Assembly (NCBI RefSeq): GCF_002214165.1
Contig: NZ_CP019964.1
Location: 570,001 to 602,000, forward strand
DNA from: Candidatus Saccharimonadota bacterium
GTDB lineage: Archaea; Micrarchaeota; Micrarchaeia; Micrarchaeales; Micrarchaeaceae
Direction: 5' to 3'
DNA: 32,000 nt
In this document: piece by piece, positions 1 through 32,000 of the stretch
Position numbering within the stretch: position 1 is the stretch's first letter
How the letters are laid out: the number at the start of each line of letters is the position of its first letter
The notes under the pieces: generated by a model
The model's database searches: none
The model's input: only the letters and a program-made list of their open reading frames with translations
What the model was told of the DNA's origin: nothing
Position numbers and translations under genes: made by a program

Positions 1-2
1 CG

Positions 3-542
3 AAGACATTGCCTTTGAAAGTAGGCTCGGACGGCTCATGGCACGAGATAGTATGGAGGGGTGTGCAGACCTTCACAAAGTACTACTGGCGTCCAGCGTT
101 TACTGTGCAGGTAGGCCAGGATGGAGAAACCGACGATGACAATTGGGAAACCGTCGCGCTCATAAACAAGCTAAGCAATTCGTACGTGGACGGCAGGCCA
201 TTCGAGTTCACTGTAACACCCATGGTAAATGTGCCTATGGGAAGGATAAAGTCGCATAGCCTCAACGAGGATGTGCTAAAGCCTTCGATGTTCGCAGTGT
301 ACTATGCAGCTTATAGGCACTTGAGGAAAATGGCATTGAGGGATGCACGCGCGGAATCAAAAGGAAATCCCCTTACGAGGATTGGCACCACGGCCGCAAT
401 GGACATAGGAAGTGGCATACTGCTTAACTATATAGGTAAGCTTGCAAAGAAGTCGGGAGTGGATCTTGAAAAGGCAAGCACCTATGGGCTCAGCGGAAAC
501 AAGGGGAAGATGATAGAATCCGTGTCGCAGATTGATGGGTGA
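3..542 (+). CDS. hypothetical protein, 5' end probably outside the window
   Basis: Track ORF 9..542 starts at a TTG. The same frame stays open back to base 3, so the gene is likely cut by the window edge. No motif recognised. This stretch is visibly more GC-rich than the accessory region downstream. Confidence 0.4.
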   Translation, partial: KTLPLKVGSDGSWHEIVWRGVQTFTKYYWRPAFTVQVGQDGETDDDNWETVALINKLSNSYVDGRPFEFTVTPMVNVPMGRIKSHSLNEDVLKPSMFAVYYAAYRHLRKMALRDARAESKGNPLTRIGTTAAMDIGSGILLNYIGKLAKKSGVDLEKASTYGLSGNKGKMIESVSQIDG

Positions 543-600
543 AACCTTGTGCGGATAAGTTAATGCCCGTGCTCTTTTAATTTTGGTGGGTTCAGGAGGC

Positions 601-1218
601 TTAATTGACCGCTATCACCGCATTTGCGAGTTCGATCGAGTGGAATGGCCCTTTTGCAATTGATCCATTAATGGTGTAAATAGCCCATATGCTCCCAGAA
701 ACGAAAGAGCCGCTTTTGTTTGGTATTATAGTGGAGTAGCTTATAACATCAGAGTCAATAGAATATGAATCATTGAAAGTCGCATGCATTATGTAGCCGC
801 TCTCCAAATCGCTGAATTCCGTGTCGTTGTTTACAATGCCATTCACTATCTCCCTTGCAAGCACCGATTTATCAGGATATGAATACAGGCTGCTCAAATT
901 ATTTGGCATAACCGATCCATTGGGAACAAAAGCGATTGTCGCAAATTTCCAATTTTTATTTGAAAGCTGCCCTAATGTTGCCAAGAATCCACCTGGATAG
1001 CTGCTTGGCATCGCGCATATGGCACCTTTCGCGGCAGTGCATGAGGTCTTGATGCTTGAAGAAGAAGGAATTGCGAGGGGATTGCCTTCATTGTTTATCC
1101 TAAATCCATTCAGGGCCAATAACGCTACAACAACAACCGCTATTATCATGACGAATATTATCGCCAGCCCATATTCTGCAATGGATTTTTCCCTCTTTTG
1201 CTCGCTTTTGGACACCAT
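601..1218 (-). CDS. membrane-anchored secreted protein, possibly class III signal peptide (pilin-like)
   Basis: 205 aa. A charged leader MVSKSEQKREKS is followed by IAEYGLAIIFVMIIAVVVVALLAL (one long hydrophobic helix), then a Ser/Asn-rich soluble part with several N-x-S/T sequons. The xAEY-plus-helix layout resembles the SAMEY-helix start of the LamG paralogs. Confidence 0.45.
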   Translation of the reverse strand: MVSKSEQKREKSIAEYGLAIIFVMIIAVVVVALLALNGFRINNEGNPLAIPSSSSIKTSCTAAKGAICAMPSSYPGGFLATLGQLSNKNWKFATIAFVPNGSVMPNNLSSLYSYPDKSVLAREIVNGIVNNDTEFSDLESGYIMHATFNDSYSIDSDVISYSTIIPNKSGSFVSGSIWAIYTINGSIAKGPFHSIELANAVIAVN

Positions 1219-1366
1219 AAATATCGCTTTTCAATATGCACAGTCTACATGCGCATATGATATATAAATAAATTGTCCCAATATTCACAATCTTCAAAAC
1301 GGTTATGTCAAAATCAGAAACAGAAAAAAGAATTAGGTAATGCAATTTTTGAGGTTCAAGCAGGAA

Positions 1367-2683
1367 TCACGGGTAATTCCTGTTCATCATCCTTGGGTAT
1401 GGTATCGCATCCCTTATGTGGTCCAATCCCATCATCCACTTTATCACTCTTTCCATCCCCATCCCAAATCCCGCATGGGGCACGGAGCCGTATCTTGCCA
1501 AGTCTATGTACCATTTATAGTTATCCATGTTGAACTTTACGCCTTTTGCCTTTTCAACTTGGCCGAACCTTTCCATAAGCTCGTCATACTTGTAGATCCT
1601 TTGGCTTGCTCCTATTATCTCCCCATTCCCATGTGGCGCCTGCATGTCAGCGCACAATACGGTCCTTTCATCTTTGGGGTTTACAGGCATGTAGAAAGGC
1701 TTCAGCTCTTTTGGCCAGTAGGTGATGAATATTGGTTTGTCTTCGTCTTCCGTGAGAAGCCTCTCCTCTTCAACACCGAAGTCGTCTCCCCACTTTAGGT
1801 CTTTGCCCTTGTCATTTAGGATCTCAAGTGCCTTCTCATATGTTACTCTCTTGAATGGGGGCTTTACTATCTTCAGCACCTCCTTGTCAATGCCAAGCTC
1901 CTTTAGGGATTCTTCATCATTGTCGACAACATGCTGTGCTATGTAGCTTACCAGGTTTTCCTGAAGCTCCATATTCATCCCTAAATCATAGTAAGCCATC
2001 TCCGGCTCAAGATGCCAGTATTCTGCAAGATGCTTTATAGTCCTTGATTTCTCAGCCCGGAACGAAGGGACAAAAGAATATACTTTCTCAAGGGAGTATA
2101 TCATTGACTCGGAATAAAGCTGTGATGATTCGGTCAGGTAAGCTTTCTTCCCGTAGTAATCCAGCTCGAACATGTCCGCTCCGGTCTCTCCTCCCGAAGC
2201 CGTTATTATAGGAGGGGTTATTTCATAAAATCCCTGCTTGTCAAGCATCTCTCTTGTATACCTGAATATATGGGACCTGACCTTCATTATCTCCGTCATC
2301 TTCCTGCTCCTAAGCCAAAGATGCCTGTTGTCAAGAAGAAGCTCTGTGCTCTGGTATTCGGTTATAGGGAACGGCTCTGATAAGCTTACCAATTTCATGG
2401 ATTTTCCGGTTATCTCGTATCCTGTCGGAGACCTGCTATCCTTCTTAAGCGTGCCAAATGCTTCAATGCTTGATTCTATAGTAGATTTCTCCGCATCGCT
2501 CCACGTTTCCGGACTTACGGAATCCTTCTTGATCGATATCTGGATTGTGCCACTACTGTCTCTTAGGATTATAAAAATGATACCTCCGCTTTCCCTTTTC
2601 CTATAAATCCATCCTCTTACAGAAACCTCTTTGCCTTCATAATCTTTCATTTCCGAAGCGTGTTGATATTCCATAAAGACCAC
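1367..2683 (-). CDS. asnS: asparaginyl-tRNA synthetase (class IIb)
   Basis: 438 aa. It has an N-terminal OB anticodon-binding region (VSVRGWIYRKRESGGIIFIILRD). Class II motif 2 reads FRAEKSRTIKHLAEYWHLEPEMAY. The C-terminus GEIIGASQR...YGSVPHAGFGMGMERVIKWMMGLDHIRDAIPYPR is the AsnRS pattern (GSVPH, EPE) rather than the AspRS pattern (GMPPHGG). Confidence 0.85.
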   Translation of the reverse strand: MVFMEYQHASEMKDYEGKEVSVRGWIYRKRESGGIIFIILRDSSGTIQISIKKDSVSPETWSDAEKSTIESSIEAFGTLKKDSRSPTGYEITGKSMKLVSLSEPFPITEYQSTELLLDNRHLWLRSRKMTEIMKVRSHIFRYTREMLDKQGFYEITPPIITASGGETGADMFELDYYGKKAYLTESSQLYSESMIYSLEKVYSFVPSFRAEKSRTIKHLAEYWHLEPEMAYYDLGMNMELQENLVSYIAQHVVDNDEESLKELGIDKEVLKIVKPPFKRVTYEKALEILNDKGKDLKWGDDFGVEEERLLTEDEDKPIFITYWPKELKPFYMPVNPKDERTVLCADMQAPHGNGEIIGASQRIYKYDELMERFGQVEKAKGVKFNMDNYKWYIDLARYGSVPHAGFGMGMERVIKWMMGLDHIRDAIPYPRMMNRNYP

Positions 2684-2751
2684 TATACTTTATTTCGATA
2701 AACTATTTAAAAAACCCTTTGTAAAAAGGAAATTTGGACTCCTTTGCAAGG

Positions 2752-4401
2752 TCAATCAGAAAACATCTTGAGCTTTTCAATCTGCTCCTTGGTTGCCTTT
2801 TTGAATATGGGCTTTACCTCTTTGCTGTAATCCAGATTTATGCCAGCATCAAGCAAACCTAATTTGGGCTTGCCCGATATTCCAAAATAATCCAATATGT
2901 CACCGCTTGCCTTAGGCGTAAAAGGATATGAAAGAACGCCTATTGCGTACACCGTATAGATAAGGTTTCCCATGACCTCAGAAAACCTGTTCTTTACTTC
3001 AGTATCGGAAAGGTCCTTCTTCATCTTCCAGGGTTCGGATCCGCTTATAAGGCTGTTCCCCTCCTCTGCCAGGTCTATCAAATCGTGAAGGGCCTCCCTA
3101 AGGCTAATCGATTCAAAGTCGGACTTGTATTTTTCTATTATAGATTTTATTTTGCTTCCGTAATCTTTGGACATTTCTATCCTGCCTATGTGCTCTGAAT
3201 TGGATTTTGCTATCGTCAAGACACGATTGACAAAATTTCCTATCTTGTCATTCATTATCTTGTCAACCACTTCAAGCAAAAGGTCTATTGAGAAATCCGC
3301 ATCAGACGTTTCGGGAAGCCTGTATATCAAGGCGAACCTCAGGTAATCAGGATCCATCACACCAAGCGAATTCTCTACATTCATCCCTATGCCATTGCTC
3401 TTTGAGAATTTTAACCCTCTTGCCGTAAGGTACTCGTATGCTTTTATTGTGTATGGCAGCACAAGATTGTCCATTGAGCCTATAAGTATGCCCGGCCACA
3501 TCATCGTATGGAACTCTATGTTGTCCTTGCCCATAAATTCAATGAGCTTTGTATCTTTTGATTTCCAGTACTGCTCCCATTTGCCTTCATCCCACTCCCT
3601 TGTTATCCCTATGTATCCTATCACTGCATCAAACCAGACATAAAACTTCTTGTCCTTAAAACCTTCCATAGGGACATCGAATCCCCAATCTATATTCCTT
3701 GTTATATCCCTTGGCTTCAATCCCTGTTCAAGATAGCTAAGAGGCTTGTTTATCGCGGTTATGCTCCAGTTGTTGCCCTTTCTGTCATCTATAAAATCCT
3801 TTATCTCCGGCTGCAGCTTTTTCAGGTCTATTGCCAGGTTCTTGGTCTCCTTGAATGATATGTCGGTGCCGCCGCATATCCTGCAGTGCGGCTTTATCAG
3901 GTCTGTAGGATTTAGAAGATGCCCGCAGTTTTCACATTGGTCTCCTCTTGCCTTTTCATATCCGCAGAATGGGCAGGTGCCTTCTATAAAGGTGTCAGCC
4001 AAGAAAAGCTTGTCGGTATTGCAGTATGGCTGTATATCAGTAACCTCTACTATAAAGCCATTTTTGTAAAGCTTGTCAAACAGCCAATATACGGTTTCTT
4101 TGTTCTTTTCCGAATCAGTCTTTCCGTAATAAGTGAAGGTGCATTCAAACCTTGCCATTGCCTCCTTTATCTTTTCATGTACCGATTCCGCCAGCTCCTT
4201 TGGGGTTATGCCTTTCTTTATTGCCTGTATCTCTATTGGGGTGCCGTGCTGGTCTGACCCGCATATGAATATCGCATCTTCGCCTTTCATATCTATGTAC
4301 TTGTAGAATACGTCAGCAGGTAGTATCGACCCTACAAAGTTGCCTAAATGCGGCACCCCTTCTGCATAAGGGAGTGCCGAAGTGATTATATATTTTGACA
4401 T
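2752..4401 (-). CDS. metG: methionyl-tRNA synthetase (core enzyme, no C-terminal tRNA-binding extension)
   Basis: The real start is most likely MSKYIITSALPYAEGVPHLGNF (ATG at 4401). The first 45 codons of the track ORF are a Cys/Phe-rich read-through of the promoter. HIGH-type motif PHLGN, KMSKS-type motif KFSKSNG, and zinc knuckles CPFCGYEKARGDQCENCG and CRICGG are present. Confidence 0.9.
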   Translation of the reverse strand: MSKYIITSALPYAEGVPHLGNFVGSILPADVFYKYIDMKGEDAIFICGSDQHGTPIEIQAIKKGITPKELAESVHEKIKEAMARFECTFTYYGKTDSEKNKETVYWLFDKLYKNGFIVEVTDIQPYCNTDKLFLADTFIEGTCPFCGYEKARGDQCENCGHLLNPTDLIKPHCRICGGTDISFKETKNLAIDLKKLQPEIKDFIDDRKGNNWSITAINKPLSYLEQGLKPRDITRNIDWGFDVPMEGFKDKKFYVWFDAVIGYIGITREWDEGKWEQYWKSKDTKLIEFMGKDNIEFHTMMWPGILIGSMDNLVLPYTIKAYEYLTARGLKFSKSNGIGMNVENSLGVMDPDYLRFALIYRLPETSDADFSIDLLLEVVDKIMNDKIGNFVNRVLTIAKSNSEHIGRIEMSKDYGSKIKSIIEKYKSDFESISLREALHDLIDLAEEGNSLISGSEPWKMKKDLSDTEVKNRFSEVMGNLIYTVYAIGVLSYPFTPKASGDILDYFGISGKPKLGLLDAGINLDYSKEVKPIFKKATKEQIEKLKMFSD

Positions 4402-4521
4402 GTCAATGCACTTGTAACAGTTAAACCATAAATACTTAAATAATAGAAATATAATAGAAATTGATTTTAATAAAATATAAAAACACAGCTGTGCAGATGC
4501 TATAAAATCACAGTGGTCAAA
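4402..4521. promoter_or_regulatory. divergent AT-rich promoter region between metG and mcm
   Basis: A 120-nt gap between divergently oriented genes carries several TATA-like blocks: ATAAATACTTAAATAA about 25-40 nt from the metG ATG, and AAATATAAAAA and CTATAAAAT upstream of the mcm ATG. Individual boxes are not assignable without TSS data. Confidence 0.35.
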
Positions 4522-6585
4522 ATGGCAGAACAACAAACCTCGTCTTTGAAATTGCTTTTCGATGAATTTCTTGAGTCCTATTACTCGGACGAGATTAAAG
4601 ACATAATAATAAAATTCCCCAACAAGCGCAGCCTGCCAGTAAACATAAGTGACTTGGAGGAGTTTGATCCAGATACGGCAACAAACCTTATAGCGGATCC
4701 CGAAATCATAATCGATGCTGCAAACGAATCACTGATGGGAAAGCTTGCAGGTCTGAATTTTGATACTTATATACCGCACGTGCGTTTTTACAATCAGTCT
4801 ATAAACACGCCAATGGTCCTTAATGTAGGTTCAGCTTACATAAACAAGTTTGTTTCTATAGACGCTTTGGTCGTCAAAAGATCTGATATAAGGCCAAAGA
4901 TAAGGGACGCAGTATTCGTATGCACATTCTGCAATGCGAAGGTCAAGGCCAATCTAGAGAAAGAAGAGATACCCAAGGTATGCCCCGAGTGCAAGAAGCG
5001 CACGTTGAAGATAGTCCCCGAAGAGTCGTCATTTTTCAATTCCCAAAAGATAGCGGTCCAAGACCCTCTTGAAAGGCTTAGCGGCAGCATACCAACATGG
5101 CAACTGGAGGCATGGCTTGACGATGACCTTGTGAACATGGCGATTCCAGGAGACCGCATCGAGATTTCAGGGGTGCTTAAGATACGCCCCAGAAAGGATT
5201 CAAGAGGCAAAGTTGATCCAAGCATATATTCGATGTACTTAAACGTAACATCGTTGGAGACAAAGCAGAAGGAGTTCGCGGACATTGACATAAGCGAAGA
5301 TGAAGAGAGGCAGATAAAGGAGCTGTCCAAGGACCCAGAAATATTCAACAAAGTAACCCAATCCGTAGCCCCTTCAATATACGGATATAATGAGATTAAG
5401 CAGGCGGTCGCATTGCAGCTTTTTGGGGGCACCCCCGGAAAGAAGCTCGTTGACGGAGGCCAGATAAGAAGCGACATGCATATACTGCTCATAGGAGACC
5501 CTGGAAGCGCTAAGACTAGGATACTGCAATCTGTATCAAGGCTGGTGCCAAAAGGCATATATGTAAGTGGAAAATCAGTGACAGGGGGAGGTTTGACAGC
5601 AGTTGCAGAGAGAGACGATTTTTCAGAGGGGGGATGGACCCTGAAAGCGGGGGCAATGGTGCTTGGCAATGGGGGGATAGTGGCCATAGACGAATTCGAC
5701 AAGATAAGCGAAGAGGATACAGCGGCGCTTCACGAGGCTCTTGAATCCCAGACGATAAGCGTAGCAAAAGCAGGAATAATAGCTACTTTCAATGCAAAGG
5801 CGTCCGTTCTTGCTGCCGCAAACCCAAAGTTCGGAAGGTTCGATCCACACAAATACCCCGCGGAGCAGTTTGACATATCCCCGACATTGCTTTCAAGGTT
5901 CGACCTTATATTCCCAATAAGAGACATAATGGATACGGAGCTTGACAAGAGCATTGCGAATTACATACTTAATCAGCACGAGGCCGCAGGTGCAGCAATA
6001 GCAGATGTGGAAAGCTCGGTGGCAGCAGAGGAACCTCCAATAGAGCATTCACTGCTAAAGAAGTATATTGCCTACGCAAAGAGGTATGTGATGCCAAGGC
6101 TAAGCGAAGAAGCCTCAAACAGGATAAAAGAGTACTATGTGGACTTGAGGCGTGCAGGCTCAATGAAGGGTGCGACTCCTATAACCCCAAGGCAGATAGA
6201 GGGCCTGATCAGGATGGCAGAAGCAAGTGCGAAAAGCCAGCTTAGGGATGTGGTAAGCGTAAAAGATGCAAATCTGGCGATAAGCCTAAGCGAATACATG
6301 CTCAAGACATTGGCGGTTGACACGGAAGGGCGCACAGATATAGACACAATATTGACTGGAATGCCAAGGGAGAAGGTCGACAAGATAAACGTCATCCTTG
6401 ATGCGGTGAAGAAGCTTGAAGAGATGGACGGTTCGGCAAAGATAGACAGGATATTCGAGGAGGTCGCCAAGCAGGGAGTGGACAAGAATACAGCCAACAA
6501 GTACATAAACGAGCTTGAGCAGAGCGGTGACATATTCAGCCCAAAGATGGGGATCATAAAGGTGGTTAGGCATGAAGAAGAGTAA
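4522..6585 (+). CDS. mcm: MCM replicative helicase
   Basis: Zinc finger CTFCNAKV...CPECKK in the N-terminal OB domain, Walker A GDPGSAKT, Walker B AIDEFDKI, arginine-finger region SRFDLIF, and a C-terminal winged-helix-like tail. Probable start is the ATG at 4522 (MAEQQ); the track start at 4513 is a GTG 3 codons upstream. Confidence 0.95.
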   Translation: MAEQQTSSLKLLFDEFLESYYSDEIKDIIIKFPNKRSLPVNISDLEEFDPDTATNLIADPEIIIDAANESLMGKLAGLNFDTYIPHVRFYNQSINTPMVLNVGSAYINKFVSIDALVVKRSDIRPKIRDAVFVCTFCNAKVKANLEKEEIPKVCPECKKRTLKIVPEESSFFNSQKIAVQDPLERLSGSIPTWQLEAWLDDDLVNMAIPGDRIEISGVLKIRPRKDSRGKVDPSIYSMYLNVTSLETKQKEFADIDISEDEERQIKELSKDPEIFNKVTQSVAPSIYGYNEIKQAVALQLFGGTPGKKLVDGGQIRSDMHILLIGDPGSAKTRILQSVSRLVPKGIYVSGKSVTGGGLTAVAERDDFSEGGWTLKAGAMVLGNGGIVAIDEFDKISEEDTAALHEALESQTISVAKAGIIATFNAKASVLAAANPKFGRFDPHKYPAEQFDISPTLLSRFDLIFPIRDIMDTELDKSIANYILNQHEAAGAAIADVESSVAAEEPPIEHSLLKKYIAYAKRYVMPRLSEEASNRIKEYYVDLRRAGSMKGATPITPRQIEGLIRMAEASAKSQLRDVVSVKDANLAISLSEYMLKTLAVDTEGRTDIDTILTGMPREKVDKINVILDAVKKLEEMDGSAKIDRIFEEVAKQGVDKNTANKYINELEQSGDIFSPKMGIIKVVRHEEE

Positions 6586-6587
6586 AG

Positions 6588-7556
6588 GTGTTGTTTTTGA
6601 GTCTTAAGCTTATAGGTACAAGGCAATTTCTGCAGATTATAATAATGTTCATGATAGTGCAGTTCTTTGGGCTTTTCCTTGTGGCAATACAGTTCAACGG
6701 AATATCTGTGAGCGACATAACAGCAGCCAACGTTGTGAATACTCCGATTACAGCAATCTATTTCGTGATATATATAGTTATAGCGACTGCAATACTGCTG
6801 ATTGTGCTTAAAGTATACCGCAACATTTTCAAGCTTCTTGAGCTTTTTGTTATATTCCTTACAGGTTTTTACTTCTTCATAGAACTCTTCTCGCCTTTTG
6901 AGGTAAGCACAACATCCCTTTACATTGGCATGGTCGTTGCAGGGCTGCTTGGGATAACCTTGATACTGCTGAAAAGGAAATGGCCGAATCTAAGGAACTC
7001 CGTGGCAATAATATCCGCAATAGGATTTGGCACAATATTGGGGATAGGATTCAGCTTTGAAATTGCTCTTGCGTTCATGGCCATAATGGCGGTATACGAT
7101 TTCATATCGGTATTCGTGACCAAGCATATGCTTACATTAGCGAATACCGCGATAGAGAACAACCTCGCCCTGCTTGTTGATTCTACAGAAGTGGAAGCGG
7201 TGCCAAGGTCCGAATTATCCGCGGAGCAGCTGAAGGAATATGAGCAGAACGAGAAAGAGGCGTCAAAGAAAAGCAAAACCCACCTGTTTGAGGTATTCGA
7301 CAAGCAGGGCTATGCAGAAGTTCCCACAAGCAGTGCTTTGGGTACTGGAGACATGATATTCCCTCTGATGGTTGCGGTATCCGCATTCAAGGTAAACTAC
7401 AATTTCATACTTCCAATGTTCATAGTGATGGGTTCAATATTCGGAATGCTGTTCACAATGTTCCTATTGAACAGGTACAAGAGGGCCCTTCCGGCCATAC
7501 CACCATTGCTTTTCGGAATACTGATATTCCTGCTAATATATCTATTGATATTCTGA
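6588..7556 (+). CDS. presenilin/signal-peptide-peptidase family (A22) intramembrane aspartyl protease homologue
   Basis: Polytopic membrane protein with the family signature in order: AVYDFISVF (YD), LGTGDMIFP (GxGD) and KRALPAIPP (PAL-like). A charged loop (SELSAEQLKEYEQNEKEASKKSK) separates the two catalytic helices. It starts 2 nt after the mcm stop. The start codon is uncertain (GTG 6588 or ATG 6645). Confidence 0.75.
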   Translation: MLFLSLKLIGTRQFLQIIIMFMIVQFFGLFLVAIQFNGISVSDITAANVVNTPITAIYFVIYIVIATAILLIVLKVYRNIFKLLELFVIFLTGFYFFIELFSPFEVSTTSLYIGMVVAGLLGITLILLKRKWPNLRNSVAIISAIGFGTILGIGFSFEIALAFMAIMAVYDFISVFVTKHMLTLANTAIENNLALLVDSTEVEAVPRSELSAEQLKEYEQNEKEASKKSKTHLFEVFDKQGYAEVPTSSALGTGDMIFPLMVAVSAFKVNYNFILPMFIVMGSIFGMLFTMFLLNRYKRALPAIPPLLFGILIFLLIYLLIF

Positions 7557-7663
7557 GTGTTAGACTAAAACCTGCAAAATAATCTCATAAATTCATAAAT
7601 AAAGTAATGAAACAATTTCATCTGCTTAAAAAACGATAATGCAAAAGAAACAATATTAAGAAG

Positions 7664-8074
7664 TTGCCAGAATATCCTAAAATACTATCCTCATATAATA
7701 TCAATAAGTGGGATCTGAGCCTGCTATTGCCTAAAGAGGGTTTAGAAAATTACAAATCATTAACCGATGGAATAGAAAACGGTCTAGATGAAAAGACCCT
7801 AAATAATATTCTCGAAAAAGCTAAAGAATATGGTATTACTACATCTTTAGGAGATACCAAACCACAAAGCACGGGGCATCAGATATTCGAATGCGGTGCT
7901 GGATTACATTTTATGTCGATTCAAGCTGATCTAACTGCTTATCCCTGCCCATTATTACCATATACACGGTTCAAAAATCTTTATGGTTTTAGCATACATA
8001 AACTGGAGGAGGCAAGAGATATATGGGAGTCTAATCAATTTAACAAAGTGAGCGGGAAATCCCACACGCTTTAG
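7664..8074 (+). pseudogene. remnant of a radical-SAM/SPASM-domain gene, lacking its 5' part and cut at its 3' end next to the IS element
   Basis: The 136-aa ORF starts at a TTG with no radical-SAM CxxxCxxC core upstream. It contains the SPASM-type FECGAGLHFMSIQADLTAYPC...LYGFSIHKLEEARDIWES segment but lacks the following CxxCx5Cx3C cluster. Its stop codon lies inside the IS left-end hairpin. Confidence 0.45.
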
Positions 8075-8083
8075 CGGTGGGAT
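8059..8083 (+). repeat. IS left-end (LE) imperfect palindrome/hairpin
   Basis: atcccacacgc ttta gcggtgggat: a 10-bp stem with one bulged A and a TTTA loop. Confidence 0.8.
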
Positions 8084-8120
8084 GAAAGCGAACTGCTGAA
8101 TAAAGTAAAGGTGTATAAAT

Positions 8121-9368
8121 ATGAATGGTTATACAAACAACATGGATTCCACAAGAGCCTATAAATTCAGGATCTATCCAGATACTAAAAGGCAGAATGA
8201 GATAGATGAAAGGCTAATACTTGCGCAGCAGTTCTACAACAGGATTCTTGAGAAGTCAATCGCATCCTACCAGAACGGAAAGAGAAAAGTCTCGATGGCA
8301 CAGTTCAACAGGTTCATCAAAGAAATAATCCAAGAAGACAAGAAATACCTGAAACTATACTCGCAGACGAGATGCGAGATTGAATATAGGCTTCTCAAGG
8401 CATATCAAAACTTCTTCAGGAGAATCAAGGAAGGAAACAGGAAGGCAGGATTCCCGAGATTCAGGTCAAGGGACAGGTACAAGTCAATAACATATCCTCA
8501 GTACAATGGCTCTTTCTCGATAAAGAGGGGCAGGCTGAGAGTCTCAAGGATAGGCACAATGAGGATAGAATTGCATAGGAAGATTGAAGGCACAATAAAG
8601 ACGCTTGCGATAAAGAGAGAGGGAAGAAATTATTATGCTGTTCTTACCACACTAAACGAAATCAAAACCCCACAAGTGGAGGACACAAATCCAATCGGAA
8701 TAGACATGGGATTGAATTCATTCGTTGCAATGTCAGATGGAACAAAAATAGAAAAGCCGAAATTCATGCAACAGGAAAGAAAGAGGATTGCGCGTTGGCA
8801 GAGAATAGTCGCACGAAGAAACAAAGGTTCAAAGAGAAGGGGGAAGGCAAAAATACATCTCCAAAATACATACGAATATTCGACAAACCAGTCGGACGAC
8901 TACTTGCATAAACTGTCAGATAAACTCGTAAATTCAGGATATACCTCATTCGCAGTAGAGAAACTCAACATTCAGAATATGGTAAAGAATCATAGATTAG
9001 CAGGTTCGATACAAAACGTTTCATGGAACAGGTTCATCCAAATGCTCTCATACAAGGCTGAAAGTGCTGGTATGAAAGTAATAAAAGTAGATTCAAGGGA
9101 CACGACGCAGGAATGCAGCAACTGCCACCATATAAAGGAAGGCAGTGAAAGGTTGACTTTAGGAGACAGGTTATACCGCTGCAACGTCTGCGGACTGGAA
9201 ATTGACAGAGATATAAATGCATCAATAAACATATTGCACAGAGCAACTACCCTCGGACAGAGGGAAAGTCACGCTCGGGGAGAGAGTGTAAGGCCTCAAA
9301 GGGAGGCAGTTCTCGCTGAACTGAGAACCGATAAAACACATCCTTTGCGGGATGTGGTGTTTGTATGA
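8121..9368 (+). CDS. tnpB: TnpB (OrfB_IS605) RNA-guided nuclease
   Basis: N-terminal AYKFRIYPDTKRQNEIDERL (OrfB N-terminal HTH pattern). RuvC residues in IGIDMGLNSF, FAVEKLNIQNM and IDRDINASINI. Zinc finger CSNCHH...CNVCG lies between RuvC-II and RuvC-III. Confidence 0.9.
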   Translation: MNGYTNNMDSTRAYKFRIYPDTKRQNEIDERLILAQQFYNRILEKSIASYQNGKRKVSMAQFNRFIKEIIQEDKKYLKLYSQTRCEIEYRLLKAYQNFFRRIKEGNRKAGFPRFRSRDRYKSITYPQYNGSFSIKRGRLRVSRIGTMRIELHRKIEGTIKTLAIKREGRNYYAVLTTLNEIKTPQVEDTNPIGIDMGLNSFVAMSDGTKIEKPKFMQQERKRIARWQRIVARRNKGSKRRGKAKIHLQNTYEYSTNQSDDYLHKLSDKLVNSGYTSFAVEKLNIQNMVKNHRLAGSIQNVSWNRFIQMLSYKAESAGMKVIKVDSRDTTQECSNCHHIKEGSERLTLGDRLYRCNVCGLEIDRDINASINILHRATTLGQRESHARGESVRPQREAVLAELRTDKTHPLRDVVFV

Positions 9369-9412
9369 CGTAGAGGAAGCCCACACCGTTTACGGGTGGG
9401 AGGATGTCACAT
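9200..9412 (+). ncRNA. candidate TnpB omega-RNA (reRNA) scaffold overlapping the tnpB 3' end and RE
   Basis: This call is inference only. In characterised TnpB systems the guide RNA derives from the 3' end of tnpB plus the right end. The strong RE hairpin at 9380..9400 would be part of it. Boundaries are guesses. Confidence 0.3.
9380..9400 (+). repeat. IS right-end (RE) imperfect palindrome/hairpin
   Basis: cccacaccg ttta cgggtggg: an 8-bp stem with a bulged A and a TTTA loop. It is near-identical in sequence and architecture to the LE hairpin. Confidence 0.8.
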
Positions 9413-9471
9413 GATATAAATAATCCTTATGAAAATATTCCTTCTTGCTATGTCTCTAGATAGGTGTACAA

Positions 9472-9735
9472 ATGAATTATAATCAATTAATAATAAAGAA
9501 ACGGGAGGATATGGGCAAAATATACATATTTTTCCCACATAAAGGTACTATATTAGAAACAGAATGTAATGATGTAAATGCAGTATATAATTTATTGGAA
9601 TATATTAAAAATAAGCATATCAATGAATTAGAAAATTTCAGCAAAGACAAAAGGATATCAAAAGAAACACTTGACACTGTGAAAGAAATTTACTTAGACC
9701 TAAAGGATATAGGCATAAATTTTAATACCCTGTGA
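9472..9735 (+). CDS. hypothetical small protein
   Basis: 87-aa ORF that is Lys/Glu/Asn-rich, with no recognisable motif. It ends 4 nt before the next gene on the same strand. Confidence 0.4.
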   Translation: MNYNQLIIKKREDMGKIYIFFPHKGTILETECNDVNAVYNLLEYIKNKHINELENFSKDKRISKETLDTVKEIYLDLKDIGINFNTL

Positions 9736-9739
9736 TTTA

Positions 9740-10975
9740 ATGAACAAAGTAAAAATAGCGAACCACACAATGATTGAAAATACAGAAGACAAAAGCTATC
9801 TGATTTTTGTGGACCATCGGTTTAGTAAAATGGCTGAAAAGGCAATTAAATTTGTTTTGCCTCAATGCCAGCTTAAACCATATGAGCTGAATAATAACAG
9901 CGATTTCAATACTGTTTTCTTCAAATTAGAAATCAAAAATACATCTGATGATATCCCCAAAATGATTAAGAAATCTGCCTCATCTTTCGTTGATTTTGTA
10001 ATGCCAGTAGATTCAATAATTGACATAGGTAATTCCATCAAATATGAAAAGATTGAAGATGTCATACGCAAGATTATTGACAATTGTGGATATGCATCAT
10101 TCAAGATAGAAGTGAAGAAAGTAGATCACAAACTTGACGAAACGGCCAAGTCTATTGAAGTGCATTTAGGTGGAGACCTCGAGAAATTAGGGTATAAAGC
10201 AGATCTTAAAACCCCTAAAGTAATGATGTATGCAATACTGCTCAATACATCTGTAGTAATTGGCCATGTTGATACCAGCATGCAAAAAGATTATATACTA
10301 GACTTATTTAGGCAGTCAAGTAAAGAAAAAATTGAAAAGCTTAATAGGGCGGAATTCAAAATAGAAGAAGCGGCAAAGTTCTTTGATATTGATTTAAGCA
10401 AGTGCCATATTGGTTTAGATATAGGTGCTGCACCAGGTGGTTGGACCCATTATCTGTCCCAGAAAGGGGTAAGAATGGTTGCTGTTGACAAAGCTCTATT
10501 AAACTACAAAAAAATGGGGGATAAAAAGGTCCTGATTCTGGCTGATGAAATAGACACACCAAAAATCAAGGAGATAATAAAGACAGAAAATCTAGCCAAC
10601 ACCATCTCGGTCGAAAGCATTGTTAATGAAAGCATAGATTTTAAGAACTATGACATAATCCACATAAAAGCCAACATGGAGCCGAATGACAGGCTTGAGC
10701 TGCTAAAGAAGTTTGGCAAATTTGACCTATTAGCTATAGATACAAATACGTCACCATTAGAAAGCACGACAATTGTAAACTCTTTAGCTGGATTGCTGAA
10801 TCCAGAAGCATCATTGGTAATGACAGCCAAATTGGTTACAAGAAATTTTAACAAGCACGTTTCTACCGTTGAGGCAGAACTTTCTAAAAATTACAAGAGC
10901 ATAAAATTAAAGAAATTGCCTCATAATAGGAGGGAGTTTACCGTACACGGGGTCTACAAAGGAAATGGCAAATAG
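9740..10975 (+). CDS. RlmM/FtsJ-like SAM-dependent RNA 2'-O-methyltransferase with THUMP-like N-terminal domain
   Basis: Motif I GLDIGAAPGGWTHYLSQKGVRMVAVDKA closely matches the FtsJ/RlmM pattern (DLGAxPGGW...V.AVD). A non-catalytic region of about 200 aa precedes it, as in RlmM. The substrate cannot be inferred. Confidence 0.65.
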   Translation: MNKVKIANHTMIENTEDKSYLIFVDHRFSKMAEKAIKFVLPQCQLKPYELNNNSDFNTVFFKLEIKNTSDDIPKMIKKSASSFVDFVMPVDSIIDIGNSIKYEKIEDVIRKIIDNCGYASFKIEVKKVDHKLDETAKSIEVHLGGDLEKLGYKADLKTPKVMMYAILLNTSVVIGHVDTSMQKDYILDLFRQSSKEKIEKLNRAEFKIEEAAKFFDIDLSKCHIGLDIGAAPGGWTHYLSQKGVRMVAVDKALLNYKKMGDKKVLILADEIDTPKIKEIIKTENLANTISVESIVNESIDFKNYDIIHIKANMEPNDRLELLKKFGKFDLLAIDTNTSPLESTTIVNSLAGLLNPEASLVMTAKLVTRNFNKHVSTVEAELSKNYKSIKLKKLPHNRREFTVHGVYKGNGK

Positions 10976-11040
10976 AACTTCAGATAGCTATAAATGCGAT
11001 TTAGTCAAAATTCATGGCCTTCCGGCATCTCTACAAAACC

Positions 11041-11064
11041 AATTTAGTTTACCTTAACTAAATT
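11041..11064. repeat. perfect 9-bp inverted repeat (AATTTAGTT-N6-AACTAAATT)
   Basis: Seen directly, 66 nt downstream of the methyltransferase stop. Function unknown; it could be a terminator-like hairpin or a binding site. Confidence 0.5.
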
Positions 11065-11303
11065 TATATTGTCATAGTGCAGCTCTCACTAAATATATAT
11101 ATCGCACCATATTCCAAACTATAAGGGAACTTTTAACCAAAAGCTAAATCGCCATTTTTACCATGCTCTTGCATAAGCAGGAACCTTCCGTGTTTTATAT
11201 TTTTAAGTCACATCTTTATCCAATCACCAAGAATAATATTGGCAGGTTTTTACTATCGAAAGATAAATATTTAAGAATCTGACTTCGTAAGTAATATGAT
11301 ACA

Positions 11304-12203
11304 ATGAAGTCCCAATCCGCAATGGAATACCTGATGACATACGGATGGGCAATCCTCATAATTGCAATCGTACTTGCTGCATTATACTCTATAGGAATCT
11401 TCAACCCAAACACATTTGCCCCAAAAGCATCTGCAGGATCATGCGAGGTTGTCAGGCCTTCAGGTCCAGGGACGACTAGCGATCTGGGCCTTGAGGGGAC
11501 ATGCACCAACATGCTTCCAAAATACGTCAGCGTTTTCAATGGCCAAAATATATATGCAAATGCTAATTTAAGCAGGGTATTTAAGGACGAAGGGCAGCCT
11601 TTCACTATAACTATATGGCGATATAATGAAAAAGGGACAGATTGCGAGGATAGTGAATTGAGGTTAACCTCAAATGGTCATTCATTATTTAGAGCTGGGT
11701 TATCAGGAACCGGTGGACTTGATAGTTTTCCTGCAAATGATGAAGAAATGTTTGAACTTTGGAATAATAGCGGTTCACAGTATAATTACTTCGGAAATAA
11801 AAGCACAAACTTAAACACGTGGTACTTTTTGACATTTACATATAATGGAAGCTATGTAAAAGCATATATTGACGGAAATCCGGATTTGAACGAAGACTTT
11901 GGCAAGACTAACACCGGAGGAAATATAATCAGGTTCGGCACAGATTTAGGCACTGGGTGCAATGATTTATTTGACGGGATGATGGCAAATGTGCAGATAT
12001 ACAATACGGCCTTATCCACCGGCCAAGTGGAACATCTTTACCAGGAAGGTATAGGCGGAGACCCTATTGATCTCACGCATCTTGTCGGATGGTGGCCGTT
12101 TAATGGCAATGCGAATGACTATTCTGGAAATGATTATGATGGTAAAGTATCCGGTACAATAGGTTATTCCTCAACCTGGTATACGGCATACTCTGCACCA
12201 TAA
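11304..12203 (+). CDS. class III signal peptide (type IV pilin-like) + LamG/ConA-like domain protein, core type A
   Basis: The N-terminus MKSQSAMEYLMTYGWAILIIAIVLAALY is a short polar leader, a QSAME motif and a hydrophobic helix, which is the archaeal class III signal. LamG_3 hallmark strands are FTITIWRYN, NTWYFLTFTYNGSYVKAYIDGNP and GMMANVQIYNTALSTGQVEHLY. It carries the family C-module ...GGDPIDLTHLVGWWPFNGNANDYSGN...YSAP. Confidence 0.85.
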   Translation: MKSQSAMEYLMTYGWAILIIAIVLAALYSIGIFNPNTFAPKASAGSCEVVRPSGPGTTSDLGLEGTCTNMLPKYVSVFNGQNIYANANLSRVFKDEGQPFTITIWRYNEKGTDCEDSELRLTSNGHSLFRAGLSGTGGLDSFPANDEEMFELWNNSGSQYNYFGNKSTNLNTWYFLTFTYNGSYVKAYIDGNPDLNEDFGKTNTGGNIIRFGTDLGTGCNDLFDGMMANVQIYNTALSTGQVEHLYQEGIGGDPIDLTHLVGWWPFNGNANDYSGNDYDGKVSGTIGYSSTWYTAYSAP

Positions 12204-12232
12204 ACCAATTAAATTAACATTTTGATAAACTG

Positions 12233-12265
12233 CTAATTGACAAAAATGTAAAAATAGTCAATTAG
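12233..12265. repeat. perfect 9-bp inverted repeat (CTAATTGAC-N15-GTCAATTAG)
   Basis: Seen directly in the gap between the type A LamG gene and the ATPase gene. It could act as a terminator or an operator. Confidence 0.5.
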
Positions 12266-12307
12266 TAATAGTTTATTTTAAATATTTTAGCATTTATAAT
12301 TATATGT

Positions 12308-13570
12308 ATGAACATCGAGAACGCTATACTAAGGTATAAAGATTATGGCAAAGGCGTAAAGTTGATAGATAGAGATGCAACTTTATCAAAAGCCAATTTT
12401 ATTAACTCCCTAATTGGTCCTAGAAGAGCAGGTAAAAGTTCAATAATGCTATTGTATATGAATGAACTGCGCAAAGAAAACAAAAAAGTCATTTTTATAA
12501 ATGGCGAAGATATAGATTTTGAAGGCTTGACTGTAGAGGGTTTAGATAAAATAGAAATTGAGATAAGGCGCATATACGATATAAGTTCACAAGAAAAAGT
12601 ATACTTGTTCATAGACGAGATTCAAAATTTTCCTTATTGGTCAAAATGGGTAAGGACATTGTTTGATGAAAATTATTATAATCTAATTATATCTGGATCA
12701 ACTTCGGAATTATCGGGAGAACAATTGCCAATACAACTCAGGGGAAGATCAATAGAAACATTAGTGCTGCCTTTTTCTTTCAAGGAATACTGCAAAGCAA
12801 AGCATATAAATTATGAAAAATATATGAATTTTGAGGATACTGCGTCAATATTAAATGCATTTTCAGATTTTATGCTATATGGAGGATATCCCGAGGTTGT
12901 AAAATCAGATGATACCGAATTCAAGAAACAGATACTATCAAACATATATACTATGGTCATGCAAAAAGATCTCATAGATAAATATAATATAAGGAAAAAA
13001 GCGGAATTTAGATTGTTCACAAATTCATTATTTGCATCTGCATGCAGAAATTTTTCAATAGAAAATATGCTGAAATTTTTAAGCAGTAAGGAATTAAATA
13101 TTAGTAGACAAGCAGCCTTGAACTACCTAGACTATTCAGAGTCTGTATTTTTAATACATCTAATTTACCCGTATTCTAAAAAGCTAAAGGTGCGCCTTAC
13201 CAACCCCCGCATCTATCCAATTGATCAGGGCATCATGAGATTATTTACCAATGATGATGGGAAATCACTAGAAGATATAGCATTCATAGAGTTGTTCAGG
13301 AGAAAGGAAAATGTAATGTATTACAAGTCAAATAAAAGCGATGTTGATTTCGCCGTTGTAGAAAGTGACGAGATAAAAGAACTGATACAGGTTAGCTATT
13401 CTATAGATGAACCTAATGCTTATATTAGGGAGACAGATTCATTGAAAAATGCGTCCAAAGAAACAGGGTGCACAAACTTAAAGATTCTAACTTTTAATGA
13501 AGAGAGTGTAATAAAGATAGAAAATTTATCAATCAATGTTATCCCTGTATGGAAATGGCTTTTGAGTTAA
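12308..13570 (+). CDS. AAA_14 / DUF4143-family ATPase (COG1373-like)
   Basis: Walker A GPRRAGKSS and Walker B LFIDEIQNFPYW, with the typical 400-aa-class architecture and a C-terminal DUF4143-like region (FIELFRR...DFAV). Confidence 0.8.
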   Translation: MNIENAILRYKDYGKGVKLIDRDATLSKANFINSLIGPRRAGKSSIMLLYMNELRKENKKVIFINGEDIDFEGLTVEGLDKIEIEIRRIYDISSQEKVYLFIDEIQNFPYWSKWVRTLFDENYYNLIISGSTSELSGEQLPIQLRGRSIETLVLPFSFKEYCKAKHINYEKYMNFEDTASILNAFSDFMLYGGYPEVVKSDDTEFKKQILSNIYTMVMQKDLIDKYNIRKKAEFRLFTNSLFASACRNFSIENMLKFLSSKELNISRQAALNYLDYSESVFLIHLIYPYSKKLKVRLTNPRIYPIDQGIMRLFTNDDGKSLEDIAFIELFRRKENVMYYKSNKSDVDFAVVESDEIKELIQVSYSIDEPNAYIRETDSLKNASKETGCTNLKILTFNEESVIKIENLSINVIPVWKWLLS

Positions 13571-13630
13571 CTCTTCTGTAATCCTATGTATAATGTTTAT
13601 AAATTTTTATAACAAAACAATTCTGATATA

Positions 13631-14491
13631 ATGAAGTCCCAATCCGCAATGGAATACCTGATGACATACGGATGGGCGATCCTTGTCATTGCAATTGTCC
13701 TTGCAGCACTTTATTCTTTAGGTATATTCAATCCAAGCACATTTGCTCCAAAAGCATCCGCAGGTTCCTGCGAGGTTGTACGACCTTTCGGTCCAACCAC
13801 AAGTACTGATGTTCATCTTGAGGGAACGTGCACCAACATGCTTCCTAAATATGTTGCAAGTTTCAATGGAGCTGATAGTGGCATAACAATAAGTTCACCA
13901 TCTGAATTTCCTGCCAGTTCTGAGCCAGGAATAAGTATTTTTGTTTGGATAAAAACAACAAGATCTAGCGAGGGTGTGTTTGAGTACTATTCCCCGTCAA
14001 ACAATATATGTGAAGGTAGTGTAAGATTAGAAGTATCCCCTAAACTACAAGCAGATTTTTCATGTGATGCTATATCTAATGGACCAGTGTTAGACAACAA
14101 CACTTGGAATTTTGTTGGTTGGACTCTTAAGAGCGGTACATCTAAGGTAATACTTTATGTAAATGGAATACCATATGGTCCATATCAAATTACCCCAATC
14201 AACGTTCCCACAACTGGCTTAGAAGGGTTAATAGGTGCTCCATATCCTGGTTGGCCATATTATTATGGTTCAATGTCAAATGTTCAACTTTACAACACAG
14301 CTCTTTCATCAAATCAAATTACTGCTCTTTACGATGAAGGTATCGGAGGTGATCCAATTGATTTACAAAATCTTGTTGGCTGGTGGCCACTTAATGGCAA
14401 TTCAAACGACTATTCTGGGAATAATAACAACGGAAAAGCAACAAATATCGCATATTCATCAACTTGGTACAGAACATATTCCGCACCTTAA
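13631..14491 (+). CDS. class III signal peptide + LamG/ConA-like domain protein, core type B (array copy 1)
   Basis: Same N-module (MKSQSAMEYLMTYGWAILVIAIVLAALY...EGTCTNMLPKYVA). LamG strands ISIFVWIKTT, NTWNFVGWTLKSGTSKVILYVNGIP and GSMSNVQLYNTALSSNQITALY. C-module ends ...YSAP. It differs from copies 2-4 by I22V and S57T. Confidence 0.85.
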   Translation: MKSQSAMEYLMTYGWAILVIAIVLAALYSLGIFNPSTFAPKASAGSCEVVRPFGPTTSTDVHLEGTCTNMLPKYVASFNGADSGITISSPSEFPASSEPGISIFVWIKTTRSSEGVFEYYSPSNNICEGSVRLEVSPKLQADFSCDAISNGPVLDNNTWNFVGWTLKSGTSKVILYVNGIPYGPYQITPINVPTTGLEGLIGAPYPGWPYYYGSMSNVQLYNTALSSNQITALYDEGIGGDPIDLQNLVGWWPLNGNSNDYSGNNNNGKATNIAYSSTWYRTYSAP

Positions 14492-14590
14492 TTAATCAGA
14501 AAATTAAATCCAATAAAGTTTCGATTAATGGTACTGCCAAATAATTTTCAATATTCAATTATAGTACTCACGGAATTCAATTAATAAGGT

Positions 14591-14619
14591 ATAAATATCT
14601 TTATCCATAAATATCTTTA
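14591..14619 (+). promoter_or_regulatory. tandem 13-bp direct repeat ATAAATATCTTTA-tcc-ATAAATATCTTTA abutting the MNT start; putative TATA box plus operator
   Basis: Seen directly. The first ATAAATAT lies at -31..-24 and the second at -15..-8 relative to the ATG at 14622. The downstream protein has an RHH-like N-terminus that could bind such repeats. Confidence 0.45.
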
Positions 14620-14621
14620 AT

Positions 14622-15122
14622 ATGAACACTAAAGTTTATATTGACGATAAATTAGCCGAAAAGTGGAAAGAGCTAGCAATGAAACGCTTTGGGTATGGTA
14701 GAGGCTCAATAAGCAAAGCTGCGGAGGAAGCTCTATCAATGTGGGTAGAGAAAGAGCAAATAGTAACAACCGCATTTGAAAAGCTTAAAGAAGCCGCAAT
14801 AGGTGAAAAGAATATATTAGCACTTCTTCTATTTGGAAGCTATGCAAGAAAAGAACCTTATCATGATATTGATATTGCAATAGTAATCGAAAGTAATGCA
14901 GATAAACTAAAAGTCTTATCTATTATTGAAAGTTCTGTACCTGAAGAACCCAGATTTGATTTTTCCATATTCAACGATATGCCAATGAATATGAAAAGCA
15001 GAGTACTCAACGAATGTATAGTGATATACAACAGAAAGGATTATGATCTAAAAGAGGTAAGTTCTGATATAATAATCAAATGGTCCGATATAAAGCCTAT
15101 TATTGATTCTGCACTGGTGTAA
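14622..15122 (+). CDS. minimal nucleotidyltransferase (MntA-type antitoxin) with N-terminal ribbon-helix-helix-like extension
   Basis: NTase motif LLLFGSYARKEPYHDIDIAIVI (GS...DxD). The N-terminal 45 aa or so (KVYIDDKLAEKWKELAMKRFGYGRGSISKAAEEALSMWVEKE) have a strand-helix-loop-helix RHH pattern. The stop lies 2 nt before the HEPN gene. Confidence 0.8.
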   Translation: MNTKVYIDDKLAEKWKELAMKRFGYGRGSISKAAEEALSMWVEKEQIVTTAFEKLKEAAIGEKNILALLLFGSYARKEPYHDIDIAIVIESNADKLKVLSIIESSVPEEPRFDFSIFNDMPMNMKSRVLNECIVIYNRKDYDLKEVSSDIIIKWSDIKPIIDSALV

Positions 15123-15124
15123 GC

Positions 15125-15544
15125 ATGATTGATACGGAGCGTATTGTTAGAAGACTTGCAGATATAAAGCATTATTCTAATGTATTAAGCAAAATAGTTC
15201 CCAACAATTATGATGATTATATAAAATCGGACATCACCACCAAGGCTGCTGTTGAAAGATATTTACAACTAATAAATGATTTGGAGTTGGAGGTACTTGT
15301 ACTCGCATACAAAGGTCTTGATTTAGGCATATCTGGAGGTGATGATTCACTTGTAAATAAATTTAACGATCTACTCAGTAAAAAAGCAATAGAGGGATTT
15401 AAAAAAAGAAGATCGCTGAGAAACATATTAGTACACGCTTATTTTGAAATGCATTACGACAAGGACACTTTCAATCAGGCAAACGATCTCAGCGATATTA
15501 AAGATTTTGTAAAAGGCATAAGATTAATTTTGGAAAAGCAATAA
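15125..15544 (+). CDS. HEPN-domain (DUF86/HepT-type) toxin
   Basis: 139 aa and helical. The C-proximal RRSLRNILVHAYFEM contains the Rx4HxY HEPN RNase motif. It forms an operon with the upstream MNT. Confidence 0.8.
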   Translation: MIDTERIVRRLADIKHYSNVLSKIVPNNYDDYIKSDITTKAAVERYLQLINDLELEVLVLAYKGLDLGISGGDDSLVNKFNDLLSKKAIEGFKKRRSLRNILVHAYFEMHYDKDTFNQANDLSDIKDFVKGIRLILEKQ

Positions 15545-15570
15545 TTTAATTCACAAAACAAAATTAAAGT

Positions 15571-15604
15571 TTAAATAATTTTATAACATAACAATTCTGA
15601 TATA
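15571..15604 (+). promoter_or_regulatory. conserved upstream block of the LamG paralogs (TTAAATAA..TTTATAACA[A/T]AACAATTCTGATATA-ATG)
   Basis: TTTATAACA[A/T]AACAATTCTGATATA directly abuts the ATG of the genes at 13631, 15605, 17579, 19553, 21527, 22461 and 23392. A shorter ATATGATA[T/C]A-ATG version precedes 11304 and 26409. TATA-like boxes lie within about 35 nt of the ATG and there is no purine-rich SD, which suggests leaderless or very short-leader mRNAs. Confidence 0.45.
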
Positions 15605-16465
15605 ATGAAGTCCCAATCCGCAATGGAATACCTGATGACATACGGATGGGCAATCCTTGTCATTGCGGTTGTTCTTGCAGCATTATACTCTTTAGGTATA
15701 TTCAATCCAAGCACATTTGCTCCAAAAGCATCCGCAGGTTCCTGCGAGGTTGTACGACCTTTCGGTCCAACTACAACAACGGATGTTCATCTTGAGGGAA
15801 CGTGCACCAACATGCTTCCTAAATATGTTGCAAGTTTCAATGGAGCTGATAGTGGCATAACAATAAGTTCACCATCTGAATTTCCTGCCAGTTCTGAGCC
15901 AGGAATAAGTATTTTTGTTTGGATAAAAACAACAAGATCTAGCGAGGGTGTGTTTGAGTACTATTCCCCGTCAAACAATATATGTGAAGGTAGTGTAAGA
16001 TTAGAAGTATCCCCTAAACTACAAGCAGATTTTTCATGTGATGCTATATCTAATGGACCAGTGTTAGACAACAACACTTGGAATTTTGTTGGTTGGACTC
16101 TTAAGAGCGGTACATCTAAGGTAATACTTTATGTAAATGGAATACCATATGGTCCATATCAAATTACCCCAATCAACGTTCCCACAACTGGCTTAGAAGG
16201 GTTAATAGGTGCTCCATATCCTGGTTGGCCATATTATTATGGTTCAATGTCAAATGTTCAACTTTACAACACAGCTCTTTCATCAAATCAAATTACTGCT
16301 CTTTACGATGAAGGTATCGGAGGTGATCCAATTGATTTACAAAATCTTGTTGGCTGGTGGCCACTTAATGGCAATTCAAACGACTATTCTGGGAATAATA
16401 ACAACGGAAAAGCAACAAATATCGCATATTCATCAACTTGGTACAGAACATATTCCGCACCTTAA
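15605..16465 (+). CDS. class III signal peptide + LamG/ConA-like domain protein, core type B (array copy 2)
   Basis: Protein identical to copies 3 and 4. Motifs as for 13631..14491. Confidence 0.85.
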   Translation: MKSQSAMEYLMTYGWAILVIAVVLAALYSLGIFNPSTFAPKASAGSCEVVRPFGPTTTTDVHLEGTCTNMLPKYVASFNGADSGITISSPSEFPASSEPGISIFVWIKTTRSSEGVFEYYSPSNNICEGSVRLEVSPKLQADFSCDAISNGPVLDNNTWNFVGWTLKSGTSKVILYVNGIPYGPYQITPINVPTTGLEGLIGAPYPGWPYYYGSMSNVQLYNTALSSNQITALYDEGIGGDPIDLQNLVGWWPLNGNSNDYSGNNNNGKATNIAYSSTWYRTYSAP

Positions 16466-16564
16466 TTAATCAGAAAATTAAATCCAATAAAGTTTCGATT
16501 AATGGTACTGCCAAATAATTTTCAATATTCAATTATAGTACTCACGGAATTCAATTAATAAGGT

Positions 16565-16593
16565 ATAAATATCTTTATCCATAAATATCTTTA
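16565..16593 (+). promoter_or_regulatory. tandem 13-bp direct repeat upstream of MNT (copy 2)
   Basis: Same sequence as 14591..14619, shifted by 1974 bp. Confidence 0.45.
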
Positions 16594-16595
16594 AT

Positions 16596-17096
16596 ATGAA
16601 CACTAAAGTTTATATTGACGATAAATTAGCCGAAAAGTGGAAAGAGCTAGCAATGAAACGCTTTGGGTATGGTAGAGGCTCAATAAGCAAAGCTGCGGAG
16701 GAAGCTCTATCAATGTGGGTAGAGAAAGAGCAAATAGTAACAACCGCATTTGAAAAGCTTAAAGAAGCCGCAATAGGTGAAAAGAATATATTAGCACTTC
16801 TTCTATTTGGAAGCTATGCAAGAAAAGAACCTTATCATGATATTGATATTGCAATAGTAATCGAAAGTAATGCAGATAAACTAAAAGTCTTATCTATTAT
16901 TGAAAGTTCTGTACCTGAAGAACCCAGATTTGATTTTTCCATATTCAACGATATGCCAATGAATATGAAAAGCAGAGTACTCAACGAATGTATAGTGATA
17001 TACAACAGAAAGGATTATGATCTAAAAGAGGTAAGTTCTGATATAATAATCAAATGGTCCGATATAAAGCCTATTATTGATTCTGCACTGGTGTAA
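16596..17096 (+). CDS. RHH-MNT nucleotidyltransferase antitoxin (copy 2)
   Basis: Protein identical to 14622..15122. Confidence 0.8.
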   Translation: MNTKVYIDDKLAEKWKELAMKRFGYGRGSISKAAEEALSMWVEKEQIVTTAFEKLKEAAIGEKNILALLLFGSYARKEPYHDIDIAIVIESNADKLKVLSIIESSVPEEPRFDFSIFNDMPMNMKSRVLNECIVIYNRKDYDLKEVSSDIIIKWSDIKPIIDSALV

Positions 17097-17098
17097 GC

Positions 17099-17518
17099 AT
17101 GATTGATACGGAGCGTATTGTTAGAAGACTTGCAGATATAAAGCATTATTCTAATGTATTAAGCAAAATAGTTCCCAACAATTATGATGATTATATAAAA
17201 TCGGACATCACCACCAAGGCTGCTGTTGAAAGATATTTACAACTAATAAATGATTTGGAGTTGGAGGTACTTGTACTCGCATACAAAGGTCTTGATTTAG
17301 GCATATCTGGAGGTGATGATTCACTTGTAAATAAATTTAACGATCTACTCAGTAAAAAAGCAATAGAGGGATTTAAAAAAAGAAGATCGCTGAGAAACAT
17401 ATTAGTACACGCTTATTTTGAAATGCATTACGACAAGGACACTTTCAATCAGGCAAACGATCTCAGCGATATTAAAGATTTTGTAAAAGGCATAAGATTA
17501 ATTTTGGAAAAGCAATAA
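17099..17518 (+). CDS. HEPN/HepT toxin (copy 2)
   Basis: Protein identical to 15125..15544. Confidence 0.8.
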   Translation: MIDTERIVRRLADIKHYSNVLSKIVPNNYDDYIKSDITTKAAVERYLQLINDLELEVLVLAYKGLDLGISGGDDSLVNKFNDLLSKKAIEGFKKRRSLRNILVHAYFEMHYDKDTFNQANDLSDIKDFVKGIRLILEKQ

Positions 17519-17578
17519 TTTAATTCACAAAACAAAATTAAAGTTTAAATAATTTTATAACATAACAATTCTGATATA

Positions 17579-18439
17579 ATGAAGTCCCAATCCGCAATGG
17601 AATACCTGATGACATACGGATGGGCAATCCTTGTCATTGCGGTTGTTCTTGCAGCATTATACTCTTTAGGTATATTCAATCCAAGCACATTTGCTCCAAA
17701 AGCATCCGCAGGTTCCTGCGAGGTTGTACGACCTTTCGGTCCAACTACAACAACGGATGTTCATCTTGAGGGAACGTGCACCAACATGCTTCCTAAATAT
17801 GTTGCAAGTTTCAATGGAGCTGATAGTGGCATAACAATAAGTTCACCATCTGAATTTCCTGCCAGTTCTGAGCCAGGAATAAGTATTTTTGTTTGGATAA
17901 AAACAACAAGATCTAGCGAGGGTGTGTTTGAGTACTATTCCCCGTCAAACAATATATGTGAAGGTAGTGTAAGATTAGAAGTATCCCCTAAACTACAAGC
18001 AGATTTTTCATGTGATGCTATATCTAATGGACCAGTGTTAGACAACAACACTTGGAATTTTGTTGGTTGGACTCTTAAGAGCGGTACATCTAAGGTAATA
18101 CTTTATGTAAATGGAATACCATATGGTCCATATCAAATTACCCCAATCAACGTTCCCACAACTGGCTTAGAAGGGTTAATAGGTGCTCCATATCCTGGTT
18201 GGCCATATTATTATGGTTCAATGTCAAATGTTCAACTTTACAACACAGCTCTTTCATCAAATCAAATTACTGCTCTTTACGATGAAGGTATCGGAGGTGA
18301 TCCAATTGATTTACAAAATCTTGTTGGCTGGTGGCCACTTAATGGCAATTCAAACGACTATTCTGGGAATAATAACAACGGAAAAGCAACAAATATCGCA
18401 TATTCATCAACTTGGTACAGAACATATTCCGCACCTTAA
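17579..18439 (+). CDS. class III signal peptide + LamG/ConA-like domain protein, core type B (array copy 3)
   Basis: Protein identical to copy 2. Confidence 0.85.
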   Translation: MKSQSAMEYLMTYGWAILVIAVVLAALYSLGIFNPSTFAPKASAGSCEVVRPFGPTTTTDVHLEGTCTNMLPKYVASFNGADSGITISSPSEFPASSEPGISIFVWIKTTRSSEGVFEYYSPSNNICEGSVRLEVSPKLQADFSCDAISNGPVLDNNTWNFVGWTLKSGTSKVILYVNGIPYGPYQITPINVPTTGLEGLIGAPYPGWPYYYGSMSNVQLYNTALSSNQITALYDEGIGGDPIDLQNLVGWWPLNGNSNDYSGNNNNGKATNIAYSSTWYRTYSAP

Positions 18440-18538
18440 TTAATCAGAAAATTAAATCCAATAAAGTTTCGATTAATGGTACTGCCAAATAATTTTCAAT
18501 ATTCAATTATAGTACTCACGGAATTCAATTAATAAGGT

Positions 18539-18567
18539 ATAAATATCTTTATCCATAAATATCTTTA
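18539..18567 (+). promoter_or_regulatory. tandem 13-bp direct repeat upstream of MNT (copy 3)
   Basis: Same sequence as 14591..14619, shifted by 2 x 1974 bp. Confidence 0.45.
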
Positions 18568-18569
18568 AT

Positions 18570-19070
18570 ATGAACACTAAAGTTTATATTGACGATAAAT
18601 TAGCCGAAAAGTGGAAAGAGCTAGCAATGAAACGCTTTGGGTATGGTAGAGGCTCAATAAGCAAAGCTGCGGAGGAAGCTCTATCAATGTGGGTAGAGAA
18701 AGAGCAAATAGTAACAACCGCATTTGAAAAGCTTAAAGAAGCCGCAATAGGTGAAAAGAATATATTAGCACTTCTTCTATTTGGAAGCTATGCAAGAAAA
18801 GAACCTTATCATGATATTGATATTGCAATAGTAATCGAAAGTAATGCAGATAAACTAAAAGTCTTATCTATTATTGAAAGTTCTGTACCTGAAGAACCCA
18901 GATTTGATTTTTCCATATTCAACGATATGCCAATGAATATGAAAAGCAGAGTACTCAACGAATGTATAGTGATATACAACAGAAAGGATTATGATCTAAA
19001 AGAGGTAAGTTCTGATATAATAATCAAATGGTCCGATATAAAGCCTATTATTGATTCTGCACTGGTGTAA
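18570..19070 (+). CDS. RHH-MNT nucleotidyltransferase antitoxin (copy 3)
   Basis: Protein identical to 14622..15122. Confidence 0.8.
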   Translation: MNTKVYIDDKLAEKWKELAMKRFGYGRGSISKAAEEALSMWVEKEQIVTTAFEKLKEAAIGEKNILALLLFGSYARKEPYHDIDIAIVIESNADKLKVLSIIESSVPEEPRFDFSIFNDMPMNMKSRVLNECIVIYNRKDYDLKEVSSDIIIKWSDIKPIIDSALV

Positions 19071-19072
19071 GC

Positions 19073-19492
19073 ATGATTGATACGGAGCGTATTGTTAGAA
19101 GACTTGCAGATATAAAGCATTATTCTAATGTATTAAGCAAAATAGTTCCCAACAATTATGATGATTATATAAAATCGGACATCACCACCAAGGCTGCTGT
19201 TGAAAGATATTTACAACTAATAAATGATTTGGAGTTGGAGGTACTTGTACTCGCATACAAAGGTCTTGATTTAGGCATATCTGGAGGTGATGATTCACTT
19301 GTAAATAAATTTAACGATCTACTCAGTAAAAAAGCAATAGAGGGATTTAAAAAAAGAAGATCGCTGAGAAACATATTAGTACACGCTTATTTTGAAATGC
19401 ATTACGACAAGGACACTTTCAATCAGGCAAACGATCTCAGCGATATTAAAGATTTTGTAAAAGGCATAAGATTAATTTTGGAAAAGCAATAA
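19073..19492 (+). CDS. HEPN/HepT toxin (copy 3)
   Basis: Protein identical to 15125..15544. Confidence 0.8.
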   Translation: MIDTERIVRRLADIKHYSNVLSKIVPNNYDDYIKSDITTKAAVERYLQLINDLELEVLVLAYKGLDLGISGGDDSLVNKFNDLLSKKAIEGFKKRRSLRNILVHAYFEMHYDKDTFNQANDLSDIKDFVKGIRLILEKQ

Positions 19493-19552
19493 TTTAATTC
19501 ACAAAACAAAATTAAAGTTTAAATAATTTTATAACATAACAATTCTGATATA

Positions 19553-20413
19553 ATGAAGTCCCAATCCGCAATGGAATACCTGATGACATACGGATGGGCA
19601 ATCCTTGTCATTGCGGTTGTTCTTGCAGCATTATACTCTTTAGGTATATTCAATCCAAGCACATTTGCTCCAAAAGCATCCGCAGGTTCCTGCGAGGTTG
19701 TACGACCTTTCGGTCCAACTACAACAACGGATGTTCATCTTGAGGGAACGTGCACCAACATGCTTCCTAAATATGTTGCAAGTTTCAATGGAGCTGATAG
19801 TGGCATAACAATAAGTTCACCATCTGAATTTCCTGCCAGTTCTGAGCCAGGAATAAGTATTTTTGTTTGGATAAAAACAACAAGATCTAGCGAGGGTGTG
19901 TTTGAGTACTATTCCCCGTCAAACAATATATGTGAAGGTAGTGTAAGATTAGAAGTATCCCCTAAACTACAAGCAGATTTTTCATGTGATGCTATATCTA
20001 ATGGACCAGTGTTAGACAACAACACTTGGAATTTTGTTGGTTGGACTCTTAAGAGCGGTACATCTAAGGTAATACTTTATGTAAATGGAATACCATATGG
20101 TCCATATCAAATTACCCCAATCAACGTTCCCACAACTGGCTTAGAAGGGTTAATAGGTGCTCCATATCCTGGTTGGCCATATTATTATGGTTCAATGTCA
20201 AATGTTCAACTTTACAACACAGCTCTTTCATCAAATCAAATTACTGCTCTTTACGATGAAGGTATCGGAGGTGATCCAATTGATTTACAAAATCTTGTTG
20301 GCTGGTGGCCACTTAATGGCAATTCAAACGACTATTCTGGGAATAATAACAACGGAAAAGCAACAAATATCGCATATTCATCAACTTGGTACAGAACATA
20401 TTCCGCACCTTAA
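19553..20413 (+). CDS. class III signal peptide + LamG/ConA-like domain protein, core type B (array copy 4)
   Basis: Protein identical to copy 2. Confidence 0.85.
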   Translation: MKSQSAMEYLMTYGWAILVIAVVLAALYSLGIFNPSTFAPKASAGSCEVVRPFGPTTTTDVHLEGTCTNMLPKYVASFNGADSGITISSPSEFPASSEPGISIFVWIKTTRSSEGVFEYYSPSNNICEGSVRLEVSPKLQADFSCDAISNGPVLDNNTWNFVGWTLKSGTSKVILYVNGIPYGPYQITPINVPTTGLEGLIGAPYPGWPYYYGSMSNVQLYNTALSSNQITALYDEGIGGDPIDLQNLVGWWPLNGNSNDYSGNNNNGKATNIAYSSTWYRTYSAP

Positions 20414-20512
20414 TTAATCAGAAAATTAAATCCAATAAAGTTTCGATTAATGGTACTGCCAAATAATTTTCAATATTCAATTATAGTACTCACGGAATTC
20501 AATTAATAAGGT

Positions 20513-20541
20513 ATAAATATCTTTATCCATAAATATCTTTA
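20513..20541 (+). promoter_or_regulatory. tandem 13-bp direct repeat upstream of MNT (copy 4)
   Basis: Same sequence as 14591..14619, shifted by 3 x 1974 bp. Confidence 0.45.
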
Positions 20542-20543
20542 AT

Positions 20544-21044
20544 ATGAACACTAAAGTTTATATTGACGATAAATTAGCCGAAAAGTGGAAAGAGCTAGCA
20601 ATGAAACGCTTTGGGTATGGTAGAGGCTCAATAAGCAAAGCTGCGGAGGAAGCTCTATCAATGTGGGTAGAGAAAGAGCAAATAGTAACAACCGCATTTG
20701 AAAAGCTTAAAGAAGCCGCAATAGGTGAAAAGAATATATTAGCACTTCTTCTATTTGGAAGCTATGCAAGAAAAGAACCTTATCATGATATTGATATTGC
20801 AATAGTAATCGAAAGTAATGCAGATAAACTAAAAGTCTTATCTATTATTGAAAGTTCTGTACCTGAAGAACCCAGATTTGATTTTTCCATATTCAACGAT
20901 ATGCCAATGAATATGAAAAGCAGAGTACTCAACGAATGTATAGTGATATACAACAGAAAGGATTATGATCTAAAAGAGGTAAGTTCTGATATAATAATCA
21001 AATGGTCCGATATAAAGCCTATTATTGATTCTGCACTGGTGTAA
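20544..21044 (+). CDS. RHH-MNT nucleotidyltransferase antitoxin (copy 4)
   Basis: Protein identical to 14622..15122. Confidence 0.8.
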   Translation: MNTKVYIDDKLAEKWKELAMKRFGYGRGSISKAAEEALSMWVEKEQIVTTAFEKLKEAAIGEKNILALLLFGSYARKEPYHDIDIAIVIESNADKLKVLSIIESSVPEEPRFDFSIFNDMPMNMKSRVLNECIVIYNRKDYDLKEVSSDIIIKWSDIKPIIDSALV

Positions 21045-21046
21045 GC

Positions 21047-21466
21047 ATGATTGATACGGAGCGTATTGTTAGAAGACTTGCAGATATAAAGCATTATTCT
21101 AATGTATTAAGCAAAATAGTTCCCAACAATTATGATGATTATATAAAATCGGACATCACCACCAAGGCTGCTGTTGAAAGATATTTACAACTAATAAATG
21201 ATTTGGAGTTGGAGGTACTTGTACTCGCATACAAAGGTCTTGATTTAGGCATATCTGGAGGTGATGATTCACTTGTAAATAAATTTAACGATCTACTCAG
21301 TAAAAAAGCAATAGAGGGATTTAAAAAAAGAAGATCGCTGAGAAACATATTAGTACACGCTTATTTTGAAATGCATTACGACAAGGACACTTTCAATCAG
21401 GCAAACGATCTCAGCGATATTAAAGATTTTGTAAAAGGCATAAGATTAATTTTGGAAAAGCAATAA
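21047..21466 (+). CDS. HEPN/HepT toxin (copy 4)
   Basis: Protein identical to 15125..15544. Confidence 0.8.
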   Translation: MIDTERIVRRLADIKHYSNVLSKIVPNNYDDYIKSDITTKAAVERYLQLINDLELEVLVLAYKGLDLGISGGDDSLVNKFNDLLSKKAIEGFKKRRSLRNILVHAYFEMHYDKDTFNQANDLSDIKDFVKGIRLILEKQ

Positions 21467-21526
21467 TTTAATTCACAAAACAAAATTAAAGTTTAAATAA
21501 TTTTATAACATAACAATTCTGATATA

Positions 21527-22417
21527 ATGAAGTCCCAATCCGCAATGGAATACCTGATGACATACGGATGGGCAATCCTTGTCATTGCGGTTGTTCTTGC
21601 AGCATTATACTCTTTAGGTATATTCAATCCTTCTTCTTTTGCTCCAAAGGCATCGGCAGGATCCTGCGAAGTTGTAAGACCCTTCGGTCCAACCACAAGT
21701 ACTGATGTTCATCTTGAGGGAACGTGCACCAACATGCTTCCAAAGTATGTTGCAAGTTTAAATGGCAATGATGGTTACGTATATTCAAATATAAGCAGTT
21801 TACCAGAGGGTAAACAGCCAAGAACAGTTATTGTATGGTTTTATTTGACCGCTGAACCATCAACTAGTAATGGGCAATCTGCAATATTTGCTTATGGTAC
21901 TGCAAATACCTGCGATGAAACCTTTTGGGTTTCTGCAACAACACCAAGTTCTACTTGTGATAACAGTGAATTATTTATTGATAATTGGTGCACATGCCAA
22001 AGTTTTCCAGATGTCCCAACAATTAGTTTAGATCGTTGGTATTTTGTTGCAGACGAATATAATGGAACTTACCAGATTGGTTACTTAAGTGATAATGGTT
22101 CTATTATATCAATCAATTCGCAACAATTAGGAGTTAATACTGGAGAATCTCCTTTTTATATAGGTTACTGGACAGTGAGAGGATATTTTCCAGGCATGAT
22201 TGCCAATTTGCAAATATACAATAAATCCCTTTCATCAAATCAAATTAGTGCACTTTACGATGAAGGCATAGGCGGCGACCCAATCGACCTTACACATTTA
22301 GTTGCATGGTACCCCCTAAATGGCAATGCACAAGATTATTCAGGAAATAATTATAATGGAAAAGCATTCAATGTCTCATATTCCTCAACCTGGTACAGAA
22401 CATATTCCGCACCTTAA
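21527..22417 (+). CDS. class III signal peptide + LamG/ConA-like domain protein, core type C
   Basis: Same N-module; its first 104 nt are identical to array copies 2-4. The core is distinct (RTVIVWFYLT, DRWYFVADEYNGTYQIGYLSDNG, GMIANLQIYNKSLSSNQISALY). The C-module is ...DLTHLVAWYPLNGNAQDYSGNNYNGKAFNVSYSSTWYRTYSAP. Confidence 0.85.
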   Translation: MKSQSAMEYLMTYGWAILVIAVVLAALYSLGIFNPSSFAPKASAGSCEVVRPFGPTTSTDVHLEGTCTNMLPKYVASLNGNDGYVYSNISSLPEGKQPRTVIVWFYLTAEPSTSNGQSAIFAYGTANTCDETFWVSATTPSSTCDNSELFIDNWCTCQSFPDVPTISLDRWYFVADEYNGTYQIGYLSDNGSIISINSQQLGVNTGESPFYIGYWTVRGYFPGMIANLQIYNKSLSSNQISALYDEGIGGDPIDLTHLVAWYPLNGNAQDYSGNNYNGKAFNVSYSSTWYRTYSAP

Positions 22418-24143
22418 TAAATTAATTTTTAATACTTTATAACAAAACAATTCTGATATAATGAAGTCCCAATCCGCAATGGAGTACCTGATGACGTATG
22501 GATGGGCAATCCTTGTCATTGCAGTTGTTCTTGCAGCACTATATTCTCTCGGAATCTTCAATCCAAGCACTTTTGCCCCAAAAGCATCTGCAGGATCATG
22601 TGAGGTTGTCCGGCCTTTTGGTCCGACTACAACTACAGATATCCATCTTGAAGGCACCTGCACCAACATGCTTCCTAAATATGTAGCGCAGTTTAATGGA
22701 AAGGGAAGCACAGGGATAACACTTAACACATATAACTTCAACACTACACCGTTTACAATATCTTTCTGGGAATATTATTTAGGATATACCACTTGTTATA
22801 CATCTAGTAATGGGGGCAATTGCGGTGAAAATGTAACTATGTATATAAATCCTAATAAATGTAGCTCTACCCCTAATTATCTGTGTGTTATAGATTTTGA
22901 CCTTAGAACTACAAGCTTGCATTGGTTTACATGGGATAGGGATATTTTTTACCCAGTCCAAACTGGAAAATGGCTCTTTATTACATGGACTTATAACCCA
23001 GCAAATAAAAACAATATTTCTGCTTACTTAAATGGAAAGTTTGTTGGTGGAAATACAGGCAGCAATGTTGTGTTAGATGGACAAATAGAACTTGGAGAAG
23101 GCGGCAGTATGGGAAGCATAGATGGATATGTATCTAATTTCCAAATCTATAACTCCTCCCTTTCAGCAAATCAAATTAGTGCACTTTACGATGAAGGCAT
23201 AGGCGGCGACCCAATCGACCTTACACATTTAGTTGCATGGTACCCCCTAAATGGCAATGCACAAGATTATTCAGGAAATAATTATAATGGAAAAGCATTC
23301 AATGTCTCATATTCCTCAACCTGGTACAGAACATATTCCGCACCTTAATAAATTAATTTTTAATACTTTATAACAAAACAATTCTGATATAATGAAGTCC
23401 CAATCCGCAATGGAGTACCTGATGACGTATGGATGGGCAATCCTTGTCATTGCAGTTGTTCTTGCAGCACTATATTCTCTCGGAATCTTCAATCCAAGCA
23501 CTTTTGCCCCAAAAGCATCTGCAGGATCATGTGAGGTTGTCCGGCCTTTTGGTCCGACTACAACTACAGATATCCATCTTGAAGGCACCTGCACCAACAT
23601 GCTTCCTAAATATGTAGCGCAGTTTAATGGAAAGGGAAGCACAGGGATAACACTTAACACATATAACTTCAACACTACACCGTTTACAATATCTTTCTGG
23701 GAATATTATTTAGGATATACCACTTGTTATACATCTAGTAATGGGGGCAATTGCGGTGAAAATGTAACTATGTATATAAATCCTAATAAATGTAGCTCTA
23801 CCCCTAATTATCTGTGTGTTATAGATTTTGACCTTAGAACTACAAGCTTGCATTGGTTTACATGGGATAGGGATATTTTTTACCCAGTCCAAACTGGAAA
23901 ATGGCTCTTTATTACATGGACTTATAACCCAGCAAATAAAAACAATATTTCTGCTTACTTAAATGGAAAGTTTGTTGGTGGAAATACAGGCAGCAATGTT
24001 GTGTTAGATGGACAAATAGAACTTGGAGAAGGCGGCAGTATGGGAAGCATAGATGGATATGTATCTAATTTCCAAATCTATAACTCCTCCCTTTCAGCAA
24101 ATCAAATTAGTGCACTTTACGATGAAGGCATAGGCGGCGACCC
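22236..24143 (+). repeat. tandem duplication, 2 copies (plus about 40 bp of a third) of a 931-bp unit
   Basis: CAAATTAGTGCACTTTACGATGAAGGCATAGGCGGCGACCC recurs at 22241, 23172 and 24103 (spacing 931 bp). Gene starts 22461 and 23392 are also 931 bp apart. The unit runs from the 3' module of one LamG gene to the same point in the next. Confidence 0.9.
22461..23348 (+). CDS. class III signal peptide + LamG/ConA-like domain protein, core type D (copy 1)
   Basis: Same N-module but with many synonymous differences from type B and C genes. Core strands are FTISFWEYY, GKWLFITWTYNPANKNNISAYLNGKFV and GYVSNFQIYNSSLSANQISALY. The last 43 aa or so and the downstream spacer are identical to those of 21527..22417. 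Confidence 0.85.
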   Translation: MKSQSAMEYLMTYGWAILVIAVVLAALYSLGIFNPSTFAPKASAGSCEVVRPFGPTTTTDIHLEGTCTNMLPKYVAQFNGKGSTGITLNTYNFNTTPFTISFWEYYLGYTTCYTSSNGGNCGENVTMYINPNKCSSTPNYLCVIDFDLRTTSLHWFTWDRDIFYPVQTGKWLFITWTYNPANKNNISAYLNGKFVGGNTGSNVVLDGQIELGEGGSMGSIDGYVSNFQIYNSSLSANQISALYDEGIGGDPIDLTHLVAWYPLNGNAQDYSGNNYNGKAFNVSYSSTWYRTYSAP

Positions 24144-24279
24144 TATCGATTTAACGAATCTTGTAGGCTGGTGGCCATTGAACGGCAATGCAAACGACTA
24201 TTCAGGCAATGATTATAACGGTAAAGGGGTTGACGTAGGCTATTCACCAACATGGTACAGAACCTATTCAGCGCCTTAA
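23392..24279 (+). CDS. class III signal peptide + LamG/ConA-like domain protein, core type D (copy 2, different C-module variant)
   Basis: Identical to 22461..23348 until GGDPIDLT. It then switches to NLVGWWPLNGNANDYSGNDYNGKGVDVGYSPTWYRTYSAP. Confidence 0.85.
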   Translation: MKSQSAMEYLMTYGWAILVIAVVLAALYSLGIFNPSTFAPKASAGSCEVVRPFGPTTTTDIHLEGTCTNMLPKYVAQFNGKGSTGITLNTYNFNTTPFTISFWEYYLGYTTCYTSSNGGNCGENVTMYINPNKCSSTPNYLCVIDFDLRTTSLHWFTWDRDIFYPVQTGKWLFITWTYNPANKNNISAYLNGKFVGGNTGSNVVLDGQIELGEGGSMGSIDGYVSNFQIYNSSLSANQISALYDEGIGGDPIDLTNLVGWWPLNGNANDYSGNDYNGKGVDVGYSPTWYRTYSAP

Positions 24280-24430
24280 AGCAATCTCGAATCTTCATTT
24301 GAATGCATCGTTTACGATTTGCCTTTTTATCGATGCAATAGTTCACCAGCTGTTCACTATTAATTCCAATTATAAAAGCAGATCACGGCTCACATATCAC
24401 GAAATACAGCACAGGAATAAAAACAGTCCG

Positions 24431-26287
24431 CTAGTCATCATATCTTGATTTCCACTCGATGCTTTCAGAGCTCCAGAACTGCTTCATCCTCTCCAAGTAG
24501 TCTTTTCCTTCGTAAAGTGCGAAGAAGTTCTTTATGAGCATCTTGTAGTTCTTCCATTCATACCTGCTGTCCATGAATATTATGGAGGCTTTGTCGCTTT
24601 CGCTCCTTATCGCCCTGCCTGCAGCCTGTATAGCTCTTATGACAGCAGGGATAGTATAGATATATTCTATTCCGCTTTCATGGAATTTCTTGTTCATATA
24701 GTTTATCCTTGCCTGCAGTTCAAGGTCCGGCTTTGTTAAAGGTATGCCAACTATAACAATGCATTTTATTGAATTGTTGTCGTAGTTTATACCCTCGCTC
24801 AGGCTTCCCCCCATGACTCCTAGCATCAAGCCTTTCTTTGAGGCCTTGAACTCGTTTATCAGCCTCTCAACCTCTATATTGCTCATTGCCTTACGCTGTA
24901 TGAAGGCCTCGCTTATCCTGCCTAAATCAAGGTAGCGGTAGGTGCTTTCAAGCATGCTGAAGCTTGGGAAAAATACAGATGTGTTGCCTGGTATTGAAGA
25001 GTATATTCCATTTATCTTGGATGCGATTGACCTGTAGAGATCCGTGGTCCTGCCTGTGAACTTAGTGGACACCGTAGAGTCTATAGCAACAAACTGCTTG
25101 TCCTTCGAGAATGGTGATTTGTAGCTTTTTGTATCCGCTCCCTCCACTCCAAGTATATCCCTGTACATCTCCAAGGGTATAAGCGTGCCGCTCATGAAAA
25201 CATTTGCGTATGCTTCCTTGAATACCGAAAGCGCCCTTTCAGGGTAAAGATTGCTTAGCTTCAGCTCAACCCTGCCTCCGCCTCTTGCAATTATCCTTGT
25301 AGTGGCTGCGTCAGAAGATTCCCAACCCTGCAGGAATGACGCTATATGCATTAATGATGAACGCTTAGCATGCTTGTTCTCTATATACATCATTCCTGCC
25401 TTTTCCATATCCGAGATTATATCGCCAAGCATGTCCTTTTCCCCTGAAAGGAAATCAGACGAATCAACAAATGCCTCATTCTTTTCTATTGATAGCATTT
25501 TAGCTGCAAGCTTGTTCAATTCAAAGCTTAGGAAGCTAATGTCTATGTCGCTCGTTATCGCGGCTAGCTCTGCCGCCGCCCTGTTTATTACGTTCTCGGA
25601 TATTGAAGTGCTGAAATAGGAAACCGCCGAATTGAATATGTTGTGCGCTTCATCCCATATAATTATAGTATCAGATAAATCATGGGAAAGCTTTTTCAGG
25701 AAGGTCTCCTTGGTATAAGGATTTAGTATATGCGAATAGCCTGCTATTATTATATCAGCTTTCTTGGCAAACCTCATTGAGACCTCATAGGGGCACAGCC
25801 CTTCTTTGTAGGATTGGCTTAATATTGCATTATGCCCTTCAGAAAATGAATTTAGCATTTCGTAATCTCCGTCAAGGTCAAAATGCTTCAGCTTGTTGAA
25901 ATAAGGGCACTGATTCTTCTTTATGAGGTTCTCGCAGGCATTGTAGAAGGATGAGTCATAGATGTTGTTTACATCAGGGTTGATGCACATGTTCCTTTTG
26001 CCCACAACATCTACAAAGGATATTCCAAGGTTAAATTTTTGCTTCAACCCTCTGAGCACGTCTACCGCTATCCTATGCTGTGATATCTTTGGGGTTAGGA
26101 ACAGTATGTCCTTGTCATTCTTAATCGCATAGGTTATAGCTGCGCTTAATGAGGCATCTGTTTTTCCTATGCCTGTAGGCGCATTTATGAGGATGTCCTT
26201 CCCGTCCGAAAGAGAACTATATATATCTTTCATCATCTCTTTCTGGGATCCTCGTGCCTCGTCAAACCTAAATAAGAATTCTGTCAT
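24431..26287 (-). CDS. xpd: XPD/Rad3-family (DinG-like) Fe-S DNA helicase
   Basis: Motif I NAPTGIGKT and DEAH box IIWDEAHNI. Four Cys lie in the inserted Fe-S domain (NMCINP, NACENL, NQCPYF, GLCPYE). The C-terminal motif region is AIQAAGRAIRSESD. It is convergent with the preceding LamG gene. Confidence 0.85.
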   Translation of the reverse strand: MTEFLFRFDEARGSQKEMMKDIYSSLSDGKDILINAPTGIGKTDASLSAAITYAIKNDKDILFLTPKISQHRIAVDVLRGLKQKFNLGISFVDVVGKRNMCINPDVNNIYDSSFYNACENLIKKNQCPYFNKLKHFDLDGDYEMLNSFSEGHNAILSQSYKEGLCPYEVSMRFAKKADIIIAGYSHILNPYTKETFLKKLSHDLSDTIIIWDEAHNIFNSAVSYFSTSISENVINRAAAELAAITSDIDISFLSFELNKLAAKMLSIEKNEAFVDSSDFLSGEKDMLGDIISDMEKAGMMYIENKHAKRSSLMHIASFLQGWESSDAATTRIIARGGGRVELKLSNLYPERALSVFKEAYANVFMSGTLIPLEMYRDILGVEGADTKSYKSPFSKDKQFVAIDSTVSTKFTGRTTDLYRSIASKINGIYSSIPGNTSVFFPSFSMLESTYRYLDLGRISEAFIQRKAMSNIEVERLINEFKASKKGLMLGVMGGSLSEGINYDNNSIKCIVIVGIPLTKPDLELQARINYMNKKFHESGIEYIYTIPAVIRAIQAAGRAIRSESDKASIIFMDSRYEWKNYKMLIKNFFALYEGKDYLERMKQFWSSESIEWKSRYDD

Positions 26288-26408
26288 ATAAATCTAAAAC
26301 CTGCAATTACAGTTATCTTTCAAAGTATAAAAAGTTAAGTTATTCGGATTCTCAAACAGTTACAAAATCACCTTTTTAAACTTTATCTTAGAAAGAAGAT
26401 ATGATATA

Positions 26409-27269
26409 ATGAAGTCCCAATCCGCAATGGAATACCTGATGACGTATGGATGGGCAATCCTCATAATTGCAATCGTACTTGCTGCATTATACTCTATAGG
26501 AATATTCAACCCAAACACATTTGCCCCAAAAGCATCTGCAGGATCATGCGAGGTTGTCAGGCCTTCAGGTCCAGGGACGACAAGCAATCTTGGCCGTGAG
26601 GGAACATGCACCAACATGCTTCCTAAGTATGTTGCTTTATTCGATGGAAATGACAATTACATTACATCACCCATCCCTACCAATAAAACAGTTAATGTCT
26701 CTTTCAGCCTTTGGTATCAATCTGATAATTCCAATTACTTTGCACCCTTATTCCTGTTATCTCCCAATGGGGGAGACAATATTGGCTATGGGCTTTATCT
26801 ATCAGATAATGAATTCAATATATTAGAATCAAGCATAAGGTGGATATACACAAGCGAATACATAAACAGCTCAAGGTGGTACAACATAATATTCACCATC
26901 TCACCTGCAAGCGGCGGAGATGTAGTATACTCAATTTACTTAAACGGGAAGAGGTTATACGTTTCTGGTCCTGAATCCCCCTCCTACCGCCCAGCCGATG
27001 AAATGAGAATAGGGAATGATCCCGGAAACGGAGATTACTTAGAAGGAATGATGGCAAATATGCAGGTTTACAATATAGCGTTATCACAGGGCCAGGTCAA
27101 TGCACTTTACCAGGAAGGCATAGGAGGCGACCCGATTGACTTGACGCATTTAGTTGCTTGGTACCAATTGAATGGCAATGCAAACGACTATTCAGGCAAT
27201 GATTACAATGGCAATGCAATTAATGTAGAGTACTCATCAACTTGGTACAGGACCTATTCTGCACCTTAA
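26409..27269 (+). CDS. class III signal peptide + LamG/ConA-like domain protein, core type E
   Basis: The N-module variant (ILIIAIVLAALYSIGIFNPNTF...PSGPGTTS) is shared with 11304..12203. Core strands are VSFSLWYQS, SRWYNIIFTISPASGGDVVYSIYLNGKRL and GMMANMQVYNIALSQGQVNALY. C-module ends ...YSAP. Confidence 0.85.
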   Translation: MKSQSAMEYLMTYGWAILIIAIVLAALYSIGIFNPNTFAPKASAGSCEVVRPSGPGTTSNLGREGTCTNMLPKYVALFDGNDNYITSPIPTNKTVNVSFSLWYQSDNSNYFAPLFLLSPNGGDNIGYGLYLSDNEFNILESSIRWIYTSEYINSSRWYNIIFTISPASGGDVVYSIYLNGKRLYVSGPESPSYRPADEMRIGNDPGNGDYLEGMMANMQVYNIALSQGQVNALYQEGIGGDPIDLTHLVAWYQLNGNANDYSGNDYNGNAINVEYSSTWYRTYSAP

Positions 27270-27314
27270 ATCTGTGAAGCCGGTTTAAACTAAAAAGATA
27301 ATATAAATATTGTA

Positions 27315-27605
27315 ATGCAGTTAATTTTAAGCAAAAGTGGTATCATGAAATCAGAAAAAGCTAAAAAAGCAGACCATATAAATATATCCCTAAATCCCGA
27401 CATATATAATGCCTTGATGATAGCTTCCATAGAAAAAGACATCAGCATTTCAAAGGTCATAGAGACTATCTTAATGGATTCGGAGGAATTTAAAAAATTC
27501 ATCAATAAAGCAAAGGAATATGCAGAGCTTGAAAGCAAGCTAAATCCTTCAGCAGCAAATCCTAGATCGGTCAACAAAGAAGATAAAGACAAGATCAGGA
27601 AGTAA
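27315..27605 (+). CDS. small ribbon-helix-helix-like DNA-binding protein (putative)
   Basis: HINISLNPDIYNALMIASIEKDISISKVIETILMD fits a strand-helix-helix RHH pattern and is followed by a Lys/Glu-rich tail. The internal ATG at 27345 (MKSEKAKK) is an equally plausible start given the TATA-like ATAATATAAATATT at 27297..27310. Confidence 0.4.
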   Translation: MQLILSKSGIMKSEKAKKADHINISLNPDIYNALMIASIEKDISISKVIETILMDSEEFKKFINKAKEYAELESKLNPSAANPRSVNKEDKDKIRK

Positions 27606-27628
27606 TCTAAAAAATAGAAATAAGAAAA

Positions 27629-28039
27629 TCAAACATTGTTTAATTTTCCCCTGTCTACAAAATTAGAGACTATCTTCTTCGGCTTTAATTTGCTGACTAT
27701 ATAGTTGAAAGCTGCATCGGGATTGCTCTCTTCTCCGCACGAGTATATGTCAAGAGTTGCATACATGCTCTCCGGCCATGTATGAAGCGCTATGTGACTT
27801 TCCTCTATCAATGCTATTATGGATACTCCACCGTCAAAGCCATTGTAAGGATTGAACTTTTTGGTTATCATCTCTATTATATGCAAGTTGCCTATTTTAG
27901 TGGATTCAACTACAATCTTTATCAAAGCGTTCAGGTTTGATATTAACTTGGGGTCAACCATATCCAAGTTGCCGTAAACATGCTTGCCTATGACTTCAGG
28001 CATTTCCAAACTAATCTCTTTTATCTGCATCTTAGCCAT
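27629..28039 (-). CDS. speH: S-adenosylmethionine decarboxylase proenzyme (pyruvoyl-dependent, SpeH type)
   Basis: 136 aa. LIEESHIALHTWPE contains the E/S self-cleavage site, and DIYSCGE is the conserved downstream block. Size and order match the class 1 AdoMetDC family. An arginine-decarboxylase paralog function cannot be excluded. Confidence 0.8.
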   Translation of the reverse strand: MAKMQIKEISLEMPEVIGKHVYGNLDMVDPKLISNLNALIKIVVESTKIGNLHIIEMITKKFNPYNGFDGGVSIIALIEESHIALHTWPESMYATLDIYSCGEESNPDAAFNYIVSKLKPKKIVSNFVDRGKLNNV

Positions 28040-28321
28040 CTGGTATCACCCCATAAATAGTGATTTTATAAATATACCCGTTAGCTTAAAAGATTTTCCC
28101 CTTTGGCTATTTAATTTATATTTGTAAATGATATATAAATAAAAGTTTCAAGAGAGGTGAATTTGCACTTTTAGACGACAAATTTTTCAAGGCAAAATTT
28201 TATGTAAAAATTGGGATTTTAAGAGAAAATTTGCTTTTGCCAAACAAAGTTATTTATTTTGTAAAAATAAATCTTACCCATAAGTGATTATACGAGGTTT
28301 ACAAGCGACTACAATAATTAC

Positions 28322-29251
28322 TTGAGCATAGTAATCGTAATATGCGTATTCATAGCCTTATTCTACACTTTTTACTATATAATAGATATTTCAAGGTCCA
28401 TTGGAATTTATGAGGGCATATTGACTATATCAGAGCATTACAACATTACTCTGAGCCAATCACTTAAGTTGGGTCTGTCAACTTTGCCAACTCTTGGAAT
28501 AGCTCTTGATATTGTATACATAATGATCCCGATATCAGTCATGATGTTCGCCATAGCAATACTATGGATGTTTTCAAGACTTTACAGCAAGTGGAGCGTA
28601 TCTGCTATAATAATACTTTCCGCAATATATGTCATGTTAGTGCATCTGCTGGAATCCAATTTTAATTTTAATGGTTTTGCAGAATCTTTCATGGTGCCCT
28701 ATATTATAAATCTCTTGATCCTTGCACTTTCTGTATATTCATTAATTGCCATACTCTATGGCTCGGATAGCGATTTTGAGATAGAAATAAACCCGCTGAC
28801 TCCATATTCAAACATGGCTATAATATCAAATAAATTGATGAGGCACCTAAAAGGGGACCTAAGGATACTGGATTCCCATTTTGACAATACATCTTTTGAC
28901 AATCTCAGCAGGCTTATACTCAGGAACATGAACAAGTACACATCCATATACATATTGACTTATCTCGAAGAGAACAGCAGGGGATTTGGAAGGGGATATA
29001 CCGATTTTAAGAACGAGCTCCAGAATAAGAACATAAAGTTTGAATTGAGGATAATGGGCAGGGAGGACTTCTCGAGGCAGCATGAGAGGATAATGATGGA
29101 TTCGAATACAGCCTATAAGATACCTCCGATAAACATAATAAACAGGAAAAGCGAGCACATTGTGAGCTTGAACCACGATGAGGCATTCAGAAGGTTCAAT
29201 GAAATATGGAATAGGTCAAAGAGTTACGAAAATTTTAGTAAAGGCAGCTGA
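28322..29251 (+). CDS. hypothetical membrane protein with C-terminal soluble domain
   Basis: About 150 aa with 4-5 hydrophobic helices, then a soluble domain of about 150 aa. The track start is a TTG, so the true start is uncertain. No firm family assignment. Confidence 0.45.
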   Translation: MSIVIVICVFIALFYTFYYIIDISRSIGIYEGILTISEHYNITLSQSLKLGLSTLPTLGIALDIVYIMIPISVMMFAIAILWMFSRLYSKWSVSAIIILSAIYVMLVHLLESNFNFNGFAESFMVPYIINLLILALSVYSLIAILYGSDSDFEIEINPLTPYSNMAIISNKLMRHLKGDLRILDSHFDNTSFDNLSRLILRNMNKYTSIYILTYLEENSRGFGRGYTDFKNELQNKNIKFELRIMGREDFSRQHERIMMDSNTAYKIPPINIINRKSEHIVSLNHDEAFRRFNEIWNRSKSYENFSKGS

Positions 29252-29264
29252 ATAGGTGTTTGCA

Positions 29265-30254
29265 ATGAAAAGTTATACTGTAACAAGCCCTTTGAGGATA
29301 ACATTTGCGGGTGGAGGAACAGATGTAGAACCGTTTATAGAGAAATACGGAGGTGCGGTAGTCAACTCAACCATAGACCGCAAGGTCACGGTCACATACC
29401 AACCTGATGAATATGATCTGGAGATATCTTCAAGGGATCTTGTAAAGAGCATAATAGTCCCGACAAACAATGAAGGGATAATAAGCAAGATACATAACTT
29501 ATTTTACTCAAAAGGGATAAACAAAGGGAGGGTGATGATAAACAATGATGTCCCTCCCGGATCCGGGTTAGGGTCATCAAGTGCGCTCACGACCGCAATA
29601 GTAAAGCTTATCCACACCATAAAGAATGAAAATATATCCGGATGGGATTTGGCAAGGGAATCTTACGAAATCGAAAGAAATTACCTTAAGGTTGCATTAG
29701 GTAAACAGGATCCTTTCGCGATCTCATTAGGCAATTTCAAAATGATGGAGTTTCAAAAAGGCAAAGAGGAGCTGCACGACCTTTCAAAGAATGCAGAGTT
29801 CCTGAAAGAACTGCAGAGCCGTACCCTGCTGGTTTATACAGGAGGCACTAGGGAAAGCTCCAAATTCCTCAAAGAGCAGATAAACGCATCGAAAAGAGAG
29901 GGCGACGCGATAAACCAAAAGCTTCTTGCGTTAAAAAATATTGCATTGGATATGGCGAATTCTGTCGAAAGCAACGACATAAGTTCTTTTACAAGTCTTA
30001 TAAATGAGGGATGGCAGGTAAAGAGGGAGTTGAGCGAAGGCGTTTCAAATAAGAAAATAGAAAGCCTTATAGAGAAAGCAAAGGAAAATGGCGCTCAGGC
30101 CGTAAGGCTGATGGGAGGAGGTGGCGATGGGTTTTTATTGACCATAGCAAAGGAAGGGAAGCTGCAGGGCCTTCAGGAGGAGATGTCAAAGCTCTCGGAT
30201 TTTGCAATAAGGGTTTCTTTTACAGATTATGGTACAATGGTGTCAAATGCCTGA
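29265..30254 (+). CDS. GHMP-family kinase (COG2605-like sugar/small-molecule kinase)
   Basis: The N-terminal SPLRITFAGGGTDVEPF and the GHMP motif II NNDVPPGSGLGSSSALTTAIV are typical of the HddA/fucokinase-like branch. The C-terminal region contains RLMGGGGDGFLL. The ATG at 29265 is preferred over the track GTG at 29256. Confidence 0.8.
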   Translation: MKSYTVTSPLRITFAGGGTDVEPFIEKYGGAVVNSTIDRKVTVTYQPDEYDLEISSRDLVKSIIVPTNNEGIISKIHNLFYSKGINKGRVMINNDVPPGSGLGSSSALTTAIVKLIHTIKNENISGWDLARESYEIERNYLKVALGKQDPFAISLGNFKMMEFQKGKEELHDLSKNAEFLKELQSRTLLVYTGGTRESSKFLKEQINASKREGDAINQKLLALKNIALDMANSVESNDISSFTSLINEGWQVKRELSEGVSNKKIESLIEKAKENGAQAVRLMGGGGDGFLLTIAKEGKLQGLQEEMSKLSDFAIRVSFTDYGTMVSNA

Positions 30255-30329
30255 AAATTATATCAGTAACCTAAAAGGGTTAACCGCAAAATTATAATAA
30301 TATTTAGATTCCAAAAGAATACGAGGTAG

Positions 30330-32000
30330 ATGAAGTTCAAATATTATTGTCTAAGTTTTCTGATCATGATAATGCTTGCAGGCACAATGCATGCCCAAGT
30401 AGTCGGCACAGCTTCAATACATGCTCCAGCTTTAATTGCATACAATAACACAGGTATTATAACTACAATAAACCTGACCGTAACAAGAGGGGATGGATAT
30501 GTCAATATCACAGGTCCAATAAGCGTCGGAAGCAGCACATTGAACTCCTCAAAAGATGCTGTGAACTACGCAGCAAAGTACTTAGGGATAAACAAAGACG
30601 ACTACAATTTCACCTATGTTATAAATGATAGGAATGCATCGGTTTCAGGGCCGAGTGCAGGTATGGCGATGACCCTTTTGGCAATATCTTCACTGACGCA
30701 CAAGCCATTGCTGCACAATTTTACATTGACAGGCGAGATATTGCCCAATGGCAGTATAGGCGAGATAGGAGGGGTATATGACAAGGTTTCTGCCGCAAAA
30801 CGTGAAGGATTGAAATTTGTCCTTGTTCCAGCAGTTCCGAGCACATCATTTGAAAATGAGATCTACTATATAATAGAACTCAGGTTCAATATTCCTGTTA
30901 TCCCTGTTGCGAACATAAGCGATGCGATGGGATATGCAATGGAAGGAAAGCCAATATCGGGAAACGAAGTCAAATACAGTTTCTATACAAATTACCATTT
31001 AAATAAGATACCAAATGCATCCCTGTCGTGCATAGGGCCTTGCTATAATAATTATTTCAAAGGCCTTACAAATTTCACTTTAAATATGACATCTTCGGAA
31101 CTTCAAACCCTTGAATCAAATCCTTTGCTGTATAATGCAACAAGCCAATTTTCAGGATTGCTTAACCAGTCAAAGGAGCTATCAGGAAAAGGATATTATT
31201 ATGCCGCAGCGGATATCGCATTCTTAGACTATGCAAACATCTACACATTCGTTAACAGCAACCAATCGATACCTGAAGGCCTGAACACAGTAAATGCTGT
31301 TGAATCAGAATGCAATTCAATACAGGCACCAAAAATGACCAACAACAACTTCCTTTACCGGATAGGGGGAGAATTGAGGCAGCTTTGGGGAGAGTACACA
31401 TCACAAAGCACTTCAGAGGAATACAATGCAACCACAGATGACAGCGATGGAGTTATAAGAAACATGTACGATGCAGGCGTATCAAATGCATGGTGCGGTG
31501 CGGCATCATATATGTACAATGCCTCATCAGCAATAGGCGGATTGAATTACACAACGAACTCTTCCCTGTCCGGCATCGCATACAAAGTTGTAGAAAATGC
31601 ATCAAACTATCCAGGAATATATACAACTACCGCAATCTCCGCTTATAAATCCGGCAATTATCCATTGGCAATTTACGATGGGGCATACGCGTATGCGATA
31701 GATGGCAACAGCAGCTCCAACATGACCGAAAGCGAGATGCTCAACAGTTCAAAGAGCATATCATACAATTCTACATATGGCATTTGGGCAACACAGTTTG
31801 CGAATGAGGCGATGTTCTATTATTATGAAGCGAAGATAACTGACAACGCCTCCCAATCAGAGCTATATGCGGTACAATCATACCACACTGCCCTGCTTGC
31901 CAATGAATTAAGCAACTATTCAAAGGTGATATACGACAACCTCAAAGTAGCTCCTGTTACAGTAACCACATCTTCTGTTTCGTACAGTGGCATATTATTG
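30330..32000 (+). CDS. secreted/membrane-anchored Lon-like S16 serine protease domain protein, 3' end outside the window
   Basis: This ORF is not in the track because it has no stop in the window; I translated it by hand. MKFKYYCLSFLIMIMLAGTMHAQV is signal-like. VSGPSAGMAMTLLAI carries the catalytic Ser and LTGEILPNGSIGEIGGVYDKVSAAKREGLKFVLVP the catalytic Lys, giving the Lon proteolytic-domain dyad. No AAA+ module is present. The frame was checked open at several points up to base 32000, and the sequence has many N-x-S/T sequons. Confidence 0.7.
   Translation, partial: MKFKYYCLSFLIMIMLAGTMHAQVVGTASIHAPALIAYNNTGIITTINLTVTRGDGYVNITGPISVGSSTLNSSKDAVNYAAKYLGINKDDYNFTYVINDRNASVSGPSAGMAMTLLAISSLTHKPLLHNFTLTGEILPNGSIGEIGGVYDKVSAAKREGLKFVLVPAVPSTSFENEIYYIIELRFNIPVIPVANISDAMGYAMEGKPISGNEVKYSFYTNYHLNKIPNASLSCIGPCYNNYFKGLTNFTLNMTSSELQTLESNPLLYNATSQFSGLLNQSKELSGKGYYYAAADIAFLDYANIYTFVNSNQSIPEGLNTVNAVESECNSIQAPKMTNNNFLYRIGGELRQLWGEYTSQSTSEEYNATTDDSDGVIRNMYDAGVSNAWCGAASYMYNASSAIGGLNYTTNSSLSGIAYKVVENASNYPGIYTTTAISAYKSGNYPLAIYDGAYAYAIDGNSSSNMTESEMLNSSKSISYNSTYGIWATQFANEAMFYYYEAKITDNASQSELYAVQSYHTALLANELSNYSKVIYDNLKVAPVTVTTSSVSYSGILL

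Follow-up and report, generated by a model that had tools for sequence, protein, structure and literature searches.

Bacterial modular lectin pilins, such as Streptococcus sanguinis PilC and those with the IPR012902 plus PF13385 architecture, resemble the genes described here in general layout, with an N-terminal class III-type signal (a putative one in the present family) and a hydrophobic helix ahead of a ConA-like/LamG_3 jelly roll. PilC is a glycan-binding adhesin; PF13385 belongs to the 15 extra modules found most often in pilins, and CPR bacteria are among the example organisms for these 15 architectures (PMC9934059, PMC8179133). TafC, the minor LamG subunit of haloarchaeal Tat-fimbriae (bioRxiv 10.1101/2023.03.06.531322), is likewise archaeal; in it a polymerisation domain is joined to a laminin-G-like domain at the C-terminus, a putative adhesin. 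The DPANN LamG/concanavalin-type proteins (arCOG07813), including the Mia14 expansion, are the same genes as this family, and published accounts already cover LamG expansion, genomic-island location, and a proposed host-interaction role (PMC5498576, PMC7414124, PMC11310336).

The window (the whole 32,000-nucleotide stretch of DNA analysed) came from the tiny symbiotic archaeon Ca. Mancarchaeum acidiphilum Mia14, for which a closed genome has been published and whose LamG-gene expansion was already reported in 2017. All nine family ORFs were located on the + strand where the original prediction had placed them, and they fell into the same five core classes: (i) gene A (11304..12203; 299 aa, ASI13920), an exact Mia14 protein match with a type I N-module, a class A core, and a C-module (LamG_3, 53.9 bits); (ii) class B genes B1 (13631..14491; 286 aa, ASI13922), B2 (15605..16465; 286 aa, ASI13925), B3 (17579..18439; ASI13928), and B4 (19553..20413; ASI13931); (iii) gene C (21527..22417; 296 aa, WP_088820199) with a class C core; (iv) D1 (22461..23348; 295 aa, ASI13935), which joined a D core to the C-module of gene C, and D2 (23392..24279; 295 aa, ASI13936); and (v) gene E (26409..27269; 286 aa, ASI13938), which had a type I N-module and a class E core and lay beyond the XPD helicase gene. 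The nine ORFs were thus present as predicted, but they comprised only seven distinct sequences: B3 and B4 were identical to B2, and D2 shared its N-module and core with D1 and differed in its C-module only. Each distinct protein exactly matched a Mia14 entry annotated 'LamG domain protein'.

All nine displayed the structure 76-aa N-module, core, and ~55-aa C-module, and the five core classes were mutually unalignable. They began with MKSQSAMEYLMTYGWAIL, near-identity ran to ...EGTCTNMLPKYV with C47 and C67 invariant, and they ended with LY[DQ]EGIGGDPIDL..LV.W[WY]..NGN..DYSGN...YS.TWY..YSAP-stop; the cysteine count was even in every copy, and each copy had one to five N-glycosylation sequons. 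Exactly nine N-modules and nine C-modules, and no orphan module copies, were found in the window by tblastn. Between classes (Nei-Gojobori estimates), the N-module had dN 0.01-0.11, dS 0.15-1.16, and omega 0.015-0.14, the C-module had dN 0.10-0.18, dS of at least 1, and omega of about 0.07-0.14, and the core had dN 0.8-1.06 with saturated dS. The contrast between conserved modules and diverged core was family-wide: among 198 Micrarchaeota sequences, median pairwise identity was 68% in the N-module and 67% in the C-module but 28% in the core. The predicted constant/variable/constant layout was upheld. A total of 132 three-module ORFs were recognized at about 60 loci in Micrarchaeota, where they frequently formed arrays of 2-5. 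With a threshold of E<=1e-10, the N-module profile recovered 1262 clusters (50% identity), the best 150 of which were mostly 280-325 aa.

The description of the cores as hypervariable was wrong: orthologous cores of Mia14 and the sister species evolved at omega 0.058 (E) and 0.086 (C), resembling the flanks and four flanking housekeeping genes (omega 0.026-0.053); core identity of the gene C orthologue in the sister species (locus L001) was 85%. Between orthologues, the cores were ordinarily diverged sequence with a flank-like rate, an outcome that the original prediction had itself named as counting against it, and the contrast with the flanks was confined to old paralogues. As judged from these substitution rates, the head types are old paralogues, each individually conserved under purifying selection.

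The N-modules of A and E within Mia14 differed at 15 of 228 nt, versus 47 between E and its orthologue. The synonymous signature AAG..TCC..CTG was present in 7/7 Mia14 copies, and AAA..TCT..CTT in 3/3 sister-species copies; because these signatures were genome-specific, the sequence comparison showed gene conversion homogenising N-module copies within a genome. The claim that constancy is upheld at the protein level accordingly needed amending: low omega pointed to protein-level constraint on the modules, but not as the sole cause. On this sequence evidence, purifying selection maintains both constant modules, with concerted evolution as a further cause in the N-module.

A 1974-bp unit was present four times in perfect tandem (13631..21526, + strand), each unit carrying a B gene, an MntA-like nucleotidyltransferase gene, and a HepT-like HEPN gene. 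Units 2-4 had 0 mismatches among themselves, and unit 1 had 11, equal to the 11 nt that distinguished B1 from B2-B4, all at 13678-13807 in the N-module. The array junctions fell within N-modules: the first 104 nt of gene C were common to array units 2-4, and the B2 N-module was a mosaic matching gene C over nt 1-104 and B1 over the remainder, bar a 4-nt patch. The MntA-like antitoxin (14622-15122; Pfam Polbeta / NTP_transf_2) and HepT-like toxin (15125-15544; Pfam HepT-like) genes of the first unit (14622..15544, + strand), with weak NCBIfam MntA and HepT matches, had extra copies at +1974, +3948, and +5922; these pairs are co-amplified passengers outside the LamG family. A second duplication (22236..24143, + strand), with a 931-bp period composed of C-module, spacer, N-module, and D core, had its crossover zone placed by mismatch positions and alignment at 23167-23212, within the C-module. 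Gene C and D1 C-modules had 0 differences over 54 codons, while the D2 C-module had dS 1.9 to that of D1. The copy numbers B x4 and D x2 came from the finished Mia14 assembly alone and may be assembly-dependent, two near-identical short-read assemblies having a single B unit and a single D gene each.

The sequence comparison was also applied to close relatives. The class A core recurred in locus L085 (94.6% aa identity), joined there to an N-module of type II and not of type I as in Mia14, and the E orthologue in L001 had a type II N-module and lay on the opposite side of XPD. Gene orders varied as D-A, D-new-XPD, and new-D among populations 89-96% nucleotide-identical, and a 30-codon orphan C-module scar was present in L001. 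The idea of interchangeable heads was hence borne out, with one head on differing N-module variants and at differing chromosomal sites. These sequence arrangements showed that unequal crossing-over and conversion use the conserved modules as homology arms. Such module recombination amplifies units (B x4, D x2), exchanges N- and C-modules between heads, and changes which heads each strain has and where they are sited.

Eight of the nine genes lay in a variable island (7557..24430) between a presenilin/SPP-like gene and XPD, together with TnpB, an FtsJ-like methyltransferase, and an AAA_14/DUF4143 ATPase. The island had a GC content of about 0.32-0.38 versus about 0.40-0.48 in its flanks, and its site was occupied in the sister species by a single E-type gene; in PMC5498576, the Mia14 LamG locus is assigned to a genomic island. 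A TATA-like TTTATAA (15580..15586, + strand), a putative promoter element, lay 25 nt 5' of the ATG, and the same motif recurred on the + strand at 13606, 17554, 19528, 21502, 22436, and 23367. Upstream of genes A and E, the A/T-rich elements were different ones, at -41 and -35, respectively.

The predicted LamG/ConA-like fold was supported by Pfam, by a profile search against PDB sequences, and by AlphaFold2 plus Foldseek. Laminin_G_3 (PF13385) was found in every copy at 39.6-65.3 bits (Pfam gathering score 27.6), covering the near-full model, and the PDB search matched carbohydrate-binding modules and pentraxins (4qvs, 5hon, 4c1w). AlphaFold2 models of E and B consisted of a helix at 3-30, a hairpin at about 46-66, and a two-sheet, LamG/pentraxin-like jelly roll, with pLDDT above 80 in most 10-residue blocks of the E jelly roll and lower values in B; helix 227-236 and strand 248-252 were alike in the two models. 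Foldseek retrieved pentraxin, LamG, and CBM40 domains (E down to 7e-9, target-normalised TM-score up to 0.68). The last 30 residues, the most conserved part, were given no confident placement by AlphaFold2 in E or B (pLDDT about 30).

At the N-terminus, 122 of the 135 sequences (90%) had K or R at -2, conservation set in sharply at the (near-)invariant Q+1 (the selecting motif itself having required Q there), E occupied +5, and QSAMEYLMT was identical in 119/135 sequences phylum-wide. Residue -1 was S in 49, A in 36, L in 35, and G in only 2, the canonical residue being G or A. Part of this helix motif was also carried by proteins of 158-178 aa: short proteins of L053 and L048 had SAMEYLMTYGW in Q-less or full form, those of L027 and L034 were more diverged, and one such gene in L048 followed a family gene at a distance of 52 bp. 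A class III signal was not detected by profile, with no PF04021 or NCBIfam pilin match at E<=10 for whole proteins or the isolated N-module and no match for the N-terminus among PDB sequences; we infer a pilin-like N-terminus from motif logic, the modelled helix 3-30, context, and literature.

On balance, it is reasonably probable that in Ca. Mancarchaeum acidiphilum, a DPANN symbiont, the family encodes surface lectins resembling archaeal type IV pilins, with a predicted role in which the symbiont probably uses these proteins for attachment. A very short basic leader (M-K-S) would precede the near-invariant QSAMEYLMTYGW... hydrophobic helix; the cell's single FlaK/PibD-type prepilin peptidase, MIA14_0570, would cut before Q, and the processed helix would act as alpha-1 does in a pilin, serving extraction from the membrane or packing into a filament. 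The helix would be followed by the conserved Cys-Cys hairpin, one LamG_3 jelly-roll head, and the conserved ~50-aa tail ending ...YSAP. Each head may have a separate ligand, the probable targets being glycans of the biofilm matrix or of Cuniculiplasma, the host, which has no wall, and a shared assembly or docking role may keep the N- and C-modules alike across heads.

These N-terminal features would equally suit surface lectins that carry a class III-type signal and are not pilus subunits, cut by the prepilin peptidase and retained 'bindosome'-like at the membrane/S-layer or in a short pseudopilus, where they might capture carbohydrate or grip the host membrane directly. Sugar-binding proteins of the Sulfolobus bindosome reportedly carry class III signals. 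PMC4858521 cites a broad substrate range for PibD. As predicted, no pilus ATPase, platform, or peptidase gene, nor any other pilus gene, was found in the window (Pfam being among the searches), and no recurrent pilus gene was found among 761 neighbouring ORFs at about 60 loci; one T2SSE ATPase lay 8.5 kb from a family member. The dispersal of the genes among housekeeping genes, this lack of pilus-gene linkage, and the many paralogues per genome, above what is usual for minor pilins, agree with such surface lectins. The pilus machinery was expected elsewhere, and PMC5498576 describes one FlaK-like peptidase and two loci for type IV pili in Mia14, mentions linkage of some LamG genes to pilus loci, and cites reports of pili-like ARMAN-Thermoplasmatales cell connections. 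These connections, together with a helix near-invariant phylum-wide (exceeding a membrane anchor's needs) and present also in pilin-sized proteins, make lectins without a pilus role rather unlikely.

It is improbable that the genes encode ordinary Sec-dependent proteins (type II membrane or secreted), the helix being an uncleaved signal-anchor or normal signal peptide and the likeness to pilins coincidental. The profile results above and L at -1 in 35/135, poor for prepilin peptidases, would fit this, but the leader had only about 3 residues, one of them basic, with neither n-h-c organisation nor an AxA site, the start of conservation coincided exactly with Q+1 and E stood at +5, and the hydrophobic stretch was modelled as a single long helix. 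Antigenic/phase-variation cassettes like Neisseria pilE/pilS, with one expressed copy and the others as donors, are very improbable, and a surface/antigenic variation role is unlikely because every copy was a full gene with its own start codon, signal, and TATA-like or other A/T-rich upstream element: although the constant flanks serve as recombination substrates and modules are exchanged, truncated or promoter-less cassettes were absent from the window, the window ORFs searched against Pfam included neither an invertase nor a reverse transcriptase, and the cores were stable between species (omega 0.06-0.09).

The pilin-like lectin reading can be extended to a more doubtful proposal, in which the hairpin and conserved C-terminal tail form a universal docking/polymerisation module, any LamG head could be plugged into the same Micrarchaeota pilus/surface scaffold, and recombination inside these modules would yield strain-specific host-binding repertoires. 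If this is true, host range and attachment specificity in symbioses between DPANN archaea and their hosts would be set by the LamG family.

Compared to these known systems, the Mancarchaeum family resembled Neisseria pilE/pilS in that conserved segments around variable sequence are substrates for homologous recombination, but the latter combines silent promoter-less partial cassettes with one expression locus and fast variation, while the former consists of complete genes with evolutionarily stable heads. TafC differs in being Tat-exported, with a TafA-like N-domain, a proposed donor-strand complementation, and one gene in the taf operon, and its family model (NF052521) scored 12.8-31.9 bits against a cut-off of 410, the LamG part alone aligning. 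As far as the available parts of the DPANN LamG accounts go (PMC5498576, PMC7414124, PMC11310336), the pilin-like N-terminus, tripartite conservation, per-head purifying selection, concerted evolution, and module-level recombination are absent from them. Versus PilC-type pilins, the Mancarchaeum proteins, known from sequence and models, (i) are archaeal, with Q at +1 and S/A/L at -1, and are unrecognised by the bacterial N-methylation motif, (ii) have a two-strand hairpin only in place of the pilin beta-domain, (iii) possess the conserved ~50-aa C-terminal tail, which has no counterpart in PilC, and (iv) are encoded by many scattered and tandem paralogues instead of one gene in the pil operon. 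With these differences, the Mancarchaeum family is best read as the archaeal counterparts of bacterial modular lectin pilins.

The ORF listing and translation of the window gave nine plus-strand family genes (11304–27269), named by the class of their LamG head (core): A (starting at 11304), B1 to B4 (13631, 15605, 17579, and 19553), C (21527), D1 and D2 (22461 and 23392), and E (26409). In the protein alignment of the nine genes, the N-terminal 76 residues (N-module) were nearly invariant, running from MKSQSAMEYLMTYGWAIL through two invariant cysteines to EGTCTNMLPKYV; the middle ~130 to 165 residues (core) fell into five classes, with A, C, and E occurring once, D twice, and B four times; and the conserved end (C-module) read G..[AS]N.Q.YN..LS..Q...LY[DQ]EGIGGDPIDL..LV.W[WY]..NGN..DYSGN...YS.TWY..YSAP. 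Exactly nine N-modules and nine C-modules, with no orphan module fragments, were recovered from the window by tblastn with both constant modules, and ORFs, alignment, and tblastn counts agreed on the nine-gene N-module/core/C-module layout of the original prediction. Every distinct family protein exactly matched an entry labelled 'LamG domain protein' from the closed 952,257-bp genome of Candidatus Mancarchaeum acidiphilum Mia14: ASI13920 (A), ASI13922 (B1), ASI13925, ASI13928, and ASI13931 (B2, B3, and B4), WP_088820199 (C), ASI13935 and ASI13936 (D1 and D2), and ASI13938 (E). A tenth family gene (290 aa; 16219–17091 of the related locus L083), with a sixth head type F, was located ~650 bp past the right end of the window, after the aS21 and EF-1beta genes. 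The Mia14 strain had at least six head types, and the post-EF-1beta site differed in head and N-module type between the Mia14 lineage and its sister species.

The four B units constituted a perfect 1974-bp tandem repeat (13631–21526), each carrying a co-amplified toxin–antitoxin pair (MntA-like nucleotidyltransferase plus HepT-like HEPN protein). Units 2 to 4 were identical, unit 1 differed from them at 11 nt, all within the N-module, and gene C had its first 104 nt in common with units 2 to 4; this pattern is as would be expected from unequal crossing-over between the B and C N-modules plus a small conversion patch. D1 and D2 were identical in N-module and core, and the D1 C-module was that of gene C, which indicates a 931-bp duplication with a crossover at 23167–23212 within a C-module. 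The near-identical short-read assemblies JGI 3300024473 and GCA_027353625 contained the B unit and the D gene once each and, constant modules apart, matched the window without mismatch, a variant pattern that collapsed de Bruijn assembly would give; the copy numbers of four (B) and two (D), taken from the Mia14 assembly alone (finished at 42-fold coverage), are plausible.

The sequence comparison was extended to related genomes, with the presenilin/SPP-like gene (SPP) and the helicase gene XPD as conserved flanks. The gene order was SPP–[island with A, four B, C, and two D]–XPD–E in Mia14 and SPP–E′–XPD–C′, followed by an orphan C-module scar, in the sister species (L001/L004), a Micrarchaeota MAG with ~82% nucleotide identity in the flanks, in which the E and C heads both have orthologues. 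Two N-module variants, types I and II, were distinguished: the E N-module was type I in Mia14 and type II in the sister species, and in L085, from a population ~95% identical, the A head (94.6% aa identity) was found on type II, not type I, with a D gene preceding it. Further relatives displayed the orders D–new head–XPD and new head–D. Heads relocated across genomes relative to the conserved flanks, and the swapping of heads on shared flanks, as had been proposed, was recovered for A and E, each present on both N-module types; recombination operated at the level of modules. The orphan in the sister species, a 30-codon C-module 3′ end (NTNYYSGNQNNGKEYNIGYSSTWYRTYSAP–stop; L001 14785–14878), lay downstream of the C-type gene in non-coding, AT-rich sequence and was left behind by a past deletion or rearrangement.

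Two processes keep the flanks alike: purifying selection and concerted evolution of the N-module. Between classes in the window, omega was 0.015 to 0.14, with dS of 0.15 to 1.16 for the N-module and at least 1 for the C-module. The N-modules of A and E in Mia14 differed at 15 of 228 nt, that of E differed from its own orthologue at 47, and those of E and C in the sister species were 21 nt apart; moreover, the K2, S5, and L10 codons were AAG, TCC, and CTG in every Mia14 copy and AAA, TCT, and CTT in every sister-species copy, regardless of head. The claim that the modules are held constant at the protein level stood as regards purifying selection with real synonymous divergence, and needed amending for the N-module, which also evolved in concert.

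Selection on each part was resolved by comparison with orthologues: omega for N-module, core, and C-module was (i) 0.097, 0.058, and 0.020 for E and (ii) 0.055, 0.086, and 0.075 for C, with 0.026 to 0.053 (whole gene) for four flanking housekeeping genes. The E and C cores, described at first as hypervariable, were under purifying selection; each head therefore represents a long-standing, conserved type, the very large distance between heads is ancient paralogy, and a diversity-generating or hypermutation mechanism was rejected because the orthologous cores are so constrained. The heads are stable specificities, a property favouring ligand identification.

The contrast between constant and variable parts is a property of the whole family. 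A genome scan of Micrarchaeota MAGs found at least 499 relatives; in roughly 80 loci fetched, 132 ORFs of 278 to 322 aa combined helix, hairpin, and tail, frequently forming arrays of two to five. Column entropy was 0.2 to 1.7 bits in the N-module, 2.4 to 3.6 in the core, and 0.5 to 1.9 in the C-module, with median pairwise identities of 68%, 28%, and 67%, respectively. Searched against 1.84 billion representatives, the N-module profile matched 5159 clusters defined at 50% identity when the cut-off was E≤1e-3 and 1262 when it was E≤1e-10, and most among the best 150 clusters were 280 to 325 aa long. Viral or mobile carriage was rejected: the viral contigs of IMG/VR contained no family relatives, and the window lacked both tRNA genes and Rfam families.

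The predicted LamG fold was borne out: (i) Pfam Laminin_G_3 exceeded its gathering score in all copies; (ii) a family profile built from 110 sequences matched carbohydrate-binding modules, tetanus-toxin Hc-N, and pentraxins among PDB sequences; (iii) AlphaFold2 models of E and B shared helix 3–30, helix 227–236, strand 248–252, and, at low to moderate confidence, a hairpin (~46–52/60–66), with a jelly roll that was confident in E but of lower confidence in B; and (iv) Foldseek against PDB matched pentraxin, PAPP-A LamG, LamG, and CBM40 domains. The final 30 residues had a pLDDT of ~30, yet were among the most conserved of the family, and the C-module profile had no match among PDB sequences. 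The tail (LVGWWPLNG..DYSGN..NG) may resemble the first strands preceding canonical LamG_3 domains; circular permutation was rejected, as a permuted profile (24 artificial sequences, tail placed ahead of head) began to align to 4qvs and 5hon no earlier than the ..FNG position. For N-hairpin/C-tail contact, MI with APC correction over 198 sequences paired N-module positions with residues 278 and 280 in 8 of the top 40 pairs, none of which linked the core to either constant module; these pairs were discarded as evidence of contact since both modules carry lineage signal via concerted evolution. In a non-pilin Micrarchaeota LamG protein with a different N-terminus (L026 1–1077, minus strand), the LVGWWPLNG..DYSG motif lay C-terminal to the LamG domain and was followed by a divergent InlB B-repeat domain, and the first half of the C-module is therefore also found as an inter-domain segment. 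Hairpin and tail may have a role in assembly.

The N-terminus is best read, from motif and model, as a putative pilin-like class III-type signal with an atypical −1 residue. Among 135 Micrarchaeota sequences, Q (Q4 in the window proteins, after a putative M-K-S leader) marked the exact onset of conservation, with K or R two residues ahead of it in 122, S, A, or L directly ahead, and E at +5; QSAMEYLMT was identical in 119, and the hydrophobic stretch was a single long helix in the AlphaFold2 model. The class III signal expected from profile searches was not detected: no curated signal or pilin profile in Pfam or NCBIfam, and no PDB sequence, matched the N-terminus. An even cysteine count and one to five N-glycosylation sequons in all copies are as would be expected for extracellular proteins. 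Micrarchaeota also encoded beta-rich, Ser/Thr-rich proteins of 158 to 178 aa with at least part of the helix motif and without hairpin, LamG domain, or tail; they resemble ordinary pilins, and one is encoded 52 bp downstream from a family gene. For the family, we infer prepilin-type processing, filament or surface display, and glycan or host binding; the original prediction was confirmed as an observation and supported in part as an interpretation.

Clustering of 761 neighbouring ORFs yielded just further family members and housekeeping genes, with no recurrent pilus component, and a pilus-gene neighbourhood was rejected on this basis; the one case was a T2SSE ATPase 8.5 kb from a family member, with no operon link. 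The presenilin/SPP-type intramembrane aspartyl protease gene (6588–7556) was directly upstream of the family locus, and in the sister species (L001 8971–9945) 55 bp separated it from a family gene; it was not found as a recurrent neighbour in other family loci. This GxGD-type protease, instead of the FlaK-like peptidase MIA14_0570, may be a candidate processor of the Q+1 signal.

The ~17-kb SPP–XPD island of Mia14 was missing from the sister species. At its left edge was TnpB (IS200/IS605 OrfB, Cas12f-like; 8121–9368), adjoined by 136-aa and 87-aa ORFs (7664–8074 and 9472–9735) without family matches; no Rfam RNA family, such as a guide RNA, was detected at TnpB. The island also contained an FtsJ-like (RlmM/TlyA-like) methyltransferase of 411 aa (9740–10975) with a weak THUMP-like region, directly upstream of A, and an AAA_14 plus DUF4143 ATPase (12308–13570) between A and B1, which strongly matched PADLOC candidate defence family PDC-S01 (296.7 bits) and was beside the A gene in L085 as well. 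In other genomes, family members had housekeeping genes as neighbours. TTTATAA stood 25 nt ahead of the ATG in each B, C, and D gene, a placement suggestive of independent, near-leaderless transcription; these are real genes, not silent cassettes. A 23-bp direct repeat of ~2.1 copies (ATTTTGGAAAAGCAATAAATTA; 15504–15551, 17478–17525, 19452–19499, and 21426–21473) covered the 3′ end of each HepT gene and the spacer 54 to 100 nt ahead of the following family gene, and could be regulatory.

Mia14 and Cuniculiplasma are one of the few cultured DPANN–host pairs, and the family gives concrete candidates for how DPANN archaea recognise and hold their hosts: a defined head set, a shared anchor and tail usable for tagging or pull-downs, and natural variants with heads and anchors recombined. 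An earlier publication placed the LamG locus of Mia14 on a genomic island and proposed a role in host-cell interaction (PMC5498576), and other DPANN papers treated LamG/concanavalin proteins as candidate adhesins (PMC7414124, PMC11310336), so that neither the genes nor their broad reading is novel. Signal, module anatomy, and evolutionary mechanism were not described in the portions consulted of the DPANN LamG literature, and the advance lies in anatomy and evolutionary mechanism rather than in gene discovery, expansion and presumed adhesive role being already published.

Functionally, the closest counterpart is the modular pilin of bacteria: S. sanguinis PilC joins a class III signal and a small pilin moiety to a glycan-binding ConA-like lectin, and IPR012902 plus PF13385 is a widespread bacterial modular-pilin architecture (PMC9934059, PMC8179133). 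A LamG adhesin domain also occurs in a second archaeal filament subunit, haloarchaeal TafC, which differs in being Tat-dependent (bioRxiv 10.1101/2023.03.06.531322). Compared to PilC and TafC, the Mia14 family had an archaeal Q+1 signal, a minimal hairpin instead of a pilin beta-domain, a conserved C-terminal tail, and many recombining paralogues. Bacteria, CPR episymbionts included, thus have in their LamG-bearing modular pilins a parallel to this archaeal family, and the analogy suggests that ultrasmall symbionts employ lectin pilins in a convergent or shared way.

Follow-up and report, generated by a model that had tools for sequence, protein, structure and literature searches.

The 32,000-nt stretch of DNA that we analysed (the window) contains a cluster of LamG paralogs in which a 1974-nt unit, made up of one LamG gene and a toxin-antitoxin (TA) pair, is repeated head to tail with perfect periodicity and with hybrid junctions between units. 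Taken together, these features are probably best explained by unequal recombination within the paralog cluster, which would have built the array and carried the TA pair along. The mechanism would be an ordinary one, at work in an interesting organism.

Gene content and genomic setting of the array

The window comes from Ca. Mancarchaeum acidiphilum Mia14, whose published genome (CP019964) already has the four array copies in its annotation. This organism is a DPANN episymbiont with a genome of 0.95 Mb. The array and its surroundings comprise the following features.

7557..24430, no strand: lineage-specific island of 16.9 kb, with an SPP protease gene on one side and XPD on the other
12308..13570, + strand: AAA_14/DUF4143 ATPase (Pfam), directly upstream of the array
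13808..21630, + strand: tract of perfect 1974-nt periodicity, 3.96 units (from the identity run at that offset)
13631..14491, + strand: LamG-286 copy 1 (GenBank ASI13922; Pfam Laminin_G_3), pilin-like N-terminal helix and LamG jelly roll
14591..14619, + strand: 13-nt direct repeat ATAAATATCTTTA x2 (from sequence), overlapping the TATA-like box of the putative MNT promoter
14622..15122, + strand: MNT (MntA-like) antitoxin copy 1 (Pfam Polbeta, NTP_transf_2), motif GSYARKEPYHDIDI
15125..15544, + strand: HepT toxin copy 1 (Pfam HepT-like), motif RNILVHAY
15605..16465, + strand: LamG-286 copy 2, with hybrid 5' end (GenBank ASI13925/13928/13931 are copies 2–4, identical)
16596..17518, + strand: MNT (16596–17096) and HepT (17099–17518), copy 2
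17579..18439, + strand: LamG-286 copy 3
18570..19492, + strand: MNT (18570–19070) and HepT (19073–19492), copy 3
19553..20413, + strand: LamG-286 copy 4
20544..21466, + strand: MNT (20544–21044) and HepT (21047–21466), copy 4

Self-comparison of the window revealed that the 1974-nt period is perfect over 7,823 nt, with an identity run at that offset that is unbroken from 13808 to 19656. In each unit, a gene for an MNT antitoxin and one for a HepT toxin accompany that of a LamG-domain protein whose N-terminus is pilin-like. The five LamG starts (13631, 15605, 17579, 19553, and 21527) are spaced exactly 1974 nt apart, as a sequence-only reading of this DNA had reported, and the identity that it claimed for copies 2–4 extends to the three full inner units, which begin at 15565, 17539, and 19513, are 1974 nt each, and do not differ from one another. 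Copy 1 had been described as differing only near its gene start, and we found 11 nt differences from copies 2–4 in the LamG gene, all within the first 177 nt (offsets 48, 63, 64, 69, 79, 81, 84, 168, 173, 174, and 177) and resulting in two amino-acid changes, I22V and S58T; the upstream flank of copy 1 is also unlike that of the other copies. The identity run places the end of the array, again as previously located, 104 nt into the gene at 21527. TATA-like boxes lie ~31–34 nt upstream of the LamG start and of the MNT start in every unit, so the earlier claim that units carry their own promoters holds for the boxes, which may function as such.

G+C in the island is 0.32–0.38, compared with 0.40–0.48 in its flanks, and its LamG genes number one in the nearest species representative and zero in the next. 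The LamG locus of Mia14 was previously assigned to a genomic island, and 18 members of arCOG07813 (LamG-like) were counted in the genome, which also has two type IV pilus systems and a FlaK-like peptidase; LamG-like proteins were proposed as host-interaction factors (Golyshina et al. 2017, PMC5498576). That LamG expansion concerns the same genome and the same locus as the present array, and the array copies, of uncertain number, account for 4 of the 18 arCOG07813 genes. Neither the array nor its junctions, the TA pair inside it, or a second duplication of 931 bp is mentioned in that paper (PMC5498576), where the word 'tandem' is absent.

The hybrid junction and proposed recombination between paralogs

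The features on which the proposed recombination turns are the following.

11304..12203, + strand: LamG paralog p299 (Pfam), left end of the cluster
15665..15720, + strand: junction-specific 56-mer, p296-type variants (offset <=84) joined to copy-1-type (offset >=105)
21527..22417, + strand: LamG paralog p296, right-hand recombination partner, upstream region and first 104 nt identical to copies 2–4
22236..24143, + strand: second tandem duplication, period 931, 2.05 units (22236–23212 equals 23167–24143)
26409..27269, + strand: LamG paralog p286d, beyond XPD

The LamG paralogs are modular: a divergent core is enclosed by two conserved modules, a 5' one of ~230 nt that covers the promoter-proximal region, signal, and helix, and a 3' one of ~220 nt. 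Identity between paralogs is 71–99% at the 5' end, 20–49% in the core, and 56–84% at the 3' end, and the 5' modules are visibly mosaic. The 5' end of copies 2–4 is a hybrid that equals p296 up to offset 104, including the upstream region, and equals copy 1 from offset 105. This junction reads GCGGTTGTT...CACATTTGC in the deposited genome, and its 56-mer is repeated at +1974 and +3948 and requires at least two tandem copies. The array thus shows the one constant period and the hybrid junction inside pre-existing homology that characterize tandem amplification by unequal homologous recombination, with a 4-nt patch unexplained. This patch, at offsets 168–177 of copies 2–4, corresponds to neither parental sequence and calls for one more step of conversion or mutation, an extra event that every scenario demands.

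Unequal homologous recombination between adjacent LamG paralogs, within their conserved 5' module, appears to have left the hybrid 5' end as its trace. The sequence-only reading had proposed this mechanism, and the junction anatomy fits it, but a single crossover leaves the 4-nt patch unaccounted for. We infer a pathway in which the 5' module of the gene at 21527 would first have recombined unequally with that of the LamG-286 gene, doubling everything between the two modules, namely the LamG-286 body and the MNT–HepT operon. More unequal exchanges, now between 2-kb repeats, would then have yielded the four copies of the deposited sequence. A separate event of the same kind probably doubled the p295 gene: the period-931 repeat is perfect, yields p295a (22461–23348) and p295b (23392–24279), and joins its units within the conserved 3' module, with the tail of p296 carried by p295a. 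The earlier description of the array did not include this duplication.

Identical head-to-tail units could also have come from a small mobile or circular element, bearing LamG, MNT, and HepT, that integrated as a multimer, given that a TA pair is typical mobile-element cargo and that a TnpB gene lies 4 kb upstream. We regard this as extremely improbable, as the unit has no replication, integrase, or transposase gene and ends in ordinary paralog homology rather than at att or IR sites, and no tRNA or Rfam element was found. Classic bacterial duplication-amplification proceeds by unequal homologous recombination between direct repeats, such as IS or rrn copies in Salmonella and E. coli. As in those amplifications, the Mia14 units are identical and head to tail, their hybrid junction lies inside pre-existing homology, the array should be unstable, with a copy number that varies, and a single-copy allele exists in the same clone. 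Unlike in bacteria, the homology is provided by the 5' and 3' modules of surface-protein paralogs rather than by IS or rRNA repeats, and the host is a 0.95-Mb DPANN archaeon in which the copy number is an assembly-derived figure.

Assembly basis and copy number

For the Mia14 source assembly, 100-nt HiSeq reads (insert sizes 400 bp and 3.6 kb, depth only 42x) were assembled with Velvet, with repeats resolved manually and in-house. With such reads and mate pairs, nothing spans the 7.8-kb array; that there are four copies, and that the inner ones are perfectly identical, is thus deduced rather than directly observed, and the earlier caveat that repeats of this kind are an assembly hazard was well founded. 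L001 and L002, which are independent assemblies of this clone from short reads, have one copy of each repeat. The window minus three 1974-nt units and one 931-nt unit equals both of them save for the 4-nt patch and, in L002 alone, one further single-base difference (window 9119), and there are 0 substitutions against L001 over ~17 kb outside the repeats and patch. A single-copy or collapsed allele therefore exists with no other divergence. The unit is otherwise found on short contig fragments, which are uninformative on copy number. A single copy elsewhere, which the sequence-only reading had set as the sign of an artefact, is formally what L001 and L002 show, but it is indecisive because short-read assemblers collapse tandem repeats.

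It is conceivable, though we think it rather unlikely, that the organism has one unit and that the four-copy array was made during manual or in-house repeat resolution. The assembly method and low depth would allow for this, L001 and L002 are single-copy and otherwise identical, and the junction has no independent trace in the searched collections. However, these searches weigh little: the junction 56-mer was not found in metagenome, genome, and viral collections, nor were the exact copy-1, copy-2, and p295a proteins in other datasets, the source genome being apparently masked in these collections, and the junction-bearing N-terminal 120 aa as query recovered only other paralogs. Tandem repeats also tend to be collapsed, not invented, by short-read assemblers. 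By sequence logic, a de Bruijn assembler with k >20 could obtain neither the junction 22-mer (offsets 84 to 105) nor the two patch variants behind copy-1-type sequence from single-copy reads, so both need real reads, and array collapse accounts for the only four L001/L002 differences as the majority variant (3/4 copies).

The LamG-286 gene of L001 and L002 carries a third 5' variant (protein P0142), which together with the mosaic 5' modules could indicate mixed haplotypes, with at least two Mia14 variants in the culture whose LamG-286 5' ends were converted from p296 and which finishing laid in tandem. This seems quite improbable, as copies 2–4 are preceded by the HepT 3' end and not by the AAA_14 flank, which would survive conversion alone and be visible to 400-bp pairs, and four copies would still call for extra depth.

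An amplification by unequal recombination may alternatively have been selected, arising or expanding during two years of laboratory co-culture with Cuniculiplasma where a higher dose of adhesin or TA was advantageous, with environmental populations being single-copy. The lack of substitutions against L001 suggests very recent events, Mia14 was in enrichment for 2–2.5 years, its LamG proteins are proposed host-interaction factors, and L003, though not necessarily L001 or L002, was obtained at a later date by enrichment from Parys Mountain, the same site. Nevertheless, the single-copy assemblies may be assembler collapse and neutral amplifications also arise and persist for short periods, making selection doubtful. 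More speculatively still in scope, and no more probable, the array may be a genuine copy-number-variable amplification that went from one to four copies in one clone of this obligate episymbiont during host co-culture, with DPANN using RecA/RadA-type unequal exchange between modular pilin-adhesin paralogs for fast dosage and variation of host attachment and the type VII TA carried along. If real, the locus would be a case of host-interaction genes kept plastic by recombination in a genome that reduction has otherwise shaped, and would provide a simple PCR- or depth-testable marker of copy-number dynamics in DPANN–host co-culture. It also serves as a warning that the Mia14 count of 18 LamG genes and the perfect copy identity partly rest on a repeat beyond the resolution of the sequencing data, and that a single copy appears, with no flag, in short-read MAGs of this organism.

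LamG surface proteins and the MNT–HepT pair

By profile and predicted fold, LamG-286 is a Laminin_G_3, concanavalin-like jelly roll (Pfam E 1e-12; PF13385 48.6 bits against a cut-off of 27.6). Its AlphaFold model (pLDDT 81.7) has a helix at 6–29 and a beta sandwich, with best Foldseek matches to PAPP-A LamG, pentraxins, and neurexin LNS (E ~1e-9). The N-terminus, MKS|QSAMEYL, opens with the short charged leader MKS and has Q at +1 and E at +5, followed in the model by a hydrophobic helix of ~24 residues; motif and helix are almost invariant in 59 homologs, with no Pfam class III signal match. Leader, Q, E, and helix may correspond to those of archaeal type IV pilins with class III signal peptides, whereas the small pilin globular domain is replaced by a C-terminal LamG head, and processing and filament incorporation are putative. 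The cluster probably encodes paralogous surface proteins in which a LamG jelly-roll head follows a type-IV-pilin-like N-terminus, and these may act as adhesins. In the surface-protein families of Neisseria (pilE/pilS) and Mycoplasma (vsa/vlp), which recombine, the ends are conserved and the cores vary. In the Mia14 LamG genes the flanks are likewise conserved around a hypervariable centre, the 5' ends are mosaic, and cores seem to have been swapped between species around XPD; each copy, however, is a complete gene that has a TATA-like box of its own, silent cassettes are absent, and switching would be putative.

The MNT protein matches Polbeta/NTP_transf_2 (E 2e-12; PF18765 47.5 bits, PF01909 28 bits), its motif fits GSx(9-11)DxD, and its gene is directly upstream of HepT, which starts 2 nt past the MNT stop codon. 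HepT matches Pfam HepT-like (E 2e-8; PF01934 34.7 bits against a cut-off of 23.5), and its Rx4HxY motif aligns with Shewanella HepT (6m6u/5yep) across the motif. The NCBIfam equivalog thresholds were not reached (MntA_antitoxin 40.1 and HepT_toxin 28.9 bits against cut-offs of 60), making the pair a distant superfamily member rather than an equivalog. It shares with type VII HepT-MntA (Shewanella oneidensis SO_3165/3166; PDB 5yep, 6m6u) the antitoxin-first bicistron, GSx9DxD in MNT, and Rx4HxY including the tyrosine in HepT, and differs in its distant sequences (40 and 29 bits against 60) and an RHH-like N-terminal extension on MNT (RHH_1 match weak, E 0.11). The activity is putative here: HepT would be toxic, and MntA would neutralise it by adenylylation. 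The ATAAATATCTTTA repeat, present in every unit, is a candidate operator for the RHH-MNT protein.

The association of a TA pair with an adhesin had been called unusual; we regard it as incidental, as the pair just sits between two recombining paralogs, and MNT–HepT homologs in other Micrarchaeota adjoin an AAA_14/DUF4143 ATPase, not LamG genes. It would thus appear to be a passenger rather than a driver of the amplification. The ATPase at 12308..13570 is of the same family as this neighbour in other Micrarchaeota.

Structure and origin of the tandem array

The array is real in the deposited sequence, and its architecture is the one that unequal homologous recombination between modular paralogs classically yields. 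Self-comparison revealed that 13808–21630 is perfectly periodic (7,823 nt, 3.96 units of 1974 nt), since every position from 13808 to 19656 matches the one 1974 nt further on; the same spacing was also given by the repeat finder, and the three inner units were mutually identical by sequence comparison. In the ORF list, a 166-aa and a 139-aa gene, the toxin-antitoxin (TA) pair MNT and HepT, follow each of the first four LamG-type genes. Pfam matches were to Laminin_G_3 for the 286-aa protein, here LamG-286 (E 1e-12), to Polbeta/NTP_transf_2 for the 166-aa protein (E 2e-12), and to a HepT-like family for the 139-aa protein (E 2e-8). Between copy 1 and copies 2–4 there are 11 nucleotide differences, all at or before gene offset 177 and resulting in 2 amino acid changes, and the upstream flank of copy 1 is also unlike theirs. 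The sequence-only reading described the tandem unit accurately.

LamG-type gene starts and unit proteins
13631, 15605, 17579, 19553, 21527: starts of LamG-type genes (ORF list)
ASI13922: LamG-286, copy 1
ASI13925/13928/13931: LamG-286, copies 2–4 (cluster members; the copy 2–4 protein is the representative)
ASI13924/27/30/33: HepT, four copies

Aligning the 5′ ends of the cluster paralogs showed that copies 2–4 equal p296, the LamG paralog downstream of the array (21527–22417), across the upstream region and through gene offset 104, and equal copy 1 from offset 105 on, save offsets 168, 173, 174, and 177. This hybrid 5′ end is the product that would be expected of an unequal crossover between the 5′ modules of p296 and LamG-286, and it fits the earlier proposal of unequal homologous recombination in the conserved 5′ module. 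The window's five distinct paralogs share 71–99% identity over the first ~230 nt, 20–49% in the core, and 56–84% over the last ~220 nt, and both conserved ends are also kept at the protein level in 59 homologs from other Micrarchaeota. The homology that would permit such a crossover is shared by the family as a whole. The patch at offsets 168–177 in copies 2–4 is unlike either parent; none of the window's nine LamG genes is an exact donor for ACTACAACAACG, and a related-strain paralog, P0145, shares the peptide TTTTDV with the patch region. Whatever the scenario, one more short conversion or mutation step is needed for the patch. Antisense ORFs of 119–129 aa lie on the minus strand over the LamG conserved 5′ modules (11216–11605, 22385–22744, 23316–23675); these are probably not genes and recur because the 5′ module recurs.

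We detected a second perfect tandem duplication, in which 22236–23212 is identical to 23167–24143 (period 931, 2.05 units, 22236–24143). It yields two further LamG paralogs, p295a and p295b, identical up to the last ~45 codons; the C-terminal tail of p295a is that of p296. This duplication would reflect an exchange within the conserved 3′ module, and together with the 5′-module junction of the 1974-nt array, it indicates that both conserved modules would have served as recombination substrates here. The variable cores of the two LamG genes flanking XPD look swapped between Mia14 (24431–27269) and the nearest species representative, L004 (8962–12984), which has a core like that of the paralog p286d (86%) toward SPP and a p296-like core (88%) toward h96; the apparent swap suggests cassette exchange between LamG paralogs.

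Copy number in Mia14 and other assemblies

Exactly four copies and perfect identity are the most striking properties of the array and precisely those that the short-read data behind the Mia14 genome could not establish; the sequence-only reading had warned that the copy number could be wrong. Mia14 was sequenced as the Cuniculiplasma strains were (HiSeq 2000, 100-nt reads, 400-bp paired ends, 3.6-kb mate pairs) to 42x coverage and assembled with Velvet; Phrap/Consed and in-house software then served for scaffolding and "repeat resolution". With 100-nt reads and 3.6-kb mate pairs, nothing spans the 7.8-kb perfect array, and reads from the inner copies are not assignable to one copy, so the count of four must have been deduced, presumably from depth. 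The perfect identity of copies 2–4 holds by construction. The deposited junction signature joins p296-type bases at offset 84 or less to copy-1-type bases at 105 or more, 22 nt apart, and two different patch variants follow copy-1-type sequence; both are impossible to obtain from single-copy reads and so favor at least two real copies.

Two contigs from other datasets, L001 (JGI 3300024473) and L002 (NCBI MAG GCA_027364975.1), each carry one 1974-nt unit and one p295 gene, the 931-nt duplication being collapsed or absent. We compared both with the window minus three 1974-nt units and one 931-nt unit: this collapsed window equals L001 over all ~17 kb except 13798, 13803, 13804, and 13807, and in L002 those four positions differ likewise, along with one further base. 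At 13798–13807 (the 10-nt patch; L001 5707–5716), Mia14 copy 1 has the p296 variant and L001 and L002 have the copy 2–4 variant, which could reflect a short gene-conversion tract, bubble-popping in L001 and L002, or a finishing error. The single unit fits an allele of the same clone that is genuinely single-copy, which would make the amplifications extremely recent, and it fits equally well an assembler collapse of the array, in which the majority patch variant (3/4 copies) would win the bubble and the copy-1 variants at offsets 48–84 would stay because they are linked to unique flank. L001 begins at the TnpB gene, both contigs break at or within TnpB, and the end of L002 falls inside a LamG 5′ module; such positions are consistent with short-read contigs breaking up at repeats. 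The Logan contig L003, which comes from a Parys Mountain enrichment, covers the unit body only, and its ends (13816, 15619) were rejected as copy-number evidence, being explained by 31-mers common to other paralogs.

Searches for an independent trace of the junction found none and are a weak negative, since the collections searched seem to mask the source genome. A junction-specific 56-mer had no match in metagenome, genome, and viral contig collections, a weak negative with relevant samples largely absent. A general 30-mer from the HepT end had no match in the metagenome contigs despite its presence in L001, so that collection lacks the relevant samples and its negatives carry little weight. 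The exact proteins of copy 1, copy 2, and p295a were not on record in an index that seems to exclude the source genome, and a search with the N-terminal 120 aa, which include the junction, retrieved nothing but other paralogs of related strains.

The MNT–HepT pair as a probable passenger

MNT bears the motif GSYARKEPYHDIDI, and HepT bears RNILVHAY (Rx4HxY), a motif covered by its alignment to Shewanella HepT (6m6u/5yep); the two genes are 2 nt apart. Both proteins score under the NCBIfam equivalog cut-offs and are thus distant type VII family members. The MNT N-terminal extension of roughly 50 aa (14622–14760) has weak RHH/CopG similarity (E 0.11), and a 13-nt direct repeat, ATAAATATCTTTA x2, overlaps a TATA-like box in the MNT promoter region (14591–14619, and +1974 x3), where it may be an autoregulatory operator. 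In every unit, TATA-like boxes precede the LamG and MNT starts by ~31–34 nt, which supports, as a prediction from sequence, the suggestion that each unit has its own promoters.

The closest homologs of both HepT (65–68% identity) and MNT (73%) are in other Micrarchaeota. In these relatives, the genes adjoin either an AAA_14/DUF4143 ATPase in divergent orientation or other genes of defence type, and LamG genes were never beside them. Such an ATPase lies directly upstream of copy 1 (12308–13570) and is 26% identical to that of the relatives; in Mia14, the LamG-286 gene sits between it and the TA pair. The ATPase recurs, divergent, directly beside this MNT–HepT subfamily in several Micrarchaeota (L032 2868–5423, L034, L035, L038), and the three genes may form a module. 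A variant of the unit (98.5% nucleotide identity) occurs in other samples on short contigs ending in the same conserved LamG modules, so the order LamG-286, MNT, HepT, next LamG is not confined to the sequenced culture. The TA–adhesin association had been called unusual; the pair does lie inside the unit, but as an incidental passenger whose homologs elsewhere have no LamG neighbors. The TA operon is most plausibly a passenger of the amplification: accessory island cargo that lay between two recombining paralogs and was duplicated with them.

LamG-286 and the SPP–XPD island

The AlphaFold model of LamG-286 (mean pLDDT 81.7, pTM 0.75) has an N-terminal helix (residues 6–29) followed by a beta sandwich, with Foldseek matches to the PAPP-A LamG module, pentraxins, and neurexin LNS domains (E about 1e-9). 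Its N-terminus, MKS|QSAMEYLMTYGWAIL, places Q at +1 and E at +5 before the hydrophobic helix, resembling archaeal type IV prepilins. None of the Pfam class III signal models gave a match, and the motif alone points to a putative prepilin-type N-terminus. Mia14 carries genes for two type IV pilus systems and for a FlaK-like peptidase (PMC5498576), and "pilin-like adhesin" is a reasonable inference of function. Neither Makarova 2016 nor a 2026 preprint about type IV filaments of archaea mentions LamG pilins. The distant LamG homolog P0140 is a solitary gene amid ribosomal protein genes, an uninformative context.

The unit proteins listed above belong to Candidatus Mancarchaeum acidiphilum, whose strain Mia14 (CP019964; 952,257 bp) is a Micrarchaeota (DPANN) episymbiont of Cuniculiplasma divulgatum. 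Its genome paper reports an expansion of LamG-like proteins (arCOG07813, 18 copies), puts the LamG locus on a genomic island, and proposes a host-interaction role for these proteins; the tandem array is unmentioned there (PMC5498576). The array adds a previously undescribed case of a known process, and surface-protein plasticity in Mia14 is biologically interesting. In L004 (amino acid identity 96% for MCM, 94% for SPP, 94% for XPD), one LamG gene separates the SPP and XPD genes, and in L005, the next relative, the two abut.

Island interval
7557–24430: SPP–XPD interval of Mia14, 16.9 kb (comparison with L004 and L005)

The island has lower G+C than its surroundings and holds an ORF without family, TnpB, an FtsJ-like methyltransferase, the AAA_14 ATPase, four TA pairs, and eight LamG genes. 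We rejected a mobile-element reading: integrase and replication genes are absent from the unit, and searches gave no match to a tRNA or to Rfam. A TnpB/IS605 OrfB gene (8121–9368) lies at the island's left edge with no TnpA ORF evident adjoining it, preceded by a 136-aa ORF (7664–8074) without Pfam match that may be a gene remnant. In A_DKE (Ca. Micrarchaeum sp., NZ_CP060530.1), two XPD matches (L012 and L013) lie ~14 kb apart, each ~49% identical to Mia14 XPD, and may represent a duplicated helicase.

Follow-up and report, generated by a model that had tools for sequence, protein, structure and literature searches.

Bioinformatic analysis of a 32,000-nucleotide stretch (the window) of the genome of Candidatus Mancarchaeum acidiphilum, a tiny symbiotic archaeon, indicates that nine ORFs, all on the + strand and all of one architecture, probably encode pilin-like proteins with a circularly permuted LamG_3 head, whose sandwich is completed by relocated strands of the same molecule. 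In the architecture that we propose, each product would be a type IV pilin-like protein made up of a class III signal peptide, a hydrophobic N-terminal helix, a short disulfide-braced stalk, and a head, and this head would be a circularly permuted LamG_3 (concanavalin A-like/pentraxin-like) β-sandwich, a domain of the sugar/protein-binding kind. An ordinary LamG_3 unit runs from β1 (LvaYyPF) through an N/G-rich loop (NGNANDxSGNGNNG) and β2 into a body that starts at the “FDG” strand and closes with the last strand, followed by a short helix. The pilin chain would enter its head at the “FNG” strand (β3), traverse the body and the helix, turn back via the linker GIGG[AD]PIxLxx, which is invariably 11 residues long, and form β1, the loop, and β2 last, ending 5 residues “past” the starting point of the head. 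Judging from couplings within canonical units, β1 would lie beside the last body strand and β2 beside β3, which is the strand order of pentraxins.

Nine Paralogs with a Pilin-Like N Terminus and a Common C-Terminal End

The leader and mature start read MKS/QSAMEYLMTYGWAILVIAIVLAALY, which puts Glu at +5 relative to the inferred mature end, and AF2 predicts a helix at residues 6–30 (pLDDT about 91). Class III signal peptides are defined by a FlaFind-type pattern, and its features are all present here: a short basic leader, a [KR][GAS] cleavage motif, a Glu at position +5, and, at the mature N terminus, a hydrophobic helix some 20–25 residues long. The residue at −1 in the window proteins is Ser, not Gly or Ala; among the homologs, 105 of 113 have K or R at −2 and 93 of 113 have S or A at −1. 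The N-terminal 80 residues gave no Pfam or NCBIfam match at E values up to 10 and no match to PDB sequences, and HMMER filters readily miss short signal models. No type IV pilus (T4P) machinery gene lies within the window, and neighborhood clustering of 80 loci revealed no conserved neighbor, T4P machinery included. The passages of the Mia14 genome paper that bear on pili describe a single FlaK-like peptidase together with two T4P loci and note that some of these are linked to LamG genes (PMC5498576). Pilin processing and filament assembly are what we infer for these predicted pilins.

All nine paralogs terminate in EGIGGDPIDL..LV[GA]W[WY].[LF]NGN..DYSGN...G...YS.TWY..YSAP-stop, and in each the head begins with KYV..[FL][ND]G directly after the pilin-like helix (Table 1). 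Six-frame regular-expression searches of the window returned exactly nine matches to the core W[WY].[LF]NGN..DYSGN, every one on the + strand and close to a stop codon, and exactly nine each to YSAP followed by a stop and to KYV[AS].[FL][ND]G. The preliminary description of this DNA had placed the head start at a KYVASFNG-type strand after the pilin helix, as these counts bear out, and had assigned an end motif to every paralog; the core of that motif is indeed present in 9/9, while the pattern taken literally is slightly over-strict and has 0 matches. Copies 2–5 have L-Q-N-LV in place of L[VT].LV, copy 9 replaces WYPL and NGK with WYQL and NGN, copy 1 ends one residue longer in TAYSAP, and copy 8 carries the variant YSPTWY. 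Positions 14340–14491 correspond to residues 237–286 plus the stop codon of gene 13631–14491, i.e., to the linker and the module.

Table 1. Coordinates of the pilin-like ORFs, of the parts of gene 13631–14491, and of the C-terminal modules of the other paralogs
Feature	Position	Strand	Remarks
Pilin-like ORFs, part 1	11304–12203, 13631–14491, 15605–16465, 17579–18439, 19553–20413	+	
Pilin-like ORFs, part 2	21527–22417, 22461–23348, 23392–24279, 26409–27269	+	
Predicted class III (prepilin-type) signal peptide and hydrophobic pilin-like helix	13631..13750	+	Residues 1–40; MKS/QSAMEY...
Conserved stalk	13751..13846	+	Residues 41–72; two invariant cysteines, C47 and C67; two short strands
LamG_3 body	13847..14338	+	Residues 73–236; canonical β3 to last strand, plus C-terminal helix
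Linker GIGGDPIDLQN	14339..14371	+	Residues 237–247; from helix back to relocated strand; invariant length
Putative relocated β1 (LVGWWPL) and N/G-rich loop (NGNSNDYSGNNNNG)	14372..14434	+	Residues 248–268
Putative relocated β2 (KATNIAYSS), tail TWYRTYSAP, stop	14435..14491	+	Residues 269–286
Module of 11304–12203	12060..12203	+	47 codons and stop; alignment, regex
Module of 15605–16465	16325..16465	+	Alignment, regex
Module of 17579–18439	18299..18439	+	Alignment, regex
Module of 19553–20413	20273..20413	+	Alignment, regex
Module of 21527–22417	22277..22417	+	Alignment, regex
Module of 22461–23348	23208..23348	+	Alignment, regex
Module of 23392–24279	24139..24279	+	Alignment, regex
Module of 26409–27269	27129..27269	+	WYQL variant; alignment, regex; head modeled with AF2

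Body residues 81–210 are hypervariable among the paralogs (conservation 0.31 there), and DNA identity across the LamG_3 body is 31–50%. Family conservation is 0.74 for the stalk, 0.83 for the linker, and 0.92 for β1 and the N/G loop (residues 248–268), the best-conserved stretch of the protein. The final 180 nt of genes 21527–22417 and 22461–23348 are identical, and the differences between genes 23392–24279 and 22461–23348 are confined to nt 753–882. Recombination breakpoints between paralogs fall exactly at the start of the module.

The C-Terminal Module as the Relocated Start of a LamG_3 Unit

Pfam family PF13385 (Laminin_G_3) matches residues 79–230 over profile positions 1–150 of 151, and all six distinct paralogs score between 39.6 and 65.3 bits (cut-off 27.6), from profile positions 1–13 through 150–151 of 151. 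This near-full-length match lies upstream of the module, so the Pfam model is already “complete” and two strands fall outside it; the match is the same for permuted constructs because PF13385 begins at the FDG strand. The module alone matches nothing in Pfam or NCBIfam. A complete canonical LamG sandwich upstream of the module, the finding that the preliminary description had set against a permuted fold, is thus present in terms of the Pfam model boundaries but not in terms of the real canonical unit: the canonical LamG_3 order, with β1, the N/G loop, and β2 just before the FDG strand, does not occur in the pilin family. Instead, across 80 Micrarchaeota loci, 118/118 family ORFs have the module after the helix and none has it before the body, which identifies the family as a permuted variant.

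As a canonical set we used 151 ordinary tandem LamG_3 proteins, retrieved with the query P0123, which itself carries the N-terminal motif; the terminal-unit statistics are independent of that motif in the query. (A search with a Bacillus LamG domain returned three proteins, P0123 among them.) An HMM of the pilin module produced 533 significant matches in the 151 proteins (median 23 bits), each adjoining the start of the next LamG body at a median normalized gap of −3. Among the canonical proteins, 111 of 139 have a module ahead of the first body and 2 of 126 have one behind the last; 21 terminate within 20 aa past the last body. When the native head was aligned with the canonical unit profile by hhalign, two matches were obtained in reversed order, one for the body (Q6–165 to T49–212, E 4e-28, P 99.8%) and one for the tail (Q171–205 to T5–39, P 97.7%, E 1.6e-12), whereas the re-permuted head gave a single alignment (Q4–211 to T6–212, 201 columns, E 1.5e-39, score 248 vs. 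178) with a gap of just 5 residues at the YSAP/LPKYVA junction. An Aeromonas LamG protein has the module motif at residues 14–32 (19.8 bits, E 2.8e-8), and a Bacillus plasmid protein aligns in one piece to the permuted construct over residues 3–210. The C-terminal 72 aa, the module profile, and the permuted profile, each used as a query against PDB sequences, found no N-terminal-strand match in solved LamG_3-type chains; these structures bear on length and boundaries only. The tblastn matches in phage genomes were weak and partial.

Judged by these profile comparisons, the C-terminal module and the N-terminal β1, N/G-rich loop, and β2 of ordinary LamG_3 units are homologous; with the module conserved in all best database homologs and all family ORFs, the similarity is no chance likeness. 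The earlier reading of the head as circularly permuted gains sequence-level support from the module positions and from the native and re-permuted alignments. Its description of the module as the first strand of a LamG_3 domain was right about the homology and too narrow about the extent, which is two strands and a loop rather than one strand. The reason offered, that the N terminus is occupied by the pilin helix, is insufficient: the helix could equally well have been fused in front of β1, and we reject the notion that it forced the permutation.

Probable Packing of the Relocated Strands

AlphaFold monomer prediction, which had been suggested as a check, placed strand 248–252 in a sheet at moderate to good confidence (pLDDT about 70 in full-length copy 1 and 86 in head-only copy 9), although a monomer is blind to a swap. 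The body is predicted at pLDDT 85–96; strands 269–271 and 274–276 have pLDDT 50–67, confidence being low throughout the N/G loop and β2 (below 50 to 67), as it is for the stalk strands at 46–49 and 65–68. In mean-field direct coupling analysis (DCA) of 716 canonical units, gaps excluded, β1 pairs with the last strand, just before the helix (11A–194Y, 13Y–194Y, 8G–196R), and β2 pairs with β3. The end of the helix is coupled to the last strand (192R–209E), so a short linker suffices; it is 11 residues long in 112/112 family members, whereas canonical tandem proteins have linkers of 0–50 residues that are often PT-rich. In a 667-aa homolog the module is followed by an S/T-rich linker and a further domain, which argues that body and module act as a closed unit. 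Going only by secondary structure and AF2 confidence, we consider it most likely that each molecule completes its sandwich with its own relocated strands.

The body begins at β3 and would have an open edge without the module, and a donor-strand or domain swap, in which the module enters the open sandwich of a neighbor and cross-links heads along the filament, has to be weighed against packing in cis. The body by itself lacks β1 and β2, the linker is rich in Gly (GIGG), and no part of the protein is better conserved than the module, all of which would suit a donated element; moreover, swapped and cis contacts look alike to coevolution and to monomer AF2. Strand donation also has precedent, archaeal filaments such as tafi being known to assemble in this way (PMC12337348, PMC11821415). 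The AF2 monomer is nonetheless satisfied with the module in cis (β1 pLDDT 86, pTM 0.79 for the head-only copy 9 model), and the 11-residue linker fits the short distance implied by the canonical couplings and would be near its limit in reaching another sandwich of ~215 aa. Known strand-donation filaments use a single donor strand, and two strands plus a 14-residue loop would be a larger element; the N-terminal helix already supplies a principle of polymerization, and one homolog has a further domain beyond the module. Exchange between subunits is therefore disfavored, and we consider it unlikely. Its stricter form, in which the β1–loop–β2 module is swapped between subunits and interlocks the LamG heads covalently-like within a type IV pilin-like filament, seems rather improbable; if true, it would add to the helix bundle a second, orthogonal principle of polymerization, the first such case among type IV filaments. 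On a related reading, the module would be an interchangeable cassette that sets which heads can pair (compare the breakpoints between paralogs).

Conservation, Fate of the C-Terminal Tail, and Possible Origin

Circular permutation with completion in cis accords with how the module is maintained. The family comprises at least 567 loci, nearly all in Micrarchaeota, and the module is kept in 120/120 best database homologs (43–69% overall identity). Its dN/dS is about 0.12–0.14 at a dS above 1.4, i.e., at saturation, and on these substitution ratios the module is under purifying selection. These data bear directly on whether the module could be vestigial, the first part of an otherwise lost second LamG_3 domain, being structurally idle and disordered or removed. 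The module does read as the start of a LamG_3 unit with nothing after it, its loop and tail are predicted at low confidence, and homolog L055 has tandem LamG bodies. An idle remnant is difficult to reconcile with the low dN/dS (even at saturated dS), with β1 and the loop being the best-conserved part of the family and the linker fixed in length, with retention in every family ORF and every best homolog, or with an upstream body that lacks a β1 and β2 of its own. Conservation largely refutes this explanation, which we regard as exceedingly improbable.

By alignment, the tail TWYRTYSAP is the counterpart of the canonical β2–β3 “T.DRFG” loop. The YSAP end occurs in 9/9 window copies and the final Pro is nearly invariant across the family, and it had been suggested earlier that the tail is a processing or sorting signal; the ...W..[GT]Y[ST][AP]P end would then be read by sortase-like or glycosylation machinery in sorting, processing, or anchoring the protein. 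Archaeosortase-type signals are marked by a hydrophobic or basic segment, but the sequence has neither, and no hydrophobic anchor follows the tail, which ends 5 residues past the junction. Furthermore, some homologs finish in ...QYGK or ...TWTK and one runs into another domain. A signal function is thus very unlikely.

The permuted head probably arose by the classic route of permutation through duplication, from two tandem LamG_3 domains that sat on a pilin stalk and were trimmed at both ends; L055 could be such a tandem relative, still extant, and the family would then illustrate in nature how duplication and truncation lead to permutation. The conserved base of the protein (stalk, β3, last strand, helix, linker, and module) would form a scaffold next to the filament or membrane, and the hypervariable middle of about 130 residues would be the exposed binding face of a diversified set of host-contact adhesins. 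An adhesin function of the predicted heads is again what we infer, and the hypervariable face, as opposed to the conserved scaffold, would be the place to seek Mancarchaeum–Cuniculiplasma host specificity.

Permutation by itself is no new mechanism. The significance of the present case is that it would be a gene-encoded circular permutation of a very abundant bacterial and archaeal adhesion domain, fixed throughout an entire phylum of DPANN archaea that depend on hosts. In practical terms, annotation by Pfam boundaries hides about 40 residues that would belong to the fold, and constructs of these candidate host-attachment adhesins should extend from about residue 44 or 73 to the C terminus.

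Comparison with Known Systems

Bacterial-type LamG_3 proteins (P0123 and the tandem giants P0124–P0273) are of one sequence family with the pilins (hhalign P 99.8% for the body and 97.7% for the module), and share with them the N/G-rich loop, the last strand “v.IYN.aLS..EI..LY”, and the helix. Their units consist of PF13385 preceded by unmodeled N-terminal “GLVAYYPFNGNANDxSGNGNNG” strands. In the pilins, by contrast, the module comes after the helix rather than before the FDG strand, the linker is fixed at 11 residues instead of varying between units, “S.WY.GY.AP-stop” replaces the canonical “T.DRFG” loop, and a pilin-like helix occupies the N terminus.

The predicted two-sheet β-sandwich matches solved LamG, pentraxin, and LNS structures, with Foldseek probability 1.00 for pentraxins, the PAPP-A LG domain, neurexin LNS, 4dqa, and 5hon. 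Pentraxins (SAP, CRP, and PTX3; PF00354) are the best structural matches, at TMt 0.73–0.75 over essentially the full length (for SAP, TMt 0.75 and 217 columns for 204 residues). They have about 30 residues past the helix, which form two terminal strands, and apparently share with the pilins the chain order of body, helix, and terminal residues, whereas LamG_3-type PDB chains end 3–8 residues past the helix and have about 40 more N-terminal residues. The strands-last order is thus not new to the fold superfamily, and of the new architecture suggested in the preliminary description, what stands is the detail of the permutation, of which literature searches gave no earlier description. The terminal strands of pentraxins have no detectable sequence similarity to those of the pilins, profile alignments ending at the helix, and pentraxins are ring oligomers without a pilin helix. 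The window proteins do not match PF00354 at E up to 1, and only two of 120 homologs have a precomputed match; the likeness is one of fold and strand order, not of sequence family.

In ConA-like jelly rolls the termini are adjacent, and concanavalin A is, like the pilin head, a natural circular permutation of this fold. Concanavalin A, however, is permuted post-translationally, by transpeptidation, whereas the pilin permutation would be encoded in the gene and lies elsewhere in the fold, in the β2–β3 loop.

Among archaeal filament subunits, TafC (NF052521), the proposed tip subunit of haloarchaeal Tat-fimbriae (PMC11821415), similarly combines an assembly module with an outward laminin G-like head that is proposed to be adhesive. 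Unlike the pilins, TafC is Tat-secreted and assembles by N-terminal strand donation rather than by way of a class III signal and helix. The profile match to NF052521 is weak (E 1.5e-6; 27.6 bits, far under the 410-bit family cut-off), and one of two permuted constructs extends it upstream, to profile position 173 instead of 195, which hints, in sequence terms, that TafC has the canonical order.

Finally, the DPANN LamG-like proteins (arCOG07813) are the same genes or gene family as the window paralogs. Their expansion has been reported for Mia14 (PMC5498576) and Undinarchaeales (PMC7414124), and the passages on LamG-like proteins in these two papers already propose a role in host-cell contact and note a genomic-island location; those passages do not mention a permuted strand order or a C-terminal module, and literature searches found no description of the permutation. 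The LamG expansion was already published in 2017, and the permuted order is new as a described detail.

Shared architecture of the pilin-like paralogs

The window encodes nine pilin-like proteins (286-299 aa, all on the + strand) with one common architecture. Residues 1-72 are near-identical (MKSQSAMEYLMTYGWAIL..., then a two-cysteine segment), the head starts with KYV..[FL][ND]G and has a hypervariable middle of ~130 residues, and the conserved C-terminal third ends in ...EGIGGDPIDL..LV[GA]W[WY].[LF]NGN..DYSGN...G...YS.TWY..YSAP-stop. The preliminary description held that every paralog ends in a shared C-terminal motif, and this was correct: in a six-frame regular-expression search of the window, the core motif, YSAP-stop, and the body start gave exactly nine matches apiece, although the literal pattern then proposed was slightly over-strict, with variants in copies 1, 2-5, 8, and 9. 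This C-terminal module (β1, an N/G-rich loop, and β2) is a family-wide feature rather than a local oddity; it was found in 120 of the 120 best database homologs and in 118 of 118 family ORFs across 80 Micrarchaeota loci; in 116 of these ORFs it forms the extreme C-terminus.

In the family alignment, conservation is highest in β1 and the N/G loop (0.92), with 0.88 in the pilin helix and 0.31 in the variable body. Compared across the six distinct paralogs, the C-terminal region shows a dN/dS of 0.12-0.14 at dS > 1.4, and its conservation thus reflects selection on the protein, not recent conversion alone. The idea that the module is a vestigial remnant is contradicted by this conservation. Both the pilins and bacterial-type tandem LamG_3 units (proteins P0123-P0273) strongly conserve the N/G-rich loop, NGNANDxSGNGNNG, whose Asn/Asp pattern suggests a candidate role as a metal- or ligand-binding loop.

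A LamG_3 head circularly permuted at the sequence level

The preliminary description had weighed whether a complete canonical LamG domain lies upstream of the module. At face value it does, PF13385 (Laminin_G_3) matching paralog residues 79-230 over profile positions 1-150 of 151, but the PF13385 model starts at the ‘FDG’ strand and leaves out the segment that precedes it in real proteins. The proposal that the module corresponds to this N-terminal element of LamG_3 was borne out by ordinary members of the family. A direct search of PDB sequences with the module was unsuccessful; the pilin module HMM matched an Aeromonas plasmid LamG protein with the N-terminus MATLSDLIQATAGLLAYWPLNSNGNDLSGNNRH... 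(19.8 bits, E 2.8e-8 for that protein), and an artificially permuted pilin head aligned over residues 3-210 with a Bacillus plasmid protein in a single tblastn piece. In P0123, GLLAYYPFNGNTNDASGNGFNAT is located 38 residues ahead of the FNG strand, and the chain ends 4 residues past the helix. A library of 58,485 representatives was sampled with P0123, the top 150 being giant tandem LamG_3 proteins, and in the 151 proteins analyzed the pilin HMMs detected 824 bodies and 533 modules (median 23 bits, maximum 38.8), the module ends abutting the following body with a median normalized gap of -3. A module stands ahead of the first body in 111 of 139 canonical proteins and after the last body in only 2 of 126, and 21 of the 151 terminate ≤20 residues past the last body. 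Because the linkers ahead of the module are variable (0 to 50 residues) and often PT-rich, in ordinary proteins the module goes with the body that follows it.

Profile comparison establishes at the sequence level the circular permutation that had been put forward as one of two alternatives. In hhalign against a profile built from 137 canonical units, the native pilin head profile (112 sequences) matched twice, with the order of the two segments exchanged: Q6-165 on T49-212 (P 99.8 %, E 4e-28, score 178) and Q171-205 on T5-39 (P 97.7 %, E 1.6e-12, score 82). With the module placed ahead of the body, these merged into a single alignment, Q4-211 to T6-212 (201 columns, E 1.5e-39, score 248), with a gap of no more than 5 residues at the junction of YSAP with LPxYVA; thus, the pilin-head termini fall in the canonical β2–β3 loop. 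The canonical T.DRFGN..s is replaced in the pilins by the tail S.WY.GY.AP.

Probable completion of the sandwich in cis

Mean-field DCA of 716 canonical units (Neff about 686) coupled β2 with β3 (36L-48Y, rank 4; 37T-47A; 34A-48Y), β1 with the last strand and its neighbor (11A-194Y, 13Y-194Y, 8G-196R, 11A-173I), the DRFG loop with the start of the last strand (40R-190D), and the helix end with the last strand (192R-209E). From these couplings the pilin helix end should lie close to the β1 slot, so that 11 residues would be enough to span the distance; the helix-to-β1 linker is exactly 11 residues in 112 of 112 family members. AlphaFold2 models built from alignments of 112-113 sequences have a body pLDDT of 85-96, a strand at 248-252 (block pLDDT ~70 in full-length copy 1, 86 in head-only copy 9, pTM 0.79), an N/G loop below 50, and two short strands within 269-276 (50-67). 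In the monomer check suggested by the preliminary description, the 248-252 strand is probably packed in cis in the model, a reading taken from the strand assignment, since DSSP strands require partners.

Solved structures fall into two layouts, as judged from chain boundaries. LamG_3-type PDB chains end 3-8 residues past the helix, with ~65 residues ahead of the ‘TisaW’ strand in 4qvs_A and 5hon_A and a match beginning at residue 20-25 in 4c1w_A; pentraxins (PTX3, CRP, SAP-like, NP1) have ~26-30 residues ahead of that strand and ~30 past the helix, the SAP C-terminus being confirmed as ...ENILSAYQG-TPLPANILDWQALNYEIRGYVIIKPLVWV. Pentraxins were also the best Foldseek matches, covered along their whole length (SAP, TMt 0.75, rmsd 3.3, 217 columns for 204 residues; CRP and PTX3, TMt about 0.73), as would fit a strand order like that of pentraxins.

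A 667-aa homolog from a Micrarchaeota locus (JAJYXH010000052.1, ORF from locus position 3968) comprises a complete pilin, head, and module (...TWYSNYQQP), followed by a long Ser/Thr-rich linker and ~300 aa of ‘YYAPISSTGIGTWT..TPYP’ repeats that look like a propeller or Kelch domain. Its chain continues past the module, and therefore body and module behave as a closed unit for which a free C-terminus is dispensable. Completion of the sandwich in cis is probably the correct structural reading and the best supported, and donor-strand or domain-swap exchange of the module between subunits, the second alternative of the preliminary description, is improbable. Its further suggestion, that YSAP could direct sorting, is unlikely: the proteins lack a hydrophobic anchor, the tail shares homology with an internal loop, the C-terminal end differs in some homologs, and one homolog extends beyond the module.

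Genomic context and mosaicism

The pilin genes sit amid housekeeping genes (MCM, aminoacyl-tRNA synthetases, XPD helicase). No prepilin peptidase or T4P ATPase was found within the window, and the PF06550 peptidase belongs to a family that we take to be distinct from prepilin peptidases. The ORFs overlapping pilin 3′ ends, which use other reading frames or the opposite strand, are most likely spurious, recurring only from the repeated pilin sequence beneath.

Features accompanying the pilin-like genes
Coordinates	Strand	Feature	Remarks
6588-7556	+	Presenilin-type signal-peptide peptidase	PF06550, E 1.7e-22; directly behind MCM helicase gene
8121-9368	+	TnpB/OrfB_IS605 (Cas12f-like TNB domain)	Flanks first pilin paralog
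12308-13570	+	AAA_14/DUF4143 ATPase	Flanks first pilin paralog
13631-21526		Four head-to-tail 1974-bp units	Each a pilin gene plus MNT/HepT toxin-antitoxin pair
14235-14495, 16209-16469, 18183-18443, 20157-20417	+	ORFs overlapping pilin 3′ ends	86 aa
22385-22744, 23316-23675	-	ORFs overlapping pilin 3′ ends	119 aa

The toxin-antitoxin pair of each repeat unit encodes a 166-aa nucleotidyltransferase (PF18765) and a 139-aa HepT-like RNase (PF01934). Units 2-4 match one another at 100 % identity, and 11 positions differ in unit 1; such perfect repeats could reflect an assembly issue or very recent amplification. The genes at 22461-23348 and 23392-24279 are identical over nt 1-752 and carry 40 differences within nt 753-882, exactly the relocated module, while those at 21527-22417 and 22461-23348 have unrelated bodies but agree without a difference in their last 180 nt and in the 43-nt spacers that follow. 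The paralogs at 21527-24279 are mosaic, and these identity switches place recombination breakpoints at the module boundary, so that the module acts as a separate cassette. Across the nine paralogs, DNA identity is 76-98 % over nt 1-235, 31-50 % over nt 240-650, and 62-83 % over nt 650-858, with sharp transitions, a cassette-like profile that recalls the conserved recombination flanks of pilin or adhesin variation systems.

Two homologs depart from the common plan. A 694-aa ORF (JAJZAJ010000002.1, from locus position 6765) starts with another class III-like sequence (SAQIAVEF...) and an extra N-terminal domain. It holds two LamG bodies; one module follows body 1, one precedes body 2, and one occupies the last residues of the ORF as fetched, so that the protein may be related to the tandem ancestor from which the permuted head arose. 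In P0009, a 321-aa database homolog, the helix-end, linker, and β1 segment is duplicated internally (...ALYQEGIGGAPIDLQHLVGWWPLNGNANEIQTLYQEGIGGVPIDLQHLVGWWPLNGNANDYSGN...), and this region is therefore prone to slippage or unequal recombination.

Proposed function and relation to known systems

In the model we propose, the class III signal would be cleaved before QSAMEY, where K/R stands at -2 and S/A at -1; the helix would anchor the subunit in a T4P-like fiber or membrane, the conserved head base would adjoin the stalk, and the exposed hypervariable face would bind the Cuniculiplasma host surface. A 2017 report (PMC5498576) already describes the LamG-like expansion in this genome, places it on an island, and links it to T4P loci; the TnpB and AAA_14/DUF4143 neighbors are consistent with that placement. 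DPANN LamG proteins are entered as arCOG07813 (PMC7414124). The preliminary claim of a new architecture thus holds in part: neither the permutation nor the C-terminal module was described in the papers that our literature search turned up, but the expansion had been reported, and the strand order claimed as new in pilin heads is already present in pentraxins. The closest functional analogue is TafC of haloarchaeal Tat-fimbriae, proposed in PMC11821415 to be a tip subunit with its LamG-like domain facing outward, although the pilin-like proteins lie outside the TafC family (27.6 bits vs. a cut-off of 410).
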